A stretch of 64,000 nucleotides of DNA from Minisyncoccota bacterium (GTDB lineage: Bacteria; Patescibacteriota; Minisyncoccia; Phycocordibacterales; DATDWN01). The stretch covers positions 11,262 through 75,261 of the forward strand of contig DATDWN010000016.1 of NCBI GenBank assembly GCA_036517395.1, given 5' to 3'. Position 1 is the first letter of the stretch. Each line of letters opens with the position of its first letter. Both the position numbers and the translations under genes were made by a program. Shown here piece after piece: positions 1 to 64,000 of this stretch. Under the pieces are notes generated by a model that searched no databases, was not told where the DNA came from, and saw only the letters and a program-made list of their open reading frames with translations.

Positions 1-653
1 TTTATTGTTTATATGTTATAGTTCAAAGAGACTGTCCAACCATCTCTGCTGAACTGCAGGGGCTTGGGTAAAAACCCAAGTAATCTTCCTGAACTGGAGA
101 GGATCATGTTCAATCGAAAAAAGCGTCCTGTGCTCACTGCGACAACTTGCAACGGAATGGAGAACCTGCGTCTAGCAATTGAGGTTCTCACGAGATAGAT
201 ACAAACATGTTTCTAAGCAACCAGCTTTCCTTCGACGATCCCCAGCAAGTTTTTCAAGGAATAGGTAGACCCTATTATTATCCAGAGTCTGCTTTGAAGA
301 AAGGTTATGCCAAGCCGAAGTCGAAAACTTATAGGATTGGGGTTTATAAAAACTATCCAAAATCTTTCGAGAAAGAAATAAAGTTAGTGGGGATAGAATA
401 ATCCTTAGGTAGTTGCATTTCTTGGTTTCTTTATGTATGCTGTCTCTACTTTTGACTTTATGACTTTATGAATTTTAACTAAATTTTTATGTCACAGGAT
501 AGATTAATACCACTAAGAAACAAGGAATCCGGAGACGTCTTCTGGACTTCGAAAAATAAGAAAAAAGTTGAGCGTAAAATTGAGCTCAAAAAATATAGTA
601 AGACGCTTCGAAAAAGAGTGATTTTTAAAGAGGAGAAGTCACCTCTGAAAGCC

Positions 654-2486
654 TTAAAGAAGTAGAACAAAAAATCGCCAAAAGGGTGTTTTTTTGTTAT
701 ATTGGTGATGTATTGGGGGATTAGTTAAGTGGTATAACAGCGCTCTCCAAAAGCACTGTCGGGAGTTCGATTCTTCCATCCCCCGCATTGTAGCGAATGA
801 AGTCTCAAAAGCTTCTTTTTGCCTTGTAGTATAGCCACGCTTTTTAGGTTCGAGCGAAGCAAAGAGGACTTTCTGAGACCGAAGTTCATTTTCAATGAGC
901 AAATACGGATGTATGCGTTCTATATTGAGCTTTTTATCTTTTAGAGTTAGGTTCGAGCCGATGGTAGAAAATATATTACGCTTCTTTTGAATGTCATCTG
1001 TAACAAAGTGTTTTAACGCAAATCTACAGAAATTAAATGTACGCTCTGTTGTCTCTATGGATTGGTCAAATTTTGTTTTTACTTCATTAAGTTCAGTTTC
1101 AATCGCTCCTCTCTCTTTTAACAACCCTCTTTTCTGTTCAAGATATTCGTCTGGTGTATATAACTCATGATTGATATTTTGAGGTGAAGTATATTCTCGA
1201 TGAAGATTTGCGATACGAGTTTGCACATTATCATAAGTGGCTTGCAGTGAGTCACGAATTCTTTTCTCTCCACTTGTAGAGTCATTTTGTTTTTCAGAAA
1301 GATAATCAAGAGCAACTCTTAGATATTCTTCGTCAATCGTTAGACCAGAAAGAACTTCGTTGAATTGTGTATCGAGGTCTTCAAGTTTTATGGACCTCTG
1401 AGTACAGGTTTTACATGGTCTCTTCGTGCAGTGAAAATAAGTGTAGTGAAGAATGGTGGGATTAATCATCTCTGATATATCTGTTTTACATTTTGCACAA
1501 GCAGTTCTGCCTTCATACGCAAATTTGTATTTACATTTTGTACAAATAATCTGATGTTTTTCTTCTGCTGTGATAGTTCCATTACATTCTCCGCACTTAA
1601 TAAGTCCTGTCGCATAGAAATTTCTAGTTTTTGGTTGAGGCTTACCTTGCCTTCCAAGAAGGACCTGTGCTCGCCAGAATTCTTTTTCCGTAATCATTGG
1701 CTGATGATTACCTTTGTATAATTCTTTTTCTCCGGTCTCATCATTCTTCCATTCAAAAGACCCATAGTAAAAAGGTTCTTTGAACATTTCATAAATCTGT
1801 GTACGACTTAATGGCTTACCACCAAGGCGTTTTCTTATTGTTGTTCTTAGCCCCCATTTGGTATTTGCTGTATCAAGGATTTTGGTCACTGAATATGTGC
1901 CTGTGAGAAACAGGTCCCACATTTTTCGGACAATTTCAAAATTTTTCTCATCGGGTACAATAATTTTTTCTCCTTTGTCGCCTTGATTTTTATAACCTAT
2001 TGGAGCAAGGCTTGGTCGCCAACCCTTTGCGACTCTTGAATTCAAGCCTCGCTTAACATTCTTAGAAAGTCTGACCACATAGTCGGTAGCACGACCACCT
2101 TCAATACTCATAAGAAGACCAGCATCTTCTGGATAGAATGAGCGACTTGGAGTTTTAATTACTTTTATGACAGATTTTTGGAGCATCCATTGTAACCGCC
2201 CATTATCAATCGGATTTCGAGATAAGCGGTCAATATCCCAACACAAAAGACCGTCTGCCTCGCCATTTTGAATACGATCTAGCATTTCATTAAAGACTTT
2301 TCGCCCAGGATCCTTTGCACTCTTTTCTTCAGTGAAAGGTGCTTTTGCTAGAAACAATTCTTCACGGTCTGCAATCTGTTTAAGAGCGTCTGTTTGGTCG
2401 CCAATAGATGCAACTTGCCGTTGAGAGTCTTCAGAACTTTTACGACAGTATACGAAGTATTTTATTTTAGTATTATCTTGGGTCAT
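654..2486 (-). CDS. large serine recombinase (resolvase catalytic domain + recombinase domain + zinc ribbon)
   Basis: N-terminus 'YFVYCRKSSEDSQRQVASIGDQ' is the serine-recombinase catalytic motif; downstream 'CGECNGTI...CTKCKYKF' is a Cys4 zinc ribbon; 610 aa. The ORF reads through tRNA-Trp on the opposite strand. Confidence 0.8.
   Translation of the reverse strand: MTQDNTKIKYFVYCRKSSEDSQRQVASIGDQTDALKQIADREELFLAKAPFTEEKSAKDPGRKVFNEMLDRIQNGEADGLLCWDIDRLSRNPIDNGRLQWMLQKSVIKVIKTPSRSFYPEDAGLLMSIEGGRATDYVVRLSKNVKRGLNSRVAKGWRPSLAPIGYKNQGDKGEKIIVPDEKNFEIVRKMWDLFLTGTYSVTKILDTANTKWGLRTTIRKRLGGKPLSRTQIYEMFKEPFYYGSFEWKNDETGEKELYKGNHQPMITEKEFWRAQVLLGRQGKPQPKTRNFYATGLIKCGECNGTITAEEKHQIICTKCKYKFAYEGRTACAKCKTDISEMINPTILHYTYFHCTKRPCKTCTQRSIKLEDLDTQFNEVLSGLTIDEEYLRVALDYLSEKQNDSTSGEKRIRDSLQATYDNVQTRIANLHREYTSPQNINHELYTPDEYLEQKRGLLKERGAIETELNEVKTKFDQSIETTERTFNFCRFALKHFVTDDIQKKRNIFSTIGSNLTLKDKKLNIERIHPYLLIENELRSQKVLFASLEPKKRGYTTRQKEAFETSFATMRGMEESNSRQCFWRALLYHLTNPPIHHQYNKKTPFWRFFVLLL
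715..785 (+). tRNA. tRNA-Trp (anticodon CCA)
   Basis: Hand-folded cloverleaf: acceptor GGGGGAT/ATCCCCC, D-stem GTTA/TAAC, anticodon loop CTCCAAA (CCA at 747-749), T-arm GGGAG-TTCGATT-CTTCC. One C-A mismatch in the anticodon stem; 3' CCA is not encoded. Confidence 0.75.
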
Positions 2487-2880
2487 AAAATATTTTACCT
2501 ATGTTCAGATTATTATTGTCGTCTTCGTACCCATGAATAATTACTTGTAGACCCGCTGTTTCACCTTTCAGGACTAGTCTCTTTATTTCCATGAGTTGAT
2601 TGAATTTATCCTTCCACATTTCTCCATATTGTTCACGCAAGACCCTTTTAACATTTTTTATATCGTCACTATCAACTACTGGTTTCCGACATTCAAAACA
2701 TTCAATTAATCCGCTTTCATTAATTTTGTAATAATGTGTATGTTTCTGACCCTCACAATTTTTTGAAACATACACATCCACATCTTCAACTGATTTTATT
2801 ATAGCTTTTTTCATATAATTTGTATTTAGTTTACTTGGTAATTTATCAATATAAGCAATATATGCTTGCCGAGTTACCAC
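2473..2880 (-). CDS. hypothetical protein (island)
   Basis: 135-aa ORF overlapping the recombinase start by 14 nt; no recognisable motif. Confidence 0.4.
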   Translation of the reverse strand: MVTRQAYIAYIDKLPSKLNTNYMKKAIIKSVEDVDVYVSKNCEGQKHTHYYKINESGLIECFECRKPVVDSDDIKNVKRVLREQYGEMWKDKFNQLMEIKRLVLKGETAGLQVIIHGYEDDNNNLNIGKIFYDPR

Positions 2881-2941
2881 CCTTTAGCCAAGAAGAAAGA
2901 AAGCCAATTCGGCAAAACGGCAACATATTTATTAACTACTA

Positions 2942-4051
2942 CTAAAATAATCCTTTTTCGTCTTCAACTAAGGGTTTTTCTTCTTCTCTTGGTAGAAAGT
3001 ACAGATTTTGCCTGCCTTGCTTAACACAATCAATCATTCCCTCGTTCACCAACTCTATAAGAGCCATCTGAACATTTTTTGTCCCTGCTGTCTTTTTTAA
3101 CATCTCAACCATCTCTCGTTTGGTTTTACTCCCATCAGGAAGAATGTCCAAAATCTTCTCTTTTGCTTCTTCTTTCTTATTCTCTTGGTCCTCAATCTCT
3201 CCACCATAAGTGAGTTCTGTTTTCACTATTTCGTCTTTAACATGGTCCCGTATAATCGTCTTAAAGGGGTTTATTTCCCTTGTGAGACGGTTTTTTCGCT
3301 GGTATACATCTATCTCTTCTCCTCCTGGTTCGCTCTTCAACATAAGCAGTATTTCCACAGAAGCAGTTTTATCTGTGCTTCCGAAGAGAAATTCTTTTTT
3401 TGGAACCTTGCCCTCAAAGTTGGATGGTTTTCTGAAATGGTCTAAGAAAACTACTGCAACACCCTTATCCTTTAAGATTTTAAGCCTATTAAAGAAGGTT
3501 CTAATTTCATCTGCTTTTTCTTCTTTTATTCCACCTGCAACTGCTCTGAATGTGTCTAGAAATACAACTTTAATATCATAGTAATCAATAACATTTAATA
3601 ACCAGTCAACCCCTCTATCTTCATTGAGGTCTAACTCTGTATCACTATAGACTAAAATCTTTTTGTTAGTTTCACTAAATCCTAATTGTTTTCCTCTTCG
3701 TTGTGCTTCACTTTGCGACATCTCCATGTCGACATAGAGAACATTTCCTGCTTCAGTTTTGAAATCTTTGTTACCAAGAAAATCAATTCCTAATGCGATA
3801 CAACGAGCCATCTCCATCGCAAACCAAGTTTTCTTTTCTCCTGTAACAGAAGCTAGTATGACAAAACCTTCATATGGAATGAGATTTTGGACCAACCATC
3901 TTTGTTTGGAAAATTCTTTATTATCTAGAGTTGTCCAATGCATAGGTTCAAAGAAATGTTTCTCAACTTTTCTTTCTGCTCTTTTATATCCTGCATCCAA
4001 ACCTCTTTCCATAGAAAAATCTTTGAATGTTTGGTTTCTATTTTCCTCCAT
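2942..4051 (-). CDS. RecA-like AAA_25 / RepA-type replication ATPase with C-terminal wHTH
   Basis: Walker-A-like 'SVTGEKKTW', 'YVDMEMSQSEAQRRGKQLGF' and 'VFLDTFR' motifs resemble plasmid/phage RepA-primase-associated ATPases; the C-terminus is wHTH-like. Confidence 0.55.
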   Translation of the reverse strand: MEENRNQTFKDFSMERGLDAGYKRAERKVEKHFFEPMHWTTLDNKEFSKQRWLVQNLIPYEGFVILASVTGEKKTWFAMEMARCIALGIDFLGNKDFKTEAGNVLYVDMEMSQSEAQRRGKQLGFSETNKKILVYSDTELDLNEDRGVDWLLNVIDYYDIKVVFLDTFRAVAGGIKEEKADEIRTFFNRLKILKDKGVAVVFLDHFRKPSNFEGKVPKKEFLFGSTDKTASVEILLMLKSEPGGEEIDVYQRKNRLTREINPFKTIIRDHVKDEIVKTELTYGGEIEDQENKKEEAKEKILDILPDGSKTKREMVEMLKKTAGTKNVQMALIELVNEGMIDCVKQGRQNLYFLPREEEKPLVEDEKGLF

Positions 4052-4220
4052 AATTTTTTGGGATTATTACCTCCTTTGGATTTAAGTGACTTGTTATTGT
4101 ACTAACGAGGCACACTAATTTTTCAAAATACTCAAGAGCCAACTCATCTGATAGAGTCGTTTTGTTTTTAAGCTCGTATAGCTTCCTTACCCTCTGGATG
4201 TACTTCGTTTTATCGACCAA
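4038..4220 (-). CDS. small hypothetical protein (possible excisionase/HTH-like)
   Basis: 60-aa ORF upstream of the ATPase gene. Confidence 0.25.
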   Translation of the reverse strand: MVDKTKYIQRVRKLYELKNKTTLSDELALEYFEKLVCLVSTITSHLNPKEVIIPKNYGGK

Positions 4221-4318
4221 AATAAAAACCCATTCCTAGTTTTGCGGACTACTTGGAGGTTATCCGCAAAACCCGAAATAGGTTAAAGGTTCTCCAAGTA
4301 CAAACACCTACAAAAACA

Positions 4319-4345
4319 ACCGCCTAAAGCGGTGTTTTCTTGCAC
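4319..4345. terminator. bidirectional hairpin (CCGCCTAAAGCGG) followed by a T-run on both strands
   Basis: Stem CCGC/GCGG with TGTTTTCTTG downstream on the + strand and TTGTTTTTG on the - strand. Confidence 0.35.
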
Positions 4346-4791
4346 ATTAATATCAAGTGACAAGAAGACAGTAGCTTTTTAGCTAAACTGAATTTGTCCC
4401 TAGTGAGGTGCCGGTAGCTAGTGCGATGGCGACTGGTATAGTCTTGGAGCCTGTGCTGATGCTGGTGGCTATGAGGGGTGTTTTCTAAACTGAAAATGAA
4501 TTAACCAAAGTATATATCTGTCAAAAAATAAGTCAATCCTATTATCCACCACCTTGAATAAAAGTAATTACTCTGACATGATTAAATTACAACTTAATAA
4601 AAAGTTGACCTAACCCCCATAGTTTTCTGTGGGATATGGTCAAAAACCGGTAAGAGACAAAGAACCCATCATATAGGGCTACTCTTACCGGTCCCTGCGG
4701 GAAACTGCAGGTGGAGGACCTCGGTCCTCACCTATGTGGTGGGCTTTTTGTGTCCAAAATACGAATTATTTTTATTATTAAATAAATTATT

Positions 4792-5013
4792 ATGTATAGT
4801 ATAAAACTACTTCTTGCTATGACTGTTTTTACTTTTTTAAGTTACATGGTTCTTCCTACACTTGTTAAAAAATTACGATTAAAAGACAGTGAAAAAATGA
4901 AGAATAGTTTACCAGTAACCGCAAATGCCAAAGCCGGGTTATTTATTTTAGCAGGAATTATTGGATTATTTTTTATTATTTATATCTTTGGCACAATACT
5001 AGGTTGGGACTAG
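4792..5013 (+). CDS. small membrane protein (2 TM)
   Basis: 73-aa hydrophobic ORF. Confidence 0.35.
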   Translation: MYSIKLLLAMTVFTFLSYMVLPTLVKKLRLKDSEKMKNSLPVTANAKAGLFILAGIIGLFFIIYIFGTILGWD

Positions 5014-5134
5014 TATTTAGTAGATCAAAAAATATTAAAATAATTGCTAGATAAATATTGACTTGTGTTTATATATATTGAGGAGTAACATATGAATACT
5101 TGATTATTAACAAATTACTAATAAAGATACACCT

Positions 5135-5635
5135 ATGTTTTGCGAACATTGTGGAACAAAAATAGAAGGAGGTGCTCAATTCTGCCAAAATTGTGGTAAG
5201 ACAACTTCGGGGACTACCAAAACCACTCCATCAACAAACCCAATTTCTGATCCAGCTGAGGTAAAAACTGAAGCAATAGTTAAATGTGGAAATTGTGATT
5301 ATGTCGGTCCTGGAGAACCAGCGAGATCACCAGGTGCGATTTTTCTAGCTTGGGTTTGTATTGTTATTGCATGGCCAATTACTGTCCTTTATTTTGCAAC
5401 AACTCATAAATATCGATGCCCAAAATGTAAATCAACATTTCTGGGAATTAAGGATAAAGAAGGAAAATTTACGGCTCCAAGTGGTGGTAATAAAAGTCCA
5501 GTAATGATACTTGTTTGGGTTCTTTTAGTAATAGCCATAATCGGCATTCTTTCGTCTGTTGTACTTGCTTCATTGAATACAGCTCGTGAAAAAGGAAGGC
5601 AAGCACAAGAACAAAGTTCAGGACAATATAAGTAA
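5135..5635 (+). CDS. zinc-ribbon domain membrane protein with pilin-like C-terminal helix
   Basis: N-terminal 'CEHCG...FCQNCG' double CxxCG ribbon; a second CxxC pair; C-terminal 'LLVIAIIGILSSVVLASLNTAREKGRQAQ' resembles a pilin/pseudopilin N-helix. Confidence 0.6.
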   Translation: MFCEHCGTKIEGGAQFCQNCGKTTSGTTKTTPSTNPISDPAEVKTEAIVKCGNCDYVGPGEPARSPGAIFLAWVCIVIAWPITVLYFATTHKYRCPKCKSTFLGIKDKEGKFTAPSGGNKSPVMILVWVLLVIAIIGILSSVVLASLNTAREKGRQAQEQSSGQYK

Positions 5636-5641
5636 AAGATT

Positions 5642-6547
5642 ATGTACTGTAAAAACTGTGGCACTAAATCAGATGGTATAAAAAAATTCTGCACTAAATG
5701 CGGTAAAGAATTCTCTAAATCTGACAACGCAAAAGAAAATACAAATTCAGCTCAATCAGCACCAAGCTTTTCACAGACTCCAAGCGAGTCCTCATGGAGT
5801 CCGGGGAGAATAATCGGCATAATTATTGTTCTAGCTTTTATTGGATGGAGTGTATATAGCTCTCAAGATGATGCTGTTGTTGAAAAGAATAACAATGCCA
5901 TAACAGCTTTCGACTCTGGAAATAGTGATCAAGCGATTACCCAATTCCAAGAAGCATCAAAAGATGCAGTGACAAATGATAATAAAATTAATACCTTAAA
6001 AAATCTTGCTTATGTATATTCTTCTAAGGGACAAAATGATTTAGCGATAAGTACATTCAAACAGGCTCTTGCGTTAACTTCAGGAGACTCCTTCGATTAC
6101 TATTTGATTGCTGGAGAAATTGCCATCCTTGAAAATAAGCCGAATTCAGCACAGATATCTTATAATAAAGCATACGAAAAAAACCCTAATGATTTTCAAA
6201 TCAACAATGCTCTCGCTCTTTTCTATCTTGATATAGAGGGTATTGCACCTCAATATGCTGATTATAAAAAAGCTGTTCAATATGCACTAAGAGCGACACA
6301 ACTTACTGATTTACAGTTAGCCAAGCAAAATCTTGGCTTAGCTTATTACTTTAATGAAAACTATCCTCAGGCAATATCGACTTTTAGTAATCTCACTTTG
6401 GACAAAGACTCAACTACTGCATATTGGTTAGGTTTGTCATATGCGAGAAATGGCGATCCGACAAATGCGAAATTTTATCTAAGGAAAGCTATCGCTAATG
6501 GGGTAGATGTACCTCAGGAGGTTTATGATTATATAAATTCAAATTAA
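5642..6547 (+). CDS. zinc-ribbon + TM + TPR-repeat protein
   Basis: N-terminal 'CKNCG...FCTKCG', one TM helix, then TPR-like repeats (LAYVYSSKGQ..., LGLSYARNGD...). Confidence 0.6.
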   Translation: MYCKNCGTKSDGIKKFCTKCGKEFSKSDNAKENTNSAQSAPSFSQTPSESSWSPGRIIGIIIVLAFIGWSVYSSQDDAVVEKNNNAITAFDSGNSDQAITQFQEASKDAVTNDNKINTLKNLAYVYSSKGQNDLAISTFKQALALTSGDSFDYYLIAGEIAILENKPNSAQISYNKAYEKNPNDFQINNALALFYLDIEGIAPQYADYKKAVQYALRATQLTDLQLAKQNLGLAYYFNENYPQAISTFSNLTLDKDSTTAYWLGLSYARNGDPTNAKFYLRKAIANGVDVPQEVYDYINSN

Positions 6548-6548
6548 T

Positions 6549-6941
6549 ATGTACTGCGAACATTGTGGAACAAAAATAGATAAGTCACATAAATTCTGTA
6601 CTAAATGTGGAAATGCAACTGACCCTGCACAAGTAAAGGCCACCGTGACACAACATCCTGTATTAGCACTTAATGACAAGTGGTGGCACCGACTCCTAAA
6701 AGTTTTATATATCATTGTATATTTTCCGTTGTTAGGTATTGTTCCAATGGTTTGGAGTTCAAATGTTCCATATTGCTATGCTTCTTATTCATGCTATGGC
6801 TCATATAGCGAGGCTTTTTGGTACTCAGTTCTCACTTTGGTTATTTATGTAGTGACAATTAGATTAATCAAGATTGCTGTTATATATGTGGCTTTTGGTC
6901 GAAAAGCTGAATGGAAAAAGGAGTTTAAGAAACCTTTCTAA
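6549..6941 (+). CDS. zinc-ribbon domain membrane protein
   Basis: N-terminal 'CEHCG...FCTKCG' followed by TM helices. Confidence 0.55.
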   Translation: MYCEHCGTKIDKSHKFCTKCGNATDPAQVKATVTQHPVLALNDKWWHRLLKVLYIIVYFPLLGIVPMVWSSNVPYCYASYSCYGSYSEAFWYSVLTLVIYVVTIRLIKIAVIYVAFGRKAEWKKEFKKPF

Positions 6942-6945
6942 ATTT

Positions 6946-7410
6946 ATGATCATTTTTGGTTGGGGATTTCAGACAATTAAAAACTTTGGTCCGGCTTTTA
7001 AGAACCTTTGTAGTCATTGTAATAATGAACAGTACTGGGTTCTGACGAGGATCATGACATGGTTTACATTATTTTTTATTCCGATATTTCCATATGAAAT
7101 TACATATCGCCTATCATGTCCTGTATGCAAATATGGACTTACATTAAACCAGAAGCAAGTCAGTGAGATAAAACCGCTTGCTGAGTTAAATCAACTACTT
7201 GTTGAAGGCCAAATCACTCAAGAAGAATATCAAGTTCGGCTAAATCGACTCAATGATGGACCTTCTGAACCAATTGAAGCAGAAATTGTAGAAACTAAGG
7301 CTTTAACTGAAAATGTATCCAGCCTGAGCTACTGTGCAAGCTGTGGGGGCAAGGTTACAGAAGAATTAAGGTTTTGTGGAAATTGTGGAACTCCTACTAC
7401 AACAAAATAA
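6946..7410 (+). CDS. membrane protein with C-terminal zinc ribbon
   Basis: ATG at 6946 directly after the previous stop (the track ORF starting at 6874 overlaps in another frame). C-terminal 'YCASCGG...FCGNCG'. Confidence 0.5.
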   Translation: MIIFGWGFQTIKNFGPAFKNLCSHCNNEQYWVLTRIMTWFTLFFIPIFPYEITYRLSCPVCKYGLTLNQKQVSEIKPLAELNQLLVEGQITQEEYQVRLNRLNDGPSEPIEAEIVETKALTENVSSLSYCASCGGKVTEELRFCGNCGTPTTTK

Positions 7411-7413
7411 TTT

Positions 7414-8361
7414 ATGTTTTGCAAAAATTGTGGCAATGAAATAAAACAAGGAATTAAATTTTGCACTAAATGTGGAAAAGAAAGTTTGCCTATCCAAATC
7501 CCTATTAAAACTAAGTATAAAATACTGTTAAAAAACAAACTGAAGAAATTTCATCAGTTTTTAACAAAGAAAAAATTGATTATTGGGTGGGTCACACTTA
7601 CCATCCTAGTTCTAGGTGCATACTTTATATATACAAAAGGAAAACATAAGATACCGACAGCTGATCAAATACAGAAAGATATTGCGTCTGTTGTTGTAAA
7701 TATCTATTGCGAAGGATCCAATGGGTGGGATGACGAAACTCAAATATCTGGTGGCTCAGGTACTATTATTACTACTGATGGTCTTGTACTTACAAATGCA
7801 CATATAATTCCGCAAGGTAAAGACGAAAGCCTTTACGATAAAAGTTGTTTAGTAAGCCTTCCCGATCCAACAACAGGAGCTTCAAAGGAAATATATTATG
7901 CGAGACCTATTGTGGTCCCAGATATAAGTGAGAAATATGACCTCGCTTTCCTACAAATAGATGATGTTTATTATGATGAAGCAGAAGATAAATTTTATGG
8001 TGAATACCCTAAAGTATTTCCTGCGTATGATGATGAAAAATATTGTAAGGCAGAGGATGTAAAGCTTGGTGAACCAGTTAGAATATATGGTTACCCTGCA
8101 ATAAGTGGTGGATATGCACTCACTATTACTGACGGTATAGTTAGTAGTCTACTCCCAAAATCTGGATACATTATAACTTCTGCAAAAATTAGTCATGGAA
8201 ATTCTGGTGGTCTTGCAGTTGATCAATATGGGTGCAGAATTGGAGTACCATCAATGGTTAGCGGTGATGATTATGAGAGTTTAGGGGTCATCATTTCAAA
8301 CAATCTTATATATGATTTCACGGAGGAAATAAGAACCATATTAAATACTACAGACAACTAA
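7414..8361 (+). CDS. zinc-ribbon + TM + trypsin-like (S1) serine protease domain protein
   Basis: N-terminal 'CKNCG...FCTKCG', TM, 'TDGLVLTNAHI' (His) and 'GNSGG' (Ser) S1 motifs. Confidence 0.65.
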   Translation: MFCKNCGNEIKQGIKFCTKCGKESLPIQIPIKTKYKILLKNKLKKFHQFLTKKKLIIGWVTLTILVLGAYFIYTKGKHKIPTADQIQKDIASVVVNIYCEGSNGWDDETQISGGSGTIITTDGLVLTNAHIIPQGKDESLYDKSCLVSLPDPTTGASKEIYYARPIVVPDISEKYDLAFLQIDDVYYDEAEDKFYGEYPKVFPAYDDEKYCKAEDVKLGEPVRIYGYPAISGGYALTITDGIVSSLLPKSGYIITSAKISHGNSGGLAVDQYGCRIGVPSMVSGDDYESLGVIISNNLIYDFTEEIRTILNTTDN

Positions 8362-9272
8362 TGAATAATTCTAATACTAAAGAACTTGTTATAGGAATAG
8401 TTATTTTAGTCATCTCAGCTTCAAGTCTGCTTATTAAAAGTATTCCTATTATATGGATCGGAGGTTTTATTTGGGGAGGTAGCATGATAGCTAAAGCATT
8501 AAATAACAAAAAACAATATTCTTTTCGGACCACAGAAATTGAAAAAGAAATAATAACATGTGATAACTGTAAACAAAAAATAAGAGTGCCAAAAGACAGA
8601 CAAAGATTTATCAATATTACTTGTCCCCATTGTAAAGAGAGTCCATTTTTGAGTTTATCTGATAGATTTCATAGAAGTCCTAGAAAAACAAAATTGCTTT
8701 GGATTGGAGGTCTAATTTTTGTAATCCTTGTATTTACATATGTGATATTCAAAAGTGGAAATTCTGTTACCACTCCACCTGTAACCCCAGTAGTCGCAAC
8801 CACAATAACACCTCAAAAGACTCAACAACCCTCAATAGTTCCAACCCCAACTAATATAGTTTCTTTTTCAAACGGAGAGTTTCTTACTAAAAATTCTTAC
8901 TATTTACAAGGATCAGGAAACTTAGAAATTAGAAATGGAACCAATAATAACGCAGTAGCGAAACTTGTGAGTACGGTTACAGACAAATCAGTGGCGACTG
9001 TCTATATTGGAGCAAATAACACTTACACCTTAAAAAATATTTCTAATGGAAGTTACAGATTGGTTTTTAACTTAGGTCACGATTGGGATACCATAAGTAA
9101 AAAGTTTACAAGAAATTCTAGCTACTCGGTTTTTGAGGAGAATTTCGACTATACAACAAGATCATCTAGCGATGGCTACTACTACCGAACATTTGAAGTT
9201 ACCCTAAACCCAGTTATTGGTGGGACAGCTGAAACTAATGATATAAACCAAGAAGAGTTTAGTGCTTACTAG
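8361..9272 (+). CDS. membrane protein with internal zinc ribbon (CDNC...CPHC) and Pro/Thr-rich linker
   Basis: TM helices, 'CDNCKQKIRVP...CPHCKE', PT-rich segment, C-terminal beta-rich domain. Confidence 0.5.
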   Translation: MNNSNTKELVIGIVILVISASSLLIKSIPIIWIGGFIWGGSMIAKALNNKKQYSFRTTEIEKEIITCDNCKQKIRVPKDRQRFINITCPHCKESPFLSLSDRFHRSPRKTKLLWIGGLIFVILVFTYVIFKSGNSVTTPPVTPVVATTITPQKTQQPSIVPTPTNIVSFSNGEFLTKNSYYLQGSGNLEIRNGTNNNAVAKLVSTVTDKSVATVYIGANNTYTLKNISNGSYRLVFNLGHDWDTISKKFTRNSSYSVFEENFDYTTRSSSDGYYYRTFEVTLNPVIGGTAETNDINQEEFSAY

Positions 9273-9339
9273 CCACACTCTCGGCCAGGACCATCCATTG
9301 GTCTAGGTAAGTCTTTAATGCTAAACTCAACTTATTACA

Positions 9340-10185
9340 ATGAAAAAATATTTCCTAATTATTATTTTAATAATACTAGTAATTCCATCCGTCACTTTTG
9401 CTTCTTGGTGGAACCCTTTCACTTGGAAAGTCCCTGTTAAAAATAAATCTTCCCAAACAGTACCAGCTCGGCTAGCCACTACGACTCAAGCTAAAAGTGA
9501 GATTGAAGAATTAAAAAATCAACTCAAATTAGAAAGTGAAAAACGCCAAGAATTAGAAAAGAAAATTCAAACTACAAAGGAAAGTCCAAAAACTAAGACC
9601 CAGACAGTTTCTCCGCAACCATCTACATCAGTCCAAAAACCAGTAGAACAAAAAACCTTCACTACACCCAGTGGTAGTGTTATAGACTCCAGTGGAAATG
9701 TAATATCAACACCTAAAATAGACCAGACACAAACAACCGTTCAGCCCACTAGCGACCCAACCATAGGTCCTCGCTATTATGACTCTAAAAAAACTTGTAT
9801 CGGTCTCTCAGGTAGTCAATACTCTGATTGTGTAAACTATGCATTTAGCCCTCAAGTGCAACAAAAAGAAACTCAGCAAAACACGCAACAAAGGACTACT
9901 CAAGGTGAGACGATGTCCTACACTGAGGGAGCTAGGGCGAGAGCACAACAGGATTTAGTTACAGAATATAATAATGCTAAAGCTTATATAGACCAACAAA
10001 TTATTGATATAAAAAATAAGTATTATTTAGACCTAGAACAGAATAACAACCGAGCAGTTCCAATGTCTTTTATAGAAGGAATGGCACAAAAATTACTTAC
10101 AGATGCAAATAATAAAATTAATAAACTTATACTTCAGCAACAACAATTACAGCTTGATTATCAAATAAAACTAAATAATTTATAG
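9340..10185 (+). CDS. secreted coiled-coil / Q-rich protein
   Basis: Signal peptide, 'EIEELKNQLKLESEKRQELEKK' coiled coil, Q/T-rich. Confidence 0.45.
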   Translation: MKKYFLIIILIILVIPSVTFASWWNPFTWKVPVKNKSSQTVPARLATTTQAKSEIEELKNQLKLESEKRQELEKKIQTTKESPKTKTQTVSPQPSTSVQKPVEQKTFTTPSGSVIDSSGNVISTPKIDQTQTTVQPTSDPTIGPRYYDSKKTCIGLSGSQYSDCVNYAFSPQVQQKETQQNTQQRTTQGETMSYTEGARARAQQDLVTEYNNAKAYIDQQIIDIKNKYYLDLEQNNNRAVPMSFIEGMAQKLLTDANNKINKLILQQQQLQLDYQIKLNNL

Positions 10186-10194
10186 ATACTGAAT

Positions 10195-10539
10195 ATGAAA
10201 AAATTAACTTTATTAATAGCATTATTCTGTTTCACTTTCTTTCCCTTAGTTTCTTTTGCTCACCCAGGAAGGACAGACTCATCAGGTTGCCACACCTGCA
10301 AGACTAATTGCCCTAATTGGGGGCTATCATATGGAGAGTATCATTGTCATAACTCCAAAGGCACTACCCAGCCCAAAGAGCCTATAAAGAGCACTTATGG
10401 GGCAAATGGGACCGGTTCCGTTTCTCCAGCTCCTGAGTATAAGACACCAAAGGTGGAGGCAGTTAAAACTAATACTCAAACAAGTGCGAAGACTGCAGAA
10501 AAAAGTAATTGGTTCACTCGATTATTTAGTTGGCTTTAA
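10195..10539 (+). CDS. small secreted Cys/His-rich protein
   Basis: Signal peptide; 'CHTCKTNCPNW...YHCH'. Confidence 0.45.
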   Translation: MKKLTLLIALFCFTFFPLVSFAHPGRTDSSGCHTCKTNCPNWGLSYGEYHCHNSKGTTQPKEPIKSTYGANGTGSVSPAPEYKTPKVEAVKTNTQTSAKTAEKSNWFTRLFSWL

Positions 10540-10796
10540 TAATTAATATGGAAAAGATAAAACAACAAAAATATGTAATTTTAATATCACTAATAATATT
10601 AGGGTTTGTTTTTTATTGGTTTGAATTAAGACCAAATAATATTAGAAAAGAGTGTATAAAAACTTATCCTGATGCTTTTAGAATACCGACTGATGATAAC
10701 GGTATTGGTCGTTTAATAAGTGTCGGTAACTATAAAGGTAGTATTGATAAAGCAGGTTATGAAAAATGTCTACGGGAAAATGGTTTAGATAGATAA
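10530..10796 (+). CDS. small membrane-anchored hypothetical protein
   Basis: 88-aa ORF with an N-terminal TM helix. Confidence 0.35.
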   Translation: MALIINMEKIKQQKYVILISLIILGFVFYWFELRPNNIRKECIKTYPDAFRIPTDDNGIGRLISVGNYKGSIDKAGYEKCLRENGLDR

Positions 10797-10802
10797 AATT
10801 AT

Positions 10803-11114
10803 ATGAGAATTAATAAAATATTATCAATAGTATCTGGAGTAATGCTTCTACTGGCAATTCCATCTATGTGGCCATATGGTTATTATCAATTACTTCGATG
10901 GGTAGTCTCAATAGTCGGAATTTCTAACGCTTATCAGACTTATAAATTAAATTCAAAAGGTTGGGCAATAACAATGGTAGTTATAGCTATTCTTTTTAAT
11001 CCCATAGAACCATTAATTTTCTCAAAAGGAACTTGGATTTTATTTGATTTAGCTACAGCTTTTATTATGTTTACGATGTCGTCTAAATTCAAAAATGAAG
11101 TAATAAAAAATTAA
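10803..11114 (+). CDS. small membrane protein
   Basis: 103 aa, 3 predicted TM helices. Confidence 0.4.
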   Translation: MRINKILSIVSGVMLLLAIPSMWPYGYYQLLRWVVSIVGISNAYQTYKLNSKGWAITMVVIAILFNPIEPLIFSKGTWILFDLATAFIMFTMSSKFKNEVIKN

Positions 11115-11119
11115 TTAAT

Positions 11120-11305
11120 ATGAGAAACTTAATAGCACTTATATCTACAGAAGGAAAGTCTCCGGAACAAATTAAAAAAGAGACAGTTTTGGCATTTCAA
11201 AAATATCAGGAAGTAAAAAGCCAAGTTGAAAAGCAATTAAAAGAAACCCAAAAGGAAGTGAGATCACAGATAGTCTTTATTCCGAAGTTTGTCCCAAAAA
11301 AATAG
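11120..11305 (+). CDS. small charged hypothetical protein
   Basis: 61-aa K/E-rich ORF. Confidence 0.3.
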   Translation: MRNLIALISTEGKSPEQIKKETVLAFQKYQEVKSQVEKQLKETQKEVRSQIVFIPKFVPKK

Positions 11306-11595
11306 GATTTTAGAAAGAGTCGTCATTCATAGATGTCTGTACATCAAAATGAACTTTTACCTCCTAAAAACTCTTCTAAAATGCTGTATTACTTCAAAAA
11401 TGTGGATAACTTGACCTTTTTATGTATGTGGAATAGTATAATGAACCTACACGAATGTACCGTGCTCTATAATTCCTTACGGTACACATACACAAATAAT
11501 TATGTTTTCTTGCCACTTTTTTCTGATAAAGAGAAAAAAGTCTGCGGTCTCCGTGAGGAGCTCTTTTTTATTATATAAAATTTCGGCGTAAGATG

Positions 11596-11698
11596 TGAGC
11601 TGGATAGGACTCGAACCTATATCATGACCTTAGAATGGTCAGCCCTGGGGAGGGTATAGTTTTCAAGACTACTGTTCTATCCATTGAACTACCAGCCC
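11596..11698 (-). tRNA. atypical tRNA, anticodon UGA (Ser-like) with extra hairpin; ~103 nt
   Basis: Reverse complement folds: acceptor GGGCTGG/CCAGCTC, D-arm GTTC-AATGGATA-GAAC, anticodon arm GTAGT-CTTGAAA-ACTAT, variable hairpin CCCT-CCCC-AGGG, an additional TGACC-ATTCTAA-GGTCA hairpin, T-arm ATAGG-TTCGAGT-CCTAT. Confidence 0.55.
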
Positions 11699-12757
11699 AC
11701 ATCCTACTCCAAAATTTGGAGTAGAGAAAAACCAATTAAAGTTTTTTCTTTTTATCAGAAGTGCCTTTCTTCTTTGCGGGAGGGGGCATTTTCTGTTTTT
11801 CCTCGTCAACTTCAAAACAAAACGCTCTCAGACCTTTTTCCCATGCATAAAGTATTTTTCCGTTACGCAAAGTAATAAAAGGTCTACATATGAGTGTAGC
11901 CACTTTATTTTATCTATCTGTATCCTAATAATGCCTTTGCTCTTTAGGCGAGCCGTTACGGCTGACACAATTTTCCGTTGGTATAGTTTAGATTACTTAT
12001 TATATAGCTAATCTTATAAACCCAACTCGGCTTTTTGCTTTAGGAACGATTTAGTGGACAGCACTCTGGGAGTTACCCCTCAAGTTTACACCTGGGAAAG
12101 TTTCCTTCCCCAAAATGCTTTCCACCAAATCTTTCAAAAAACATCTTGTCGAGTGCTGTCCACCAATGACTTATTCATCGGTACCATAATTATACTACAT
12201 ACAGTTTTCATTGCAAATAAAATTTCAATATAAAGTTGTGGACAGCCCAAAAAATCAGAAAAATAAAAAATAGATTTTGACTAATCTGTTTTTATAGAAA
12301 AGCTTGGGTAGGGTATGTACCCCCCCACCCCAAAAACACCCTTTATTGCATGGGATGACCTATTGGCGGTATTTCCTCACCACCCCCTGCCAAAGTCGGG
12401 GGTAGATGCACCTCCACCCCCTGGACCATATACGAAGCTTGGAGCGTGTTATGTTAAGATTGGTACATAAAACATTGTGTTTTGGCTCTCATACCAAGTT
12501 CTAACAGCCTCAACAGTGTTCCGCATATACGACGAACCCCACGCGCTCAGCTTACGCGTGGGGACAGGCTGGTAGCTCTCAGGAGAACAGTGATACTACC
12601 AACCATCGAAGAAGGAACGGGAAACCGAAGACGATCACTATGGTCATGATGACCATGCCAAGCAGTAGGGCTTGGCCGTCATGCTCAGTGCAAGACTCGG
12701 GACTGGTCACAATTACCCTCCACTATTCTTTTTACTACAAAACCAATTTTTAATCAA

Positions 12758-12788
12758 CCCTGTAGTGAGTTTCGCTCTACTACGGGGC
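12758..12788. repeat. family B (CCCTGTAGT...ACTACGGGG) element, short copy upstream of miaA
   Basis: CCCTGTAGTGAGTTTCGCTCTACTACGGGG. Confidence 0.6.
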
Positions 12789-12809
12789 AAGGAATCTCTT
12801 AATTTCTCT

Positions 12810-13694
12810 CTAAATCCTAGTTATTTCACCAGGTTTAAACCATTTTATTCTTTTGTCTCTCTTAAACCAGACCATTTGGCGTTTGGCATAGTGCCAGATT
12901 TCGGTTTCGAGTTTTTTGATAAAGTTTTCTTTCGTAATTTTCTTTTCCATAAAATCGGCGAGATATCTATACTCCAAACCAAGCTCTCTCATACGTTTCC
13001 AAGATAGGCCGTTTTTATGTAGATTTTTTGCCTCGGTTATCATGCCTGCTCTAATTCGCGCGAATAGGCGAACATGTATTCTCTTTTTTAATTCTTTATC
13101 AGGCAACCTCAATCCTATTTGTAAAAATTTGTAAGGATTTTCACCCATTTTTATTTCCGGAGTTCTGCCTAGTGCTGTTGCAATTTCAATGGCTCGTATT
13201 AGTCTCACAGGGTTTTTAATATCAATATTTGAAAATCGTCTTGGGTCTAATTTAACCAAGATTGTTTGTAATTCCGCCAAACCTTTTTTCTCTAATTTTT
13301 TTCGCAATACTTTATTTGGTGGTACTTCTGGTAGGATAACATTTTCAACTATTGATTGAATATAAAATCCAGTGCCCCCACAGATTATGGGCAGTTTGCC
13401 TCGAGAGATTATGTTTTTAATTATTTTTTCCGTTTTTTCCTTCCATTCGCTTACCGTAAAAACTTTTTTTGGCGATACTATGTCTAGCATATGGTGGGGA
13501 ACACCTCGCATCTCTTTTTTCGTAATTTTTCCCGTACCGATATCCAAATCTTTGTAAACCTGTCTCGAATCAGCAGAAATCACCTCGCCCTTATATTTTC
13601 GAGCGAGTTTTACAGCCAAACCGCTCTTGCCCGTGGCTGTTGGGCCAAGAATTACAAGAATTTTAGAACTATTTTTGCTTGATTTTTCTCTCAT
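12810..13694 (-). CDS. miaA: tRNA dimethylallyltransferase
   Basis: P-loop 'GPTATGKSGLAVKLA', 'ISADSRQVYKDLDIGTGK', 'VPHHMLD'. Confidence 0.9.
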   Translation of the reverse strand: MREKSSKNSSKILVILGPTATGKSGLAVKLARKYKGEVISADSRQVYKDLDIGTGKITKKEMRGVPHHMLDIVSPKKVFTVSEWKEKTEKIIKNIISRGKLPIICGGTGFYIQSIVENVILPEVPPNKVLRKKLEKKGLAELQTILVKLDPRRFSNIDIKNPVRLIRAIEIATALGRTPEIKMGENPYKFLQIGLRLPDKELKKRIHVRLFARIRAGMITEAKNLHKNGLSWKRMRELGLEYRYLADFMEKKITKENFIKKLETEIWHYAKRQMVWFKRDKRIKWFKPGEITRI

Positions 13695-13715
13695 TTCCGT
13701 TATTATACATTACAT

Positions 13716-13801
13716 GTCGGAGTGGCGGAACGGTAGACGCGATGGACTCAAAATCCATTGATGGCAACATCATGAGAGTTCAAGTCTCTCCTCCGACACC
13801 A
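13716..13801 (+). tRNA. tRNA-Leu (anticodon CAA), class II
   Basis: Acceptor GTCGGAG/CTCCGAC, anticodon arm ATGGA-CTCAAAA-TCCAT, long variable arm TGATGGCAACATCATGA, T-arm GAGAG-TTCAAGT-CTCTC, CCA encoded. Confidence 0.8.
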
Positions 13802-13807
13802 GTTTAA

Positions 13808-15160
13808 TTAATCCAAGACTTTTATATTTGCTCCAATAGCGTTTAGTCTTTCAGCTATATTTTCATATCCGCGTTTTATGGAATACACATTGCGCAAAGT
13901 GGATTCTCCCTTAGCACCGAGCATCGCAACCAAAATCATCGTTGCTGGGCGTAGAGCGGGGGGACACACAAGATCATTTCCCTTCAGATCTGTTGGCCCC
14001 TGGACAAAAACTCTATGTTGATCAGCTAAAACAATATTTGCGCCAAGGTGATTTAACTCGGTAAAATAAATTGCCCGATTTTCCCACATCCAATCATGAA
14101 TCAGTGTCGTGCCGTTAGTCGCTGTAGCAATAGGCACAAAAAACGGCAAATTATCACTGTTAATTCCAGGATATGCCGAGGCGTGGATTTTTTCGCCTAA
14201 AGCTTGGAGTAGGGAAGGGTGGATCGTGATGTCGCACAAACGAGTTCGGCCGTTTTGAGCGAAATATATTTCTGATTTTTCATAATTTAGTCCCATTTTC
14301 TCAAGTTTCAAAAGTTCAAGGGATAAAAAGTCAATCGGGCATCGTGTTATAGACAACGTGGAGCCTGTGACAATAGCGGCAGAAATAAACATCATTGATT
14401 CTGTCGGGTCTTCGCTGTTGAAATACTCTATGGGTTTGTTTATCTCCTTTATTCCATGGACTACAAGAGTCGATGTGCCAATTCCGTCAATTATTACTCC
14501 GCATTTTTCCAAGAAAAAACAAACCTCTTGGACTTGGTAGTTCGGTGGGGTAAATCGCAAAGTGGTTTGGCTGGGAATCAATGCTGAAGTCAAAAGAAGA
14601 TTTTCTGTAGCGGTGTCTGAGGCTTCGTAGAGGACAATGTCCGCTGGTTTCAATTTATTACAGGAAATTTCGTAATAGGATTCTTTTGTCAAAATTTTTA
14701 CACCCAATGATTCCAAACCATATTTGTGAGCGGCAATAGTTCGCTGTCCCATTTTACATCCGCCGGCGTGTGGTAGGCTAAATTTTTTCTCGAAATGTAT
14801 TAAAGCTCCGATTCCCATTATTATTGAACGGATTCTACTAGATGCCTTACTGTTTATTTTTTCAATATGAAACTTTTTGGGTGGAGTAATTCTAACAGAG
14901 TTTTTTCCAATCCATTCCACTTTTACTCCTATGCTTTCAAATATTTCTATAATACGAAATATTTCCTCTATGCGAGGAATACCATGCAGTATGGTCTCTG
15001 CTTTATTCAGAAGTGATGCACAAAACAGTCCCATGGCACCGTTTTTGGAAGTGTTTGTCTGTATCGTGCCAGAAAGTTTCCTCCCTCCGACTATCTTGAA
15101 ATTGTCAGTTTCGCTTGTTGTTTTTTCCATCAGGCGGATTATAGCATATCGATTATGCAT
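13808..15160 (-). CDS. murA: UDP-N-acetylglucosamine 1-carboxyvinyltransferase
   Basis: Whole-length similarity to MurA, e.g. 'RVFVQGPTDLKGNDLVCPPALRPATMILVAML...', 'IKRGYENIAERLNAIGANI'. Confidence 0.9.
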   Translation of the reverse strand: MHNRYAIIRLMEKTTSETDNFKIVGGRKLSGTIQTNTSKNGAMGLFCASLLNKAETILHGIPRIEEIFRIIEIFESIGVKVEWIGKNSVRITPPKKFHIEKINSKASSRIRSIIMGIGALIHFEKKFSLPHAGGCKMGQRTIAAHKYGLESLGVKILTKESYYEISCNKLKPADIVLYEASDTATENLLLTSALIPSQTTLRFTPPNYQVQEVCFFLEKCGVIIDGIGTSTLVVHGIKEINKPIEYFNSEDPTESMMFISAAIVTGSTLSITRCPIDFLSLELLKLEKMGLNYEKSEIYFAQNGRTRLCDITIHPSLLQALGEKIHASAYPGINSDNLPFFVPIATATNGTTLIHDWMWENRAIYFTELNHLGANIVLADQHRVFVQGPTDLKGNDLVCPPALRPATMILVAMLGAKGESTLRNVYSIKRGYENIAERLNAIGANIKVLD

Positions 15161-15241
15161 TAATCATTTGAGCTCATAGTTGTTCCGTGATATTATTATT
15201 GGACTTTCACACTTTATACTTTCAACTTTTAACTAATCATC

Positions 15242-16276
15242 ATGTCACAATTTTATAACGATTCTATTTTCTGGGTTGATGTGGACAAAATACATCCAAA
15301 CCCCTTTCAGCCAAGGCGGGAGTTTGACCCCGCTCAAATGCAAAGCCTTTCTGACTCCATAAGACAGTACGGTGTGTTGCAGGCCCTTGTCGTAACTCGT
15401 GTAGAAAAGCCAAAAGAGGACGGGGGACTGGCTGTGGAGTATGAACTCATAGCAGGTGAGCGCCGTCTTCGCGCCTCTAAACTGGCTGGACTTTCACAGG
15501 TGCCTGTTCTGATAAAAGTGGGAGATGAAGGCAACGACTTGATGAAACTTGAGCTGGCTATAATAGAAAACATTCAGCGCGAGGATCTCAATCCTGTTGA
15601 TCGTGCTCGTGCTTTCCAGCGTTTGATAGACGAGTTTGGTTTTACACACACGGCAATCGCCAAAAAAGTTGGAAAGAGTCGCGAGTATGTTTCCAACTCT
15701 GTCCGTCTTCTTGCTCTTCCTCCTGAAATTTTGGACGCACTATCTCAAGGTAAAATTTCCGAAGGGCACGCTAGACCTCTCATGATGCTCGGTGACAGAC
15801 CAGAAGAACAGAATACGTTGTTTAAAGAAATAATGTTCAGAAAGCTTACTGTTCGCGAGGCAGAAGCCATAAGTCGTCGTATCGCTTATGACAAAATCAG
15901 GAAGAAGGGTGCAACTCTTGACCCGGAAACACAGGAAATGGAAGAGAAACTAACCGAGACACTTGGTACGCGAGTTTCCATAGAAAAGCGTGAAAACGGT
16001 GGTAAGATTTTGATAGATTTTTTCTCAACTGAAGATCTGAAGGGGATATTGGAACTTTTGAAATCAAATAAAACAAAATCCCCAACAGAACTTCTAGACA
16101 AGCACATAGGAGCCAACCCGATCCCGCCAGTAAACGAATTTGTCCCAAACTATGTTCGCGACGAAAAACTAGCTGATATGACGCTGGCTGACTTGGATGA
16201 CAGAACTCCAGAGCAAAAGAAGCAAGAAGAGAATAGTGAGGATGAGATATACTCGATAAAAAATTTTAGTATATAA
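15242..16276 (+). CDS. parB: ParB/Spo0J-like partition protein
   Basis: 'LIAGERRLRASKLAGL' ParB box and 'IENIQREDLNPVDRA' HTH region; no adjacent parA. Confidence 0.8.
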   Translation: MSQFYNDSIFWVDVDKIHPNPFQPRREFDPAQMQSLSDSIRQYGVLQALVVTRVEKPKEDGGLAVEYELIAGERRLRASKLAGLSQVPVLIKVGDEGNDLMKLELAIIENIQREDLNPVDRARAFQRLIDEFGFTHTAIAKKVGKSREYVSNSVRLLALPPEILDALSQGKISEGHARPLMMLGDRPEEQNTLFKEIMFRKLTVREAEAISRRIAYDKIRKKGATLDPETQEMEEKLTETLGTRVSIEKRENGGKILIDFFSTEDLKGILELLKSNKTKSPTELLDKHIGANPIPPVNEFVPNYVRDEKLADMTLADLDDRTPEQKKQEENSEDEIYSIKNFSI

Positions 16277-16284
16277 ATGTAAAA

Positions 16285-16400
16285 AATAAACCTCGTCGAA
16301 CCAAATCTTTTGGAAGACTCCGCAGACGATTTGGAAATTAAGAAGGTAATCCGACTATAATTTCCTAGATCGTCGAGGCTAAGCAAAATCGTACCAACGA
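16285..16400. repeat. family E-related palindromic element between parB and relA
   Basis: AACCTCGTCGAACC...GATCGTCGAGGC arms; core GGAAATTAAGAAGGTAATCCGACTATAATTTCC resembles the 39750 core. Confidence 0.45.
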
Positions 16401-16438
16401 TTTATGCGGTCTGGAAAAAGGGTTGGTGAGTAAGAGAT

Positions 16439-17899
16439 TTATTTTTTACTGTCCAAGGCGTTATTGATTCGCCTCTTTGCCATTGTTGTCTTGCAAAACG
16501 GCAACCATTTTTGATTTGGTTTGGCACTTTTTTTGGTTTCTATCTCCACCCGATCACCACTAACCAGTGTGCTTGTTATGGCTACCATCTTTCCATTGAC
16601 CTTTGCTCCTGACATATGGTCACCGACGTCGGTGTGTATTGCATAGGCAAAGTCTATGGTCGAAGAACCCTTTGGCAGATCAATAACATCGCCGATGGGC
16701 GTGAAGACAAAAATACGTTCTTCAAAAAAGTCATGTTTGATTCCTTCTACGAATTCATCCCCAGCCTCTTTTTGATATTCGATCAGCTCTTTAATCCATC
16801 CCGCCACACCTTCTTCTTTATATGATAGATGCGAGGCTATTCCATGCTCGGCTTCTTTATGCATATCTTCCGTTCGTATCTGAACTTCGATAATACCTCC
16901 GTCACCGGTAAATATAGTGGTGTGGATAGATTTGTAACCATTTAACTTTGGTGAGGCAATATAGTCCTTGATCCTTCCCGGAAGAGGTCTCCATGAACCA
17001 TGTATTATGCCTAGTATTTTATAGCAATCAGAAAGTTTCGAAACAATTATTCTCAAAGCCGAGATATCATAAATGTTTTCTACATTTTCCTTGTACTTCT
17101 GCATTTTCTTGTAGAGGGAATATATGCTTTTGACACGGTGGTCCATGCTGAAATCGGTGATACCGTTTTTGGCCAACTCTTTCTTTAAGGATTTTTGAAA
17201 TTTGTCCAGATGCTTTTCCACTTCTCCTCTTTTCTCTTTCATTATTTTTTTTATCTCTTTTGATTTTTCCGGATAAAGATAAGCAAAAGACAAATCCTCC
17301 AACTCTCTTTGCAGTTTTTTGATTCCTAATCGGTATGCTAAAGGGGCGTATATTTCCAGAGTCTCTTGGGCGATGCTAAGTTGTTTCTCTTTTGGAAGAA
17401 ACTCCAAGGTTTGCATATTGTGTAAGCGATCACAGAGCTTTATGATTAATACTCTCAAGTCTTTTGAGACCGCTAAGAAAAATTTACGTAAACTTTCATT
17501 GTATCGGTTTGTACCCCCGTATTTTATTTTTCCAAGTTTTGTCACACCCTCCACAAGAAATAAAATCTCATCACCAAACTCCTTTTTTATATCCTCTGCT
17601 GTAGTTTTCCTATCTTCTATGCAGTCATGCAAAAAGCCAGCAGCAATAGTTGAGACTCCCATACCCAGTTCGGCGATATTTTTTGCTACTGCAAAGAGGT
17701 GATCAAAATATGGCCCACCGCTTTTTCGGAGATGACCCTCATGAGCTTTTTGGCTAAAAGCATAGGCTTTTTGGATTAAATCAAGATCTTTTGGGCTTGG
17801 ATTATCCAAAAAAGATGTAATTTCTTTTACATTGTTCATTCCCCAATTGTAGTCAAAATAGGATAGATTACAATTACTTTGATTTCTTTTTGAAACCAC
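16439..17899 (-). CDS. (p)ppGpp synthetase/hydrolase, short RelA/SpoT form (HD + synthetase + TGS)
   Basis: HD 'FLHDCIEDRKTTAEDI', synthetase 'YDISALRIIV', TGS 'GDVIDLPKGSSTIDFAYAIH'. No C-terminal ACT. Overlaps topA by 26 nt. Confidence 0.8.
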   Translation of the reverse strand: MVSKRNQSNCNLSYFDYNWGMNNVKEITSFLDNPSPKDLDLIQKAYAFSQKAHEGHLRKSGGPYFDHLFAVAKNIAELGMGVSTIAAGFLHDCIEDRKTTAEDIKKEFGDEILFLVEGVTKLGKIKYGGTNRYNESLRKFFLAVSKDLRVLIIKLCDRLHNMQTLEFLPKEKQLSIAQETLEIYAPLAYRLGIKKLQRELEDLSFAYLYPEKSKEIKKIMKEKRGEVEKHLDKFQKSLKKELAKNGITDFSMDHRVKSIYSLYKKMQKYKENVENIYDISALRIIVSKLSDCYKILGIIHGSWRPLPGRIKDYIASPKLNGYKSIHTTIFTGDGGIIEVQIRTEDMHKEAEHGIASHLSYKEEGVAGWIKELIEYQKEAGDEFVEGIKHDFFEERIFVFTPIGDVIDLPKGSSTIDFAYAIHTDVGDHMSGAKVNGKMVAITSTLVSGDRVEIETKKSAKPNQKWLPFCKTTMAKRRINNALDSKK

Positions 17900-20159
17900 G
17901 CCTTTTTTTCTCTTCCTGCAAAATTTCTAGTGCGCGGGGAAGTTCTATTGTGTACACATCATCTTCTTTCAGAGAGCGAAAATCTTTTTGATGTACTATG
18001 TATGGCCCGAAACGTCCAATGTTTGCCGTTATCTTTTCACCGGTATCAGGATGAACCCCCAAGACTTTCGGAAGCGACAAATATTTTAGTGCATCAGCCA
18101 ATGTCACCGTGCTCAAATCTTTCTCTCTCGGTATTGATGCCATTTTTGGCTTAATTGCTTTTTTCGAACCCTTGCCCTTCACCCTCTCTCCAACCTGAAC
18201 ATATGGCCCGTACTTTCCAATATTTACAAAAATCGGCAAACCAGATTCCGGATCAACTCCTACGGGTTCATCCTTTTTAATCTCCTCTCCCGCCATAGTC
18301 AAAGCACCTTCACAGTCAGGATAGTTAGAACAGGAAAGAAACTTGCCGTTTCGAGAAAGTTTTATAATCATATCTTTGCCACATTTTGGACATCGGAATT
18401 CGAGACCGGCGTCACCCAGGTTTGTGATCTTATCAATTTTTTCCTTGGCTTTTACATCGGCCAAAAATGGCTTATAAAAAGTAGCCAATGTTTTTACATA
18501 TTCTTCCTTACCCTCGGCTATGAGGTCGAGTTTATCTTCCATGTCAGCCGTGAAGCTGTCGCTTATGTACTCGGCAAAATTTGCTTCCAAAAAACTAGAT
18601 ACAACATCGCCCGTGTCAGTGGGTACCAGTGCCTTGCTCACTTTCTCCACGTAACCTCTATCCTCCAAAGTTTTTATGGTTGAAGCGTATGTACTAGGCC
18701 TTCCTATGCCTCTTTTCTCAAGTTCCTTAATCAATCCTGCTTCAGAGTATCTTCCTGGTGGTTCGGTCTGCTTTTCTTCTGTATTAATTTTTTTCAAATT
18801 AAGAGCCTCACCGATTTTGACTTTTGGCAATTCAACATCATCTCCTCGCGAAGCCGGATCTCCGAGGAGCCATCCAGCAAATTTAATTTGCGAACCAGTT
18901 ATAGAAAAATCCGGAATATGTGTGTCAAGGACAGTCCTTGACATTGACACATTTGCTGATATTTTGGTTCGAAGTGTCAGAGCATCTTTCATTTGCGATG
19001 ACACAGTTCGTCGCCATATGAGCTTATAAAGTTTTTTCTGTTCATCATTAAAACCGACATGCTCGGCTTCAAAATGTGTTGGGCGTATAGCCTCGTGCGC
19101 CTCCTGTGCGTTTTTGGATTTAGTTGCAAATTTTCGTATTTGTAAATATTCTTTACCAAACTTTTTCTCCACCACTGCCGCAATCTGTGCTATAGCAACA
19201 CCACTCAAGTTTGTCGAGTCCGTGCGCATGTATGTAATATGTCCACACTCATATAATTTCTGTGCAATACCCATTGTTCTTGATGGAGAAAATCCTAGCC
19301 GTGATGATGCTGTCTGTTGAAGTGTGGAGGTTATGAAAGGCGCACGAGGGGATTTTTTCACATCCGTCTCTTTTACATCTTTCACAAACCAGCTGTTTTC
19401 CTTTCCTCCCTTTTCTGCAATTTCCACAATCCGCTCCATTTCTTTTTTATCTGTTGGTTCTTCTTCGCAGACAACAGTAAAAATCTGTTTTCCCCTAGGC
19501 AACGCCTCGGGAGATTTATCTGAGGTATCCGAGGCGTTGCCTAGGGAAGAGATCTCTGCTGAAATAATCCAGAAAGCATGAGACTTAAAAGCCCGGATTT
19601 CTCTCTCGCACTCCATGATAATGCGCAGAGCGGGGGATTGGACGCGTCCGGCAGAGAGGCCATATCGTACTTTTTTCCATATCAAACCCGACAAGTCGTA
19701 TCCCACGAGCCTATCGAGGACTCGCCTTGCTTCCTGCGCTTGTCGCAAATTCTGATCGATATCCCGTGGATTTTTCAAAGCTTCCTCTATCGCTTCCTTA
19801 GTAATTTCCTGATATGAAACCCTCTTCACTTTTTTGTTATGTACTATATGTTCTGTGCCCTTATCATTAATAAGTTCTGCCAAGTGCCATGCTATCGCCT
19901 CACCCTCGCGGTCGGGGTCAGTTGCAAGCAGAACTTCACTGGACTTTTTGGCCAAAGCTTTTATACCATTGACCACTTTCTCCTTGCCTTTGGAAATTTC
20001 ATAGTGCGGCACGAAACCACCCTCGATGTCGATGGCCACTTTGTTCGACTTTGGCAAATCACGAACATGGCCGACAGAAGCAACCACTTCATATCCACTT
20101 CCAAGATATTTTGAAATAGTCTTGGCTTTGGCGGGGGACTCAACGATAAGTAACTTCAT
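17874..20159 (-). CDS. topA: DNA topoisomerase I
   Basis: Toprim 'LLIVESPAKAKTISKYLG', active-site region, C-terminal Zn ribbons 'CPKCGKDM', 'CSNYPDC'. Confidence 0.9.
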   Translation of the reverse strand: MKLLIVESPAKAKTISKYLGSGYEVVASVGHVRDLPKSNKVAIDIEGGFVPHYEISKGKEKVVNGIKALAKKSSEVLLATDPDREGEAIAWHLAELINDKGTEHIVHNKKVKRVSYQEITKEAIEEALKNPRDIDQNLRQAQEARRVLDRLVGYDLSGLIWKKVRYGLSAGRVQSPALRIIMECEREIRAFKSHAFWIISAEISSLGNASDTSDKSPEALPRGKQIFTVVCEEEPTDKKEMERIVEIAEKGGKENSWFVKDVKETDVKKSPRAPFITSTLQQTASSRLGFSPSRTMGIAQKLYECGHITYMRTDSTNLSGVAIAQIAAVVEKKFGKEYLQIRKFATKSKNAQEAHEAIRPTHFEAEHVGFNDEQKKLYKLIWRRTVSSQMKDALTLRTKISANVSMSRTVLDTHIPDFSITGSQIKFAGWLLGDPASRGDDVELPKVKIGEALNLKKINTEEKQTEPPGRYSEAGLIKELEKRGIGRPSTYASTIKTLEDRGYVEKVSKALVPTDTGDVVSSFLEANFAEYISDSFTADMEDKLDLIAEGKEEYVKTLATFYKPFLADVKAKEKIDKITNLGDAGLEFRCPKCGKDMIIKLSRNGKFLSCSNYPDCEGALTMAGEEIKKDEPVGVDPESGLPIFVNIGKYGPYVQVGERVKGKGSKKAIKPKMASIPREKDLSTVTLADALKYLSLPKVLGVHPDTGEKITANIGRFGPYIVHQKDFRSLKEDDVYTIELPRALEILQEEKKRRGFKKKSK

Positions 20160-20198
20160 AGCTATTGATTATTACCTCAAAAAAAATATTTGTCCAAT

Positions 20199-20350
20199 TT
20201 TATCTGCGACGAGAGAGGAGCGCGTGAATGTGTAATCACATTCACAGCGTCCGAACGAGGAGTAGCAATGGTAAAAACCCCGCCCCTCTGGGGCGGAACA
20301 GGGGTCCAGGGCTTGCCCTGGGGTTTCATACCATTGATTAAAAACAATTG
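20199..20350. repeat. 140-bp structured repeat (family C), copy 1, between topA and dprA
   Basis: Near-identical to 42403-42540; hairpins GTGAATGTG-TAAT-CACATTCAC, GCCCC-TCTG-GGGGC, CCAGGGC-TT-GCCCTGG; carries the SD and mini-ORF. Confidence 0.8.
20267..20350 (+). CDS. 27-aa mini-ORF (MVKTPPLWGGTGVQGLPWGFIPLIKNN) inside the 140-bp repeat, perfect SD
   Basis: GAGGAG 5 nt upstream of the ATG. A second copy at 42471 differs by a synonymous CCC/CCA change. Confidence 0.4.
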
Positions 20351-20570
20351 AGCCTCGTGATGGAATCACGAGGCTCTCAAGAACGACGGAGTGTCTTACG
20401 GAGTTGTCTCAACTCCAGTGGCCATTTGCCCGAGCGGACGAGGTGGTCTTCCTACCCACGAATCCTCGACTCGTTTCGACCAACATCTTTCACAGAATGC
20501 TGCTCTTGTTCCTGGTGGGACGAGTGGTCCCCAGTGGTGAATGCACACATTCCCCACTTGAACACAAATT

Positions 20571-21425
20571 CTATTTCAAATGTATCTCACCCATCATTTC
20601 CTCAATCAGTCCCTTTATCTCCATCGTAGCAATTATAGTCTGAGCCGCGTAAACTGGTTTCCCTAGGCGGCGGATTATTTCATCTCGGGAAAGCGGCTCG
20701 TGCAAAAGCTCAATCAGCTCGCGTTCGTCCGTCGAGCAGTCGGAGTAGTCACGCATTTGGACCAGCTCGTCGCGCGGGCGCAGGCCGAGAGCTGTGACTA
20801 TGTCACTTGACTGTGTTATGGGTGTTGCCCCAAGTCGCAGAAGCATGTGTGGCCCCTCGGAAGTTTTGGAAAAAATAGAGTTCGGTACGGTGAAAACATC
20901 ACGGTTGTATTCGGTGGCGTATTTTGAAGTGATGAGTGTGCCTGATTTCAATTCCGCTTCGACAACTAGTGTTGCCTGACTTATTCCCGCAATGATTCGA
21001 TTGCGTTGTGGAAAATTATATGGAAACGAGGGGTAGCTATCTTCAAATTCAGAAATGAGTGCGCCTCCACTTTCTACAATTTCTTCAGCAAGTTTTCTAT
21101 GGCTGTGAGGATATAAAACTTTTTCCGAAAGCCCAGATCCGGGAACCGCCACAGTTGGTAAACCAGTTTTCAGAGCCGCACGATGTCCGATTGAATCAAT
21201 ACCCAAAGCCAGACCGGACACTATGGTAATAGAATATCCACGCAAGCCTTCAATTAATTTCTCACAAACATTTCTCCCATACTCGCTATATTTTCTTGAA
21301 CCAACCACAGATAAATATTTCTCCGTCTTCGGCAACTCGCCCACGATTCGCATTTTTTCCGGCGGGTCGTGTATTTGAAGCAGGAGTGGAGGAAAATCTT
21401 TTTTCAATAAATCTCTAATTTCCAT
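20571..21425 (-). CDS. dprA: DNA processing protein DprA/Smf
   Basis: 'VVGSRKYSEYG...IVSGLALGIDSIGHRAAL' Rossmann-like DprA core. Confidence 0.85.
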   Translation of the reverse strand: MEIRDLLKKDFPPLLLQIHDPPEKMRIVGELPKTEKYLSVVGSRKYSEYGRNVCEKLIEGLRGYSITIVSGLALGIDSIGHRAALKTGLPTVAVPGSGLSEKVLYPHSHRKLAEEIVESGGALISEFEDSYPSFPYNFPQRNRIIAGISQATLVVEAELKSGTLITSKYATEYNRDVFTVPNSIFSKTSEGPHMLLRLGATPITQSSDIVTALGLRPRDELVQMRDYSDCSTDERELIELLHEPLSRDEIIRRLGKPVYAAQTIIATMEIKGLIEEMMGEIHLK

Positions 21426-21520
21426 AGCTTTATTATATTGGAAATTATAAATTAAGTCATTGAAAATTGACTGAAAATTGGAAATTGTAAATTGAAAATT
21501 CCAATAGTGTTTGGTACACT

Positions 21521-22810
21521 ATGGCTATGCTAGATATAAAATTCATAAGGGAAAACAAAGATCTTATTTCTGCTGGAGCTCTAAAAAAGCACATCCAGTT
21601 TGATGTGGAAGCACTTCTCAAACTTGATGACAAGCGTCGTGAGCTTATGACTTCTATCGAGCAGAAGAGGGCCGAACAAAATGAAGTTAGTGAGAAAATA
21701 GTCAAAATCTCTGACAAGGCTGAAAAAGAGCAAATGATAGCCGAGATGAAGTTGGTCAAGGACGAGTTGCAAAAAGAAGAAGAGGAGCTGAAAACGGTTA
21801 TGCACGACTGGCAGGTACTGATGGTAGCTGTGCCAAACATACCCGATATATCCGTGCCTGATGGTGTGGACGACAAAGACAATAAAGAGCTTAAACGATG
21901 GTCTCTTTTTGGGGGCGATATTCCAAAGTTCGATTTCACACCGAAAGACCATATCGAGCTTATGCAAAATCTCGGCATACTCGACATCGAGCGTGGGGTA
22001 AAAGTGGCGGGCTTTCGAGGGTACTTTCTCAGAGGCGATGGCGCAAGACTGCAGTTTGCCTTGTGGAGATTTGTCGAGGATTTCTTTTCCAAAAAGGAAG
22101 GCTTTGTGCCGATGATTGCTCCTACGCTTTTAAAAAGAGAAACTTTTATGGGTACTGGCTATATTCCGCAGGGCGAGGAGGATTTGTATAAAACTCAAGA
22201 TGGCGAATATCTGGCGGGTACGGCCGAAGTCGGAATGATGGGCTACTACATGGATGAAGTTTTGCAAAAAAAAGATTTGCCAATAAAAATGCTTGGATTC
22301 TCTTCTTCTTTTCGTCGTGAGGCCGGAAGTCATGGCAAGGACACTCGGGGTATTTTGCGTGTGCACGAGTTTTATAAATTTGAACAAGTTGTTTTGTGCG
22401 AAGCTTCACACGCCGAGTCAGTAAAATATCATGAGGAAATACAGCGCAATACAGAGGAGATTACGGAGGCTTTGGGTTTGCCATATCACGTCGTAGCGAA
22501 TTGTGGAGGGGATCTCGGGTTGGGACAGGTCAAAAAATATGATATCGAAGTCTGGCTTCCATCGGAAAATACGTATCGCGAGACAGGCTCGGCTTCTTAC
22601 TTTCACGATTTTCAGACTCGTCGCTTAAACATCCGCTACAAAGATGACGACGGCAAAATGAAGTTTGCTCACTCGCTAAACAATACCGCTCTTTCTGGTA
22701 GGCCACTTATTATGATTGTAGAAAACGGACAGCAGGCTGATGGTTCGATAAAAATTCCAAAAGTGCTTCAGCCGTACATGAACGGTCAAACAACTATTTC
22801 AAGGAAATAG
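21521..22810 (+). CDS. serS: seryl-tRNA synthetase
   Basis: N-terminal coiled coil and class II motifs ('FRREAGSHGKDTRGILRVHEF', 'GRPLIMIVENGQ'). Confidence 0.9.
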   Translation: MAMLDIKFIRENKDLISAGALKKHIQFDVEALLKLDDKRRELMTSIEQKRAEQNEVSEKIVKISDKAEKEQMIAEMKLVKDELQKEEEELKTVMHDWQVLMVAVPNIPDISVPDGVDDKDNKELKRWSLFGGDIPKFDFTPKDHIELMQNLGILDIERGVKVAGFRGYFLRGDGARLQFALWRFVEDFFSKKEGFVPMIAPTLLKRETFMGTGYIPQGEEDLYKTQDGEYLAGTAEVGMMGYYMDEVLQKKDLPIKMLGFSSSFRREAGSHGKDTRGILRVHEFYKFEQVVLCEASHAESVKYHEEIQRNTEEITEALGLPYHVVANCGGDLGLGQVKKYDIEVWLPSENTYRETGSASYFHDFQTRRLNIRYKDDDGKMKFAHSLNNTALSGRPLIMIVENGQQADGSIKIPKVLQPYMNGQTTISRK

Positions 22811-22888
22811 TTGTAATTTAGACTTTTTAATTTAGAATTTAAAAATTAAGTCTAAATTCTAAATTTTAAATTAAAAATTTACTACCTT
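22811..22888. repeat. AT-rich palindromic repeat (family D) 5' of the ftsQ-like gene
   Basis: AATTTAGACTTTTTAATTTAGAATTTAAAAATTAAGTCTAAATTCTAAATTTTAAATT; a similar copy lies at 23792-23875. Confidence 0.65.
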
Positions 22889-23791
22889 ATGATTTCCTCA
22901 ACTTCGTCATCACTCTCTCACGAGGTATACCTGAGAAAAAAGAGAAACAAAAAACTTTTTCGGTATGGGTTAATTATTTTTATCATCGTAGCTCTCGTCG
23001 CTCTTGTTTCTTATGTTTCTCACAGACCACAGATTCGTATATCAAAGGTTGAACTTTCTGGAGGTGTTTTGGTTACAGAGACCGATGTCGATGCCAAATC
23101 CCGAGAGTATTTGTCCGGCTCGTATCTCTGGCTTTTCCCAAAGAACAACACTTTTTGGTATTCCGAGGGAGGCCTAGCGGACTATCTCAAGGAAAGTTTT
23201 AAAAGAATTGACACCATAAGTATTCACAGAAAAGATCTGAAAACTTTGGTGGTGGAAATAAAAGAACGCAAACCAGTAGCCATGTGGTGCGAAGGTAATC
23301 CAGGAGAAGTGCGACCAAGCTTGAATGCTGGGTCAGAAGTGCAACCGAGCGGGAGCGAGGGCGTACTGAGCTCAGCAGAGCGAACGTGCTATTTCCTAGA
23401 CCAGAATTCAACCATTTTTGCCAAAGCCCCAAACTTCTCGGGTGATGCCTATTTCAAATTTTATGGTTCGATTTCCGGAAACAATCCAATCGGCACGGAA
23501 TATATAGCAAGTAGCACAGAGTTCGCCGAGCTTTCTGATTTTATAATAAAGACAAAACAACTTTCACTTCGGCCTCAATATATGATTGCAAAAGATGGCG
23601 GGGAATTTAGTCTAGTTATTGCCGGTGGCGGACAGATTATGTTTGATATGCGCTTGCCCTTAGCAACTGTTGCTCAAAATCTTGAAGCGCTTTTGCGTAC
23701 ACAAGTATTGGCTACTAGCACAAGCGGAGTTCTCCCTGTCGAGTATATTGATCTGAGATATGGAAATAAGCTATTTTACAAAATAAAATAG
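22889..23791 (+). CDS. FtsQ/DivIB-like cell division protein (TM + POTRA)
   Basis: N-terminal TM, POTRA-like 'IRISKVELSGGVLVTETDV', beta domain. Confidence 0.55.
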   Translation: MISSTSSSLSHEVYLRKKRNKKLFRYGLIIFIIVALVALVSYVSHRPQIRISKVELSGGVLVTETDVDAKSREYLSGSYLWLFPKNNTFWYSEGGLADYLKESFKRIDTISIHRKDLKTLVVEIKERKPVAMWCEGNPGEVRPSLNAGSEVQPSGSEGVLSSAERTCYFLDQNSTIFAKAPNFSGDAYFKFYGSISGNNPIGTEYIASSTEFAELSDFIIKTKQLSLRPQYMIAKDGGEFSLVIAGGGQIMFDMRLPLATVAQNLEALLRTQVLATSTSGVLPVEYIDLRYGNKLFYKIK

Positions 23792-23875
23792 CAATTTAAA
23801 ATTTAGACTTTAAAATTTAAAAATTAACTATAAATTCTAAAGTCTAAATTTTAAATTTATAATGTTGAACTTCTC
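23792..23875. repeat. AT-rich palindromic repeat (family D) 3' of the ftsQ-like gene / 5' of dus
   Basis: Direct near-repeat of 22811-22888. Confidence 0.65.
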
Positions 23876-23900
23876 GTCTAAGTTAAGATAATTTATAAAT

Positions 23901-24962
23901 ATGAACTTCTGGCATCAACTCAAACGCCCTATCATGGTTCTCGCGCCCATGGCTGACGTAACGGATGCGGCTTTTCGTCGCATCATTGCAAAATATGGTA
24001 AGCCGGACGTCATGTGGACAGAATTTGTTTCGGCTGACGGTCTGTTTATGGGAGGATATGAACATCTAATAAAAGATCTGGCTTTCACAGAAGCCGAGAG
24101 ACCTATCGTGGCCCAATTTTTCACAAGTAAACCGGAGATGATGGAGAAAGCGGCGGAGCTGGCGTGTGATCTAGGTTTTGATGGGATAGATATAAACATG
24201 GGATGTCCCGACAAATCAGTGGAAAAGCAGGGAAGTGGTTCAGCTCATATAAAAGATTATAAAAATGCTCAAAAAATTATTCGCGCGGCCATGAGAGGTG
24301 CGGAGAAAGCATTCCAAAGGTCCGACCTTAAAAACCCAAACTCCCAAGGTCGGACCTTGGGTCCCATACCCGTTAGTGTCAAAACGCGTATTGGTTACAA
24401 TAAAAATGAACTTGATACATGGCTACCGGCACTTCTTGAGACCAATCCCGCGGTGATAACAATCCATGCACGAACCAGAAAAGAAATGTCCTCTGTTCCT
24501 GCTCGTTGGGAGCATGTGAAGGAAGCTGTGGAGATAAGAAATAAATTTTTTGATTCTAGTGGCAAGAAAAGTCAGACGCTGATTTTTGGCAATGGAGATG
24601 TCGTAGGCACTGATGACGCTAGGAGAAAGTGTGAAGAAACCGGATGTGACGGTGTCATGCTCGGTCGCGCGATTTTCGGAAACCCGTGGCTTTTTAACAA
24701 ACCACTCCAGATGTCAAGGACAGTCCTTGACACGAAAGATAAGGAGGTCTCGATTCCAGAAAGGTTGAGAATAATGGTTGAGCACACGAAACTTTTTGAA
24801 GAAATATTGCCATACAAAAGTTTTGCAATAATGAAAAAACACTACAAAGCCTACGTGACGGGTTGGCCTGATGCAAAAGAACTAAGATTGAAACTGATGG
24901 AAGCCAAAGATGCTGGGGAAGTGGAGGCTGTTGTGGGAGAGTATCTAGCTAGTCTGACTTGA
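23901..24962 (+). CDS. dus: tRNA-dihydrouridine synthase
   Basis: 'MVLAPMADVTDAAFRRI', 'GFDGIDINMGCP', TIM-barrel Dus motifs; contains two palindromic in-frame segments. Confidence 0.85.
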   Translation: MNFWHQLKRPIMVLAPMADVTDAAFRRIIAKYGKPDVMWTEFVSADGLFMGGYEHLIKDLAFTEAERPIVAQFFTSKPEMMEKAAELACDLGFDGIDINMGCPDKSVEKQGSGSAHIKDYKNAQKIIRAAMRGAEKAFQRSDLKNPNSQGRTLGPIPVSVKTRIGYNKNELDTWLPALLETNPAVITIHARTRKEMSSVPARWEHVKEAVEIRNKFFDSSGKKSQTLIFGNGDVVGTDDARRKCEETGCDGVMLGRAIFGNPWLFNKPLQMSRTVLDTKDKEVSIPERLRIMVEHTKLFEEILPYKSFAIMKKHYKAYVTGWPDAKELRLKLMEAKDAGEVEAVVGEYLASLT

Positions 24963-25299
24963 CTTATTTTTCATATAAGCAGATTCTATAAGTAGAAATC
25001 ACAGGTATGGGGTAGCGGGATACTGCGGGATGTTTCCCGGCGACCCATAACTGGGTCTTAATGGCTCTCGCGTTTCTTACTGTGATTTTTAGGGCTTGAC
25101 GTGCTGGGGCGTCTTGGGGGCGTCGGTATGTGCATGAAGTGCACGCCGATTTACATAGCTCCGAGACGCAGCTGGTGTCTCCCCGCATTCTCTGAAAGGA
25201 GATTGCAATCGCTAGATCAGACTTTATACCTCGGGGTCGGGACGAGACCCCGAGGTATCCAACGCCGACTCGCATACGAGCGGTGTTTTTTGTTATACT

Positions 25300-25440
25300 A
25301 TATCCGCACACTAACTTTGCTCTCGTTGCATTCAGTCTCAAAATATAGATGTATATCTTAGATTTAGATATAATTTCTAACTTTTGCTTGATTGTTAATG
25401 TGGCAACAGGGAGACAAGAGCAAAGTTAGTGTGCGGATAA
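25300..25440. repeat. family A MITE-like element, copy 1 (TIR TATCCGCACACTAACTTTGCTCT), abuts dnaX ATG
   Basis: Terminal inverted repeats; right end GTGTGCGGATAAATATG includes the dnaX start codon. Confidence 0.8.
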
Positions 25441-25442
25441 AT

Positions 25443-26462
25443 ATGTCAGAAGCTCTCTATCGAAAATACAGGCCGAAAAAGTTTGGCGATGTCATCGGTC
25501 AGGATCACATCGTCAAGGTCCTAGAAGCCGAGGTCAAGTCGGGAGACATCTCTCATGCTTATCTTTTTTCTGGTACTCGAGGAACGGGCAAGACCTCTGT
25601 AGCTAGGATTTTTGCAAGCGGAATCGGAACATCACCAAACGATATTTATGAAATCGACGCGGCTTCAAATACTTCGGTTGAGGATGTTCGGGCGTTGAAC
25701 GAGTCAGTTTTCACGTTACCCTTTGAATCAAAATACAAAGTCTATATATTGGACGAGGTCCATATGCTTTCCAAGTCGGCTTCAAACGCTTTGCTTAAAA
25801 CTCTGGAGGAGCCACCAACTCATGTGGTTTTTATTCTTGCCACCACGGAAACCCACAAGATTTTGGAAACTATTTTTTCTCGATGTGAGGTTTACGCTTT
25901 CAAAAAGCCTTCTCAAGAAATTTTGAAGAAAGTTGCAATGGCAACGGCCAAAAAAGAAGGATATGGAATCGACGAGCCTTCAGCCGAGATCATCGCACTT
26001 CTCGGTGACGGCTCTTTCAGGGATACACTGGGGATTGTTCAGAAGATTTTAGCATACTCCCAAAGTAAGAAAATATCCGAAGAAGAGGTTCGTCTGGTTA
26101 CTGGTGCTCCGGCAATCGAACTGGTCCATGGCGTGGTCTCTGCCATTGCCGAAAAAGATTTACTCAGCGGTTTAACTGTTGTAAAAAAAGCAGTTAGTCA
26201 AAATATAGATATGTCCGTATTTCTAAAACTCATACTCCATACAACTCGCGCGGTTATGTTGGTGCGATTTGGCGCAGGAAACTCTGTCAAAGATGATTTG
26301 TCTGAAAAAGAGTTTGAGTTTGTTTCGGGTCTAGCCAAGACGGGCGATAATTTCTCGTCCCAAACCCTGGTCGAACTTTTGACGGCGTATGAACGCACGA
26401 CAGGTGCGTATATTTCACAACTTCCTCTTGAACTGGCGTTAGTAACCATTTGTTCTAAATAA
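25443..26462 (+). CDS. dnaX: DNA polymerase III gamma/tau subunit (short form)
   Basis: 'YRPKKFGDVIGQDHIV', 'GTRGTGKTSVARIFA', 'ILDEVHMLS', 'FILATTE'. The ATG is fused to the MITE terminal repeat. Confidence 0.85.
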   Translation: MSEALYRKYRPKKFGDVIGQDHIVKVLEAEVKSGDISHAYLFSGTRGTGKTSVARIFASGIGTSPNDIYEIDAASNTSVEDVRALNESVFTLPFESKYKVYILDEVHMLSKSASNALLKTLEEPPTHVVFILATTETHKILETIFSRCEVYAFKKPSQEILKKVAMATAKKEGYGIDEPSAEIIALLGDGSFRDTLGIVQKILAYSQSKKISEEEVRLVTGAPAIELVHGVVSAIAEKDLLSGLTVVKKAVSQNIDMSVFLKLILHTTRAVMLVRFGAGNSVKDDLSEKEFEFVSGLAKTGDNFSSQTLVELLTAYERTTGAYISQLPLELALVTICSK

Positions 26463-27629
26463 ATGAAACAACGGCAAAAGTTTAACAAATACAGACCATC
26501 CATATCATTTATTTTTGTTATGTGTGTTTTTATTGTCTCTATTATTTTATATAAAGTTGTTAAAGTTCCAAGGCAACTAGAATTTGTTAGTTTTGCAACA
26601 ACTCCATATCCAGTTCAATACTCGGATGAGCATATTACAGAAAACGCCATAGCTACGGCGCCAAAGTTTCGACAGATAACATTTGCTAATAACGTAAATC
26701 AGTTTGCAAATATCATAAGTTCCATAAATAAAAACAGTGATGTCATAAAATCCGAAGGTCCAGAAAACGGCACATGGTTGTGGACTCCGATTCTTTCTAT
26801 TACTCCACAATACAGAAAAACGATAATATCTAACGCAAAAAACAGGGGAATAAAAAACATTTATATTTCTATTGATTCTTATTTGGATATATATGTTATG
26901 CCTGATGGTTCAGAGAAAATTGCTAAGAAAAAAGCTTTTGATGCTGTGCTTGCGGCGTTTATACAACTTGCAAATAAAAACGGCATAAGTGTTGACGCCG
27001 AGGCTGGTTGGCGAAACTGGGCCGAGGATGGTAATACATACAAAGCTTTTGCTACCGTTAACTATGCTATTGAGTTCAATAAAAACCACCAAACCAAACT
27101 GCGAGGTTTTCAGTATGATGTCGAGCCGTATCTGCTAGATAGGTACAAAAAAGAAAAGGCAGATGTCCTTGTAAGTTTTATAAAACTTGTTGACCAGACG
27201 GTCTCTCAGCTTTCGGATAGCGATTTGCAGTTCATGGTAGTTATTCCAGAGTTTTATGATAAATCAAGTGGCTCACCAAAATTTGTCTACAAAAATGTCT
27301 CAGGGTTTGCCATTGATCACTTGCTTTCAGTGCTAGATCAGAGAGAGGGAAGTAAAATAATTATCATGTCGTATCGCAATTGGAGTCTTGGCGAGGACAG
27401 CTCGGTGGAAATTTCTCAAGACGAGATTAGGACGGCTGATTCTCACCAGACTAAAATAGTAGTGGCTCAGGAAACGGGCGATGTTATGCCATCATACGTC
27501 ACATTTCACAACACTTCTCGAGCTTATCTCAAAAGCCAGACCACCAATATCCAAAAAGCATTTGCAAAAAATAAAAGTTTTGGCGGCTTGGCTGTGCACT
27601 ACATAAATGCGTTCATGGAGCTGAAATGA
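26463..27629 (+). CDS. membrane-anchored hypothetical protein
   Basis: 388-aa ORF with an N-terminal TM helix; no motif recognised. Confidence 0.45.
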   Translation: MKQRQKFNKYRPSISFIFVMCVFIVSIILYKVVKVPRQLEFVSFATTPYPVQYSDEHITENAIATAPKFRQITFANNVNQFANIISSINKNSDVIKSEGPENGTWLWTPILSITPQYRKTIISNAKNRGIKNIYISIDSYLDIYVMPDGSEKIAKKKAFDAVLAAFIQLANKNGISVDAEAGWRNWAEDGNTYKAFATVNYAIEFNKNHQTKLRGFQYDVEPYLLDRYKKEKADVLVSFIKLVDQTVSQLSDSDLQFMVVIPEFYDKSSGSPKFVYKNVSGFAIDHLLSVLDQREGSKIIIMSYRNWSLGEDSSVEISQDEIRTADSHQTKIVVAQETGDVMPSYVTFHNTSRAYLKSQTTNIQKAFAKNKSFGGLAVHYINAFMELK

Positions 27630-27682
27630 TTAATGGAATTGAGTCAGGTGGAATTTACAAATAGGCAGATAGGGCGGTTCCT

Positions 27683-27714
27683 CTTGATACCCACTTAACT
27701 TACGCGGTCGCGAG
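27683..27714. repeat. 32-bp hairpin, left partner of inverted pair flanking the PaaX-like gene
   Basis: CACTTAA-CTTACGCGGTCGCGAGAT-TTAAGTG is the reverse complement of 28329-28360 (1-2 mismatches). Confidence 0.7.
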
Positions 27715-27743
27715 ATTTAAGTGGAGGTGATAATATTTCATAT

Positions 27744-28319
27744 ATGGGGAATATCGAAATTAAATCTCGCAAAAGAAAGTCAAGAAAGGATATTCAGAAA
27801 GCTATTCTCACTTCTGTCAAAATGGCGGGATTGTTAAGTATTGCGCTTGTCGCTCCAAATGCTGTTCAATGCTTAAAATCATTTGGTCTGCTTTCAGGAA
27901 GGAGACAAGAAGAAATCATGAATAGATCTAGAGAAAATCTTATTAGAGATGGTCTTTTGAAATATGAAAAAGGATTTCTCGAATTGACCAATAAAGGCCA
28001 AACTCGTCTAGACTTTTTGGAAATGAATGATTGGAAAATGAATAGACCTCGCAAATGGGATGGTAGGTGGCGGATGCTTATATTTGATATACCGGAAAGA
28101 AGAAAAGGCCTCAGGGATAAAATTCGAAACACTCTTTTAAGTATGGGATTTCTCAAACTTCAAAATAGTGCTTGGATATACCCTTATGATTGCGAAGATT
28201 TGATCAATTTACTGAAAGCGGATTTCAAAGTCGGCAAAGACCTTCTGTATCTTATTGTTGATTCCATAGAGAACGACAAGAGTTTTCGAAAATCGTTTGC
28301 TCTACCATTAGAAAAATAA
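27744..28319 (+). CDS. PaaX-like protein: N-terminal wHTH + C-terminal Cas2-like domain
   Basis: C-terminal 'WRMLIFDIPERRKGLRDKIRNTLLSMGFLKLQNSAWIY' resembles the Cas2 / PaaX central-domain fold (compare Cas2 'LVLVTYDV...RVQNSVF'); the N-terminus is wHTH-like. Confidence 0.55.
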   Translation: MGNIEIKSRKRKSRKDIQKAILTSVKMAGLLSIALVAPNAVQCLKSFGLLSGRRQEEIMNRSRENLIRDGLLKYEKGFLELTNKGQTRLDFLEMNDWKMNRPRKWDGRWRMLIFDIPERRKGLRDKIRNTLLSMGFLKLQNSAWIYPYDCEDLINLLKADFKVGKDLLYLIVDSIENDKSFRKSFALPLEK

Positions 28320-28328
28320 ATTCCAATT

Positions 28329-28360
28329 ACACTTAAATCTCGCGACCGCTAAAGTTAAGT
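28329..28360. repeat. 32-bp hairpin, right partner of the inverted pair
   Basis: CACTTAA-ATCTCGCGACCGCTAAAG-TTAAGTG; embedded in a longer palindrome CCAATTACACTTAA...TTAAGTGTAATTGG. Confidence 0.7.
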
Positions 28361-28452
28361 GTAATTGGTTATATTGATTATATACTTTATTTAAGAAAAT
28401 AAATGGAAAATAAAGTCTAAATGTGTTATAAATTAGAGCGTTGATCGAATAT

Positions 28453-28526
28453 TGCCCGATCGTCTAATGGTAGGACACTAGGTTTTGGTCCTAGGTATCG
28501 TGGTTCGAGTCCATGTCGGGCAGCCA
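28453..28526 (+). tRNA. tRNA-Gln (anticodon UUG)
   Basis: U1-A72 acceptor TGCCCGA/TCGGGCA, D-arm GTCT-AATGGTA-GGAC, anticodon arm CTAGG-TTTTGGT-CCTAG, T-arm CGTGG-TTCGAGT-CCATG, CCA encoded. Confidence 0.75.
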
Positions 28527-28636
28527 AAGTTTAGAGAGTTCACAACTCAGACATAATACAAATTATAAGTGATATACTTTAGGTATTATTCACTAACATA
28601 ATTACTACTATAGATGTATAGATATAGTAGAATGAT

Positions 28637-29029
28637 ATGAAAACATACGAGTGGTACCAAACTCTATCAAAGCCGATGTGGGCTCCGCCAACGTGGCTGT
28701 TTGCTCCAGTATGGACAGCTCTTTATACAATAATCGCAATATCATATGGATATGTCGGTTATCTATTTTTTGCCAAGAAGATTTCTTTTATCATAGTTTT
28801 GCCATTTGTTCTCAATCTAATATTCAACTTCGCTTTTACTCCGATACAATTTGGTTTGCAAAATAATTTTCTTGCGGCGCTTGATATTCTTCTAGTTCTT
28901 GGAACTTTGGTGTGGGCGCTGGTTGCTGTCTATCCACATGTAAAATGGGTTACATATGTAAACATTCCATATTTAGTTTGGGTTTTGTTTGCTACTGTAC
29001 TTCAGCTCACCATAACTTTTACCAATTAA
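28637..29029 (+). CDS. TspO/MBR-like tryptophan-rich membrane protein
   Basis: 'WYQTLSKPMWAPPTWLFAPVWTALY' matches the TspO signature; 4-5 TM. Confidence 0.6.
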   Translation: MKTYEWYQTLSKPMWAPPTWLFAPVWTALYTIIAISYGYVGYLFFAKKISFIIVLPFVLNLIFNFAFTPIQFGLQNNFLAALDILLVLGTLVWALVAVYPHVKWVTYVNIPYLVWVLFATVLQLTITFTN

Positions 29030-29317
29030 CTCACACAATATGAAAGGATATATTGCAAATATTGAAAAACTAATATGGCAAAACACTTAATTCAAAAGAG
29101 TTTTTAGAAAGTTGGTCAAATAGAAAATAAAATAATTGATTACTTGACTGTTTAAGGCTTTACTCATACCTCTTGCCGTGCCCCAGCCATGGCAAATGTT
29201 CTGTAAGTACGAATGAAGAAGCCCCGTCCGTTGCCTAGCGCGTCGTCCAGAGGCTTTTTTCATATAAAAGCCCAACTGATTTGAAAAAGGTTTTATAAAA
29301 TGTTAGATTAGTTTTAT

Positions 29318-29854
29318 ATGGGACTTGATGCTCCAAAAAGTAATGAAATGTTTGCTGGTAATAACTGGGAGTTGCCTACTGATATACATTTAGTTGATTC
29401 AGCCGCTGATGCATTTGTTGACAGGCTTGTTGAAGCAGGATGGGACAGAGAGTCTGACAATGTTTTTTATTTGCAAATTGCATTTCGAGAAGCTCTTGCA
29501 AATGCTATTGCTCATGGAAATTTAGGAGTTGCAATGCCCGAGAACAGTGATCAAACCATTAGCCAAATAGCAGAAGCGGAACAAGAAAGAAACCCTAGTG
29601 AAAAAAAAGTTCACGTTGATATTGAAGTTGATGATAGAAAGGTTTCTGTGACTATTACTGATGAGGGTACAGGGTTTGACTTTGAAAACCCACCAAATGT
29701 GGCGGAGGGAGAGAAAGCGCTACAGGCCAGTGGTAGAGGGATTATGGTCATGAAAGGATCATTTGATTCTGTTGCCTATAGTAAGGAGGCTGGAGGAGGA
29801 ACAAGAGTGACAATGACTAAAGAGAGACAGGAGGAATCAGCAATTTCTGCATAA
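29318..29854 (+). CDS. anti-sigma regulatory factor-like HATPase_c (RsbW/SpoIIAB family)
   Basis: 'EALANAIAHGN', 'DEGTGFD', 'GRGIMVMKGSFDSVAY' GHKL-ATPase motifs in a 178-aa protein. Confidence 0.6.
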   Translation: MGLDAPKSNEMFAGNNWELPTDIHLVDSAADAFVDRLVEAGWDRESDNVFYLQIAFREALANAIAHGNLGVAMPENSDQTISQIAEAEQERNPSEKKVHVDIEVDDRKVSVTITDEGTGFDFENPPNVAEGEKALQASGRGIMVMKGSFDSVAYSKEAGGGTRVTMTKERQEESAISA

Positions 29855-29858
29855 TGAC

Positions 29859-30311
29859 ATGAAGAAAAATATTATATATGTATTAACAGCCTGTGCTCTT
29901 CTTGTCCTGTTTTTGTTCGGTATGTATTCTATATTCTTAAATGGATTTTTTACTCCTCCTAAACACCCTATCACTTACACCAACGCAACGGCTGACAATA
30001 TAAAAGTCACATTTCCTATTCCGGATGCCGTCGTCGGTAAAGAATTTTTGGTAACAGGATCAGCTCGTGGAACATGGTTTTTCGAGGCATCTTTTCCAGT
30101 GGAGGTTTTGGATAAAGACGGAAAAGTACTGGTGGCAACTCCGGCTCAGGCAGAAGGCGAGTGGATGACTCCTGACTTTGTTCCTTTCAAAGCAGATATT
30201 AAAATACCGGACTCATACACAGGTCCAGCTACTCTGGTTTTGAATAGAGACAATCCATCTGATTTACCACAAAACGCCGCGTCTATTTCATTCCCTATAA
30301 CCATCAAATAA
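29859..30311 (+). CDS. secreted/membrane-anchored hypothetical protein
   Basis: Signal or TM helix plus a beta-rich domain. Confidence 0.4.
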   Translation: MKKNIIYVLTACALLVLFLFGMYSIFLNGFFTPPKHPITYTNATADNIKVTFPIPDAVVGKEFLVTGSARGTWFFEASFPVEVLDKDGKVLVATPAQAEGEWMTPDFVPFKADIKIPDSYTGPATLVLNRDNPSDLPQNAASISFPITIK

Positions 30312-30312
30312 T

Positions 30313-31440
30313 ATGAATGAGACCCGTACATATTATCGAAACAAAGTTGTTTCCAATTTGTACAGAAATCTTCTCAAACCAGTTTTTTTTCACAATGACC
30401 CGGAGTTTGTTCATGATTGCATGACAGGATTTGGTGCTTTTTTGGGTCGCTATACTTTGGGGCAGAGAATGACAAAAAGTTTTTTTGATTATGAAAATTC
30501 GGCTTTAATACAGGATGTGCTAGGTATTAGTTTCAGAAATCCCATTGGTCTCTCGGCGGGTTTTGATAAAAATGCAGAGCTTGTAGATATTTTGCCGTCT
30601 GTTGGGTTTGGTTTTGCTGAAATCGGCTCTATCACCGGAAACCCGTGTTTAGGAAATGCTAAACCTCGACTGTGGCGTTTGCCAAAATCCAAAAGTCTCC
30701 TCGTTTATTATGGTTTAAAAAATGACGGCTGTGTGGCTATCGCAGAAAAACTGCATGATAAGTTTTTTACCATCCCGATGGGCATGAGTATTGCCATGAC
30801 GAATTGCGAGGAGAATTTGGTTCTAGAAAATGCCATAAAAGATTACGCAAAAGCTTTTGCCACTATGGAGCCTTTTGGTAACTACATAACTATAAATATT
30901 AGTTGTCCGAATGCTCTCGGTGGTCAGCCCTTTATTGCTCCAGACAAACTTGAACACTTATTGGACACTTTAGACAAGATTCCTAGTCAAAAACCAATTT
31001 TTATTAAACTCTCCCCTGATCTCAGTAATGCAGAGTTAGACGCTCTTCTTGATGTTGCTCGTCGTCACAGGGTTCACGGTATTATTTGCACAAACTTGAG
31101 CAAAAAAAGAGACAATCCAAAAATCATCGACGCTGGTATACCTTCAAAGGGTGGTTTCAGTGGCAAAGTAGTTCAACAGCTTTCTGATGACATGCTCTCT
31201 TATATTTACAAAAAAGAGGGACAGAGATTTATTCTTGTTGGCTGTGGCGGAGTTTTCACGGCGGAAGATGCTTACAAAAAAATCCGGCTTGGAGCATCTC
31301 TTGTCCAGTTGATTACCGGAATGATTTTTGAAGGCCCACAGGTCATAAGCCAGATTAATCAAGGCCTTGCGGAACTGTTAAAACGAGATGGTTTTGCCAA
31401 TATTAAAGAGGCTGTTGGTGTGGATTCATCCACACACTAA
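30313..31440 (+). CDS. pyrD: dihydroorotate dehydrogenase (quinone, class 2)
   Basis: 'GLSAGFDKNAE', 'GFAEIGSIT', 'ITINISCPN', 'GCGGVFTAEDAYKKIRLGASLVQL'. The last 4 codons and stop lie in the MITE repeat. Confidence 0.9.
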   Translation: MNETRTYYRNKVVSNLYRNLLKPVFFHNDPEFVHDCMTGFGAFLGRYTLGQRMTKSFFDYENSALIQDVLGISFRNPIGLSAGFDKNAELVDILPSVGFGFAEIGSITGNPCLGNAKPRLWRLPKSKSLLVYYGLKNDGCVAIAEKLHDKFFTIPMGMSIAMTNCEENLVLENAIKDYAKAFATMEPFGNYITINISCPNALGGQPFIAPDKLEHLLDTLDKIPSQKPIFIKLSPDLSNAELDALLDVARRHRVHGIICTNLSKKRDNPKIIDAGIPSKGGFSGKVVQQLSDDMLSYIYKKEGQRFILVGCGGVFTAEDAYKKIRLGASLVQLITGMIFEGPQVISQINQGLAELLKRDGFANIKEAVGVDSSTH

Positions 31441-31500
31441 CTTTGGTATTGTGTATTTTCAAAACGTGGTGAAGTAATGTAAAAGTTAGTGTGTGGATAA
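31428..31500. repeat. family A element, copy 2 (short, ~73 bp)
   Basis: ATCCACACACTAA...TTAGTGTGTGGATAA; the left TIR provides the pyrD stop codon. Confidence 0.75.
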
Positions 31501-31553
31501 GTATGTCTAGACTCAGGTATATAATATAGCGGTTATTATCTAACTAAAATATT

Positions 31554-32348
31554 ATGAAACAAAAATCTCTTGCAGATTTGTTTAATCTCGTGGGCAAAAC
31601 AGCTATTGTCACGGGTGGGGCAATGGGTATAGGTTTGGGGATTGTCAGACGACTTGCAGAAGCTGGGGCAAATGTAGTAATCGCTGATATAAATGAAGAG
31701 GCGGGGAATGCCGCTGTCAAAGAAATCGAGAGTTCCGGTTTTAAGGCTGTGTTTGTAAAAACCGATGTTTCGGATGAAAAAAGTGTTGGTGATGCTACTG
31801 ATTTTGCTATGAAAACTCATGGTGGAGTTGACGTGCTGGTAAACAATGCCGGAATTTATCCGACTATTCCGGTTATGCAAATGAAGACCGCTGATTTTGA
31901 GAAAATAATTGCGGTTAATTTGAAAAGCGTCTTCCTCTTCACAAAAGCGGTGTCGGAGGTGATGATAAAACAGGGGCGAGGTGGCAAGATTATAAACATT
32001 ACTTCCATCGACGCTCTGCATCCGTCATCCGTTGGGCTTGCAGTTTATGATGCTTCTAAACACGGTCTGTGGGGATTTACAAAAAACACAGCTTTGGAAC
32101 TGGCGCCACACAACATATCTGTCAATGCTATTGCCCCAGGGGGAATTACCACTCCTGGAACTGGGGCGGATGGTCCGGTAAGCGCTGAGATGGAGGAGAT
32201 TTTGAAAAAATTTATGCTTAAAATCCCAATGAAGCGCATGGGTGAGCCGGATGATATAGGTATGGTGGCCTTGTTTCTGGCTTCTGGTCTCTCGAGCTAC
32301 ATGACCGGCTCACAAGTTGTTGTAGATGGTGGTGTGCTTCTGTCTTAA
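31554..32348 (+). CDS. SDR family oxidoreductase (FabG-like)
   Basis: 'TGGAMGIGLGI' Rossmann motif, 'NNAG', 'YDASKHG' catalytic YxxxK. Confidence 0.85.
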   Translation: MKQKSLADLFNLVGKTAIVTGGAMGIGLGIVRRLAEAGANVVIADINEEAGNAAVKEIESSGFKAVFVKTDVSDEKSVGDATDFAMKTHGGVDVLVNNAGIYPTIPVMQMKTADFEKIIAVNLKSVFLFTKAVSEVMIKQGRGGKIINITSIDALHPSSVGLAVYDASKHGLWGFTKNTALELAPHNISVNAIAPGGITTPGTGADGPVSAEMEEILKKFMLKIPMKRMGEPDDIGMVALFLASGLSSYMTGSQVVVDGGVLLS

Positions 32349-32379
32349 ATCCAAGTTTTTTGTTATACTCGTTTCTATT

Positions 32380-33246
32380 ATGAAGACATCAAATAAAGTC
32401 CTTGGGTTTTTTCTTTGTCTGGCTTTTTTCGTCCCGACTCTAATTTTTGCCGCTTCGGAGGTTCATATAACAAGCGACGGCAAAGCTACAGTCTCGCAGT
32501 TAAAAGTTATGCAAATATTTGGCAGTACTCTGGCCACTCGGATGTATTGGGGTAGTGCCTACGTCAGGCTGACTGTGAAAACTGGTGATAAAACCAAGTT
32601 TTACAGAGGTACAGGAGAGGTGACTACTCTCTCTGAAATAACCGAGGGGAATATTCTTGATATAACTGGAGAGTTGGAGTCGGGAAGTGACAGTCTTTCT
32701 CTGGTTGCCTCAACGGTTAAAAACTCTTCTGTTCAAAAACAACAGACAGTCATCTCTGGTGTGGTAACTGGCGTTGATTTAGGAAACAAAAGGTTTAGTA
32801 TGAAGAGTTCAAAATATGGCGTGGTGACTATAAATGCAAGCGGAGGGACGGTTTTTACAAAAGGCACACGAAGCCTCGATATCGAGCATGTTAAAGTAGG
32901 AGATATGGTGACAAAAGCCTCTGGTGATTATGACTTGAGCACAAAAACCATGACTGCTACATCTGTCACAACATTCATTGATCCAAAAACTTTTGTGGCC
33001 AAAAACTATGAGGGCTCTCTCGTCGAAGTGGGCTCTGCTACATTACCGACAACCCTGAAAGTAAAAATAGGCTCTCTCACATACATAGTAAACTTGAGTG
33101 CCAAAGCGTCAGTTTTGAGAAAAAACCGAAATGCTGTCGGACTGAATCGATTTGTTGCTGGTGACTCTGTGCGTTTGTATGGTGCCATCCGCGAAGTTGA
33201 TGACCCTATAATAGATGCGGAGATAATAAGGAATCTTAGTTTATAA
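32380..33246 (+). CDS. secreted hypothetical protein
   Basis: Signal peptide 'MKTSNKVLGFFLCLAFFVPTLIFA'. The track start at 32326 overlaps the SDR gene; the internal ATG at 32380 is preferred. Confidence 0.45.
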   Translation: MKTSNKVLGFFLCLAFFVPTLIFAASEVHITSDGKATVSQLKVMQIFGSTLATRMYWGSAYVRLTVKTGDKTKFYRGTGEVTTLSEITEGNILDITGELESGSDSLSLVASTVKNSSVQKQQTVISGVVTGVDLGNKRFSMKSSKYGVVTINASGGTVFTKGTRSLDIEHVKVGDMVTKASGDYDLSTKTMTATSVTTFIDPKTFVAKNYEGSLVEVGSATLPTTLKVKIGSLTYIVNLSAKASVLRKNRNAVGLNRFVAGDSVRLYGAIREVDDPIIDAEIIRNLSL

Positions 33247-33731
33247 TGGACAAAATGAATAATTATGCTTTTATAGACAGTAACAATGTGTATCTCTCAA
33301 TAAGATCGCAAGGATGGAGTATTGAATGGGAGAGATTTAGAGTTTATCTTAGAGAGCATTATCGTGTCGCTATTGCCTATCTCTTCATTGGCTATATTGA
33401 AGGTAATAATGATGTTTATGTTCGACTACAAAAAGCAGGATTTATTTGCATTTGGAAACCAGTTCTTACATACAAAGACGGAACAGTAAAAGGAAATGTG
33501 GATGCGGAACTAGTTCTTCATACGATGATACAACTACCTAATTTTGACAAAGCGGTGATTGTAACAGGAGATGGCGATTTTTATTGCCTTGTTCAATATT
33601 TGTTGGAGCAAAATAAATTACAAACCGTCCTTGTACCAAATCAACATAAATACTCAGCACTTTTGAAGAAATTTGCTAAAAAGAATATCGCTTTTATGAA
33701 TGACTTGAAAAATAAAATAGGCTTAAAATAG
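33246..33731 (+). CDS. NYN/LabA-like PIN-fold domain protein
   Basis: 'AFIDSNNVY', 'VDAELVLHTM', 'AVIVTGDGDF' acidic PIN-like residues. Confidence 0.55.
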   Translation: MDKMNNYAFIDSNNVYLSIRSQGWSIEWERFRVYLREHYRVAIAYLFIGYIEGNNDVYVRLQKAGFICIWKPVLTYKDGTVKGNVDAELVLHTMIQLPNFDKAVIVTGDGDFYCLVQYLLEQNKLQTVLVPNQHKYSALLKKFAKKNIAFMNDLKNKIGLK

Positions 33732-33862
33732 AATAGAAATAAAAAGGACCCTTGCGGGACGAACCTGCAAGGGGACTTTTCGTGGTGATGAGTATATCCT
33801 AGCAAATCACATATAAATGTCAAGTAAAGAATGAAAGTTAAGTTTTAGGTTATAATATATAG

Positions 33863-34426
33863 ATGAAAAGAGTAATTGTTGTGCATAAGTGGTCTGGTAG
33901 TCCGAGGGATGATTGGCGGCCATGGTTGAAATCTGAGTTGGAAAAACTGGGATACGAAGTCTCAGTTCCAGAAATGCCAGAGGCGGACGCTCCTGTTATA
34001 GAAAAATGGACTGCAAAGTTGGCAGAAGTTGTTGGTACTCCAGACTCCGAGACGTATTTTGTCGGTCATAGTATTGGATGTCAGACAATTCTTCGATACT
34101 TGGAAACCATAAATACACCAGTTGGAGGTGCTGTTTTTGTGGCTGGCTGGTTTAATTTAGAAAATCTTGAAGACGAAGAAACAAAAGAAATAGCGAAACC
34201 ATGGATTGAAACTCCTATCGATTTAAAAAAAGTAAGAGCAGTTCTTCCCAAATCAACCCTGATTATTTCGGACAATGATCCTTATGATTGTTTTGAAGAA
34301 AATAAAAAGAAGTTTGCTGAAGTAGGATCTAAAATAATTGTTCTGCCAAACGCAGGGCATATTACAAGCGAGGATGGATTTTTAGAGTTTCCGGAAGTAT
34401 TATTTGCCTTAAATACCATATCATGA
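33863..34426 (+). CDS. alpha/beta serine hydrolase, YdeN/RBBP9 family
   Basis: 'VVHKWSGSPRDDW...FVGHSIGC' nucleophile elbow; ~190-aa single domain. Confidence 0.6.
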   Translation: MKRVIVVHKWSGSPRDDWRPWLKSELEKLGYEVSVPEMPEADAPVIEKWTAKLAEVVGTPDSETYFVGHSIGCQTILRYLETINTPVGGAVFVAGWFNLENLEDEETKEIAKPWIETPIDLKKVRAVLPKSTLIISDNDPYDCFEENKKKFAEVGSKIIVLPNAGHITSEDGFLEFPEVLFALNTIS

Positions 34427-34764
34427 GTACTCGCATTCTTAGATTTAGAAAAGTTAATAAAGCAGACTTTGAAAGATTACGAAATGGAATTAAATCCGTG
34501 GAAACTCGTGCTGCTAGTCTCAAGTATAGATCACTTGAAGAAGGCGACATTCTGATTTTTGTTTGTGGCAAGGACAAGTTTTCTAAAATCATAAAAAAGA
34601 AATATCATTTCAAAAGTATTGACGCTATGTTCAAAAAAATACCATTTAAAAAAATCTGGCCTGAAGTAAAATCAGCAAAAGAGCCCGAGAAAATATACTA
34701 CTCCTACCCAAACTATGAGGAGAAAATAAAGAATTTTGGTATACTGGCTTTTAAGTTGAAATAA
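34423..34764 (+). CDS. ASCH/PUA-like domain protein
   Basis: 'KSVETRAASLKY...GDILIFV'. Confidence 0.45.
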   Translation: MSTRILRFRKVNKADFERLRNGIKSVETRAASLKYRSLEEGDILIFVCGKDKFSKIIKKKYHFKSIDAMFKKIPFKKIWPEVKSAKEPEKIYYSYPNYEEKIKNFGILAFKLK

Positions 34765-34805
34765 AACATCAAGACCGGCGGCTTATATTTTGAGTATAGG
34801 TAAAA

Positions 34806-35348
34806 ATGAAATATCTTTTAGTTACATTAGGAATAGTCCTCGTCGTGGGTGGAGGGGTTGCTCTGGCCTATCATTATAGGAGTCCAGCTCCGGACAACGG
34901 TGGAGTTGCCTGTACCATGGAGGCCAAGATTTGTCCTGATGGCAGTGTTGTTGGACGTACTGGGCCTAAATGTGAGTTTGCTGAGTGTCCTGCCTACTCT
35001 CCTCCAGCTTCCACAACTCCTCCAGTTTCAAAAAGCGAAGAGGGTAGCGTTTTGGGTAGAATCACTTTAGGTCCGACGTGTCCCATAGAACGCAATCCGC
35101 CCGACCCAAACTGTGCTCCAAGGCCGTACCAGACATATGTCAACATAATAAATCTTTCAAACAGTAAAGTCGTAAAAACCATCAAATCAGATTCAAACGG
35201 TCAATTTAGTACAAATCTTTCGGTTGGTTCGTACAGACTGGACGCCTTGGGAGCACAGGTCTACCCAAGGTGTAGCCCTGTGGAGGTAAAAATAATCGCC
35301 AATAAAAATACTGTGTCTGACATATCATGTGACACTGGTATTCGGTAA
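34806..35348 (+). CDS. secreted Cys-containing hypothetical protein
   Basis: Signal peptide; paired Cys residues; beta-sandwich-like C-terminus. Confidence 0.4.
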   Translation: MKYLLVTLGIVLVVGGGVALAYHYRSPAPDNGGVACTMEAKICPDGSVVGRTGPKCEFAECPAYSPPASTTPPVSKSEEGSVLGRITLGPTCPIERNPPDPNCAPRPYQTYVNIINLSNSKVVKTIKSDSNGQFSTNLSVGSYRLDALGAQVYPRCSPVEVKIIANKNTVSDISCDTGIR

Positions 35349-35378
35349 TAAAATCCATAGACCTACGGCTTCCATAGT

Positions 35379-35744
35379 ATGATTATACTTCTTATTCTCG
35401 GTATACTCTTGGGTGGAGCGGCTGTTGTATTTGCACTACAGAACACTACAGCTATAACGGTGACCTTTTTCGCTTGGCAACTCGGTGGGTCGCTCTCCAC
35501 CATAATCATATTGGCGATTCTCTCAGGAGTTGTTGCCTCGCTTCTTATTGTCTTACCTGAAAGTGTAAGTAATTATTTCAGATATCGTAAATTGAAAAAA
35601 GAAAATGTAAAGCTTGAAGAACTATTGCGCAAACAAAAGGAACTGACAGTTTTCGCTAAAGACACCCCGCCTGATATTAAAACTATAGAAAAAATCGAAA
35701 ATGGGGCAATACATCATGAGTTGTTAGACGATCGTTCTCTATAA
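35379..35744 (+). CDS. small membrane protein (LapA/DUF1049-like, TM + coiled coil)
   Basis: Two TM helices, then 'KLKKENVKLEELLRKQKE'. Confidence 0.4.
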   Translation: MIILLILGILLGGAAVVFALQNTTAITVTFFAWQLGGSLSTIIILAILSGVVASLLIVLPESVSNYFRYRKLKKENVKLEELLRKQKELTVFAKDTPPDIKTIEKIENGAIHHELLDDRSL

Positions 35745-35766
35745 CTGTCTGTGTTATTATGGGTGA

Positions 35767-36312
35767 ATGACATTACTAGCAAAAATCGAGGTGCAAAAAC
35801 TTTTGGAAGAACACGTACAGGACCAGTACCAGCGTTATCATGCCCTGATGGTGGCTACAGCTATGGAAGGCTACGCAAAGACGCTGGGTGAGGACGAGGG
35901 TCTCTGGTATATCACAGGGCTTTTACATGATATTGATTTTGAAAAATACCCAGAGGCTCATCCTCGGGAGTCTCTGGGCTGGTTTAAGGAGTGGGGATAT
36001 CCGGAAGACTTGTCACACGCTATTGAGGCGCACGCCTATGGTTTCAATGGATTTACGACCTTACCTCAAAGCAAACTGGCGGCGGGTTTGATGGCTTGTG
36101 ACGAAATCAGCGGAATTTTTTACGCATACAAAAAACTCAATCCTATTTCATATGGCGAAATGAAGGTTAGTTCCATAAAAAAGCGTCTCGCCGAAAAATC
36201 CTTTGCCGCCAAAATAGACCGCCAAACCGTCTATCGTGGTTGTGAATCTTTGGGTGTTTCTGTCGACGAACACATTGCTAACCTCATCAAATTTTTCGCT
36301 GTTTTAGTTTGA
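35767..36312 (+). CDS. HD-domain phosphohydrolase
   Basis: 'HALMVATAM...LLHDIDF' HD motif. Confidence 0.6.
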   Translation: MTLLAKIEVQKLLEEHVQDQYQRYHALMVATAMEGYAKTLGEDEGLWYITGLLHDIDFEKYPEAHPRESLGWFKEWGYPEDLSHAIEAHAYGFNGFTTLPQSKLAAGLMACDEISGIFYAYKKLNPISYGEMKVSSIKKRLAEKSFAAKIDRQTVYRGCESLGVSVDEHIANLIKFFAVLV

Positions 36313-36396
36313 AATTAAACTCTTTTTAATGAGAAAGAGATTTGGATCCCTGAAATATCTCCTAGCGAAAAGTTGTATTAGTTGTATAGTAGATAA

Positions 36397-36969
36397 ATGA
36401 ACATTCATGGCTCAGATTTTTCTGACGAAGAGTTGGCACAAAAAGTCCAAGGAGGGGACTCTGAGCTTTTTGGTATTCTAATGGAACGTTACCAAGCAAA
36501 AATATTTCGTTACGGCAAAAAATTTCTTTCCAGCGAAGAAAATATAGAAGATGTTGTCCAAGAAGTTTTTATAAAAACATATCAAAATATTCAAAGTTTT
36601 GATGTTTCTCAAAAGTTTTCCCCGTGGATTTATCGGATTGCCCACAACACATTTATAAACACCCTTAAAAAATATTCACGAGGCCCGCTTTATCTTTTTG
36701 ACTTTGACACATTCCTCTCCTATACCGTCACCGATGACCCGATAGCAAAAGAGCGTGAAAATGAAGAAATGAAAGCTGTAGTGGACAAGGGTCTTAAAGA
36801 ACTAGAACCGAAATACAGAGAAATATTGGTTCTATATTATCTCGAGGAACTGAGCTATAAAGAAATTGCCGATGTCTTGCATATTCCTATAGGTACTGTG
36901 GGAATACGCATCTTGCGGGCCAAAGAGGCATTGAGGAAGACATATAAAAAATTAGGAATTGAAATATAA
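36397..36969 (+). CDS. RNA polymerase sigma-70 ECF-type sigma factor
   Basis: Region 2 'VQEVFIKTYQNI...WIYRIAHNTFIN', region 4 'LSYKEIADVLHIPIGTVGIRILRAKEALRK'. Confidence 0.85.
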   Translation: MNIHGSDFSDEELAQKVQGGDSELFGILMERYQAKIFRYGKKFLSSEENIEDVVQEVFIKTYQNIQSFDVSQKFSPWIYRIAHNTFINTLKKYSRGPLYLFDFDTFLSYTVTDDPIAKERENEEMKAVVDKGLKELEPKYREILVLYYLEELSYKEIADVLHIPIGTVGIRILRAKEALRKTYKKLGIEI

Positions 36970-37702
36970 AAGTATGGACAACAACACACAACAAAATAAT
37001 ATTAAGCAGGATGTTCTAGAAAAAATAAAAACCGGACAAATCCAGATGAAGTCGCGGGCTCGCTTCATTTCCGGTGTGACCGTATTAGTTTGCGTTACGA
37101 TATTGGTTTTTATAATCTCAGCTTTACTCATAAGTTATATTTTCTTTAGTATTTATACGAGTGGTCATTTATTTCTTCTTGGTTTTGGGACAAGAGGTTT
37201 TTACCAGTTTATCTTATATTTTCCATGGCTTCTTCTTGCTTTAGATGCTCTCCTTCTTTTACTTCTTGATTTCTTGTTAAAGCGGTTCAAGTTTGTTTAT
37301 CACCGCCCCGTTCTCATCATATTTTTAGGAACATTATTTCTAATTGCCTTCATAGGTTTTCTAGTTGACTTAACCTCTCTTCATAGAGCTATGATGTATC
37401 GTGCCGAAGAAAGAAATCTTCCGGTTTTTGGAGGTTTTTATGATGGTTTAAGAAAATCACACAGAGAAAGGGGAATTGTTCACGGGGAAGTTATTTCTAT
37501 AAATGGCAGTGAGCTTGTTCTGAGGCGTGACGATTATGATGACTATGGTTTTGCCACTGCCAGTTCTACACTGAGAGTGGTCGCCCCCATTAGCCTAAAA
37601 GTCGGTACATTTTTACAGGTGGGAGATGAAGTCTTTGTGGCTGGAGATATAATAAATGGCGAGATTCATGCTTATGGAATAAGAAAAATAAATACTAACT
37701 GA
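36959..37702 (+). CDS. membrane protein, putative anti-sigma factor partner
   Basis: Overlaps the sigma gene stop; multi-TM. Confidence 0.4.
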   Translation: MKYKSMDNNTQQNNIKQDVLEKIKTGQIQMKSRARFISGVTVLVCVTILVFIISALLISYIFFSIYTSGHLFLLGFGTRGFYQFILYFPWLLLALDALLLLLLDFLLKRFKFVYHRPVLIIFLGTLFLIAFIGFLVDLTSLHRAMMYRAEERNLPVFGGFYDGLRKSHRERGIVHGEVISINGSELVLRRDDYDDYGFATASSTLRVVAPISLKVGTFLQVGDEVFVAGDIINGEIHAYGIRKINTN

Positions 37703-37741
37703 TAAACGAAATAAACTTCTATCCTCTATTGTATATAAGGT

Positions 37742-38119
37742 ATGGCAAACAAAAAATATAGAAAAATGAAGAAGGTTTTATTGGCTAGTGCTAGTACGGG
37801 TATAGTGGCGGGTATGTTTCTACTCGGTTCTGCGCCGGTTTTGGCCGAGAATGTGGATTCTTTTGTGCCAGCTTACACCCAGAATACGCTCAACACGGGT
37901 ATGCATATGATGCATCGTTGGAATTCCACCACAAAAGTAAACGCCTTGGCAAATCGCCTAGGTCTTGATCCGGTAGCTGTAAATTCGGAGCTTAAATCCG
38001 GTAAAACATTGAAGCAGATCTTGCAGGAAAACGGTATAGTGCCAGATCAGTTGCATAAAGTTATCACTACTAAAAAAGCTAGTAATAAAATGTGGAAGAA
38101 TCACAGAAGCTCCTTGTAA
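37742..38119 (+). CDS. small secreted protein
   Basis: Signal peptide. Confidence 0.4.
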   Translation: MANKKYRKMKKVLLASASTGIVAGMFLLGSAPVLAENVDSFVPAYTQNTLNTGMHMMHRWNSTTKVNALANRLGLDPVAVNSELKSGKTLKQILQENGIVPDQLHKVITTKKASNKMWKNHRSSL

Positions 38120-38173
38120 ACCAATTTCAAATCAAATATAATCATCTGGATTAATACTAATTAAATAATATTC

Positions 38174-38713
38174 ATGGATGGAAAAAGAGGGAGCAGTTCT
38201 GTTCTCGTGTGGTCGGTTGTTGTGATTGTTGTAGTTGCAGGTGTTTATGGGATTTTTCGATATACACAAAAAAGCTCTAAAAGCGTAGCTCAAGTGCCAA
38301 TCGATACTTCCCTAGATACTGCTACACAGACTCCACCGATAGAAAATACAGCGACCCAAACTCTGCCAGTAGTTCCGCCTGTCACACCGCCAAAACCAAA
38401 ACCAACTACATTTGTATACAAAAATGCTACATACTCTGCCGACGGAAACTATTTCTCACCAGGAGGTTCAGAGCAGATTGCTGTTAGTGTTACTATAAAA
38501 GACGATGTTGTAACAGCTGCATCTGTAAATGCCAATGCTCCGTCTGGACCAACAGCAGCTAAATATCAAAGTATATTTGTAGATAATTTCAAGCAATATG
38601 TCGTTGGCAAGAAAATAGATGAGATAAATCTGACAAAAGTTTCCGGATCATCTCTCACTCCAAAGGGTTTTAATGATGCTTTAGCCAAAATAAAAGTTGA
38701 GGCCAAAGCCTAG
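38174..38713 (+). CDS. membrane-anchored FMN-binding domain protein
   Basis: 'YKNATYSADGNYFSPGGSEQIAVSVTIKDDVVTAASV' FMN_bind-like (Thr flavinylation context); N-terminal TM. Confidence 0.5.
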   Translation: MDGKRGSSSVLVWSVVVIVVVAGVYGIFRYTQKSSKSVAQVPIDTSLDTATQTPPIENTATQTLPVVPPVTPPKPKPTTFVYKNATYSADGNYFSPGGSEQIAVSVTIKDDVVTAASVNANAPSGPTAAKYQSIFVDNFKQYVVGKKIDEINLTKVSGSSLTPKGFNDALAKIKVEAKA

Positions 38714-38716
38714 GGT

Positions 38717-38804
38717 AATTTACAATTATCAATTTACAATTTCCAATCAATTCTCAATGTTCCAATGATTCAATTTGAAAATTGAGAACTGAAAATTGAA
38801 AATT
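38717..38804. repeat. ~88-bp AT-rich repeat (family D) abutting the apbE ATG
   Basis: ...CAATTCTCAATGTTCCAATGATTCAATTTGAAAATTGAGAACTGAAAATTGAAAATT-ATG; ~95% identical to 41342-41430. Confidence 0.75.
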
Positions 38805-39671
38805 ATGCAATTCGATGCTATTGGTACTCACTGGCAGATAGATATAAATGAAGAGGTGGAGGAGTCAAAAGTCCATAAAGTCAGAAAGTCTATAAAGGAG
38901 AGAATAGATATTTTTGACAAAGACTACTCGCGTTTTCGTGATGACTCGCTGGTGACGAAGATGTCACATGAGTCCGGTGGTTTTGTCTTGCCAAGTGATG
39001 CGGATAAAATGGTTTCTCTTTATAAAAAAATGTACGATATCACGGGTGGGCTTGTCACGCCTCTCATAGGTCAAGCCATATCAGACGCTGGATATGATGC
39101 AAAATATTCTCTCTCACCAAAACCTATGACCAAAGCACCCAAGTGGGAGGATGTTTTAATTTGGCATAACCCCAAACTTATGCTTTCAAAACCTGTCCTT
39201 CTTGATTTTGGTGCTTGTGGCAAGGGTTATCTAGTAGATATAGTTTCTGAAATATTAGAAGGTATTGGAATCAAATCCTACTGCGTTGATGCTGGGGGTG
39301 ACATGAGATGTAGAAGCGCAAAAGTTAAAAGTGAAAAGTTAAAAGTAGGGTTGGAGAATCCAAATAATAAAGAAGAGGTGATTGGTGTCATAAATCTAGG
39401 GAATCAAAGCTTATGTGGTTCCAGCGGCAACAGGAGGACGTGGGCAAATTTTCACCACATCATAAACCCAGAAACACTTACTTCACCTCGTGAAATTTCA
39501 GCTGTCTGGGTAGTGGCAGACGAAACTATCAAAGCCGACATCCTAACCACAGGACTTTTCTTTGTTTCTCCCGAAACTCTCTTAAAACATTTTGATTTTC
39601 AGTATCTTATTCTATATCCCGACTTTTCCATCAAAAAATCCGATGGATTTGATGCGAAAATATTTACGTAA
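38805..39671 (+). CDS. apbE: FAD:protein FMN transferase (ApbE family)
   Basis: 'FDKDYSRFRDDS', 'LDFGACGKGYLVD', 'DAGGDM' ApbE motifs; ATG at 38805 (the track start at 38796 is TTG). Confidence 0.75.
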   Translation: MQFDAIGTHWQIDINEEVEESKVHKVRKSIKERIDIFDKDYSRFRDDSLVTKMSHESGGFVLPSDADKMVSLYKKMYDITGGLVTPLIGQAISDAGYDAKYSLSPKPMTKAPKWEDVLIWHNPKLMLSKPVLLDFGACGKGYLVDIVSEILEGIGIKSYCVDAGGDMRCRSAKVKSEKLKVGLENPNNKEEVIGVINLGNQSLCGSSGNRRTWANFHHIINPETLTSPREISAVWVVADETIKADILTTGLFFVSPETLLKHFDFQYLILYPDFSIKKSDGFDAKIFT

Positions 39672-39715
39672 AAACAAACTGAAAGTGATACCAACAAAAT
39701 CTCCCCTCCTCATGT

Positions 39716-39850
39716 TTCGAGAAAGGCCTTTCGCAGGAGCTTAGAAAATAACGAGGTAATCCGAGATTATTTTCTTGAGCGACGAGAAGTTCGCTGGGCG
39801 AGCTCGCCCAGACAGATTGCCTTTCGAGGAATATGAGGAGGGGAGATTTT
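39716..39850. repeat. long palindromic element (family E): 19-bp perfect arms CAAAATCTCCCCTCCTCAT / ATGAGGAGGGGAGATTTTG around a ~100-bp structured core
   Basis: Seen directly; the core shares GAAAATAACGAGGTAATCCGAGATTATTTTC with 16330-16380. Confidence 0.6.
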
Positions 39851-39871
39851 GTACTGTGATATAATTTTCAT

Positions 39872-41341
39872 ATGAAATTCATGGATAACTTTCTCAATAA
39901 GATAACAATGTACAGGCTGGTTTTGTACGGTCTTTTTGTGCTAGCTGGATTGGCAATTATTTTCGGATTTACGGGAATACTCTCATACTCGGGCCTTAGC
40001 CTTATTTATTCTCTGCTCGTTATTATCGCAGTTTGTGGTGTGGCAAACTATATCTTGGCAAAACTCTTCAAAGTTCAAACAAACGTCGAGTCGGTCTGGA
40101 TTACATCTCTTATTTTATTTCTTATACTTTTTCCCATAGCATCTTGGACCGACTTCGGAACCTTTATTCTCGCCGGTGTCTTGGCAATGGGGTCAAAATA
40201 TATTCTGGCTATAAATAAAAAGCACATATTTAACCCCACAGCTATATCAGTTTTCATACTCGGGCTTTTTGGTTTCGGAATATCTTGGTGGGTAGGGAGC
40301 TCGGTTATGTTTATTCCGGTCGCTGTTCTCGGTTTGCTAGTCCTTCGTAAGATTCGCCGGTTTAGTTTATTTTTCTCATTTCTTTTGGCCAGTGTGGCAA
40401 GTATTTTTGCCGTAGGTTTTTCTCAAGGGATTGGATTTTATGAAATTCTCGGCTCGACACTTATATCAGGCCCAATTATTTTTTTCGGTACGATAATGCT
40501 GACCGAGCCATCGACTACTCCGCCAACAAGAAAGTTACAGATTGTGTACGGTTTGATAGTCGGCGGAATTTTCGGATTACAGTTCCATTTTGGACCAATA
40601 TACTCGTCGCCAGAGCTTGCTTTGATTCTCGGTAACTTGTTCTCATACTTTGTAAGTCCGAAAATTCGCTCGGTGTTGACACTAGTCAGAAAAGATAAAT
40701 TAACGGCAGATGTTTATGACTATGTTTGGCAACCAGACAGAAAGGTATCATTTAATGCGGGACAATATTTGGAGTGGACATTGGGACACTGGCCATCCGA
40801 CAGCAGGGGAAACAGGAGGTATTTTACTATTGCTTCATCTCCAACAGAGGAAAATATTCATCTAGGTGTAAAGTTTTATCCAAACGGGAGTAGTTTCAAA
40901 AATAAATTATCGCAACTTAACGCAGGGGATACTATCGTCGCCTCACAACTCTCTGGCGACTTTGTCCTGCCAGAAAACAAAAACCAAAAACTTGTTTTTA
41001 TTGCTGGGGGTATTGGTGTCACGCCTTTCCGAAGCATGGTCAAATATCTTGTTGATGCCAACGAAAAAAGAGATGTCGTACTTTTTTACTCAAACAGAAC
41101 TCCGGAAGATGTTGCCTACAAAGACCTGTTTGACTCGGCAGGGCAGAGTATAGGATTCAAAGTGATTTACGCTGGGCTGATAGATAAGAATATGATTATA
41201 AAAGAAGTGCCGGATTATACGCAAAGAAAGTTTTATATTTCCGGACCGCATGGCATGGTTGATGTTTTTGAAGGCGTTTTGAAGGATATTGGGGTGAAAA
41301 ATAGCAATATAAAAGTGGATTTCTTCCCGGGATATGTTTAG
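39872..41341 (+). CDS. membrane oxidoreductase: polytopic N-domain + C-terminal FNR-like FAD/NAD(P)-binding domain
   Basis: 8+ TM helices; 'RRYFTIASSP' (RxYS FAD motif) and 'GGIGVTPFRSM' (NAD-binding) motifs. Confidence 0.6.
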   Translation: MKFMDNFLNKITMYRLVLYGLFVLAGLAIIFGFTGILSYSGLSLIYSLLVIIAVCGVANYILAKLFKVQTNVESVWITSLILFLILFPIASWTDFGTFILAGVLAMGSKYILAINKKHIFNPTAISVFILGLFGFGISWWVGSSVMFIPVAVLGLLVLRKIRRFSLFFSFLLASVASIFAVGFSQGIGFYEILGSTLISGPIIFFGTIMLTEPSTTPPTRKLQIVYGLIVGGIFGLQFHFGPIYSSPELALILGNLFSYFVSPKIRSVLTLVRKDKLTADVYDYVWQPDRKVSFNAGQYLEWTLGHWPSDSRGNRRYFTIASSPTEENIHLGVKFYPNGSSFKNKLSQLNAGDTIVASQLSGDFVLPENKNQKLVFIAGGIGVTPFRSMVKYLVDANEKRDVVLFYSNRTPEDVAYKDLFDSAGQSIGFKVIYAGLIDKNMIIKEVPDYTQRKFYISGPHGMVDVFEGVLKDIGVKNSNIKVDFFPGYV

Positions 41342-41430
41342 GAATTTTCAATTATCAATTTACAATTTTCAATCAATTCTCAATGTTCCAATGATTCAAT
41401 TTGAAAATTGAGAACTGAAAATTGAAAATT
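41342..41430. repeat. ~88-bp AT-rich repeat (family D) abutting the msrA ATG
   Basis: Near-identical to 38717-38804. Confidence 0.75.
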
Positions 41431-41433
41431 ATC

Positions 41434-41982
41434 ATGCATACTAAAATAGAAACAGCAATCTTGGGTGGAGGTTGCTTCTGGTGTACGGAGGCAGTTTTTC
41501 AGATGTTGAAGAGCGTGAAATCTGTCGAGCCGGGTTATGCAGGTGGAAATGTATCAAACCCAATATATGAACAAGTTTGCGGGGGAAACACTGGTCATGT
41601 TGAGTGCATAAAAATAGAGTTTAACCCAGAAGAAATTTCATATCGAGATTTATTGACCGTCTTTTTTGGAAGCCATGATCCAACAACACTAAATATGCAG
41701 GGAAATGATATTGGCACTCAATACCGCTCTGTTATTTTTTATACAACGCCAAAGCAGAAAGAAACAGCCGAAAGTTTTATACAAGAATTAAATGACTCCA
41801 GCCCAGACGGTCGACCTATTGTCACAGCGGTTGAACCGCTGGAGAGTTTTTACGTTGCTGAAAACTATCACAAGGATTATTATGAGAGAAATAAAGAAGC
41901 CCCCTATTGCCAGGTCATTATCAATCCAAAATTAGAAAAAGTACAAAAACAATTTGCAAGTCTTTTAAAAACTAATAAATAG
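41434..41982 (+). CDS. msrA: peptide methionine sulfoxide reductase A
   Basis: 'GGGCFWCTEAVF' active site; ATG at 41434. Confidence 0.9.
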   Translation: MHTKIETAILGGGCFWCTEAVFQMLKSVKSVEPGYAGGNVSNPIYEQVCGGNTGHVECIKIEFNPEEISYRDLLTVFFGSHDPTTLNMQGNDIGTQYRSVIFYTTPKQKETAESFIQELNDSSPDGRPIVTAVEPLESFYVAENYHKDYYERNKEAPYCQVIINPKLEKVQKQFASLLKTNK

Positions 41983-42030
41983 AATAAAATCATTCCGACA
42001 TTCTCAAGAATGTCGGAATGATTTACTAAA

Positions 42031-42438
42031 ATGGATATGGATATAGACGAGGAAGAATTAAAAAATAAACTTACGCCAGAGGAGTATGCGGTTTTGAGAG
42101 AAAAGGGAACAGAAACTCCATTTAGCGGAAAGCTTTTACACGATGATAGAAATGGAATGTATAAATGCAAAGTCTGCGGCGCTTCACTTTTTTCATCCGA
42201 TGCCAAGTTTGATTCTGGTACCGGTTGGCCAAGTTTTGATCAGGCCATTCCCGGAAGTGTCAAAGAAGTGAAGGATGACACCCTCGGAATGAGTCGTATA
42301 GAAGTGGTTTGCGCAAAATGTAACTCTCATCTCGGTCACTTATTTGATGACGGTCCAACTAAAACTGGAAAAAGATATTGCTTGAACTCCGTCTGCCTTG
42401 ATTTATCTGCGACGAGAGAGGAGCGCGTGAATGTGTAA
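42031..42438 (+). CDS. msrB: peptide methionine sulfoxide reductase B
   Basis: 'CKVCGASLF', 'CAKCNSHLGHLFDDGP', 'RYCLNS'. The last ~10 codons extend into the 140-bp repeat. Confidence 0.9.
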   Translation: MDMDIDEEELKNKLTPEEYAVLREKGTETPFSGKLLHDDRNGMYKCKVCGASLFSSDAKFDSGTGWPSFDQAIPGSVKEVKDDTLGMSRIEVVCAKCNSHLGHLFDDGPTKTGKRYCLNSVCLDLSATREERVNV

Positions 42439-42590
42439 TCACATTCACAGCGTCCGAACGAGGAGTAACAATGGTAAAAACCCCGCCCCTCTGGGGCGGA
42501 ACAGGGGTCCAGGGCTTGCCATGGGGTTTCATACCATTGATCCGCACACTAATTCTGCCATGGTCCTGTTTTGAAATAATCCTAAAATAA
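42403..42590. repeat. 140-bp structured repeat (family C), copy 2, after msrB; mini-ORF 42471-42590
   Basis: Two substitutions versus copy 1; the one inside the mini-ORF is synonymous (CCC to CCA). Confidence 0.8.
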
Positions 42591-42677
42591 ATATCCATAA
42601 AATTTATTACAGTATATTGTTACAAATTCTGAAATTTAGTCAGGACAAAAAACAATGGCAGATTTAGTGTGCGGATG
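42541..42677. repeat. family A element, copy 3
   Basis: TCCGCACACTAATTCTGCCATGGTCCTG ... CAGGACAAAAAACAATGGCAGATTTAGTGTGCGGATG. Confidence 0.8.
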
Positions 42678-42766
42678 TAGGAGAGTAAATAATTCTTTGT
42701 GCATAACTCCTACCAGTCTCTCGCTTGTTTGATATAATTAAGGATATAAACTAACCCTTAATTATT

Positions 42767-43261
42767 ATGCAATCAATAAACAATTTTCTTTTTTCAAACC
42801 CAAAACTTTCTTGGTTCTGGCTTATTGTTAGAGTTTATGTAGGATATGAATGGATTATGGCTGGATATGAAAAAATAATAAATCCGGCATGGGTAGGGAG
42901 TTCCGCTGGGGGAGCGATAACCGGTTTTGTAAATGGGGCTTTGGCAAAAACTGCGGGAGCTCATCCGGACGTCTCAGAGTGGTATGCTTGGTTTCTAACT
43001 CACGCTGTTTTGCCCAATGCAAACCTCTGGTCTCATGCTGTTGCATACGGCGAGCTCGCGGTTGGTTTGGGTTTGATTTTTGGAGTGCTCACATTCTGGG
43101 CCGCTTTCTTTGGTTTCTTTATGAACTTAAATTACCTTCTGGCCGGAACCGTAAGCACGAATCCAGTTTTGCTCGTTCTCGCTCTTCTCATAATGCTGGC
43201 ACATCGCGTAGCTGGACGTATTGGATTTGATTACTATATATTTAAAAATAGATTTAGTTAG
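42767..43261 (+). CDS. DoxX-family membrane protein
   Basis: 'WLIVRVYVGYEWIMAGYEKI' DoxX-like; 4 TM; flanked by two direct MITE copies. Confidence 0.5.
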   Translation: MQSINNFLFSNPKLSWFWLIVRVYVGYEWIMAGYEKIINPAWVGSSAGGAITGFVNGALAKTAGAHPDVSEWYAWFLTHAVLPNANLWSHAVAYGELAVGLGLIFGVLTFWAAFFGFFMNLNYLLAGTVSTNPVLLVLALLIMLAHRVAGRIGFDYYIFKNRFS

Positions 43262-43262
43262 T

Positions 43263-43401
43263 TTATCCGCACACTAAATATGCCATCGTCCTGTTTTTAA
43301 ATAATATAAAAATAAATATCTTCTAATTTATCACAGTATATTGTTACAAATTATAAAACTAAGTCAGGACAAAAAACAATGGCAGAATTAGTGTTCGGAT
43401 G
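43263..43401. repeat. family A element, copy 4 (same orientation as copy 3, ~85% identical)
   Basis: TTATCCGCACACTAAATATGCCATCGTCCTG ... GGCAGAATTAGTGTTCGGATG. Confidence 0.8.
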
Positions 43402-43483
43402 AATACGAAGAATGGCAGGTCGCGTTGACCTGCCATCTAGGGGATTGACCCTATCTCGGTTTTGTCCCGCCGAGTTGCGGGTG

Positions 43484-44710
43484 TTACTTGTCGGTGCCGG
43501 TCCGAGCCGTCAGCGCCTTGGAACGGCGCTGACGCTTCGGAGTGACCGACATGTTGAACGAGGAGCCCGTCATCGTGATCATACCGGTCGCTTCGTCCAC
43601 CGTGAAGTGGGCGCCGCGATCGAACGTGATGACCCGATCGCCGATGGTGACCGTGGACCGACCCTCCGTCTCCGCTCCCGCACGAATGCGGGCGACGGCG
43701 ATTGAGGGGTGGGGAAGCGCCTGAGGTGCGGGTTGAACCGGTTCCGGTGCGGGCACCGCGACGGCGCGGGCCGTGAACGTGAATCCACTGAGACCCCCGC
43801 CGTAGAAGACGGGGTTCATGCATCCCTGAAGCGACATGAGCTCAGGCTCGCTGCCGTCGGGGAAGTGGAATCGTGCCCTGTACCCGGGTTGCGGTGGGTT
43901 GATCCGGCGCGGACGGGCGCGGTCGGCGTAACCGACCATGCCCTCCCCCGAGATCATACCTTCCTCGACTGGTCCGATGCGTCGGATGTTCTGGCGAACC
44001 GTGGCGGCTTCTGCACCGGGTGTCGCGCGAATGTACTGCGCGACCGCCTGGTCCTGGAAGTGGTTCGTCAAACGCTCCGTCTCCGTCGGCGTGATGCCGC
44101 CGACAACGATTGGAGGACCAGACGTGACCGGATTCTGCTCCAGCTCACGACCCCAGTGTTCACGGGCGTTCTCCTCGCGCTCCCTCGCCATCGCCGCATC
44201 ATGTCGTCTTGCGATGTAATCGCGAAGGAACCAGAGTGCGATGAATGTGACGGCGCCCAGCAGAAGCAGTAGGGAGAACCACAGATAGTTATCGTACCTG
44301 CTCGCCGATGCAGTCGCCGTGGTGCTTTCGGGCTTCTTCTCCTCGGCCGCCTTGACCACGTGGGTCTCGGGCGGGGGAGGTGTCGCCGCCTCGTTCGTGA
44401 TGAACTCGTTCACCGCCATGCCGGCGGGAACACACAACACGTCACCACGCGAATCGTACAGCCATGCGATGGTGTCCTTGCCCTTGCCTGACACCCGGGC
44501 TTGAAGCCCCGGGTTCGTGGCGAGTAGCATATTCCACTTGGGTCCGTATTTCTGGTACAACACGTCGCCGTGCTGGACCGTATAGACGGTTCCGTTGTAG
44601 ATCGCTTTGCAGTTGGTCGCGGTGAGCGGCGTGATGCGGTTGATCGTCTGCGCCGCGGCCGTGACGGCCGAGAGCGCGAGAACGATCGCGAGAGACGTGA
44701 TACGTTTCAT
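43484..44710 (-). CDS. high-GC LysM domain protein with signal peptide and central TM (foreign origin)
   Basis: ~65% GC versus an AT-rich flank; LysM 'YTVQHGDVLYQKYGPKWNMLLATNPGL'; signal 'MKRITSLAIVLALSAVTAAAQ'; TM 'LWFSLLLLLGAVTFIALWF'. Confidence 0.7.
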   Translation of the reverse strand: MKRITSLAIVLALSAVTAAAQTINRITPLTATNCKAIYNGTVYTVQHGDVLYQKYGPKWNMLLATNPGLQARVSGKGKDTIAWLYDSRGDVLCVPAGMAVNEFITNEAATPPPPETHVVKAAEEKKPESTTATASASRYDNYLWFSLLLLLGAVTFIALWFLRDYIARRHDAAMAREREENAREHWGRELEQNPVTSGPPIVVGGITPTETERLTNHFQDQAVAQYIRATPGAEAATVRQNIRRIGPVEEGMISGEGMVGYADRARPRRINPPQPGYRARFHFPDGSEPELMSLQGCMNPVFYGGGLSGFTFTARAVAVPAPEPVQPAPQALPHPSIAVARIRAGAETEGRSTVTIGDRVITFDRGAHFTVDEATGMITMTGSSFNMSVTPKRQRRSKALTARTGTDK

Positions 44711-44824
44711 CGACTGGTCCTTTCAAGTAACATCGCAGGTATCTAGTCCCTAGGGGACGAGCTATACCGCGATTCTGGCGAGTACCATAGCATAGTCTAT
44801 ATATACTGTCAAGCACTTTATTGA

Positions 44825-44893
44825 CCCCAGTAGTAAAGTACCCCGTAGTACAGCAGAGCTGACTACGGGGCAAAGAAGCTCACTACGGGGTAG
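44825..44893. repeat. family B element copy between the LysM island and the DEAD-box gene
   Basis: CCCCAGTAGTAAAGTACCCCGTAGTACAGCAGAGCTGACTACGGGGCAAAGAAGCTCACTACGGGGTAG. Confidence 0.65.
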
Positions 44894-44948
44894 ACATCAA
44901 AGTAGATTTACTGTATAGTGGCCTTATTGAGCCTTCTCATTAAAACAT

Positions 44949-45081
44949 GCATCCCGTTAGAAATCATTCAGTTTGTTAATGAGAATAATGTATTTTAATA
45001 AGGGTCATATTTACTAACACAATATAAATAATAACTACGGAAAGGCTTTAGCAAAAGGCTTTCCTATTTCTAACGGGATGC
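44949..45081 (+). promoter_or_regulatory. 16-bp inverted repeat pair (GCATCCCGTTAGAAAT / ATTTCTAACGGGATGC) whose downstream arm contains the DEAD-box helicase start codon
   Basis: Arms at 44949-44964 and 45066-45081; the ATG is at 45078-45080. Confidence 0.4.
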
Positions 45082-46301
45082 AAACAAGAACATTTAGAAA
45101 ACCTAGCTTTGGGGGTGGGCGGAATCGACCACGATTTTCTGGAGGAGGAAGACCTGTCCGCCGTAGCTTTAGCGGAGGTGGAGGCCATGGACCTAGCAAA
45201 TACATAGACCCCAACAAGTTTATAAACAAAGCGGTCATAACAGAGCAGGCGTCGCATTTTGTGCCCGAGCACAATTTTATTGATTTTGAGGTTGACGCAA
45301 AACTGAAAGCAAATATTATTTCAAAAGGATATTCAACACCGACGCCGATTCAGGATAAAGCAATTCCACATGTTTTAAAAGGACAGGATGTGGTAGGTAT
45401 CGCAAACACAGGTACTGGCAAGACCGCGGCATTTCTCATACCCCTCATACACAAAGTTCTAACTGAGCACAAAGAAAATATTTTGATTGTCGTACCAACC
45501 CGAGAGCTTGCTCTACAGATCGAGGAGGAGCTGACAGGTTTTATCATGGGCATGAAATTGTATTCTACGGTTTGTGTTGGTGGTACTCCTATCGGTTCGC
45601 AAATTCGCGCTCTACGATATAGAAACGAGTTTGTCATTGGAACTCCGGGAAGGATCAAAGATTTGGTTGAAAGAAAGTGCCTTCACCTGGGGCACTTTAA
45701 AACAGTGGTTCTAGATGAAGCGGACAGAATGCTGGACATGGGTTTCATAAACGACATGCGATTTTTTATGAACCTGATGTCGAAAAATCGTCACACACTT
45801 TTCTTTTCAGCTACATGGTCACCAGAAATTGAAAAATTAGTCAAAGAGTTTCTGAAGGATCCGGTTATGATTTCAGTTAAAACACAGGACACGGCCAAAA
45901 ATGTTGACCAAGATGTTGTGCGTGTGGGCAGGGGCGACAACAAGCTTGATATTCTCCACAGCATGCTTATAAAACCCGACTTCAACAAAGTTCTGATTTT
46001 CGGAAGGACAAAACATGGGGTGGAGAAACTAACCTCCCTACTAGTTGCTCGCGGTTTCAAAGCCGAATCGATTCACGGAAATAAAAATCAGTCCGGCCGA
46101 CAGCGCTCTCTCAAACTTTTCAAAGAAGGCAAGGTTCAAGTGCTTGTGGCGACAGATGTAGCTGCAAGGGGTCTCGACATAAGCGATGTCTCGCATGTAA
46201 TAAATTTTGATATTCCCGCAACGTACGAGGACTATGTACACAGAATAGGCCGAACGGGTCGGGCAGGTAAAAAGGGGAAGGCACTGACTTTTGTTGAATA
46301 A
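45078..46301 (+). CDS. DEAD-box ATP-dependent RNA helicase with N-terminal RGG-rich tail
   Basis: Q-motif, 'ANTGTGKT', 'PTRELA', 'DEAD', 'SAT', 'HRIGRTGRAG'; N-terminal 'GGGRNRPRFSGGGRPVRR'. Confidence 0.9.
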   Translation: MQTRTFRKPSFGGGRNRPRFSGGGRPVRRSFSGGGGHGPSKYIDPNKFINKAVITEQASHFVPEHNFIDFEVDAKLKANIISKGYSTPTPIQDKAIPHVLKGQDVVGIANTGTGKTAAFLIPLIHKVLTEHKENILIVVPTRELALQIEEELTGFIMGMKLYSTVCVGGTPIGSQIRALRYRNEFVIGTPGRIKDLVERKCLHLGHFKTVVLDEADRMLDMGFINDMRFFMNLMSKNRHTLFFSATWSPEIEKLVKEFLKDPVMISVKTQDTAKNVDQDVVRVGRGDNKLDILHSMLIKPDFNKVLIFGRTKHGVEKLTSLLVARGFKAESIHGNKNQSGRQRSLKLFKEGKVQVLVATDVAARGLDISDVSHVINFDIPATYEDYVHRIGRTGRAGKKGKALTFVE

Positions 46302-46317
46302 GAACTCAGACTCTTCG

Positions 46318-46472
46318 AATAATACTTTTCAAAACATTCGCAGACCCCGAGCTTGGCGTTGTCAACGACCCTGAGCGAAGCGAAGGGCTCTTGACAACGA
46401 GGGGTCGAGGACCCGAACGAGGCTTCCGCAGGAAGAAGCCGAGTGTTTTTGAAAAGTATTATTCGAAGAGTC
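46318..46472. repeat. long palindromic element (family E-like): 27-bp perfect arms ACTCTTCGAATAATACTTTTCAAAACA / complement around a GC-rich palindromic core
   Basis: Seen directly; located 3' of the DEAD-box helicase gene. Confidence 0.6.
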
Positions 46473-46493
46473 TTGTGATACAATAGTCGGATG

Positions 46494-46640
46494 CCCTAGT
46501 AGTAGAGCAGAGCTCACTACAGGGCTATCCCGTAGTGAAAATGAAATTATGCACAAAAACACAAACTGGTCGGCATTATTAACATATAATCTTGAAATGA
46601 TACTAGGATCATAAGGCAATTTCATTTTCTACTACTGGGA
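46494..46640. repeat. family B element copy with TIRs (CCCGTAGTGAAAATGAAATT / AATTTCATTTTCTACTACTGGG), abuts dedA ATG
   Basis: Left CCCTAGTAGTAGAGCAGAGCTCACTACAGGG; right end ...CTACTACTGGG-ATG. Confidence 0.65.
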
Positions 46641-47254
46641 TGCACTATCTGATTGATCTAATTACTACTGTCGGGTATTTCGGCTACGCAATTGTTTTTG
46701 TCATTATTTTACTTGAATCTTTTCCACCGACATTTTTTCTACCCGGAGACAGTCTGCTTTTCACGACGGGGTTTTTGGCTTCACAGGGTTATTTTAATTT
46801 TGCTTTGCTGGTGGGTGTTTTGTATATCGGCAGTGTCTTGGGTTATATGTTCAGTTATGCTATGGGTCAAAAAATTCGCGACGTCATTTTGCGAAATCCA
46901 GATAAATATTGGTTCAAGAAAAAGCATTTAGACTATACAGAGGAGTTTTTTGGCAAGTATGGTGATAAAACAGTAGTTATAGGACGGTTTATTCCCATAG
47001 TCAGGTCTTTTGCACCAACTCTGGCTGGTTCTGTCAGGATGCCATATCGTAAATTTATTCGTGATGTGCTTATCGGCGGATTTTTGTGGACAGGAGGTTT
47101 AACCAGCATAGGATTTTATCTTGGACGCATAATTCCTCACGCTGATAGATTTCTGACACCGATTATTATATGTATAATATTTGTTTCACTTTTGCCAGCT
47201 ATAATTGAATACATTAATAGGTTGAGGAAGAGAAATAAAATTTCCAATGACTAA
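46640..47254 (+). CDS. DedA/TVP38 family membrane protein
   Basis: 'LLESFPPTFFLPGDSLLFTTGFLASQG' DedA signature. Confidence 0.7.
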   Translation: MHYLIDLITTVGYFGYAIVFVIILLESFPPTFFLPGDSLLFTTGFLASQGYFNFALLVGVLYIGSVLGYMFSYAMGQKIRDVILRNPDKYWFKKKHLDYTEEFFGKYGDKTVVIGRFIPIVRSFAPTLAGSVRMPYRKFIRDVLIGGFLWTGGLTSIGFYLGRIIPHADRFLTPIIICIIFVSLLPAIIEYINRLRKRNKISND

Positions 47255-48350
47255 TAAAGTTGTCTCTATCAGTGATTATCTCAATAAGCTAAATAGTACT
47301 CTGAGAGGGGAGAAAGCTAAAATCGTCGGTGAAGTTTCTGAGCTGAAAATGTATGAGGGCAAGAGCTATTTGTTTTTCTCTCTTCGTGATAAAAAAGATC
47401 AGAGTGTCATAAACTGTATAATGTGGAAGAGAGATTTTGTTATTTCTGGTGTGGAATTGCGAGACGGTTTGGAAGTTATCATCAGCGCCTATCCTGAGGT
47501 GTACAAACCGAGCGGTCGCATGACTTTCAAGGTGGAGGCAGTTGAGCTTGTGGGCGAAGGAGCTCTGCAGATCGCATATGAGAAACTAAAAAAGAAACTG
47601 GAAATAGAGGGACTTTTTGCTGAGGAGAGAAAAAGATTACTGCCACAATACCCGCATAAGATAGGAGTGATAACATCGAAAAGCGGAGCGGTCATAAACG
47701 ATTTTCTCTCAAACATAGGCAAATTTGGCTACGAGATTTTATTTGTGGATTCTCGTGTAGAAGGCGTTGAGGCAATAAAAGATTTGTTGTCGGCGGTTGA
47801 AACTCTGAAAAAAAGTGATATAGATGTTCTGGTTATAATGCGGGGAGGCGGCTCTCTGGAATCTTTTCTTTCTTTCAACAACGAGACTCTAGTGCGGGCC
47901 GTGGCGGATTTCCCCGTACCAGTTTTAACAGGCATTGGCCATGACAAAGACATACCGCTAGTCTCTCTGGTTTCAGATAAAAATGTTTCTACGCCCACGG
48001 CCGTAGCCAATCTTTTGAACTCTAGCTGGATTGAAGCCGTGGTTGAGGTCAGGATCTCAGAAGAAAAGATCATGAGACATTTTAGTGCGCTATTGGATGT
48101 GTTCCATCGCGCCGAAGAGACCATGCTCCGGGCGATGGACAGAATAGAGTCAGGAATAAAAGGAGTTTCTGATCTTTTAAAACATTCAGAAAGAGTTATC
48201 CTCTTAGGCAGTCCAGAGCGGATTATCTCCAGTGGTTATAGTATTGTGCGTCTGGGTGGAAAAATATTGAGGAGCATAAAAAAAGTGAGAGAGGGGGACA
48301 ATCTTGATATTCTGGTTTCAGACGGTATAATCAAATCACAAGTAACATGA
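47247..48350 (+). CDS. xseA: exodeoxyribonuclease VII large subunit (short form)
   Basis: N-terminal OB fold 'ISDYLNKLNSTL...KIVGEVSE', catalytic 'VITSKSGAVINDF', 'RGGGSLE'. Confidence 0.8.
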   Translation: MTNKVVSISDYLNKLNSTLRGEKAKIVGEVSELKMYEGKSYLFFSLRDKKDQSVINCIMWKRDFVISGVELRDGLEVIISAYPEVYKPSGRMTFKVEAVELVGEGALQIAYEKLKKKLEIEGLFAEERKRLLPQYPHKIGVITSKSGAVINDFLSNIGKFGYEILFVDSRVEGVEAIKDLLSAVETLKKSDIDVLVIMRGGGSLESFLSFNNETLVRAVADFPVPVLTGIGHDKDIPLVSLVSDKNVSTPTAVANLLNSSWIEAVVEVRISEEKIMRHFSALLDVFHRAEETMLRAMDRIESGIKGVSDLLKHSERVILLGSPERIISSGYSIVRLGGKILRSIKKVREGDNLDILVSDGIIKSQVT

Positions 48351-48373
48351 CTAAATCAAAGCCATCTCAAACA

Positions 48374-48450
48374 AACCCGCACACTAAAATTGGCATCGTC
48401 GGGATTACCGACAGTACAAAACATAATGCCAATATTAGTGTGCGGGTAAA
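48374..48450. repeat. family A element, copy 5 (short) in the xseA-xseB junction
   Basis: AACCCGCACACTAAAATTGGCAT...ATGCCAATATTAGTGTGCGGGTAAAC. Confidence 0.75.
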
Positions 48451-48628
48451 CATAAACGACACTTTAAAGAAACTAGCTAAAATAGTGGACTGGTTTGAAT
48501 CCCAAAACGAACTGGATGTGGAAAAAGGTTTGGAATATGTAAAAGAAGGAGCCACTCTCATAAAAGCCTCACGCCAAAGACTTTCCGAAATAGAAAACGA
48601 ATTCAAGGAGATAAAGAAAACGATTTAG
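48440..48628 (+). CDS. xseB: exodeoxyribonuclease VII small subunit
   Basis: 'LKKLAKIVDWFESQNELDVEKGLEYVKEGATLIKASRQRLSEIENE' XseB helix pair. The preferred start is GTG at 48440 inside the MITE repeat (the track ORF from 48347 includes the repeat). Confidence 0.65.
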   Translation: MRVNINDTLKKLAKIVDWFESQNELDVEKGLEYVKEGATLIKASRQRLSEIENEFKEIKKTI

Positions 48629-48634
48629 CCTTTT

Positions 48635-49426
48635 TTAGTCGTACTTGATTATTCTGCCGTCTCCTGGTTCTATTACGATGCCGTGTTTTTCTAGGTCGTT
48701 ATGTGAGTATGAAAACCCGATTCCGTTTCGCACAGGCGTGTTGCGGATTATTTTTAAAATTTCATCTTCATCATCTATTATTGTGTAAAGGGTTAAGTCT
48801 TCGGCGTCTATCATTCCACGGCTGAGCATCTCTTTTCTCATTAGTTCGTCTAGATGCTTCCAAAATTCCTTACCCACCAGTATGATTGGCACTTTTTCTA
48901 TTTTACCGGTTTGGACTAGTGTGATAATCTCAAAAAATTCGTCAAATGTTCCAAAACCTCCTGGAAAAAATATATATGATTCGGCCGAGAAACCCAGACA
49001 GACTTTCCGGCTAAAAAAATAGTGAAAGTTCAAGTATCGGTTTATATATGGATTTTGGACTTGATGATGGGGCAGTTCAACATTGAGACCGACAGATTCT
49101 CCACCAGCCTCGAAGGCTCCACGATTTGCCGCTTCCATAATTCCCGGACCTCCACCTGTAAATATGGCATATTTTAGTTCTGTTGCTATTCGGTGCCCAA
49201 GGTTGCGGGCTTTTATATAGTAGGGATTATCTTCTTTTATTAAGTTTCCGCCAAAAATAGTAACCGATTTTGGATAATTTCGTAAAAAATTAAAACCATC
49301 CGTGAACTCTTTAGATATGAGGTGTACTCTCTCCACGGCCGTGTCGTGAATCTCCTGTTTTGTAAGAGGTTGTATTCCAAGGTCTTTTGTCGGTAGATTT
49401 ATTTTTGGTTTTTCTGATTCTAGCAT
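48635..49426 (-). CDS. LOG family protein (Rossmann-fold nucleotide-binding / cytokinin riboside 5'-monophosphate phosphoribohydrolase-like)
   Basis: 'IFTGGGPGIMEAANRGA', 'PGGFGTFDE' LOG motifs. The ATG abuts the MITE repeat. Confidence 0.8.
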   Translation of the reverse strand: MLESEKPKINLPTKDLGIQPLTKQEIHDTAVERVHLISKEFTDGFNFLRNYPKSVTIFGGNLIKEDNPYYIKARNLGHRIATELKYAIFTGGGPGIMEAANRGAFEAGGESVGLNVELPHHQVQNPYINRYLNFHYFFSRKVCLGFSAESYIFFPGGFGTFDEFFEIITLVQTGKIEKVPIILVGKEFWKHLDELMRKEMLSRGMIDAEDLTLYTIIDDEDEILKIIRNTPVRNGIGFSYSHNDLEKHGIVIEPGDGRIIKYD

Positions 49427-49428
49427 AA

Positions 49429-49571
49429 TTTATCCGCACACTAACTTCTGTCTCGTTACCTGTGCAATGTATTAAAAGTTTATATAATTCTATTCCGCTA
49501 ATAATTATTATACCATGACAAATCTATAACAGGTAACAAAATGCACAAGATAGAAGTTAGTGTGCGGACAG
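49429..49571. repeat. family A element, copy 6, abuts LOG start (minus strand)
   Basis: Reverse complement of the left end reads GTGTGCGGATAAATTATG, which is the LOG start. Confidence 0.8.
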
Positions 49572-49603
49572 GTTATACTTTTTTGACCGAGTGTTTGCAA
49601 TTT

Positions 49604-50353
49604 TTACAACCCAACACTTTTCAAAAATACATTCAACTCCTCTCCAACTATTTCTCGGTAAGTGTTTTGAGCGATTTTTCCCAGTTCTATATTTTGAACA
49701 CGAACTCTTCGAAGATCTCGAACAGTGTACCCAAGCTTCTCGGTCATTCTTCTCAACTGGCGATTCTTGCCTTCAGTTAGCACAATGCTGAAAAAATTTT
49801 CCGACAGCTTTTTCACTATTGCCGGTTTAGTCACCCCATCTCCAATGTTCACCCCATCTTGCATGTGTTTCAGAAATGCCGGTGTAAATTTTCTATCAAC
49901 TTCTACAATATATTCTTTCTCATGATCATGCGCGGGGTTGAGAAGTCGGTCGGTTATCCTACCGTCGTTTGTCATAATCAATAGCCCGTAAGACTCCTTG
50001 TCCAGTCTCCCAACAGGGAACACCCCTGCGGGGAACTTTGCGCTCTGCATTATTCCTTTCTCTTTTTCTTGAGGGTTTGTACTGACTACCCCTCTCGGTT
50101 TGTTGTAGGCCAGATAAATGAGCTTCTTTTTTGTATGCACTCCTCTGATTTCCACATTGTCGCTTTCCATAACTTTATCACCGAGGATTGCCACTCGTCC
50201 GTTTATTAGAACCTTCTTACTTTTTATAAGCTCATCCACTCCCGTGCGAGTGGCTACGCCTTTGTGGGCGAGGTATTTATTTATCCGCACACCAACTCTG
50301 GCATCGCTTTTTGTGTTCTGGCTTAGTTTTGTAGCGTATTTTTTATTTTTCAT
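49604..50353 (-). CDS. rluB: rRNA pseudouridine synthase (RsuA/RluB family, S4 + catalytic domain)
   Basis: S4 'RINKYLAHKGVATRTGVDELI', catalytic 'PVGRLDKESYGLLIMTNDG'. The N-terminal ~24 codons lie inside a MITE copy, so the true start is uncertain. Confidence 0.8.
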   Translation of the reverse strand: MKNKKYATKLSQNTKSDARVGVRINKYLAHKGVATRTGVDELIKSKKVLINGRVAILGDKVMESDNVEIRGVHTKKKLIYLAYNKPRGVVSTNPQEKEKGIMQSAKFPAGVFPVGRLDKESYGLLIMTNDGRITDRLLNPAHDHEKEYIVEVDRKFTPAFLKHMQDGVNIGDGVTKPAIVKKLSENFFSIVLTEGKNRQLRRMTEKLGYTVRDLRRVRVQNIELGKIAQNTYREIVGEELNVFLKSVGL

Positions 50354-50424
50354 AAATTGATTTCAAGGGATAATTTTAGTTAAAAAGCAGAACAATGCTA
50401 GAGTTGGTGTGCGGGTTTATCCTC
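50281..50424. repeat. family A element, copy 7, contains the rluB 5' end
   Basis: TTATCCGCACACCAACTCTGGCATCGC ... GCTAGAGTTGGTGTGCGGGTTTATCC. Confidence 0.75.
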
Positions 50425-50443
50425 ATGGGATATGCATCCATAT

Positions 50444-50577
50444 TTACCCACACACTAAATCTGCCATTGTTTTGTCCTGGTTCTGTCTATAATCTGCTAT
50501 TATACATTATAGTAGATTTGTAAGTGTTGTATAATATTATAAAAAAAGGACGATGGCAGAATTAGTGTGTGGGTTTA
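50444..50577. repeat. family A element, copy 8 (tandem with copy 7, upstream of the FKBP gene)
   Basis: TTTACCCACACACTAAATCTGCCATTGTTTTGTCCTGG ... GACGATGGCAGAATTAGTGTGTGGGTTTAC. Confidence 0.75.
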
Positions 50578-50608
50578 CAATATATATTACCCATAATATA
50601 ATACAAGG

Positions 50609-51067
50609 ATGAAAACACTAAAAAAAGAAGAGTGGGTGGCGGTTATTATCGCTGTTTTTGTCGTCGGTTTTGTATTTATATTTGGTCAGGGTTTAATGTC
50701 GATATTTAATAATAAAAAATTAGGAACTAGCATGACCCAAGCACCAAAAGTTTTGATACAAGATGAGGTATTTGGCACAGGGGAAATGGCGGCAGTGGGT
50801 GATCGTGTCATTGTGAACTATGTTGGACATTTTGTTGATGGTAGAGTTTTCGATAGCTCCCTCGCTCGTAACGAGCCATTCCAGTTTGTTCTGGGTGTAG
50901 GTCAGGTCATAAAGGGATGGGATGAGGGTATAGTCGGTATGCGAGTTGGTGGAAAGAGGCTTCTCCAAATACCTTCGAGCCTTGGTTATGGGGTTAATGA
51001 TTACGGTCCGATTCCGGGCGGCTCGACATTGATTTTTGAAGTGGAGCTTTTGAAAGTGGAGAAGTAA
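50609..51067 (+). CDS. FKBP-type peptidyl-prolyl cis-trans isomerase (membrane-anchored)
   Basis: 'VNYVGHFVDGRVFDSS...FVLGVGQVIKGWDEGIVGM...GSTLIFEVELLKV'. Confidence 0.85.
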   Translation: MKTLKKEEWVAVIIAVFVVGFVFIFGQGLMSIFNNKKLGTSMTQAPKVLIQDEVFGTGEMAAVGDRVIVNYVGHFVDGRVFDSSLARNEPFQFVLGVGQVIKGWDEGIVGMRVGGKRLLQIPSSLGYGVNDYGPIPGGSTLIFEVELLKVEK

Positions 51068-51134
51068 ACTCTACCTGACTCTTTAAACAAAAAAGTCTTA
51101 AAATAAGGGCTTTTTTGTTGTCCACAAAATCTGC

Positions 51135-51163
51135 TTGACAGCATAGACATAGTATGCTAAGCT
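51135..51163 (+). promoter_or_regulatory. near-consensus sigma-70 promoter (TTGACA-17-TGcTAAGCT, extended -10)
   Basis: TTGACA at 51135-51140, 17-nt spacer, TG at -15/-14, TAAGCT at 51158-51163. Confidence 0.55.
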
Positions 51164-51169
51164 ATACAT

Positions 51170-51576
51170 CAGGAAGGGTGCCTGATCAATAGAGCATCCG
51201 AGGGGACAACGTTGCAGGGGCGAAAAAAAAGAAAGGTCCATTTTTTCAGCGTCAGTCCCGAGGAGGCCAGATTGGCTTGATGTTTCTAGGGCATCAAACG
51301 GGTGAGAAGAGCTAGACTTCTGCCCGGAGCCAGTCTGATGGTTGTGTGGCCGCCTCAATGTTTCACACTCGGCGGGGGGTTATCCCGCTTAAATACATCC
51401 AGGCAGTTACGTTCATGTTGCCTAAGTGCCATGTATGTAACACCCGTCAGAGCGGAAGCGTTTATTGCTTTCGCCGAGGACAACCTGTTTAGTTAGAGGG
51501 GTAGAGGGCCGACGAAAAACTAGCCGCCGACTCTCTCACCCAATCACGCGCCGATCCCTCTGGGCTCGGCGTTTTG
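51170..51576 (+). ncRNA. candidate structured RNA (~400 nt) or long cis-regulatory leader of tgt; class undetermined
   Basis: GC-enriched relative to flanks; starts downstream of the promoter; ends in hairpin GCCGATCCCTCTGGGCTCGGC plus a T-run, 47 nt before the tgt ATG; no convincing ORF. Confidence 0.4.
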
Positions 51577-51622
51577 CATTATAAAAATTTCTTTTTTTAT
51601 GCATAAATGCTAATCTGGTTTA

Positions 51623-52909
51623 GTGAAATCTTTTTCTTTTGATATACATTCTGAACTTCCAAATTCTCTCGGACGAGTTGGTACAATACACACTCCACAT
51701 GGTGACATACAAACACCGGCATTTGTCGCAGTTGGAACAAAAGGCACGGTAAAAAGTTTGACGCCGGAACAGGTCGCAGATACTGGCACACAAGTCATAA
51801 TCGCAAATACATATCATTTATATTTAGAGCCCGGAGACGAAAAGATAAAAAATATTGGAGGGTTGCACAAAGCGATGAACTGGTCTGATCCTCTTATGAC
51901 CGACTCTGGCGGCTTCCAAGTTTTTTCTCTAGGTGTCGCATATGGCAAAAAGATTAGCAAAGTTTCAAAAAAAGATGAACTAATACTATCCAAGCCTCTC
52001 CCTATGTCCGACATAGGGAGATTTGCGGAAACAAGACTTCAACAAGATGAGGCAGTACCAAAGATTGCTCGAATTGATTCCAATGGGGTAATGTTCCGCG
52101 ATCATATATCGGGCAGCGCTCACTATTTTACTCCGGAAAAATCGATAGAGATTCAGCACAATCTCGGCGCAGATATTATTTTTGCCTTTGACGAATGCAC
52201 CTCACCTCATGAGTCGCTTCATTATCAGAAAGAAGCGCTTGAGAGAACTCACCGCTGGGCTCGACGTTCTCTTGAACATCATTCCGACATTCTCAAGAAT
52301 GTCGGAATGAATGGCCCTGCGATTTTTGGCATTGTGCAGGGCGGGCGAGATGAAACCTTGCGTAAAGAAAGTGCAAAATATATGGCAGATTTAAGGGCCG
52401 GAGGTCCTGAACGAAGCGAAGGATTCGACGGTTTCGGAATAGGCGGATCATTTGAAAAAGAAGATATGAGCAAGGCAGTAGAATGGTGCAATCAGATTTT
52501 GCCAAGAGAGAAGCCAAGGCATCTGCTTGGTATCGGCGAGCCAACCGATTTATTTATGGCGGTTGAGTTCGGGTGTGATTTGTTTGACTGTGTTTCACCC
52601 ACTCGTATCGCTCGAAACGGCGGAGTTTATACAAAAGAAGGAAGAGTCAATTTACTGAATCAAGAATTTCGAGAAGATTCAAAACCTCTCGACCAAGGTT
52701 GTCTCTGCTACACATGCAAAAACTTTTCGTGCGCTTATGTTGCACATCTCTTTCATGCAAAAGAAATTTTGGCTTATACGCTGGCATCAATACACAACCT
52801 TTATTTTATAACTCACATGGTGGATGGTATGCGCGAGACTATGCAAAGCGGGGATTTTGAAAGCTACAAAAAAGATTTTTTAAGTAAATACTACAGGACT
52901 AATTTGTGA
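51623..52909 (+). CDS. tgt: queuine tRNA-ribosyltransferase
   Basis: 'LMTDSGGFQVFSL', 'DCVSPTRIARNGG', Zn site 'CLCYTCKNF...H'; carries a 30-bp palindromic segment at 52290-52319. Confidence 0.9.
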   Translation: MKSFSFDIHSELPNSLGRVGTIHTPHGDIQTPAFVAVGTKGTVKSLTPEQVADTGTQVIIANTYHLYLEPGDEKIKNIGGLHKAMNWSDPLMTDSGGFQVFSLGVAYGKKISKVSKKDELILSKPLPMSDIGRFAETRLQQDEAVPKIARIDSNGVMFRDHISGSAHYFTPEKSIEIQHNLGADIIFAFDECTSPHESLHYQKEALERTHRWARRSLEHHSDILKNVGMNGPAIFGIVQGGRDETLRKESAKYMADLRAGGPERSEGFDGFGIGGSFEKEDMSKAVEWCNQILPREKPRHLLGIGEPTDLFMAVEFGCDLFDCVSPTRIARNGGVYTKEGRVNLLNQEFREDSKPLDQGCLCYTCKNFSCAYVAHLFHAKEILAYTLASIHNLYFITHMVDGMRETMQSGDFESYKKDFLSKYYRTNL

Positions 52910-52921
52910 TATATTAGGCGA

Positions 52922-55021
52922 ATGCAGTTTAAAATACACAGGGAGTTCGAGCCCGCGGGGGATCAGCCCAAAGCTATTGAAGCATTAGTTGATGGAGTAA
53001 AAAAAGGTCTGAAACATCAGACACTTTTTGGTGTGACTGGATCCGGTAAAACTTTCACGGTAGCAAACGTCATACAAGAAATCCAAAAACCAACTCTGGT
53101 CATCGCCCACAACAAAACTCTAGCCGCTCAGCTGGCTCAGGAATATCGCGAATTTTTCCCGAACAACGCCGTGCATTATTTTGTTTCTTATTACGACTAC
53201 TACCAACCCGAGGCCTACATGCCCGTCTCTGACACATATATAGAGAAGGAAGCAATGATAAATGAGGAGATTGAGAGACTTCGTCACGCTTCGACGCAGG
53301 CTCTTCTCACACGAAAGGATGTTATCATCGTCGCCTCAGTTTCTTGCATCTATGGCCTCGGTTCTCCCGTCGAATATGAAAAAGTAAATATGAAAATAGC
53401 CGTGGGACAGGAAATTTCTCGGGCGGAATTTATCAGAAGTTTAGTTGATGTCCATTTTGAGAGGACTAGCGCAGATCTTTCGTCGGGACAATTTCGAGCC
53501 ATAGGGAACATGTTAGAAATTATGCCGATTTCAGAAAAAAATATTTACCGTATTGAAATCGAGGCCGGCAACCACAGTACCAGAGCAAAGCTCGGTACGG
53601 GGCATAGAATAAAACAAATATTGGAAATTGACTCGATTACTCGAAGTATAGTAAGAGAAGTCAGCGCATTTTTTCTTTTTCCCGCCAAACATTTCATTTC
53701 CACGAAAGAGCAAAACGAAAGAGCCTTCAAATCTATCAAAGCGGAACTGACCGAGCGACTAAAAGAATTAGAAAAAGAAGGCAAGTTGCTCGAAGCGGAA
53801 AGGCTGAAGAGACGCACGACTTATGACTTGGCTCTTATCCGCGAGATGGGATATTGCAACGGCATAGAAAACTACTCTCGGCATTTTTCTGGGAAGATGG
53901 CGGGAGAAGCGCCTGACACTTTGCTTTCATATTTTCCCCACAAGGCCGACGGTTCGGCAGATTTTTTGACGATTATCGATGAGTCTCACGTTACGGTTCC
54001 GCAAATAGGTGCTATGTATGGAGGGGATTCATCTCGAAAACAGTCGCTTGTTGATTTCGGATTTCGATTACCAAGCGCAAAAGACAACAGGCCTTTGAAA
54101 TTTAAAGAGTTTGAAGAGAGGATGGGACAGTGTATATATACGAGCGCCACCCCGAATGATTATGAAAGAGAACACTCACAGCAGACCGTGGAGCAGGTTA
54201 TACGACCGACGGGTCTTATTGATCCAGTTGTTGAGGTTCGACCAATAGTATCCTCCCCGAGGTCTGACCTTGGGAAATTAGATGTTAAAGGTCAGACCTC
54301 TGGAATTCCGTATCCGGGTCAAATAAAAGATTTCATACAAGAATCCGAGAAAGCCATAAAAAAAGGTGGGAGGGTTATAGCCACAACTCTAACTAAAAAG
54401 ATGGCAGAAGATTTAAGCGAATATTTGAAAGAGGGGAATATTAAAGCGGAATATTTGCACAGTGATATAAAAACAATACAGCGCATTGAGATACTGACAG
54501 CTTTTCGTCGCGGTGAATTTGATATTTTAGTCGGAGTGAATTTGCTTCGAGAAGGTTTGGATTTGCCGGAGGTGACGCTTATTGGTATTTTGGAAGCGGA
54601 TAAAGAAGGATTTCTACGAAGCGAAACTTCTCTTATACAAATTATAGGTCGTGCGGCGCGAAATGTAGATGGAAAAGTCATTTTGTACGCCGATCACATG
54701 ACCGGTTCGATGGAGTATGCCATAAACGAGACAAACCGCAGACGCGCTCTGCAAGTGGACTACAACACAAAACACGGTATCACTCCGAAAACTATAATAA
54801 AAAAGATTCAGGACATAACCGACCAGATGAAGACAGAACATGCGAAAACTGTGAGCGATTTACTCGAAATTGATAAAAAACTATTTGAAAAAGATCCACA
54901 GAAATTGATAAAGCAAAAAGAAAAACAAATGGAGGGAGCTGTGAAAATCTTGGACTTTGAGACGGCCGCTATCTTGCGTGACGAGGTTTTGGAATTACAG
55001 AGGTTACTTGGAAAAAAATGA
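52922..55021 (+). CDS. uvrB: excinuclease ABC subunit B
   Basis: 'GDQPKAI', 'GVTGSGKTFT', helicase motifs, C-terminal UvrB/C interaction 'AAILRDEVLELQ'. Confidence 0.95.
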   Translation: MQFKIHREFEPAGDQPKAIEALVDGVKKGLKHQTLFGVTGSGKTFTVANVIQEIQKPTLVIAHNKTLAAQLAQEYREFFPNNAVHYFVSYYDYYQPEAYMPVSDTYIEKEAMINEEIERLRHASTQALLTRKDVIIVASVSCIYGLGSPVEYEKVNMKIAVGQEISRAEFIRSLVDVHFERTSADLSSGQFRAIGNMLEIMPISEKNIYRIEIEAGNHSTRAKLGTGHRIKQILEIDSITRSIVREVSAFFLFPAKHFISTKEQNERAFKSIKAELTERLKELEKEGKLLEAERLKRRTTYDLALIREMGYCNGIENYSRHFSGKMAGEAPDTLLSYFPHKADGSADFLTIIDESHVTVPQIGAMYGGDSSRKQSLVDFGFRLPSAKDNRPLKFKEFEERMGQCIYTSATPNDYEREHSQQTVEQVIRPTGLIDPVVEVRPIVSSPRSDLGKLDVKGQTSGIPYPGQIKDFIQESEKAIKKGGRVIATTLTKKMAEDLSEYLKEGNIKAEYLHSDIKTIQRIEILTAFRRGEFDILVGVNLLREGLDLPEVTLIGILEADKEGFLRSETSLIQIIGRAARNVDGKVILYADHMTGSMEYAINETNRRRALQVDYNTKHGITPKTIIKKIQDITDQMKTEHAKTVSDLLEIDKKLFEKDPQKLIKQKEKQMEGAVKILDFETAAILRDEVLELQRLLGKK

Positions 55022-55050
55022 TTTTATGATATTCTGTGTGAGGAGGGGTT

Positions 55051-55152
55051 ATGATGCACATTCTCGCCTGGGCATTTGTGCCGGTGCTTGTGATTCTGGT
55101 TTTCGGGTCTGTGCTGAATCTCAGCACAACCAAGATCACCAAGCGCTGAATA
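55051..55152 (+). CDS. 33-aa GC-rich hydrophobic mini-ORF with strong SD (MMHILAWAFVPVLVILVFGSVLNLSTTKITSAE)
   Basis: AGGAGG 4-5 nt upstream; single TM helix; followed by hairpin GGCGGGTC-GACCA-GACCCGCC and a T-rich tail. Confidence 0.4.
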
Positions 55153-55162
55153 GGTTTTGAGG

Positions 55163-55200
55163 CGGCGGGTCGACCAGACCCGCCGTTCGTCGTATTTGTG
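55163..55200 (+). terminator. intrinsic terminator-like hairpin after the mini-ORF
   Basis: 8-bp GC stem followed by TTCGTCGTATTTGTGTG. Confidence 0.45.
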
Positions 55201-55252
55201 TGTTTGTGGTAAGATATTGTCCTCACCCAATAGGCAGTCGGGGAGTTTATTT

Positions 55253-55394
55253 GCATGTCCGCACACCAACTTTGGCATTGTCTCTTTGTTGCTAGGTTAG
55301 GAATTACATCAAATTTTAGATGTATATCTATATATGGATGTATGTATAAACTCTGAGACAGGGCAATGATGCCAAAGTTGGTGTGCGGATAAAT
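55253..55394. repeat. family A element, copy 9, abuts uvrA ATG
   Basis: CATGTCCGCACACCAACTTTGGCATTGTCTC ... GATGCCAAAGTTGGTGTGCGGATAAATATG. Confidence 0.8.
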
Positions 55395-58013
55395 ATGAAA
55401 AATGAAGGTTTAATCATCGTTAAAGGGGCGCGGACCCATAACTTGAAAAATATCACAGTCGAAATGCCACGGAACAAAATGATGGTTTTTACCGGTTTGT
55501 CTGGCTCGGGCAAATCCTCTCTGGCTTTTGATACTATATTTGCCGAGGGACAGAGACGATACGTTGAGTCTTTGTCCTCATACGCTCGACAATTTTTGCG
55601 TCAGATGCAAAAGCCGGATGTGGACGAAATATCCGGCCTCTCCCCTGCCATTTCCATTGATCAGAAATCTCGTTCAAACAACCCACGATCGACCGTGGCC
55701 ACTATCACAGAAATTTACGACTACTTGCGTATTTTGTATTCACGCATCGGCCATCCGCATTGTTTGGTTTGTGGCGATGAAATCACAAAGCTCTCGAACG
55801 AAGAAATTAAGAATTTTGTCTTGGAGAAAATTTCTAATTATCTTACACCAACACGAAGTGTTGGCACAGAAAGGTATAAGGCGTCAGCTACGACAGAAAT
55901 ATACGCTCCGGTGGTTAAGGGTCGCAAGGGTGAATATTATCAAATGCTTTATGACTTGCTAGGCAAAGGCTACTCGCATGTCCTTATAGACGGTGAGAAA
56001 AAATCACTTCGAGAGAAAATTGAACTTTCGAAAACAAAAAGACATGTTATAGATGTGCTTGTGGATAGTATTTCTCTATTAGATTTTAGGATAGATAAAA
56101 AAAGCGCAGAAGAGAGGCTGTCGGAAGATTTGGAAAAGGCGCTTGGTGAGTCGGATGGTCAGGTCAAAGTGGTTTTCCGAGATATGGCCCTTGAAAAAAA
56201 CAAGGACTATAAGCCCGAAAAAGTTTTCATGTCCTCCAAGCTGTCGTGTCCCAAAGATGGCTACTCCTATCCTGAAGTCGAACCACGGCTTTTTTCTTTC
56301 AACTCTCCTTATGGTGCCTGTCAAGAATGTAATGGTTTGGGCACACGACATTTTTTCGGCAAGGAAGCTTGTCCCAAGTGTAAGGGCGCTCGTCTGCGCG
56401 AGGAAGCGCTTCACGTTTTGATTGGAAAGCGCAATATCGTCGAGCTGACTGCGATGTCCATAAAAGATGCTTATGATTTCGTAACAAATTTAAAACTGAC
56501 AGAACGAGAGAAAAATATTTCCAAAGTTGTTATGCGAGAAATCGAGTCACGACTTCTTTTTATGATTAATGTCGGTATTGAATATCTTTCTCTGGACAGG
56601 CGTGCTCACACTCTTTCTGGCGGAGAAGCTCAGAGAATTCGCCTAGCATCCCAACTTGGTTCCGGACTTGTTGGCGCTCTGTATGTTCTTGACGAGCCCA
56701 CTATCGGACTACACTCTCGCGATAACGATCGGCTAGTTAAAACACTTCTTAACCTGCGAGATCTAGGAAACACTATTATTGTGGTCGAGCACGATGAAGA
56801 CACTATTTTCGCCTCGGATTATATTGTTGATATCGGGCCTCGTGCCGGAGTTCACGGTGGCCATGTTGTTGTGGCGGATTATCTAGACAAACTAATCACG
56901 GCAAAAACTAATCCTTCTGGATCTCTGACGCTCGACTATTTGCGCGGAGATAAAGTTCTGGAAGTGCCAGAAGAGAGACGAACATATCCAAAAGGCGATC
57001 TACAAATCCGTGGTGGAAAGATTTTTAATATAAAAAATATGAACGTCGATATTCCGCTCGGCAGATTTATTGCCGTCACAGGCGTTTCTGGCTCGGGCAA
57101 GTCTTCTTTTGTTTACGAAATTCTGCACAAAAACCTCCAAGCGCGTTTTGAGAGAAAATATCGCTCGGCAGAAATTTTTAACTGCAAATCTTTCACTGGC
57201 ACAGAATATCTAGGCAGGGCGATTTTGATAGATCAATCCCCAATAGGTCGAACGCCTCGATCGAACCCAGCGACATACACAGGTTCGTGGACATTTATTC
57301 GGGATTTATTCGCCGAATCAGCCGAAGCTCGAGCTCGTGGTTGGAAAGCCAATAGATTTTCTTTCAATGTGAAGGGTGGTCGATGCGAAACATGTCAGGG
57401 TAACGGTATGATAGAAGTGGAGATGCATTTCTTGCCGACTGTTTATGTGCCGTGCGATGTCTGCAAAGGTAAAAGATTTATGAAAGAGACCTTGGAAGTG
57501 CATTATAAGAAAAAAAATATTTATGATGTGTTGAAAATGACCGTGGAGGAGGCGTTAAAGTTTTTTGAAGATATCCCGTCGATATACGATCGTCTGAAAT
57601 CAATGGATGATGTTGGTCTTGGCTATCTCGAGCTCGGGCAGAGCGCCACAACTCTTTCTGGTGGCGAAGCTCAGAGAGTGAAAATATCCTCAGAGCTTTA
57701 TCGTCCGCATTTACAAAAAACTATTTATCTTTTGGACGAGCCAACTATCGGTTTGCACTATGAAGATGTCAAAAAATTAATCGAGATTTTGCAAAAGCTT
57801 GTGAACAAAGGAAACACCGTTCTTGTCATCGAGCACAATATGGATATTATAAAGTCGTGTGACTATGTTTTGGACATAGGCCCAGAGGGTGGAGATGGTG
57901 GGGGGCAACTGGTGGCCAAAGGTACACCTGAGGAAGTAGCGGAGAATGAGAAGTCGTACACTGGTAAGTATTTAAAGAAAGCACTTAAACAATATAAGGC
58001 GTATAGGAAATAA
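55395..58013 (+). CDS. uvrA: excinuclease ABC subunit A
   Basis: '[10 protein letters not shown]', two ABC modules '[14 protein letters not shown]' / 'GVSGSGKSS', 'LSGGEAQR' x2, Zn fingers. ATG at 55395 is fused to the MITE repeat (alternative GTG at 55383). Confidence 0.95.
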
Positions 58014-58020
58014 ACAAAAC

Positions 58021-58044
58021 GGCGCCGAGGTTGTCCTCGGCGCC
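58021..58044 (+). terminator. perfect 10-bp GC hairpin after uvrA (GGCGCCGAGG-TTGT-CCTCGGCGCC)
   Basis: Seen directly; lacks a U-tract. Confidence 0.4.
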
Positions 58045-58062
58045 TACCAGACTCATCCAGGC

Positions 58063-58236
58063 TTATCGTCGCCGAAGCCGAATCGTGTCACAGATCTCGT
58101 CGATGATGCAACCAAGCATGGTCAGCCCTGCTCCCAAAGCGAGAGTATGACGAATCGTCATCATGTCCGCTGTGAGCAACACTATCGCCATCTCGAGAAG
58201 TGCAAACCACAGGTTGTTTCGTTGCCTCTCAGTCAT
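58063..58236 (-). CDS. 57-aa GC-rich small membrane protein with strong SD (MTERQRNNLWFALLEMAIVLLTADMM...)
   Basis: AGGAGGG 4 nt upstream of the ATG on the minus strand; two hydrophobic helices; GC-rich versus flanks. Confidence 0.4.
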   Translation of the reverse strand: MTERQRNNLWFALLEMAIVLLTADMMTIRHTLALGAGLTMLGCIIDEICDTIRLRRR

Positions 58237-58270
58237 GAGCCCTCCTACTTCGTATAATATCATATTTATA

Positions 58271-59668
58271 ATGAATAATCGAAATATTAAAAAAGTAATA
58301 TCTAAATTCCCGGATTCTCCTGGGGTGTATATTTTCCTTGGCTCGCCGAAACGTAGTGGAGGCGGCAAGTCCAAAAGTGAAATTCTTTACATAGGCAAAG
58401 CCACATCCCTCCGTGACCGAGTTAGAACTTACATGTCAAGGACAGTCCTTGACACTCGAAGTCCACTCATAGCTAAGATGCTGGAGGAGTTTGAAGATAT
58501 CGAATACATAAAAACAGATTCTGTTTTGGAAGCACTTGTTTTGGAAGCCAATCTCATAAAAAAACACCAGCCGGAAGCAAATATAAAAGAAAAAGATAAT
58601 AAAAGTTTTAACTTTGTTGTGATTACCAAAGAAGATTTTCCTCGTGTTTTAGTTATCCGCGGTCGTGAACTGCTGCAATCGCGCATTATGTCAAGGACGC
58701 CCCTTGCCAAAAATTCAAAAATGGCAAAGGGCGTCTTTGACATTAAAAATCAGTTCGGTCCATTTCCAAACGGCGGACAGCTGAAGGAAGCACTGAAAAT
58801 AATTCGCAAGATGTTTCCGTATCGGGATAAGTGTAATTCTGCGGAAGTCCGACTTCCGCAGAAAACGTATTCAGGGAAGCGACCGAGCGGGAACGATGGG
58901 AGTACTGAGGCCAACAGGCCGAATGTAGCCTGTTTTAATCGTCAGATAGGTTTGTGTCCAGGAGTTTGTACAGGAGAAATTACAAAAGAGGATTATCAGA
59001 AACAAATCCAAAATATTATTTTGTTTTTTCGGGGTAATAAAAAGCGATTGCTGAAAAACCTTGAGAAACAAATGCGAGGTTTCGCAAAAAATCGAGAGTT
59101 TGAGAAAGCCGGCGAAGCTAAAAAAACAATTTTTCTTCTAAAACATATTCAGGATATATCGCTTATAAAAGAAGATTGCAAAGGTTCGACCTTAAAGAAT
59201 GGTGCCCAAGGTCGAACCTTGGATTCAGAGACATTCCGAATCGAATCTTATGATGTCGCACACATGTCTGGACAAAATGTTGTTGGGGTTATGATTGTTG
59301 TCGAGGATGGTGAAGTGAAGAAGTCTGATTATAGGAAGTTCAAAATAAAAAACAATCCAAGTGTAAACGATACTAAAGCCTTGACAGAAGTACTGTCGAG
59401 AAGGTTGGCACATATAGAATGGCGATTTCCTGATTTGATTGTTGTCGATGGAGGGACGGCGCAAAAGAGAGTGATGGAAAAGATTTTGCGGGAGAATAAA
59501 GTGAATATTCCCGTTGTTTCTGTTGTCAAAGATGAGAGACATAAACCGAAGAATATACTAGGTGACAGACAGTGGTTAAAATATGAGAGAGAAATAATTC
59601 TAGCAAACAGCGAATCACATAGATTTGCTATTGGATATCATAGAAAGCTCAGAGGGAAGTTTGGATAA
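58271..59668 (+). CDS. uvrC: excinuclease ABC subunit C (short form, lacks C-terminal HhH)
   Basis: GIY-YIG 'GVYIF...ILYIGKATSLRDRV', UvrBC-binding 'LLKNLEKQMRGFAKNREFEKAGEAKK', RNaseH-like endonuclease domain. ATG at 58271 preferred over the track start. Confidence 0.85.
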   Translation: MNNRNIKKVISKFPDSPGVYIFLGSPKRSGGGKSKSEILYIGKATSLRDRVRTYMSRTVLDTRSPLIAKMLEEFEDIEYIKTDSVLEALVLEANLIKKHQPEANIKEKDNKSFNFVVITKEDFPRVLVIRGRELLQSRIMSRTPLAKNSKMAKGVFDIKNQFGPFPNGGQLKEALKIIRKMFPYRDKCNSAEVRLPQKTYSGKRPSGNDGSTEANRPNVACFNRQIGLCPGVCTGEITKEDYQKQIQNIILFFRGNKKRLLKNLEKQMRGFAKNREFEKAGEAKKTIFLLKHIQDISLIKEDCKGSTLKNGAQGRTLDSETFRIESYDVAHMSGQNVVGVMIVVEDGEVKKSDYRKFKIKNNPSVNDTKALTEVLSRRLAHIEWRFPDLIVVDGGTAQKRVMEKILRENKVNIPVVSVVKDERHKPKNILGDRQWLKYEREIILANSESHRFAIGYHRKLRGKFG

Positions 59669-59771
59669 TTTCAAATTTCAAAATCCAAATTTCCAATCAG
59701 TATCAAAGAATCAAATGTCAAAGTTTTGGATTTCGATATTTGGATTTGGTTTGACATTGGAAGTTTAGGTT

Positions 59772-60770
59772 TTGATATTATACAATATATCTATGCCAAC
59801 TCTTTCTCCATCACTTCACATAGGCGTACTTCGTGGGGGACCGTCGTCGGAGTATGATGTCTCACTAAAAAGTGGTGCTAATGTCCTACGGCATCTTTCG
59901 GAAACTCACAGGCCGCTGGATATTTTTATTTCTCGTGATGGCAAATGGCATATAGCGGGTGTGGAGAGATCACCGGAAAGAATTTTGCAAAATGTCGATG
60001 TTGTTTTCAATGCTTTGCACGGTGCCTATGGTGAGGATGGTGGAGTACAGGAAGTTCTCGGCTACCTCGGCGTTCCGTATACCGGCTCCGGGCGGTATGA
60101 GTCCGCTATCGCCATGAATAAATGGATGACAAAGGAAAGGGCGACGGCGGCCGGAATAAAAACACCAGTTTTTGCCATTGTGAGAGAGACTGACAATTTG
60201 GCGCAAAAAGCCAAAGAGATTTTCAACTCCATACCGCATCCGCTCATAGTTAAACCAGCATGTGGAGGCTCGTCCCTAGGGCTTTATAAAGTGTCCTCCT
60301 ATAGCGAACTCTTGTCCGCTCTGGAAAGTGTCTTGTCTGAGCATGGTTCGGCGATCGTGGAGGAGTGTATTATTGGTAAAGAAGCTACATGTGGTGTTAT
60401 AAATAATTTTCGTGAGCGAGATGTGTATGCACTACCTCCTATCGAGATTATTCCGCCAAAAGGCAAACTGTTTGACTATGATTCAAAATATAATGGAGAG
60501 AGTAGGGAAATCTGCCCTGGGAATTTTAGTCAATTGGAGAAAAAAGAAATAGAAAGATTATCGGCTCTCATTCACCAAACTCTGGGCTTATCGCATTATT
60601 CTCGATCAGATTTTATTGTTTCACCACGTCGTGGGATTTATTTTCTGGAGGTCAATACTCTTCCCAGATTAACTCCAGAGTCTCTTCTACCAAAGTCTCT
60701 CAAAGCTATTGGTTCTAGTGTTCAGGAGTTTTTGCATCATGTTATCGGCCTTGCATTAAATAAAAAATAG
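59772..60770 (+). CDS. ddl: D-alanine--D-alanine ligase
   Basis: 'GVLRGGPSSEYDVSLKSG', ATP-grasp 'VKPACGGSSLGL', 'EVNTLP'. Confidence 0.85.
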   Translation: MILYNISMPTLSPSLHIGVLRGGPSSEYDVSLKSGANVLRHLSETHRPLDIFISRDGKWHIAGVERSPERILQNVDVVFNALHGAYGEDGGVQEVLGYLGVPYTGSGRYESAIAMNKWMTKERATAAGIKTPVFAIVRETDNLAQKAKEIFNSIPHPLIVKPACGGSSLGLYKVSSYSELLSALESVLSEHGSAIVEECIIGKEATCGVINNFRERDVYALPPIEIIPPKGKLFDYDSKYNGESREICPGNFSQLEKKEIERLSALIHQTLGLSHYSRSDFIVSPRRGIYFLEVNTLPRLTPESLLPKSLKAIGSSVQEFLHHVIGLALNKK

Positions 60771-60782
60771 AAGGATAGGTTA

Positions 60783-60937
60783 CCCCAGTAGTAGAGCGTA
60801 GCTCACTACAGGGTAAACCCCGTAGTGAAAATGACATAAAATTTTATGCAAAGTTATTACTTTGCCATGTCATTTTCTACTACGGGGTTATCCACAGCGC
60901 ACTTGACTTGTGATACCCCGTAGGGGTATAGTGAGTT
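60783..60937. repeat. family B element copy containing the csoR promoter/operator
   Basis: CCCCAGTAGTAGAGCGTAGCTCACTACAGGG...CCCCGTAGTGAAAATGACAT...ATGTCATTTTCTACTACGGGG...ATACCCCGTAGGGGTAT. Confidence 0.65.
60903..60932 (+). promoter_or_regulatory. csoR-copA promoter (TTGACT-18-TATAGT) with embedded CsoR-type operator palindrome ATACCCCGTAGGGGTAT
   Basis: Perfect 7-3-7 palindrome at 60913-60929, like known CsoR operators (B. subtilis copZA type). The -10 box ends 6 nt before the csoR ATG, implying a leaderless mRNA. Confidence 0.55.
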
Positions 60938-60938
60938 T

Positions 60939-61202
60939 ATGAATACAAACAAGCAAAAACTTATTCGTCGGTTGAAGATAGTGGAAGGTCAGGTTCGTGG
61001 ATTGCAGGACATGCTTTCCAAAGACGCATACTGTATTGATGTTATTACTCAAACATCCGCTGTAAAACAGGCGCTCTCTGGTATTGAAGACGCTATAATG
61101 GAAAGTCACTTGAGTACATGTGTTGTGCCTCAAATAAAAAAAGGCAAAGGCGAGGCATCAGTCAAGGAAATATTAAAAGTTTATCGGCTAAAACGAAAAT
61201 AG
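60939..61202 (+). CDS. csoR: CsoR/RcnR-family copper-sensing transcriptional repressor
   Basis: '[16 protein letters not shown]...[16 protein letters not shown]' with Cys/His ligands. Confidence 0.85.
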
Positions 61203-61203
61203 T

Positions 61204-63489
61204 ATGGCATTCACTTCAGTATATAAAATAAATGGCATGCACTGCGCTTCGTGCGCTGGTATCATAGAAAAGATTTTTAGAAAAACAGATGGTGTCGTGT
61301 CAGTAGATGTGAATTATGGAACTGAGAGCGCCAGACTGTCATTTGATAACACAAAAACTAATCCGGCAGAACTTTCAAGGCAAATCGAAAAACTTGGCTA
61401 CTCCTTGGTTTTGCCCAACAAAGAATCAAAACGGGAAAAATTATCTGAATTGAAATCTATGCGAAACAAGGTTTTTTCCGCTATGCCTCTGGCTGTTATA
61501 AGCGTTGTTATCATGGGTTGGGATATTTTTTCTAGGTTTGGTCTTGTTCCAGAGATGTCATATTTTTGGCAAAACATTTTTCAATATCTGCTTCCACTGA
61601 TGGCCATCGCTACATTTGTTATCCTCGGTAAACCATATTTGCTCGGAGTATATCGTTTTCTACGTTATGGCAGGGCGAACATGGACACGCTCATAGGCAT
61701 AGGCACATCCGTCGCTTTTCTCTACAGTTCTGTCGTCACGGTTTTTGGAGAAAGTCTAAAAGCATTTATAAATACTCAAAGCACATATTTTGATGTTACC
61801 ATTATCGTTATTACTTTCATTGCTCTTGGAAAGTATCTTGAGGCACGGTCAAAATTGAAAACAGGAGATGCTATAGAAAAACTTTTGAACCTTCAAGCCA
61901 AAACAGCGCTAGTGGTCCGTGATGGCAAAGAAATTGAAATCTCAGTTGACCAAGTGGTGCATGGTGATTTGATTGTGGTAAAACCTGGGAGCGCTATTCC
62001 TGTTGATGGTATTTTGACCAAAGGGTCTTCGTATATAGATGAATCAATGATTACAGGTGAGCCGATGCCAGTGGCTAAAAAAGTTGGTGATGCTGTGGTT
62101 TCTGGCACGATAAATACGACGGGTTCATTTATTTTTGAAGCTACAAAAATCGGTTCGGAAACTATACTGTCTCGAATTATAAAAATGGTAGAAGAGGCGC
62201 AAGGGAGCAAGGCGCCTATCCAAGCACTGGCTGATAAAATCTCTAGTATTTTTGTGCCGGTGGTTTTAGTTTTGTCTTTTGTGGCTCTGGGATTGTGGCT
62301 TGTTATTGGCACGCAGTATCTCGGTTTTTCTCAAGCACTCTCTTTCGGTCTGGTTTCTTTTGTCGGTATTCTCGTCATCGCCTGTCCATGCGCATTGGGA
62401 CTTGCAACTCCCACGGCTATTATTGTCGGTGTTGGTAAGGGAGCAAGAGAAGGTATACTAATAAAAGATGCGGGGACTCTAGAAAAACTTGGCAAAGTAA
62501 ATGTGGTTGTGGTGGACAAGACGGGAACGCTAACACGAGGAAAACCCGAACTTGTCTCTATTAAAAATTTTTCTAACAAAAAAGACGCAGAATTAATTTC
62601 AATCCTTGCTTCACTTGAAAATAAATCAGAACACCCCATCGCTCACGCAGTTGTCTCTTATGCAATTGAAAATAAAATCGGTTTAACTGCTCTGGATACT
62701 TTTGAGGCGATTAAAGGCAAGGGTGTCAAAGGGGTTGTTGAAAATACGGAATATTATGCGGGCAACACTAAACTTGTAAAAGATCTCAGACTTCATTTTG
62801 ATAGCACGGGGAATGAGAAAGAAACGCTAGAAGGGAAAACTCCTGTTATTTTGACAACAAAAGAAAAAGTTCTCGGGGTTTTTATGATAGCAGATAGCAT
62901 TAAACCGGAGGCTGTAGAAGCGGTAAAAAATCTGCATAAACTGGGCATAAAAGTTGTCATGCTTACTGGGGATGATAGAAATACTGCCACATTTATTGCA
63001 AGGCAGGTTGATATAGACGAAGTTGTTGCGGAGGTCATGCCAGAGGACAAACTTAGGATAATAAAGGAATTACAGGAAGGAAGATTTGAAAATTGGAAAT
63101 TGGAAATTGGAAATTCCAACCGAAGGTTGGTGGTGGCCATGGCTGGGGATGGAGTGAACGATGCACCAGCTCTGGCACAGGCCGATGTCGGTATTGCTAT
63201 GGCTACGGGGACAGATGTGGCTATTGAGAGCGCCGGCATTACTCTGCTTCATGGTGATATTTCTAAACTAGTCAAGGCTATAAATCTGTCAAAAATAACA
63301 ATGCGAGGCATAAGACAAAATCTGTTCTGGGCTTTCTTTTACAATATTATTGGTATCCCACTTGCTGGTGGCTTGTTTTATCCAATTTTTGGCTGGATGC
63401 TCTCACCCGTGTTTGCTGGGTTTGCCATGGCCATGTCTAGCGTCTCGGTGGTTAGCAATTCATTAAGGTTAAAAACTAAAAAATTATAA
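61204..63489 (+). CDS. copA: copper-translocating P-type ATPase
   Basis: N-terminal HMA 'GMHCASCAG', 'CPC' ([11 protein letters not shown]), 'DKTGTLT', '[10 protein letters not shown]'. Contains an in-frame (GAAATTG)n insertion at 63088-63117. Confidence 0.9.
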
Positions 63490-63493
63490 AACT

Positions 63494-64000
63494 ATGAAAA
63501 CATATACATTTCATGTCCAAGGTATGCATTGTCACGCTTGTATTTTATTGACGGAAAGTGAACTCGAGGAAGTATCCTATGTCACAAAGGCAAAATCTAG
63601 TTTGAGTAATCACACTGTCGAGATTCTGGGTGAGTTTGGTGACAAATCACAAGATATGATTGCAGAGGAACTGTCGCAAGTCCTTATTAAGCATGGATAT
63701 TCTCTGTCGGTTGAGCGGGAGGAGAAAATAAAAAATTGGTCTGATTTTAAAATCGCTATACCTATAGCACTAGGCTTTGCGGTTTTGTTTGTAGTTTTGC
63801 AGAAAATCGGTTTAGTTAATCTGGTTGGCACAAACAGCGTCTCGTACGGCACAGCATTTGTTATTGGTATCATCGCATCGCTTTCTACATGTATGGCTGT
63901 GGTGGGAGGACTTTTGCTTTCTATGTCGGCAACATTTGCCAGAGAAGGGGATAAAGTTAAACCACAAATTCTTTTTCATGTTGGTCGTATCATTTCTTTC
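63494..64000 (+). CDS. HMA-domain membrane protein (partial, runs off window); CcdA/DsbD-like permease core likely
   Basis: 'GMHCHAC' HMA motif, then TM helices with 'SLSTCMAVVGG'. Confidence 0.45.
   Translation, partial: MKTYTFHVQGMHCHACILLTESELEEVSYVTKAKSSLSNHTVEILGEFGDKSQDMIAEELSQVLIKHGYSLSVEREEKIKNWSDFKIAIPIALGFAVLFVVLQKIGLVNLVGTNSVSYGTAFVIGIIASLSTCMAVVGGLLLSMSATFAREGDKVKPQILFHVGRIISF

Follow-up and report, generated by a model that had tools for sequence, protein, structure and literature searches.

The Correia elements of Neisseria (CREE/NEMIS) are about 100–155 bp long, carry long terminal inverted repeats that give long RNA hairpins, lie frequently right beside genes and include shorter, internally deleted variants; they occur in hundreds of intergenic copies. 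Rickettsia palindromic elements (RPE) are palindromic repeats of about 100–150 bp in reduced genomes and can sit in frame in protein-coding genes, where they are translated. ERIC/IRU and other enterobacterial 127-bp imperfect palindromes and the Nezha-type MITEs of cyanobacteria are likewise dispersed hairpin repeats of about 125–135 bp, found in or near transcribed regions of a broad host group and with patchy copy number. Genomes of Patescibacteria (CPR bacteria) are commonly portrayed as streamlined, with little mobile DNA. In a stretch of 64,000 nucleotides from a member of this group, hereafter the window, nine repeats were found that are very probably copies of a non-autonomous DNA transposon (MITE) of Patescibacteria/CPR bacteria. 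A literature search returned no description of the element in this kind of genome, and it is apparently undescribed so far.

The size, the long inverted repeats, the hairpins, the position beside genes and the shortened variants are shared with Correia elements, and the analogy drawn in an earlier sequence-only reading is apt as a statement of what the element works like. It does not extend to family membership: Correia elements duplicate TA, whereas the CPR element duplicates 4 bp at YWWR and ends in CCGCACACYAA instead of the Correia consensus repeats, the sequences are unrelated and the host belongs to a different phylum, Patescibacteria instead of Neisseria. For the promoter boxes and the IHF site of Correia elements, no counterpart could be demonstrated in the CPR element, and we are not aware of reports of arm-to-arm co-variation or swapped sub-terminal segments in Correia elements. 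One copy in the window, copy 5 in xseB, is conserved in the relative L107 and behaves like an RPE, and the hosts of both repeats have reduced genomes; unlike RPE, the CPR copies are mostly intergenic and have clear terminal repeats and a target duplication, and sequence and host are unrelated. With ERIC/IRU and Nezha-type repeats the element shares its size, the hairpin form, the dispersal in or near transcribed regions, a wide host range and uneven copy numbers; it differs from them in its termini, its target site, the conservation of an 11-nt invariant end over much deeper lineages and a register-shifted sub-terminal pairing.

Anatomy of the element

When up to two mismatches were tolerated, the terminal motif TCCGCACACTAA had 18 matches in the window, which form nine facing pairs, compared to 3.8 matches expected from shuffles (0 of 100 shuffles reached 18). 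A covariance model trained on 103 copies, six of them from the window, picked out the same nine copies and no others across the 64 kb. All nine lie between 25.3 and 55.4 kb (Table 1), and the count given by the sequence-only reading was right; seven copies measure 127–136 bp and two 69–71 bp. In the family as a whole, a full copy measures approximately 131–136 bp and a second size class approximately 70 bp. A shortened copy of about 70 bp that occupies the copy 8 site in L107 looks like an internal-deletion derivative.

Table 1. Copies of the element in the window.
Copy	Position	Strand	Form	Features
1	25303..25437	.	full length, 135 bp	T...A termini; 100 bits; z = –8.6
2	31429..31497	.	short form, 69 bp, degenerate	core CCACACAC in both arms; 54 bits
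3	42541..42675	.	full length	upstream of DoxX-like gene; covariance-model match
4	43266..43399	.	full length	downstream of DoxX-like gene; covariance-model match
5	48376..48446	.	short form, 71 bp	inside xseB ORF (48347-48628)
6	49433..49568	.	full length	between rluF stop and LOG start
7	50284..50415	.	full length	within rluF at codon 3/4
8	50447..50573	.	full length	C...G termini; core CCACACAC in both arms
9	55258..55389	.	full length	102 bits; z = –10.1

Each copy is a long hairpin. From the outside inwards, an element end consists of a terminal Y/R base, the invariant CCGCACAC-Y-AA, which gives the termini their 11-nt reading CCGCACACYAA, and nine variable positions; the two complementary arms make a near-perfect stem of 21 bp around an AT-rich centre without conservation. 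In the inverted repeat described previously, only CCGCACAC-Y-AA is invariant, and the part given as 'TTTGCCAT..TCCTG' differs from copy to copy. Folding of the element RNA, as the sequence-only reading had suggested, gave strong hairpins for all five copies that were folded, with z-scores of –7 to –10 relative to shuffles, and pairwise identity among the window copies is only 64–75%. The element has no coding capacity beyond short chance ORFs. An ORF of 30–31 codons that runs to the TAG of the repeat in 10 of the 13 copies of one subfamily was considered as a small protein and rejected, its variable part being too short for significance. A known RNA family was rejected as well, since an Rfam search of the element gave no match at gathering or E-value thresholds; the sub-threshold matches were exclusively generic plant miRNA-precursor hairpins.

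Target duplications and empty orthologous sites

In copies with C...G termini, positions –5 to –2 on the left equal +2 to +5 on the right in 78–80% of cases, compared with approximately 42% for permuted partners. The duplicated tetranucleotides vary (CATA, CAAG, TAAA, CAAA, TCAA), and the insertion target of these copies is a YWWR tetranucleotide that becomes duplicated over 4 bp. Perfect TTTA duplications flank copy 7 (50280-50283 and 50416-50419) and copy 8 (50443-50446 and 50574-50577). Copies with T...A termini, which make up most of the window copies, gave no clean duplication; they typically have a fixed TTTA|T on one flank and a variable sequence on the other, and the fixed flank was present at both ends in none of them.

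The gene order uvrA-uvrB-TGT-FKBP-rluF-LOG-xseB-xseA is kept in about a dozen relatives, and the comparison of orthologous loci, which had been proposed as a check on mobility, revealed short empty sites. The rluF–LOG spacer is free of the element and 25–50 nt long in L111–L114, L118 and L124–L127 and also empty in L107, whereas the window, L110 and L116 carry the element there. At the rluF site, the window reads CCCATGAGGA-TAAA-[element]-TAAA-TAAATACC and the empty site in L114 reads ATGAGAATAAATAAATACC, so that the empty site is reconstructed exactly, with TAAA as the duplication. Relatives have empty xseB, doxX and uvrA sites as well: the copy 4 site is empty in L110, and no element is present at the uvrA site in L110, L111, L114, L118, L126 and L127. 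In contrast, L107 has an orthologous xseB copy that is 92% identical to copy 5. Four further assemblies from this population match the region at 100% identity and are consequently uninformative on strain polymorphism.

A small size (127–136 or 69–71 bp) without coding capacity for a transposase, terminal inverted repeats in the form of the 21-bp stem, target-site duplications (in C...G copies, window copies 7 and 8 and the rluF empty site) and many dispersed copies that differ in presence at orthologous loci are all properties of a MITE. The earlier description as a MITE-like mobile inverted-repeat family is borne out by these duplications, by the empty sites and by a lineage-specific expansion, with nine copies in 30 kb here versus seven in 670 kb of related loci. 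This genome belongs to the lineages in which the element has multiplied, whereas its close relatives have hardly any copies. Presence and absence at three sites conflict with the RluF tree, so that the element must either have inserted repeatedly at these sites or have been lost from them precisely. In its CC...GG ends, the 4-bp AT-rich duplication and possibly precise excision, the element presumably resembles IS1380 and piggyBac-type transposons, and such excision would account for its scattered occurrence. Unlike in IS1380/piggyBac, the target is YWWR and not strictly TTAA, and no transposase was found in the searched loci, so that the likeness would be no more than a resemblance.

Distribution and search for a parent element

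When one genome per species was scanned, at least 106 loci in at least about 48 assemblies carried the element. Among the matches listed, nearly all hosts were labelled as Saccharibacteria, Kaiser-, Zambryski-, Campbell-, Taylor- and Moranibacteria, Paceibacterota or Parcubacteria, and element length among the collected loci was confined to 129–136 nt. A viral contig collection, searched for the element with a phage vector in mind, contained zero matches.

A search of 1.4 Mb of loci and of the annotated part of the window revealed neither a corresponding transposase nor an autonomous element that shares the termini. Among the window proteins scanned, which represent about 28 of some 70 genes, there was no DDE transposase, and Pfam scans of uncharacterised window ORFs detected one serine recombinase, located in an unrelated island, but no DDE enzyme. 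Terminal-repeat pairs at distances of 200–6000 bp and unpaired ends led only to neighbouring MITEs, and an all-against-all comparison of 404 ORFs from MITE-bearing loci returned only clusters of orthologous housekeeping genes.

The failure to find a classical parent insertion sequence in the searched loci, the deep conservation of the termini over many CPR lineages and a stem that is conserved in structure and variable in sequence, as in attC sites, could also be accommodated by a protein-bound genomic palindrome that a domesticated enzyme maintains, comparable to REP/BIME-RAYT, integron attC sites or paired DNA-uptake sequences. The GTGCGG in the element end presumably resembles the core of the Haemophilus uptake signal, which we regard as a lead only. 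However, the 4-bp duplications indicate transposition with staggered cuts and not tyrosine-recombinase or HUH chemistry. REP/BIME repeats are 20–40 bp long, whereas the element has 130 bp, the head CCGCACAC and a duplication and lacks a GTAG/CGTC head; its termini do not correspond to the attC core sites (RYYYAAC / GTTRRRY), and the copies flank housekeeping genes in every orientation instead of forming same-orientation cassettes behind an integrase. For an uptake sequence, the fixed length of 129–136 nt and the structured sub-terminal segments would be superfluous. With attC, REP and uptake-sequence readings ruled out by duplication, size and arrangement, we consider a protein-bound palindrome of this kind very improbable in comparison with a MITE.

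Position at gene boundaries

The genes named around the copies were confirmed as dnaX, pyrD, DoxX, xseA/xseB, a LOG-type protein, an RluF/RluB-type pseudouridine synthase, FKBP, uvrB and uvrA. From the position of the copies at these genes, the sequence-only reading had suggested that the element is systematically fused to start codons and represents a mobile promoter/5'-UTR/start-codon cassette, which would be selected for bringing transcription and translation start signals to the downstream gene. Single copies indeed supply a stop codon or possibly a start codon, or adjoin an ATG. As described, GTGTGCGGATAAAT(T)ATG stands before dnaX (25443), uvrA (55395) and LOG (49426, minus strand), where three copies stop 5–6 nt short of the ATG, and the pyrD ORF extends 12 nt into copy 2 and ends at its TAA (31438-31440). 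Two direct copies do surround the doxX-like gene: copies 3 and 4 share their orientation and are 87% identical. A separate, GC-rich repeat of 140 nt (42402-42541) adjoins copy 3 directly. The 5' end of rluF (rluB in the earlier annotation) does not simply lie in a copy; instead, copy 7 sits within the gene, and its repeat end GTG CGG ATA AAT restores the rluF codons M-R-I-N, so that a supplied start codon is possible. A GTG inside the repeat is not needed as xseB start, because copy 5 together with 4 nt of flank constitutes an in-frame insertion of 75 nt (25 codons) over which translation continues from the native ATG (48347).

In a tally of 119 copies among those listed, from about 48 assemblies, element ends faced a gene start in 126 cases and a gene end in 103, an almost even split that does not support a systematic fusion to start codons. 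Contexts were tandem for 71, divergent for 23 and convergent for 14 copies, and element polarity was unlinked to gene direction (36 versus 35). TATAAT-like boxes occur in several centres, and a simple scanner reported promoter-like sites within copies 7 and 8; rluF might restart at the repeat-end GTG or at an in-frame ATG of the centre. However, –10-like hexamers were not enriched in the AT-rich centre, with 0.92 per copy versus 1.21 in shuffles, and their excess toward gene starts was marginal (0.54 versus 0.40 per copy); neither these counts, nor gene-start direction, nor a consensus scanner revealed an enrichment. In addition, a native promoter persists upstream of copies 1, 6 and 8, displaced by about 140 nt, and the same genes in most relatives manage without the element. 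A promoter cassette is therefore quite unlikely.

As an explanation for the vicinity of gene starts, we favour the choice of insertion sites by the MITE. In this region an SD-like motif precedes just 2 of 71 genes, and TAnnnT is found 5–8 nt before the ATG in 27 of 71. The empty LOG sites display native promoters of the form TTGCAn-N17-TACAAT-N6-ATG, and copy 6 is inserted 3 nt past the –10 box (TATAAC) of such a leaderless-type LOG promoter. Copy 1, with the flanks TATA and TAAA, has a TATACT –10 box upstream and the dnaX ATG downstream, copy 8 occupies the promoter region between the divergent rluF and FKBP genes, and copy 9 separates the conserved uvrA 5' leader from the uvrA ATG. These genomes would have almost no Shine-Dalgarno sites and many leaderless genes with the layout –10 box, 6 nt, ATG, and their tiny intergenic spacers would place AT-rich YWWR targets at or beside start and stop codons. 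The preference for YWWR, the very short spacers and the AT-rich 6-nt spacer of leaderless promoters would together account for the proximity to ATGs. Judging from several empty sites, the position at gene boundaries seems to reflect where insertion occurs in very compact genomes and not a promoter role. Since the terminal repeat appears to offer TAA/TAG and GTG at fixed positions and the copies appear readable in frame, insertions that cut gene ends would be patched: pyrD would have been extended by three codons to a new stop, while rluF would have received a new start and xseB an in-frame insert of 25 codons.

Maintenance of the stem

Over 103 copies, 97.7% of cells in the 21-bp stem are paired, although 13 of the 21 pairs have changed on both sides. 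The variable part of the arm agrees to 93% within a copy, when one arm is taken as complement, versus 57% between copies. Such near-perfect stems at only 64–75% identity are not expected from simple neutral decay and indicate that something beyond 'junk' is operating. As complementarity is kept while the sequence changes, hairpin formation itself appears to matter, and the hairpin would serve either transposition or host tolerance. Past the 21-bp stem, two segments of 5–7 nt (X and Y) have their order swapped between the arms, so that a strand reads S-X-Y-centre-X'-Y'-S'. X and Y co-vary copy by copy, and the swapped segments constitute two mutually exclusive stem extensions that are shifted by 8 nt. 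Simultaneous pairing of X:X' and Y:Y' as a pseudoknot in the stem was rejected on geometry, as linkers of only 1–4 nt would hardly permit it.

Preservation of stem pairing at 25–35% divergence between copies would also be expected if the element were a mobile RNA module that benefits its host, with a 21-bp stem in read-through transcripts that is cut at its base by a double-strand-specific enzyme, for instance RNase III, and insulates neighbouring genes. Cleavage would yield a near-leaderless 5' end just upstream of the ATG, and selection would keep the stem paired. Consistent with this, the stem stops 5–6 nt from ATGs in an organism without SD sites, and where one orthologous xseB copy has an A-T pair the other has a compensated C-G pair, despite the effect of each substitution on the protein. 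On the sense strand in co-directional contexts, 20 G.U mismatches contrast with 10 A.C mismatches, but this excess is weak (about p = 0.05, one-sided) and folding energy has no overall strand bias, for which reason we rejected an RNA transcribed from one strand. Moreover, most orthologous sites lack the element, so that no conserved host need is evident, and replication template-switching in quasi-palindromes could keep arms matched without selection. We regard the host-beneficial RNA module as unlikely, if somewhat less so than the promoter cassette. It is a little more probable, but still doubtful, that the hairpin is a working part of the MITE beyond a landing pad for the transposase. The arrangement of X and Y would fit (a) transposition through a folded single strand, in which the bulge marks strand or end, or (b) an RNA switch or processing site by which genes of the SD-less, leaderless type cope with the insertion or make use of it.

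Implications for CPR genomes

A MITE family with an invariant 11-nt end in at least about 48 species-level assemblies, and with one copy per 3 kb in the region described here, is a considerable cause of rearrangements, altered gene boundaries and wrongly called start and stop codons that has gone unannotated in thousands of MAGs. Copies that place a 140-nt hairpin between a –10 box and its ATG constitute a natural experiment on leaderless expression. The conserved termini provide a handle for tracing the responsible transposase, which could serve as a genetic tool in organisms that are very hard to manipulate. If the hairpin is indeed a working part, by way of either (a) or (b), the element would represent a mechanistically new class of bacterial MITE that is common to CPR bacteria.

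Anatomy and distribution of the element

The nine-copy inverted-repeat family recognized by the sequence-only reading was corroborated by motif counts, by the facing arrangement of the motifs and by a covariance model. With up to two mismatches allowed, the 12-mer TCCGCACACTAA occurs 18 times in the window, compared with 3.8 matches expected from shuffles, and the 18 matches form nine facing pairs, seven of 127–136 bp and two of 69–71 bp. A covariance model trained on 103 copies, of which six lie in the window and the others in further genomes, recovered the same nine loci in the 64 kb and no others. Folding had been suggested as a check and gave strong hairpins in all five window copies folded (z = -7 to -10 against dinucleotide shuffles). 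The gene calls held as well (dnaX, quinone-dependent pyrD, a DoxX-like protein, xseA/xseB, a TIGR00730/LOG-type protein, an RluF/RluB-type pseudouridine synthase, FKBP, uvrB and uvrA), as did the junction GTGTGCGGATAAAT(T)ATG ahead of dnaX, uvrA and LOG and the end of the pyrD reading frame at a TAA within copy 2. Pairwise identity among the window copies is only 64–75%, which speaks against a recent burst; the exception is copies 3 and 4 around the DoxX-like gene, with 87%.

Scanning one genome per species for the two conserved ends at a spacing of 95–125 nt yielded at least 106 loci from about 48 assemblies. Among the matches listed, nearly all are MAGs with Patescibacteria/CPR labels (Saccharibacteria, Kaiser-, Zambryski-, Campbell-, Taylor- and Moranibacteria, Paceibacterota and Parcubacteria, labels as given); the single Streptomyces match looks like chance, and a few contigs from 'Nitrospira' and 'Bdellovibrionales' MAGs may be binning errors. 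In 121 non-redundant full-length copies, the element length is tightly kept at 129–136 nt. The terminal base is Y with R at the opposite end in 97% of copies, followed at each end by an invariant CCGCACAC-Y-AA and nine variable positions. The arms are complementary across all 21 positions and form a stem with 97.7% paired cells; at 13 of its 21 pairs, both sides have changed. Within the variable part of the stem, the arms of one copy agree by 93% (one arm read as complement), compared with 57% between copies, and 92% of copies have a mismatch between the arms at position 21, directly beyond the stem. The centre is AT-rich and without conservation, and folding energies showed no overall bias between the strands.

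Beyond position 21 lie two segments of 5–7 nt, X and Y, whose order is swapped between the arms with an offset of ±8 nt, so that a single strand reads S-X-Y-centre-X'-Y'-S'. Each of the two relations was seen in 57–58% of copies (14–16% with permuted partners) and both together in 45% (6% with permuted partners); both pairing relations are copy-specific. Since the linkers measure only 1–4 nt, the two small helices would not fit simultaneously inside the closed stem, and we infer that X:X' and Y:Y' would be alternative stem extensions, 8 nt apart in register.

Empty sites and target duplication

Orthologous loci, whose comparison had been proposed as a check on mobility, revealed both empty sites and target duplication. 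Among 80 metagenome loci encoding relatives of the window RluF (50–77% identity, 670 kb in total), about a dozen keep the gene order uvrA-uvrB-TGT-FKBP-rluF-LOG-xseB-xseA, and the covariance model found seven copies in these 670 kb versus nine in 30 kb of the window. The rluF gene of the window reads CCCATGAGGA-TAAA-[copy 7]-TAAA-TAAATACC, and that of the related locus L114 reads ATGAGAATAAATAAATACC, which is the exact empty site to which the window adds a TAAA duplication, within the gene at codon 3/4. Between rluF and LOG, the window, L110 and L116 carry a copy; in L111–L114, L118 and L124–L127 the spacer is empty and measures 25–50 nt, and relatives are likewise empty at the xseB, doxX-downstream and uvrA-upstream sites. 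Presence is patchy: the LOG site is filled in L110 and empty in L107 (among the closest relatives, RluF identity 76%), the site of copy 8 between rluF and FKBP is filled in L107 by a shortened copy and not in L110, and at the rluF site the distant L117 carries a copy, as the window does. This pattern requires either that favoured sites were hit repeatedly or that copies were lost precisely.

The flanks likewise bear out mobility. Where the termini are C...G, the tetranucleotides just outside the two ends are identical in 78–80% of copies, compared with approximately 42% for permuted partners; the duplicated tetranucleotides are diverse (CATA, CAAG, TAAA, CAAA, TCAA) with the consensus YWWR, and in the window, copies 7 and 8 are each flanked by a perfect TTTA duplication. 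Copies with T...A termini typically have one fixed flank, TTTA|T (outward TAAA), and one variable flank, TNWA; the fixed flank never occurs on both sides of a copy, and the second target copy that a duplication would leave is absent. A net gain of the element plus about 4 nt fits the spacing at four leaderless promoters and the doxX empty site, so that the fixed TTTA may have been carried over from the donor site.

Close doublets or clusters are frequent (L001 3977–4313, L002, L023, L044, L046, L095, L102, window 50284–50573, and L011 5718–7557 with three similar copies within 2 kb), and in L001 the next copy begins right behind the duplicated tetranucleotide of the first, which suggests that elements prefer insertion beside existing copies. 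L026, L055, L067 and L102 contain variants that share the CCGCACAC ends but not the interior, several with TTGAC(A)-like direct repeats on either side; these variants, from Moraniibacteriota- and 'Bdellovibrionales'-labelled MAGs, may represent a distinct subfamily.

Insertion at gene starts and stops

Shine-Dalgarno motifs are almost absent from the window ORFs (2 of 71 genes), and about 27 of the 71 genes (~38%) have a -10-like TAnnnT box 5–8 nt ahead of the ATG. Such a box is the signature of leaderless mRNAs, which thus appear to be common in this genome, judging by promoter layout. At empty LOG sites, the native promoter reads TTGCAn-N17-TACAAT-N6-ATG. Intergenic DNA is very short, and YATG and CATR both match YWWR; in this Shine-Dalgarno-poor, leaderless layout, the AT-rich 6-nt spacer, the ATG and stop codons are natural YWWR targets. 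Copies 1 (dnaX), 6 (rluF/LOG) and 8, and the orthologous copy in L110, lie between the -10 box and the corresponding ATG.

The sequence-only reading had taken the density of the copies and their systematic fusion to translation starts as a sign of a mobile promoter/5'-UTR/start-codon cassette, which found no support as a general function. Counted over the wider family, an element end faces a gene start in 126 cases and a gene end in 103; of the contexts, 71 are tandem, 23 divergent and 14 convergent, and the polarity of the element shows no relation to the direction of the genes. In the centres, -10-like hexamers are no more frequent than in shuffles (0.92 per copy versus 1.21), and they aim at starts only slightly more often than at gene ends.

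Interrupted genes are patched in two ways: the repeat ends carry TAA/TAG and GTG at fixed positions, and the element can be read through in an open frame. The pyrD gene gains Ser-Thr-His and a new stop from copy 2, and rluF can restart at the repeat GTG, where GTG CGG ATA AAT restores the original M-R-I-N. A second possible start is an ATG that lies in frame within the centre of the element and replaces the lysine-rich N-terminal extension of the relatives. Copy 5 is an in-frame insertion of 25 codons in xseB and shares 92% identity with its orthologue in L107.

One subfamily (L001, L021, L038, L045, L046, L052, L062, L084, L093 and L100; hosts labelled Saccharibacteria, Kaiserbacteria or Patescibacteria) contains an ORF of 30–31 codons (MN...SLDLSRQELRQN*) that ends at the terminal-repeat TAG, is intact in 10 of 13 copies and is followed by an ATG 10 nt downstream, provided by the flanking duplication. 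As a coding sequence, this ORF was statistically unconvincing.

Other features of the window

The low-GC stretch at 1–12000 looks like an integrated mobile island. The segment next to copy 4 is probably acquired DNA, since its 408-aa protein has neither a Pfam match nor a counterpart in syntenic relatives. Some of the short repeat families may be terminators, the uvrA leader could be an attenuator or regulatory leader, and the long tRNA call may reflect an insertion or intron within a tRNA gene.

Further features of the window outside the nine element copies
Feature	Position	Strand	Remarks
Low-GC stretch	1–12000		33–37% GC; no element copies; includes an AAA_25 ATPase
Large serine recombinase	654–2486		overlaps tRNA-Trp gene (715–786)
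LOOT RNA	4607–4729		
Run of zinc-ribbon-repeat ORFs	5.1–8.4 kb		
tRNA, 103 nt	11596–11698	minus	~32 nt over usual; Rfam, not reported by ARAGORN
140-nt repeat	20199–20338; 42402–42541		unrelated to the element; GC-rich, 99% identical, three internal hairpins; no Rfam match (first copy); second copy provides last 12 codons and stop of msrB and ends exactly at start of copy 3
High-GC segment	43400–45050		47–49% GC; adjoins copy 4
408-aa protein	43484–44710	minus	apparent N-terminal signal sequence (by eye)
uvrA 5' leader	55195–55250		small GC hairpin, then T-run (CCTCACCC...GGGGAGTTTATTT), downstream of extended -10 box; conserved upstream of uvrA in L111, L114, L118, L127
23-nt palindrome ATGTCAAGGACAGTCCTTGACAC	18922; 24711; 58433; 58688		4 copies
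Palindrome CCCTGTAGTGAGC...GCTCTACTAC	12757; 46478; 60767		~31–54 nt; 3 copies
33-nt palindrome TCATTCCGACATTCTCAAGAATGTCGGAATGA	41986; 52275		2 copies
90-nt repeat	38717; 41343		98% identity
Arrays of GAAAATTG-like units	21436–23873; 63087		

Relation to known elements and possible mode of action

The analogy to Correia elements drawn from the sequence alone stands for the way in which the element works, a likeness shared with ERIC and Nezha-type MITEs, and fails for membership, because termini, duplication and hosts differ. Rickettsia palindromic elements, which are known for in-frame insertion into coding genes, resemble it in coding insertions such as copy 5. The element differs from all of these in its termini and hosts, and it duplicates 4 bp at YWWR, not TA. 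Size, duplication and arrangement argue against a reading as REP/BIME, integron attC or uptake sequences. No Rfam family matches the element, and no matches were found in viral contigs. Our full-text literature search, of incomplete coverage, found no MITE or comparable repeat in CPR bacteria, and a prior description is possible.

The invariant CCGCACAC-Y-AA ends would be recognized by a DDE-type transposase acting in trans, whereas the remaining stem would have to pair while being free to change in sequence. Neither an autonomous parent nor a transposase was found in 1.4 Mb of collected loci and approximately 28 of the ~70 window genes. Pairing could be required for transposition via a folded single-strand intermediate, or it could be kept after insertion by template-switch 'correction' of quasi-palindromes in replication. 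It could also be kept by selection on read-through RNA, to which two observations point weakly: between the orthologous copies in xseB, one pair has changed from A-T to C-G in a compensated manner, although each of the two substitutions alters the protein, and G.U mismatches outnumber A.C mismatches by 20 to 10 on the sense strand in co-directional contexts. A possible mechanism is cutting of the RNA at the base of the stem by an RNase III-type enzyme. The new 5' end, a few nt before the ATG, would be near-leaderless, which would explain why leaderless genes tolerate an insertion between the -10 box and the ATG.

The element is a mobile, MITE-like repeat that codes for no protein, folds into a hairpin, duplicates 4 bp at YWWR sites and has expanded in particular lineages, and its insertions at and inside gene ends are tolerated. 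What makes the family stand out is the deep conservation of its ends across the CPR, together with copy-specific co-variation that includes register-shifted segments.

What the first reader, a model, noticed from the sequence alone, without database searches (positions are those of the whole stretch)
27683..28360. Single wHTH + Cas2-like (PaaX-like) gene bracketed by 32-bp mutually inverted hairpins: mini mobile cassette or self-regulating module next to tRNA-Gln
The 191-aa protein combines a wHTH with a Cas2-fold domain (WRMLIFDIPERRKGLRDKIRNTLLSMGFLKLQNSAWIY, compare Cas2 LVLVTYDV...QNSVF). The gene is flanked at 27683-27714 and 28329-28360 by near-perfect reverse-complement 32-mers, each itself a hairpin (CACTTAA-18 nt-TTAAGTG). 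The unit (~680 bp) lies 90 bp upstream of tRNA-Gln. This could be a minimal TIR-bounded mobile unit, operator sites for autoregulation, or 5'/3' UTR pairing that creates an RNase III-type stem. No CRISPR array or other cas genes are present.
Basis: partly seen in the sequence, partly recalled or inferred. Interest (0 to 1): 0.75.

Follow-up and report, generated by a model that had tools for sequence, protein, structure and literature searches.

The report
Mini-PaaX repressor flanked by its binding sites
A small DNA-binding protein of an ultra-small (CPR/Paceibacteria) bacterium sits between two copies of the 40-bp palindrome that it most likely binds, and comparison of about 200 related loci suggests that both its winged-helix and its Cas2-like domain read that palindrome, a pattern conserved across the whole protein family.

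Summary
Gene 27744-28319 encodes a 191-aa wHTH + Cas2-like (Pfam PaaX_M) protein. It is bracketed by 32-mers at 27692-27723 and 28330-28361 that are 30/32 complementary, and each is itself a palindrome.

This is not a one-off. Of 78 homologous Paceibacteria loci, 67 carry a 40-bp palindrome next to the gene: (C/T)ATACAC-N9-GC-TATA/GGTC-GC-N9-GTGTAT(G). Control windows 1 kb away have one in about 3% of cases. The upstream copy usually ends exactly on the ATG and carries a TATAAT-like box.

Two co-variation signals argue that the protein binds these sites:
- Half-site divergence tracks only wHTH helix 3 (Mantel r=0.40, p=0.0005).
- Residue 141 of the Cas2-like domain tracks the central tetranucleotide (D with TATA; N/K/H/Q/R with G..C; p about 1e-9, 9 co-transitions). 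The window has N141 with GGTC.

The geometry matches the E. coli PaaX operator (6-N27-6). The best reading is an autorepressor on a leaderless promoter plus a second site of unresolved role.

Synteny (dnaX ... tRNA-Gln) is conserved, so the mobile-cassette idea is not supported, and neither is RNase III pairing. In other genomes 73% of such palindromes lie away from the gene, in intergenic DNA, so a REP/RAYT-like reading stays open.

The parts
27688..27727 (.). Upstream 40-bp family site. Half-sites are CCCACTTAA / TTAAGTGG and the centre is CGC-GGTC-GCG. Proposed autoregulatory operator covering the -35/spacer region of the gene's promoter.
   Evidence: repeat and palindrome. (same position class in 44/78 homologous loci versus 3/64 control windows). 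(co-variation with the encoded protein).
27728..27736 (+). Extended -10-like element TGaTAATAT directly after the palindrome. Its last base is 7 nt before A27744, so the mRNA would be leaderless or nearly so (inferred, no TSS data).
   Evidence: Read from the sequence. In the family the equivalent hexamer T77 A77 T48 A57 A57 T71 sits at -12..-7 of the ATG inside the right arm. The orthologue L002 has TGaTAAAGT at the same offset. The generic promoter scan did not list it.
27744..28319 (+). Gene for a 191-aa mini-PaaX protein. It has a basic N-terminal arm, a wHTH (recognition helix about residues 53-68, wing 72-81) and a Cas2-like ferredoxin-fold domain (residues 105-185). It has no PaaX_C effector domain. 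Key residues are N141 in LQNSAW and the invariant D115.
28326..28365 (.). Downstream 40-bp family site. The hairpin extends to 28323-28368 and the 32-mer is 28330-28361. Half-sites are TTACACTTAA / TTAAGTGTAA and the centre is CGC-GACC-GCT. It starts 4-7 nt after the stop codon. Proposed second binding site; role unresolved (loop partner, roadblock/insulator or 3' hairpin).
   Evidence: A downstream site is present in 52/78 homologous loci versus 1/64 controls.
28366..28374 (+). TGgTTATAT, an extended -10-like element at the same +5 offset from the 32-mer as the one after the upstream site. It could be a second regulated promoter reading toward tRNA-Gln. This is a lead only.
   Evidence: A 54-nt direct repeat of 70% identity covers site plus right flank (D1). 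Sequence reading. L002 has TGaTATAGA after its downstream site. L007 does not.
28453..28526 (+). tRNA-Gln(UUG), a conserved downstream neighbour of this orthologue group. It is preceded by its own likely promoter, TGTGTTATAAAT at about 28424-28435. It is not shown to be part of the system.
   Evidence: (tRNA-Gln also lies downstream in L002 and L007).

Best explanation
The gene encodes a truncated PaaX-type DNA-binding protein (wHTH + Cas2-like dimerisation domain, no effector domain). As a dimer it recognises a 40-bp palindrome along its whole length. The two wHTH recognition helices read the outer half-sites (here ACACTTAA). The Cas2-like dimer sits on the dyad, and residue 141 reads the central tetranucleotide (here N141 with C-GGTC-G).

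The upstream copy overlaps the gene's own, probably leaderless, promoter, so the protein represses its own synthesis. The downstream copy, a few nt after the stop codon, is a second cognate site. It most likely acts with the first, either as a DNA loop or as protein roadblocks that insulate the gene from read-through on both sides.

What is shown: conservation of the sites, their positions, and both co-variation signals. What is inferred: binding itself, repression, the leaderless start, and any role of the downstream site.

In related genomes the same kind of site also lies in other intergenic regions. The family therefore probably acts at tens of sites per genome, and the promoter-embedded copy would tune protein level to site occupancy.
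For: 1. Family-wide conservation. Of 78 loci with full flanks, 44 have an upstream site, 52 a downstream site and 67 at least one. Control windows 1 kb away have 3/64 and 1/64. Positions C18 and G23 of the 40-mer are invariant.

2. Fixed register with the start codon. In 24 of 44 upstream sites the 40-mer ends on the G of the ATG. A TATAAT-like hexamer sits at -12..-7 in the right arm only, and this is where the upstream palindromes break symmetry.

3. Half-site divergence correlates with divergence of residues 48-68, the predicted recognition helix (Mantel r=0.40, p=0.0005; partial r=0.40 controlling for the Cas2-like domain). It does not correlate with the N-terminus (-0.02), helix 2 (0.04), the wing (0.13) or the Cas2-like domain (0.06).

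4. Residue 141 tracks the centre. D goes with TATA at 44 of 48 sites. N/K/H/R/Q go with GGTC/GATC/GGCC/GATA/ACAT, with TATA at 0 of 28 sites (Fisher 7e-10). Nine of 11 residue-class changes fall on the same tree branch as a centre change (p 5e-9). As an independent check, 16 of 16 metagenome genes flanked by TATA-centre sites have D141, against a 67% background. Asp opposite an A-T pair and Asn/Lys/His/Arg/Gln opposite G fits ordinary major-groove readout (established chemistry; inference here).

5. The E. coli PaaX operator is TGATTC-N27-GAATCA (PMC9493321). That is the same 6-N27/28-6 geometry, and PaaX 8A39 is the best structural match.

6. Paralogues in one genome carry different site classes (L009, L012, L024, L033; also L004 and L034; and the window versus L201).
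Against: - No binding, TSS or expression data exist. Everything is comparative.
- The downstream site often lies between convergent genes, where no promoter is expected. Simple operator logic therefore does not explain it.
- Of 83 site-first hits, 61 are not next to a family gene. They sit closer to 3' ends (median about 40 nt) than to the next start (about 85 nt), beside unrelated housekeeping genes such as uvrC, purD, ddl, folD and SpoU. This looks more like punctuation or REP-like elements than a themed regulon.
- Palindromy is maintained by compensatory changes: 38 observed against 3.9 expected. It also extends 4-10 bp into locus-specific flanks. Sequence-specific binding alone does not require either.
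- The Cas2-like domain is far more conserved than a dimerisation module needs, including D115 at the Cas2 catalytic position (80/80).
- The AlphaFold2 model is only moderate (pLDDT 72, pTM 0.43), and domain arrangement and dimer were not modelled.
Confidence: 0.7

Rival explanations
1. REP/RAYT-like system. The palindromes are a replicating or homogenising family of extragenic palindromic elements. The flanked wHTH-Cas2-like protein is their domesticated processing enzyme (a nuclease using D115) that copies, cuts or maintains them. In this reading autoregulation is secondary.
For: - The gene is flanked by its own palindrome class, each paralogue has its own class, and the gene is vertically inherited. 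These are the hallmarks listed for RAYTs (PMC3337134).
- 73% of sites found by motif are extragenic and away from the gene, enriched after stop codons and between convergent genes.
- 95 pairs of sites at least 36/38 identical lie in unrelated flanks.
- Orthologous intergenic regions exist with and without a site.
- Compensatory maintenance and locus-specific extension of palindromy.
- D115 is invariant at the Cas2 catalytic position.
Against: - There is no HUH/Y1 motif. The protein is a wHTH regulator fold.
- Copy number is low, about one site per 20-30 kb.
- In this genome 84 kb hold only the four gene-flanking sites.
- The uvrC-ddl intergenic region keeps a site in two lineages while its class changes. 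That looks like in-place co-evolution of a functional site, not insertion.
- Quasi-palindrome correction by template switching could produce compensatory changes and extension without any enzyme (established mutational mechanism; inference here).
Confidence: 0.13
2. The palindromes work mainly as RNA hairpins: transcription terminators or 3'-end stabilisers of this gene and of the upstream gene. Their similarity would reflect shared ancestry rather than protein binding.
For: - The downstream hairpin is very stable on both strands (-19 and -20.5 kcal/mol, z about -5).
- Sites lie 0-40 nt after stop codons and between convergent genes.
- A-rich sequence precedes the downstream hairpin of the window and T-rich sequence follows it.
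Against: - No T-tract enrichment follows the sites: 10-16% have at least 6 T in 8 nt, the same as the mirrored control.
- The terminator scan finds none here.
- Mismatches show no G-U bias (upstream 23 GT versus 15 AC; downstream 18 versus 27).
- Upstream copies facing a divergent neighbour cannot terminate anything.
- Two independent protein-site co-variations are unexplained by an RNA-only role.
Confidence: 0.08
3. A TIR-bounded mini mobile cassette (palindrome-gene-palindrome) that inserted upstream of tRNA-Gln.
For: - Near-identical inverted 32-mers bracket a single gene next to a tRNA.
- The family is multi-copy per genome.
Against: - Synteny dnaX ... gene ... tRNA-Gln is kept in orthologues at 62-68% identity.
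- The relative orientation of the two copies is not conserved.
- No transposase or recombinase is present and no abutting target duplication.
- The same palindromes occur singly elsewhere.
- Absent from viral contigs.
Confidence: 0.03
4. The 5' and 3' copies pair in the mRNA to form a long duplex for RNase III processing or circularisation.
For: 30/32 complementarity between the two copies in this window.
Against: - In other loci the copies are as often direct as inverted.
- The upstream copy usually overlaps the -10 box and start codon, so it is likely untranscribed.
- Each copy folds on itself more readily than it would pair across 600 nt.
Confidence: 0.02

Closest known systems
PaaX, the phenylacetyl-CoA-responsive repressor of E. 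coli and Pseudomonas (PDB 8A39; related 3L09, 3KFW)
   Same: - N-terminal wHTH followed by the Cas2-like PaaX_M domain (PF20803, E 1e-21), and the best structural match.
- Operator made of inverted hexamers about 27 bp apart (TGATTC-N27-GAATCA; PMC9493321), versus ATACAC-N26/28-GTGTAT here.
- Autorepression by promoter occlusion is documented for PaaX at Px (same review).
   Different: - 191 aa instead of about 305, with no C-terminal effector-binding domain.
- TIGR02277 score of 31.5 against a cut-off of 264.55.
- No paa genes nearby.
- The centre of the site is conserved and co-varies with a residue of the Cas2-like domain. The one PaaX source read here, a review, gives the operator as TGATTC(N27)GAATCA and says no structure of PaaX bound to its operator had been solved; it describes nothing comparable.
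- Sites flank the gene on both sides.
- Several orthogonal paralogues occur per genome.
Cas2 (CRISPR adaptation protein; e.g. SSO8090 3EXC, S. pyogenes Cas2 5ZYF)
   Same: - Ferredoxin-like fold.
- The beta1 ...FD motif and the Q-x-S-V-W/F beta2 motif align, and D115 falls on the Cas2 catalytic Asp.
- Cas2 dimers also lie along duplex DNA in Cas1-Cas2 complexes (own knowledge).
   Different: - Fused to a wHTH.
- No CRISPR array in the window.
- TIGR01573 score of 23.2, just under the 24.5 cut-off.
- Here the domain appears to read bases at a palindrome dyad.
REP/REPIN elements and their RAYT genes
   Same: - A short gene flanked by the palindromic repeats it is associated with.
- One repeat class per paralogue, with a single, vertically inherited gene copy.
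- Repeats dispersed in extragenic DNA, often after 3' ends (PMC3337134).
   Different: - RAYTs are HUH/Y1 single-strand transposases. This protein is a wHTH-Cas2-like regulator fold.
- Copy numbers are tens rather than hundreds.
- No dispersed copies were seen in 84 kb of this genome.
Autoregulated repressors with two operators that loop DNA (lac, gal, deo), and roadblock terminators such as mTERF or Reb1
   Same: - Identical binding sites upstream and several hundred bp downstream of the promoter.
- Symmetric sites that would block polymerases from either side.
   Different: Purely an analogy from general knowledge. No oligomerisation or roadblock data exist for this family.

Membership tests
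PaaX family (TIGR02277 / Pfam PaaX + PaaX_M + PaaX_C) | Central Cas2-like domain PaaX_M (PF20803) | tested here: met
   E 1.2e-21, 77 bits against a cut-off of 24, residues 103-174.
PaaX family (TIGR02277 / Pfam PaaX + PaaX_M + PaaX_C) | N-terminal PaaX-type wHTH recognisable by sequence | tested here: inconclusive
   No Pfam hit to an N-terminal PaaX domain at E<=1. However, the model shows helix-helix-helix-wing at residues 15-81, and Foldseek aligns 181 columns to PaaX 8A39.
PaaX family (TIGR02277 / Pfam PaaX + PaaX_M + PaaX_C) | C-terminal helical effector (phenylacetyl-CoA) domain and full-length equivalog score | tested here: not met
   The protein ends at residue 191 with no C-terminal domain hit. 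TIGR02277 scores 31.5 bits against a cut-off of 264.55.
PaaX family (TIGR02277 / Pfam PaaX + PaaX_M + PaaX_C) | Operator of inverted hexamers separated by about 27 bp | tested here: met
   Family consensus is ATACAC-N26/28-GTGTAT. In the window it is CACTTAA-N18-TTAAGTG inside a 40-bp site. The PaaX operator is taken from PMC9493321. Binding itself was not tested.
Cas2 (CRISPR-associated) | Ferredoxin-like Cas2 fold with Asp at the end of beta1 | tested here: met
   Foldseek hits to 5ZYF, 3EXC, 8IA4 and 2IVY. phmmer aligns FDI with YDV of 3EXC. D115 is invariant in 80/80.
Cas2 (CRISPR-associated) | Passes the Cas2 family threshold and is linked to cas1 and a CRISPR array | tested here: not met
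   TIGR01573 scores 23.2 against a cut-off of 24.5. There is no CRISPR-like array in 64 kb. cas1 was not searched explicitly.
REP/RAYT | HUH and Tyr motifs of an IS200-like Y1 transposase | tested here: not met
   The only family hit is PaaX_M, and the fold is wHTH + Cas2-like.
REP/RAYT | Gene flanked by its own palindromic repeat class, which is also dispersed extragenically | tested here: inconclusive
   Flanking and class specificity are met. Dispersal is seen in other genomes (61/83 sites) but not in 84 kb of this genome. Replicative spread was not tested.
TIR-bounded transposon / MITE | Terminal inverted repeats with target-site duplication and a variable insertion site | tested here: not met
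   Orientation is not conserved, there is no abutting duplication, and synteny is conserved.
Intrinsic (Rho-independent) terminator | G+C-rich hairpin followed by a U-tract | tested here: not met
   0 terminator-like sites in 27300-28800. No T-tract enrichment after 40 downstream sites and 32 other sites.

The most novel reading that the evidence does not exclude
A Cas2-fold domain acts here as a base-reading DNA module at the dyad of a 40-bp palindrome. The wHTH-Cas2-like proteins and their palindromes form a chromosomal 'protein plus dispersed palindrome' system in CPR bacteria, analogous to RAYT/REPIN but built on a different protein fold. The protein, possibly using the invariant Cas2-position Asp115, would maintain, process or spread the palindromes, or use them as genome punctuation. 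If true, this would be a free-living relative of Cas2 with sequence-specific DNA recognition, which bears on where the CRISPR adaptation module came from.
Probability: 0.15. Interest if true: 0.85.

Novelty: new variant of a known kind. Interest (0 to 1): 0.62.

Why it matters
Gene regulation in CPR/Patescibacteria is almost unstudied. This is a large family: 368 representatives at 50% identity with E<=1e-30, and several paralogues per tiny genome.

The analysis gives directly testable predictions:
- A defined 40-bp site for each protein.
- A one-residue 'code' (D141 with TATA; N/K/H/Q/R with G..C).
- A leaderless, self-repressed promoter.

It also suggests that the Cas2-like domain of PaaX-type regulators contacts DNA specifically rather than only dimerising. 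That matters for understanding both PaaX, whose operator complex is unsolved (PMC9493321), and the ancestry of Cas2. Sets of orthogonal protein/site pairs of this kind could also be useful as synthetic-biology parts. Four searches of the held paper library for this family, its domain names or the central palindrome motif returned no title or abstract that describes this system; the listed papers were not opened.

Tried and rejected
- Rfam at gathering threshold: nothing at the hairpins.
- Generic promoter/terminator scan: no terminator, and the proposed extended -10 was not listed.
- Relative orientation of the two copies as a conserved feature: rejected.
- G-U bias test for an RNA hairpin: negative.
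- T-tract test for intrinsic terminators: negative.
- Downstream site as operator of the next gene: rejected as a general rule, because the right-hand neighbour is often convergent.
- Functional theme among genes next to non-flanking sites: none. They include uvrC, purD, ddl, folD, a SpoU methylase, an NTP transferase and a TrmB-like protein.
- A second gene family bracketed by the same sites (L003 ORF216, L149 ORF165): the proteins are unrelated, so this was dropped.
- Viral contigs: neither the motif nor the protein is present.
- PDB sequence search: only weak hits (3KFW at 0.033 with the profile; 3EXC at 0.45 with the single sequence).
- Literature searches for PaaX + CPR, PaaX_M/PF20803/'Cas2-like domain', and GCTATAGC: nothing relevant.
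- PADLOC: only weak Cas2 core matches.
Full report
**1. The observation**

The window is from a Candidatus Paceibacterota (CPR) genome. The protein is 100% identical to NCBI locus VJC13_03280.

The ORF 27744-28319 (+) encodes 191 aa. The two 32-mers are at 27692-27723 and 28330-28361, which is 9 nt and 1 nt away from the coordinates given. They are 30/32 reverse-complementary. They are the only two matches in 64 kb at up to 3 mismatches, with 0 expected from shuffles.

Each 32-mer is itself an imperfect palindrome. The downstream one extends to a 46-nt hairpin at 28323-28368. As RNA that hairpin folds at about -20 kcal/mol on either strand (z about -5), whereas the upstream one is weak. tRNA-Gln is at 28453-28526. 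No Rfam family matches the hairpins.

**2. The protein**

Pfam gives PaaX_M, the 'PaaX central Cas2-like domain', at E 1.2e-21. It finds no N-terminal PaaX domain and no PaaX_C. NCBIfam scores for PaaX (31.5 against 264.55) and Cas2 (23.2 against 24.5) are below their cut-offs.

An AlphaFold2 model built from 79 homologues has pLDDT 72 overall and 80-86 in the C-terminal domain. It shows a long basic N-terminal helix, a wHTH (helices 33-46 and 53-68, wing 72-81) and a beta-alpha-beta-beta-alpha-beta domain at 109-184. Foldseek ranks E. coli PaaX (8A39), Rv0674 (3KFW) and 3L09 first, then many Cas2 structures.

phmmer aligns RMLIFDIPE...LQNSAW with the Cas2 SSO8090 sequence LLVVYDVSD...IQRSAF. 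This places D115 on the Cas2 catalytic Asp, and D115 is invariant in 80 of 80 relatives.

**3. The family**

The protein belongs to a large family of roughly 190-aa proteins:
- 1439 hits in the 90%-identity clusters.
- 368 representatives at 50% identity with E<=1e-30.
- 559 confirmed loci in species-representative genomes. The 80 best are essentially all Parcubacteria/Paceibacteria lineages, often with several copies per genome. One assembly (DATDXL) has four loci: L009, L012, L024 and L033.
- A paralogue at 66% identity (P0040) is named from the same NCBI assembly series as the window protein.

**4. The palindromes are a family feature**

I scanned the flanks of the 80 genome loci. The recurring element is a 40-bp palindrome: (C/T)ATACAC-N9-(G)C-TATA or GGTC-G(C)-N9-GTGTAT(G). 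C18 and G23 are invariant.

Of 78 loci with full flanks:
- 44 have an upstream site, 52 a downstream site, 29 both, and 67 at least one.
- Same-sized control windows 1 kb away have 3/64 and 1/64.
- The downstream site begins a median of about 17 nt after the stop codon.
- In 24 of 44 loci the upstream site ends exactly on the G of the ATG, and in 4 more on the A.

In upstream sites the right inner arm reads T77 A77 T48 A57 A57 T71 at -12..-7 of the ATG. The mirrored left arm does not, and this is exactly where upstream palindromes lose symmetry. By standard sigma-70 geometry this is a -10 box for a leaderless mRNA, which is an inference.

In the window the site ends 17 nt before the ATG. An extended -10-like TGaTAATAT (27728-27736) follows it, 7 nt before A27744. 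The orthologue L002 has the same layout.

**5. Does the protein bind these sites?**

Two independent co-variation tests say yes.

(a) Half-sites and the recognition helix. Across 52 loci, divergence at half-site positions 2-12 correlates with divergence of residues 48-68, the predicted recognition helix (Mantel r=0.40, p=0.0005). This holds after controlling for the Cas2-like domain. No correlation is seen with the N-terminus (-0.02), helix 2 (0.04), the wing (0.13) or the Cas2-like domain (0.06). For example, GTACCA half-sites go with an 'RSC' helix, and GAAAAT, AACAAC and GGAATC half-sites go with divergent helix N-termini.

(b) The centre and residue 141. The central tetranucleotide co-varies with residue 141, the x of LQxSVW in the Cas2-like domain.
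- D goes with TATA at 44 of 48 sites.
- N/K/H/R/Q go with GGTC/GATC/GGCC/GATA/ACAT, and none of their 28 sites has TATA (Fisher 7e-10).
- On a neighbour-joining tree built without that column, 9 of 11 residue-class changes fall on the same branch as a centre-class change (hypergeometric 5e-9).
- As an independent test, 16 of 16 readable family genes flanked by TATA-centre sites in metagenome contigs have D141, against 67% D overall.
- The window has N141 with GGTC/GACC, which fits.

The conserved domain thus matches the conserved centre, and the variable helix matches the variable half-sites.

The geometry equals that of the E. coli PaaX operator, TGATTC-N27-GAATCA (PMC9493321). That review also notes that PaaX represses its own promoter by steric hindrance, and that no PaaX-operator structure exists.

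**6. What the two copies are not**

- The 'mutually inverted' orientation is not conserved. Inverted is better in 5 loci, direct in 6, and they are equal in 13.
- Orthologues L002 and L007 (62-68% identity) keep dnaX upstream and tRNA-Gln downstream. No target duplication abuts the unit. Neither the motif nor the protein is on IMG/VR contigs. A mobile cassette is therefore not supported.
- The sites are not canonical terminators. The scan finds none here and no T-tract enrichment follows them.
- There is no G-U bias among arm mismatches, which argues against selection on a sense-strand RNA hairpin.
- The right-hand neighbour of the downstream site is often a convergent gene. The site is therefore not, in general, the operator of the next promoter.
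- In the window and in L002 an extended -10-like element follows the downstream site at the same offset as after the upstream site. This does not hold in L007. It is a lead that tRNA-Gln transcription might be affected, but tRNA-Gln has its own conserved promoter-like box closer in.

**7. The wider picture**

Of 83 sites with enough flank, only 22 adjoin a family gene.

The other 61 sites are almost all intergenic:
- 37 lie between tandem genes, 16 between convergent genes and 8 between divergent genes (these totals include eight sites that an ORF call overlaps).
- They are typically 0-40 nt after a stop codon and 70-100 nt before the next start.
- Their neighbours are unrelated housekeeping genes.

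Other features of the dispersed sites:
- Density is about one site per 20-30 kb.
- Near-identical 38-mers occur in unrelated flanks, in 95 pairs.
- Palindromy is kept by compensatory changes between the two copies of a locus (38 observed, 3.9 expected, maximum 12 in 2000 permutations).
- Palindromy often extends 4-10 bp into locus-specific flanks.
- The orthologous uvrC-ddl spacer carries a TATA-class site in L136, a GATC-class site in L106/L169, and none in this window at 59653-59820.

In this genome, the 64-kb window plus 20 kb around the P0040 paralogue hold only the four gene-flanking sites.

**8. Interpretation**

The well-supported core is a cognate pair: a dimeric mini-PaaX protein and a 40-bp palindrome read by both of its domains. 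One copy is embedded in the gene's own promoter, which implies negative autoregulation.

The role of the second copy, and of dispersed copies in other genomes, is not settled. I favour a second operator or roadblock that insulates the gene, with dispersed copies acting as binding sites that 'punctuate' intergenic DNA. The promoter-embedded copy would then titrate protein level against site number.

The arrangement also mirrors RAYT/REPIN systems: the gene is flanked by its own repeat class, there is one class per paralogue, and inheritance is vertical (PMC3337134). It does so with an unrelated protein fold and low copy numbers. The strong conservation of the Cas2-like domain and of D115 keeps an enzymatic role open. 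Quasi-palindrome correction by template switching is a neutral alternative for the compensatory and extension signals.

**9. Novelty**

The searches of the held paper library listed no paper that, by its title or abstract, describes this CPR family, its palindromes or a DNA-reading role for the PaaX_M/Cas2-like domain; the listed papers were not opened. I rate it a new variant of a known kind, the PaaX-type autorepressor and operator. There is a minority chance of something more unusual.

Noticed in passing
window 18923-18943, 24712-24732, 58434-58454: A perfect 21-nt palindrome, TGTCAAGGACAGTCCTTGACA, occurs three times in 64 kb in unrelated flanks. It could be the operator or site of another factor.
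   Followed up: partly
window 41986-42025 and 52275-52314; also L103 1973 and L005 1054: There is a second family of roughly 40-nt palindromes with the centre TTCTCAAGAA (ATCATTCCGACATTCTCAAGAATGTCGGAATGA). Palindromes with a similar centre occur in other Paceibacteria loci, which suggests another protein/site pair.
   Followed up: partly
window 25301, 43264, 49431: TATCCGCACACTAA occurs three times. Each copy lies directly after a -10-like box and is followed by similar sequence (CTTTGCTCTCGTT-like). This could be a repeated 5' leader or the start of a small RNA.
   Followed up: no
window 38717-38830 and 41343-41450: A segment of roughly 110 nt is duplicated 2.6 kb apart. It is AT-rich and contains a 46-nt imperfect palindrome.
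   Followed up: no
window 4607-4729 (+) and 11596-11698 (-): Rfam finds a LOOT RNA (71.8 bits) at the first position. At the second it finds a 103-nt tRNA match that ARAGORN did not call, possibly an intron-containing or long-arm tRNA.
   Followed up: no
L007 3751-3989: Sequence resembling the tRNA-Gln 5' end (TTGGGAGACGCC) lies about 165 nt upstream of the tRNA-Gln that ARAGORN calls at 3916-3989. The tRNA may be interrupted or duplicated in this orthologous locus.
   Followed up: no
L084 1799/1962, L132 4595/4662, L162 5393/5494, L176 1211/1292, L149 5507/5664: Family palindromes of two different classes often sit 70-160 nt apart in the same intergenic region. This suggests combinatorial use of sites by different paralogues.
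   Followed up: no
L013 about 940-1640: A very long palindrome (about 126 nt, score 63) overlaps the 3' end of the family gene in this contig. It is possibly an assembly fold-back artefact.
   Followed up: no

What the first reader, a model, noticed from the sequence alone, without database searches (positions are those of the whole stretch)
38717..41430. Near-identical 88-bp AT-rich modules ending exactly at the start codons of apbE and msrA (portable promoter/leader?)
...CAATTCTCAATGTTCCAATGATTCAATTTGAAAATTGAGAACTGAAAATTGAAAATT-ATG occurs twice at ~95% identity and brackets the apbE-oxidoreductase pair. Related GAAAATTG-rich units precede serS (21426-21520) and ddl (59640-59770) and flank the ftsQ-like gene. 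They contain TTGA(A/C)-type -35-like hexamers and internal inverted repeats.
Basis: seen in the sequence. Interest (0 to 1): 0.5.

Follow-up and report, generated by a model that had tools for sequence, protein, structure and literature searches.

The report
Heptamer-built palindromic repeat element between genes
The two near-identical 88-bp AT-rich modules are copies of a small, dispersed, hairpin-forming repeat element (MITE-like, arms made of 7-nt units) that was inserted into the tiny gaps between genes of a groundwater candidate-phyla-radiation bacterium; they are very probably not promoters.

Summary
Positions 38717-38804 and 41343-41430 are 98% identical, and identity stops at the module edges. 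Each copy fills the gap from a TAG stop codon to the next ATG.

The promoter reading is not supported for these two copies. Each module is an imperfect palindrome with two ~31-nt terminal inverted repeats built from about four 7-nt units. The two arms are distinct and conserved. Arm A is AATTTTCAATTATCAATTTACAATTTTC. Arm B is GAAAATTGAAAACTGAAAATTGAAAATT.

- **Insertion:** the closest relatives (72-73% ApbE identity) have 2-3 nt at the same junction.
- **Third copy:** it lies 3.5 kb beyond the window, between divergent genes that keep their own -10 boxes outside it.
- **Other genomes:** about 25 further copies occur in other metagenome contigs, in both orientations relative to genes, twice inside 23S rRNA genes.
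- **Inside a gene:** a solo arm forms a 42-nt in-frame insertion in a copper ATPase at 63081-63122.
- **Host promoters:** -10 boxes sit 6 nt before the ATG (leaderless type). apbE and msrA lack one.

Best reading: a MITE-like dispersed repeat, co-transcribed and tolerated because its hairpin loops the insert out. No transposase or target duplication was found. The conserved arm asymmetry hints at an unknown binding protein.

The parts
38717..38804 (.). Module copy 1 (88 nt). A arm 38717-38747, centre 38748-38774, B arm 38775-38804. It fills the spacer between the TAG stop of the FMN_bind-like gene (38711-38713) and the apbE ATG (38805-38807).
   Evidence: (D11).
41343..41430 (.). Module copy 2 (88 nt, 86/88 identical to copy 1). 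A arm 41343-41373, B arm 41401-41430. It lies between the TAG stop of the RnfD/FAD-NAD oxidoreductase (41339-41341) and the msrA ATG (41434-41436).
21437..21506 (+). Solo, one-directional array of B-type arm units (GGAAATT ATAAATT ... GAAAATT GGAAATT GTAAATT GAAAATT). It lies between the divergent dprA and serS genes, each of which has its own -10 box outside the array. The last TTGAAA sits 17 nt upstream of the serS -10 (TACACT; ATG at 21527).
   Evidence: D7; no hairpin, z -1.35.
63081..63122 (+). Arm-like heptamer array (TTGAAAA TTGGAAA x3 TTCCAA) forming a 42-nt (6 x 7) in-frame insertion. It adds 14 residues ([14 protein letters not shown]) just before the GDGVND motif of a CopA-type P-type ATPase.
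   Evidence: HMM hit 63086-63115; Pfam; gap against 3rfu.
22811..22885 (.). Related-architecture palindrome (units AATTTAG/AATTTAA) filling the serS stop to FtsQ-like start spacer. Its sequence belongs to a different family.
   Evidence: (D1, I1).
23792..23865 (.). Partner palindrome of the same AATTTAA/AATTTAG family, immediately after the FtsQ-like stop codon. It forms a long, near-perfect hairpin.
   Evidence: -20.9 kcal/mol, z -6.6; antisense z -9.1.
59663..59775 (.). Third type of period-7 palindrome (AATTTCA / TTGGATT units), between the uvrC stop and the ddl leaderless promoter (TACAAT, ATG at 59793).
   Evidence: (-34.7 kcal/mol, z -4.3).

Best explanation
The two modules are paralogous copies of a small, non-coding, palindromic dispersed repeat of the MITE/REPIN/Correia kind. 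The host is a Parcubacteria-type (candidate phyla radiation) bacterium.

**Anatomy (shown).** The element is 60-140 nt long and ends in AATTT...AAATT. It carries two ~31-nt terminal inverted repeats, each made of about four 7-nt units. The two arms are distinct and conserved:
- A arm: AATTTTCAATTATCAATTTACAATTTTC
- B arm: GAAAATTGAAAACTGAAAATTGAAAATT

The centre between the arms is variable.

**History (shown).** It was inserted into the originally 2-3-nt stop/start junctions of a compact gene cluster: FMN_bind protein, ApbE, oxidoreductase, then the methionine sulfoxide reductase genes (msrA in the window, msrB in both genomes).

**Mode of action (inferred).**
- It is co-transcribed as the intercistronic spacer.
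- On the RNA it folds into a weak A/U-rich hairpin that starts within about 3 nt of the stop codon and ends within about 3 nt of the start codon.
- The insert is thereby looped out. The ancestral stop-start proximity, and with it translational coupling, is preserved.
- A ribosome terminating upstream would melt the base of the stem and expose the start codon.
- This is why such insertions survive in junctions, in rRNA helices and, as in-frame arm arrays, in proteins.

**Not established.** How copying happens is unknown (no transposase or target-site duplication was found). The element is not a promoter for apbE or msrA.
For: **Copy number and edges**
- Sharp-edged 98% copies.
- A third copy in the same genome at L214 15792-15898 has arms identical to copy 2 but a different centre.
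- The terminal inverted repeats are complementary at 28 of 31 positions, and a family alignment of 21 modules from different contigs shows conserved ends.

**Census**
- The arm HMM finds 30 arm pairings in 25 sequences; a few are overlapping calls or duplicate contigs, so about 25 distinct modules.
- Most fill the stop/start spacer of co-directional genes, with gaps of 10 nt or less on both sides.
- The TAA stop sometimes overlaps the element's first AA.

**Orientation**
- The polarity is independent of gene direction: about 10 against 7. Both polarities occur between + strand genes within L187.

**Empty sites**
- L210 reads TAATTCATG and L211 reads TAATCATG at the FMN_bind/apbE junction. The later junctions measure 16-17 nt and 37 nt.
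- More distant relatives have spacers of about 10-45 nt, except L010 and L011, which carry a different palindromic insert.

**Insertion into other contexts**
- Inside 23S rRNA genes in L170 and L174.
- As a 42-nt in-frame insertion in the copper ATPase.

**Distribution**
- Patchy. Six arm hits in the 64-kb window against significant hits in 3 of 80 loci across 1.19 Mb of other, mostly candidate-phyla-radiation, genomes.
- Subfamilies are lineage-specific: E4/E5/E7 form one group, L123/L176/L187a/L190 another.

**Co-transcription**
- In SD-using (Shine-Dalgarno, ribosome-binding site) genomes the module is followed by an SD (AAGGAG in L108, GAAAGGAG in L043). It therefore lies upstream of a ribosome-binding site inside a transcribed spacer.

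**Assembly**
- Short-read contigs break inside the module.
Against: - No transposase, RAYT (the transposase that mobilises REP elements) or other mobilising gene was seen in the window or its flanks.
- No autonomous element with these ends was found.
- No unambiguous target-site duplication exists: the ends are the palindrome AATT and the flanks vary.
- No filled/empty polymorphism was found among strains of the same species; all 18 and 13 contigs carry the modules.
- At one orthologous site in two diverged genomes (L123 and L176) the module is 96% identical while the flanking coding sequence is only 76% and 66% identical. This indicates constraint, repeated insertion or homogenisation rather than neutral junk.
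- A module's own arms are no more complementary to each other than to the arms of other modules: 19.2 against 19.9 of 28 positions.
- Three arm mismatches, at positions 12, 16 and 20, are conserved. Simple selection for a stable hairpin does not explain the sequence.
- There is no sense-strand folding advantage: 9 of 23.
- Co-transcription, looping-out and coupling are inferences. No RNA data were available.
Confidence: 0.6

Rival explanations
1. **Host-selected binding or processing site.** The hairpin, with its two distinct arms and three conserved mismatches, is a specific recognition site for a conserved protein. Candidates are an RNase III-like processing enzyme, a nucleoid protein or regulator reading 7-nt units, or a hairpin-specific recombinase. 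The module would be kept at junctions because it regulates or processes the polycistronic RNA. Copying would be secondary.
For: - The module is 96% conserved at an orthologous site whose flanks are 66-76% identical.
- The A arm was not part of the search pattern, yet it is conserved. It has A at position 16 in 14/14 modules, at position 12 in 11/14 and at position 20 in 12/14. No module has two B arms.
- The arms are more conserved than the centre within one genome.
- The hairpin arms reach about 28-31 pairing positions (about 20-24 paired), long enough in principle for RNase III.
- Copies inside 23S rRNA resemble intervening sequences that RNase III excises (the RNase III link is from general knowledge).
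Against: - The polarity relative to transcription is random.
- The family is patchy among related genomes.
- The closest relatives run the same gene cluster without it.
- Copies occur in very different contexts: a divergent promoter region, rRNA and coding sequence.
- No candidate protein was identified.
Confidence: 0.2
2. **Portable promoter or hybrid-promoter donor.** The B arm's TTGAAA hexamers act as -35 elements, and its A/T-rich tracts as UP elements, driving the downstream gene.
For: - TTGAAA-17-GAAAAT and TTGAGA-16-TATCAT matches lie inside the modules.
- At serS and ddl the element's last TTGAAA or TTGGAA lies 17-18 nt upstream of a flank-encoded -10 box that sits 6 nt before the ATG.
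- At the third copy the module occupies the -25 or -49 and further-upstream region of two divergent promoters.
Against: - For apbE and msrA the predicted start sites fall after the ATG, and no -10 box sits at the leaderless position.
- Promoter-like matches in the region are not above shuffle expectation: 23 against 17.2 +/- 4.6.
- The module occurs in both polarities.
- The junction is 2-3 nt in relatives.
- SD-using genomes place an SD after the module.
Confidence: 0.1
3. **In-situ growth.** Each element arose locally by replication slippage of 7-nt units plus inverted duplication, without any copying between sites. The similarity between copies would reflect a shared mutational bias.
For: - Period-7 arrays of many different units occur in this window: 39320-39346, 22811, 23792 and 59663.
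- They also occur inside coding genes of another candidate-phyla-radiation genome (L044 14579-17728).
- Arms differ by whole units: L187a has one more CAATTTC unit than L190.
- Heptamers are reported as the commonest long simple repeats in prokaryotes (Mrazek 2007, as cited in PMC4679880).
Against: - The arms are not uniform repeats. They are ordered series of different units (AATTTTC AATTATC AATTTAC AATTTTC), conserved across genomes and across the three copies here.
- The 98% identity extends through the non-periodic centre.
- The copies have sharp common edges.
Confidence: 0.07

Closest known systems
Correia / nemis elements of Neisseria (MITEs)
   Same: Both are about 100-150-bp, AT-rich elements with ~26-nt terminal inverted repeats. 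Both are dispersed next to genes, inserted in either orientation and co-transcribed. Correia elements fold into hairpins that RNase III can cut, and their ends can contribute promoter hexamers (general knowledge).
   Different: The arms here are built from 7-nt units, and the two ends are distinct. No TA target duplication or IHF site is evident. The host phylum is different. RNase III cleavage and promoter activity were not tested.
REP / REPIN elements mobilised by RAYT transposases
   Same: Both are short palindromic units forming larger hairpins. Both sit in intergenic spacers inside operons just after stop codons, in many near-identical copies per genome.
   Different: There is no GTAG/CTAC-type conserved head. 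No RAYT (Y1 transposase) gene was seen in about 84 kb. The arms are AT-rich heptamer arrays rather than GC-rich stems.
Rickettsia palindromic elements (RPE)
   Same: Both are palindromic repeats found in intergenic DNA, inside RNA genes, and in frame inside protein-coding genes, where they add a peptide loop.
   Different: Only a solo arm (42 nt) is seen in frame here, not the whole element. The sequence and the host are unrelated.
Heptanucleotide tandem repeats: TAACTGA repeats of Beggiatoaceae, Cyanobacteria and Bacteroidetes (PMC4679880) and cyanobacterial STRR / long simple sequence repeats
   Same: Both are 7-nt units sitting within a few nucleotides upstream of start codons in genomes that mostly lack Shine-Dalgarno sequences, and occasionally in frame in ORFs. 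The B arm contains AACTGA, and TAACTGA exactly in L153 and L174.
   Different: Those are direct arrays of one identical unit with a strong forward orientation. Here two inverted arrays of non-identical units form a defined palindrome with fixed ends, in either orientation.
23S rRNA intervening sequences
   Same: Both are AT-rich extended hairpins inserted in 23S rRNA helices (L170, L174).
   Different: Here the same element also populates mRNA junctions. Excision was not tested.

Membership tests
MITE (miniature inverted-repeat transposable element) | Terminal inverted repeats | tested here: met
   A arm against the reverse complement of the B arm matches at 28 of 31 positions. The ends are conserved in 21 aligned modules.
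MITE | Small, non-coding, multi-copy and dispersed within one genome | tested here: met
   Modules are 88-107 nt. There are three full copies plus two solo arms in about 84 kb of this genome.
MITE | Filled versus empty sites | tested here: met
   Empty 2-3-nt junctions in L210 and L211, whose ApbE is 72-73% identical. No polymorphism was seen among conspecific contigs.
MITE | Target-site duplication | tested here: inconclusive
   The ends are the palindrome AATT, and the flanks share no further repeat.
MITE | Cognate autonomous element or transposase with the same ends | tested here: not met
   None found in the window, its 20 kb of extensions, or the held loci. The gene flanked by palindromes at 22889-23791 is FtsQ-like (POTRA_1), not a transposase. 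The whole genome was not searched.
REPIN / RAYT system | Conserved REP head tetranucleotide and a RAYT gene flanked by REPs | tested here: not met
   The ends are AATTT. No Y1 transposase domain appears in the Pfam annotation of about 84 kb.
Sigma-70 promoter serving the adjacent gene | -35 and -10 hexamers with 16-18-nt spacing, placed so that transcription starts at or before the start codon | tested here: not met
   The matches end at 38803, 41429 and 41435, so predicted starts fall after the ATGs at 38805 and 41434. No TAnnnT ends at -6 to -8. Transcription starts were not measured.
Intrinsic terminator | GC-rich stem followed by a U tract | tested here: not met
   The terminator scan lists no site in either module. 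The stems are almost purely A/T.
Integron attC site | R''/R' core sites (RYYYAAC / GTTRRRY) and a nearby integron integrase | tested here: not met
   No core sites in the sequence. The flanking genes are housekeeping genes with no tyrosine recombinase next to them.
TIGR array (Tas-associated guide RNA array; PMC12045711) | Tandem units with box C/D motifs and dual spacers next to a Nop-domain tas gene | tested here: not met
   The modules are dispersed singletons between housekeeping genes, and no Nop-domain protein appears in the Pfam lists.
Any Rfam RNA family | Covariance-model match | tested here: not met
   Only miRNA-model noise at E 0.1-0.7, far below the gathering scores.

The most novel reading that the evidence does not exclude
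The element could be the recognition substrate of an undescribed system in candidate-phyla-radiation bacteria. In this reading, a protein reads ordered 7-nt units and a hairpin with three fixed mismatches (arm positions 12, 16 and 20). It would either mobilise the element through a structure-specific, transposase-unlike route, or process and couple the RNAs of SD-less, largely leaderless genomes. The same protein or mechanism might also drive the unusual spread of period-7 arrays into coding genes and rRNA.
Probability: 0.15. Interest if true: 0.75.

Novelty: new variant of a known kind. Interest (0 to 1): 0.45.

Why it matters
- **Annotation.** These AT-rich blocks should be treated as repeat elements, not promoters. 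They break short-read assemblies, and they can mislead start-codon calling, because TTG codons inside the B arm are in frame with apbE and msrA.
- **Genome biology.** Streamlined candidate-phyla-radiation genomes are usually described as poor in mobile DNA. This one carries several families of palindromic inserts at operon junctions. One family is shared across many groundwater, sediment and other environmental metagenome contigs and also enters rRNA and proteins.
- **Open questions made testable.** The fixed two-arm asymmetry and the cross-species conservation give a concrete handle for finding the factor that copies or reads the element. They also offer a way to ask how internal cistrons are translated in genomes with almost no Shine-Dalgarno sequences.
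- **Structural consequence.** The two 88-bp direct repeats bracket apbE and the oxidoreductase, so they are a potential substrate for recombinational loss or amplification. No such variant was seen.

Tried and rejected
1. **Rfam.** Scans at the gathering threshold and at E<=1 found nothing real.
2. **Intrinsic terminator or attC site.** The sequence features are absent.
3. **TIGR-Tas array.** This lead came from a literature search. It was rejected because the modules are singletons, have no box C/D organisation, and no tas gene is nearby.
4. **A transposase between the two palindromes that flank 22889-23791.** The protein is FtsQ-like, with a POTRA_1 domain.
5. **RNA-level selection through G-U asymmetry.** The sense strand folds better in only 9 of 23 modules.
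6. **Compensatory covariation between the arms of a module.** None was found: 19.2 against 19.9 matches.
7. **Directional bias of solo (TTGAAAA)n arrays toward gene starts across 85 metagenome sites.** The bias is weak, 17 against 11.
8. **Phage carriage.** 0 and 1 hits in viral contigs.
9. **Deletion or amplification variants between the two copies.** None in 13 contigs.
10. **Literature.** Searches for the motif strings, for MITEs in the candidate phyla radiation, and for heptamer repeats in Patescibacteria found no prior description. The nearest paper is PMC4679880.
11. **A look-up for the UvrC-like protein.** It failed because my start-codon call was wrong.
12. **My first impression that most genes are leaderless.** This was overstated. 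The count gives 14 of 58 genes.
Full report
**1. The observation**

The window contains a 90-nt direct repeat, 38717-38806 and 41343-41432, at 98% identity (D11). Its 28-nt right end occurs exactly twice, where shuffles give none. Identity stops at the module edges.

Copy 1 lies between the TAG stop of a 179-aa FMN_bind-like protein (38711-38713) and the apbE ATG (38805). Copy 2 lies between the TAG stop of a 489-aa RnfD-like/FAD-NAD oxidoreductase (41339-41341) and the msrA ATG (41434), with 3 extra bases.

Both copies are imperfect palindromes whose arms have period 7. They fold at -19.6 and -21.3 kcal/mol, z about -2.4 to -2.9.

- Only the serS-upstream array (21437-21500) belongs to the same sequence family, and it is a one-directional arm array, not a hairpin.
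- The palindromes around the FtsQ-like gene (22811-22885, 23792-23865) and before ddl (59663-59775) share the period-7 AT-rich palindrome design but have other unit sequences.
- GAAAATTG as a bare 8-mer is not enriched.

**2. The organism and its expression signals**

Identical ApbE is encoded on 18 metagenome contigs that are at least 99.97% identical to the window. Some short contigs break inside the module.

The nearest genome representatives are Minisyncoccia/Parcubacteria-group MAGs, at no more than 62% identity for the oxidoreductase. ApbE relatives reach at most 73% identity.

Shine-Dalgarno-like motifs precede only 5 of 58 genes. A TAnnnT box ends exactly 7 nt before the ATG in 10 genes, against a background of about 2 per position, and 14 of 58 genes have one at -6 to -8. 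This is the signature of leaderless mRNAs (an inference from sequence). The oxidoreductase gene has such a box (TATAAT-tttcat-ATG) here and in all inspected relatives. apbE and msrA do not.

**3. The modules are insertions**

The FMN_bind / apbE / oxidoreductase trio is conserved in many relatives. Junctions are typically about 10-45 nt, apart from L010 and L011, which carry a different palindromic insert.

In the two closest available relatives the junction before apbE is TAATTCATG (L210) and TAATCATG (L211). The apbE-to-oxidoreductase junction is 16-17 nt, and the next junction in L210 is 37 nt.

The window has 91, 200 and 92 nt at these three junctions. The first and third spacers are the modules. 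The second is a different, very stable hairpin.

**4. A family with fixed ends**

*Two kinds of hit.*
- Many hits are solo (TTGAAAA)n arrays in contigs of 26-59% GC.
- A low-GC subset has the full architecture of the window module. Alignment of 21 such modules gives the family consensus: AATTTTCAATTAYCAATTTACAATTTYCAATGA, then a variable centre, then ATTGAAAATTGARAACTGAAAATTGAAAATT.

*Census.* An arm HMM finds 30 arm pairings in 25 sequences, about 25 distinct modules once overlapping calls and duplicate contigs are removed. Nearly all sit between adjacent co-directional genes, with gaps of 10 nt or less to the stop and start codons. In several cases the TAA stop overlaps the element's first AA.

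*Other contexts and distribution.*
- In genomes that do use an SD, the SD follows the module (L108, L043).
- Polarity relative to gene direction is about even. L187 carries both polarities between + strand genes.
- Two modules lie inside 23S rRNA genes.
- In the window, an arm-like array forms a 42-nt in-frame insertion (14 aa) in a CopA-type ATPase.
- A third full copy in the same genome lies 3.5 kb beyond the window's right end (L214 15792-15898). Its arms are identical to copy 2, and its centre is different and longer. It sits between divergent yceG and flavodoxin-like genes, which keep their own TGnTATAAT-type boxes 6 nt before their ATGs, outside the module.
- Among 1.19 Mb from 80 other, mostly candidate-phyla-radiation, genomes only three loci have significant arm hits.
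- Viral contigs have essentially none.

**5. What the sequence constraints say**

The sense strand does not fold better than the antisense strand (9 of 23 modules). A module's arms are not more complementary to each other than to the arms of other modules (19.2 against 19.9 of 28).

Instead there are two arm types that differ at positions 12, 16 and 20. The A arm, which was not part of the search pattern, carries A at those positions in 11, 14 and 12 of 14 modules. No module has two B arms.

At one orthologous site in two diverged genomes (L123 and L176) the module is 96% identical, while the flanking coding DNA is 76% and 66% identical.

The ends are therefore under sequence constraint beyond base pairing. 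This is expected if a protein recognises them, whether as transposon ends or as a structured binding site. I could not identify that protein. No transposase was found in about 84 kb, and no clear target duplication exists.

**6. Promoter question**

Sigma-70-like matches in the modules would start transcription after the ATGs. Promoter-like matches in the region are not above shuffle expectation.

Combined with sections 2 to 4, the promoter reading fails for apbE and msrA.

At serS and ddl, by contrast, the last TTGAAA or TTGGAA of the neighbouring heptamer element lies 17-18 nt upstream of a flank-encoded -10 box. Donation of a -35 element is conceivable at those sites. This is inference only.

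**7. Most likely mechanism**

*Shown:*
- It is a dispersed, sharp-edged palindromic repeat.
- It is inserted at former 2-3-nt junctions.
- Its orientation is independent of gene direction.
- It is also present in rRNA and in coding sequence.
- Its distribution is lineage-patchy.

*Inferred:*
- It is co-transcribed.
- The A/U hairpin begins about 1-3 nt after the stop codon and ends 0-3 nt before the start codon. Folding therefore loops the insert out and restores stop-start proximity.
- A terminating ribosome would open the stem base and expose the start codon.
- The same looping-out logic explains why the element is tolerated in rRNA helices.

*Unknown:* how the element is copied. Slippage of 7-nt units probably adjusts arm length (L187a against L190).

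**8. Comparison with known systems**

- In behaviour it resembles Correia/nemis elements, REPINs, ERIC and RPE.
- In unit length and start-codon proximity it resembles the TAACTGA and cyanobacterial heptamer repeats (PMC4679880).
- It meets the structural MITE criteria but lacks a demonstrated target duplication and a cognate transposase.
- It fails the tests for a RAYT system, attC site, TIGR array, terminator and any Rfam family.

I found no prior description.

**Caveats**

- Gene calls are my own longest-ORF calls, supplemented by the gene calls and Pfam hits that came with the fetched contigs.
- The taxonomy of the metagenome contigs was not checked.
- The B arm's conservation is partly due to the search pattern used to find the family.
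- No expression data exist.

**Verdict**

The element is a new, heptamer-built variant of the small palindromic dispersed repeats, not a promoter cassette. Interest is moderate (0.45). It would rise if the conserved two-arm asymmetry turns out to mark a new recognition or mobilisation system.

Noticed in passing
window 25302-25438, 31428-31498, 42540-42676, 43265-43400, 48375-48447, 49432-49569, 50283-50416, 50446-50574, 55257-55390: A second, denser repeat family. There are nine inverted pairs of ATCCGCACACTAA ... TTAGTGTGCGGAT, 58-124 nt apart (18 matches against 1.07 expected). Several end right at start codons (...GTGCGGATAAATATG). It could be another MITE-like family or a shared regulatory or uptake-type motif.
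   Followed up: partly
window 39694-39852 (spacer 39672-39871); L213 about 2900-3100: A very stable structured element between apbE and the oxidoreductase: -92 kcal/mol, z -9.9, with 34-nt outer arms. A recognisably homologous insert (GGCCTTTCGYAGGARCTTAGAAAATAAC...) sits at the same junction in a 72%-identical relative. It has no Rfam match, and the oxidoreductase's own -10 box follows it.
   Followed up: partly
window 39320-39346: A period-7 repeat (AAAAGTT x 3.9) inside apbE encodes SAKVKSEKLKV. It falls in a loop after CVDAGGDMR that is hypervariable in length and sequence among ApbE orthologues (19 to 41 residues in P0001-P0007).
   Followed up: partly
L044 14579-17728 (also L046, L043 16977-17017): Another candidate-phyla-radiation MAG carries five different 7-nt tandem arrays of 4-5 copies each (AATTTTT, ATTCTGA, ATTTTGA, GGAAATT, AAAAGTC, plus CTCTCAC). 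Most lie inside coding genes (a 235-aa ORF, a UvrD-like helicase and a 351-aa ORF). This suggests a strong heptamer-expansion process in some of these lineages.
   Followed up: partly
L186 5631-5654, L191 2856-2879, L095 782-805, L130 1744-1767, L193 2005-2028, and many human-gut contigs (e.g. L090, L102): Solo (TTGAAAA/CTGAAAA)n arrays fill stop-to-start spacers in contigs of 41-57% GC that are clearly not the window's organism. The same 24-nt string recurs far more often than chance across very different bacteria.
   Followed up: partly
window-wide; e.g. 33863, 36397, 39872, 50609, 52922, 60939: The genome almost lacks Shine-Dalgarno motifs (5 of 58 genes). It shows a sharp peak of TAnnnT boxes ending 7 nt before the ATG (10 genes), the signature of leaderless transcripts.
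   Followed up: partly
window 20199-20338 and 42402-42541: A 140-nt direct repeat at 99% identity. One copy lies upstream of topA; the other overlaps the msrB 3' end and includes a GC-rich terminator-like hairpin.
   Followed up: no
window 4607-4729: A full-length match to the LOOT RNA family (RF03000): 71.8 bits against a gathering score of 46.4.
   Followed up: no
window 654-2486, 715-786, 11596-11698; L215 21091-21833: A large serine recombinase (Resolvase + Recombinase domains) overlaps or abuts tRNA-Trp. A 103-nt tRNA match at 11596-11698, seen by Rfam but not by ARAGORN, may contain an intron. A second serine recombinase lies about 9 kb to the left of the window. This suggests an integrated element at the window's left end.
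   Followed up: no
window 41990-42022 and 52278-52310; 18922-18944, 24711-24733, 58433-58455: Two further small palindrome families. One is a 33-nt terminator-like palindrome present twice (94%). The other is ATGTCAAGGACAGTCCTTGACAC, present three times.
   Followed up: no
window 5134-7483: Four paralogous gene starts share a 71-nt zinc-ribbon-type N-terminal coding segment (ATGT(T/A)(T/C)TG..AA..TGTGG...TGTGG) at 70-72% identity.
   Followed up: no
L010 7681-7851 and L011 8837-9120: In two other relatives the FMN_bind/apbE junction carries a different, GC-richer palindromic insert (AATCTGG...CGA ... TCGACTCAGATT). The same operon junctions are therefore recurrent landing sites for unrelated hairpin elements.
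   Followed up: no
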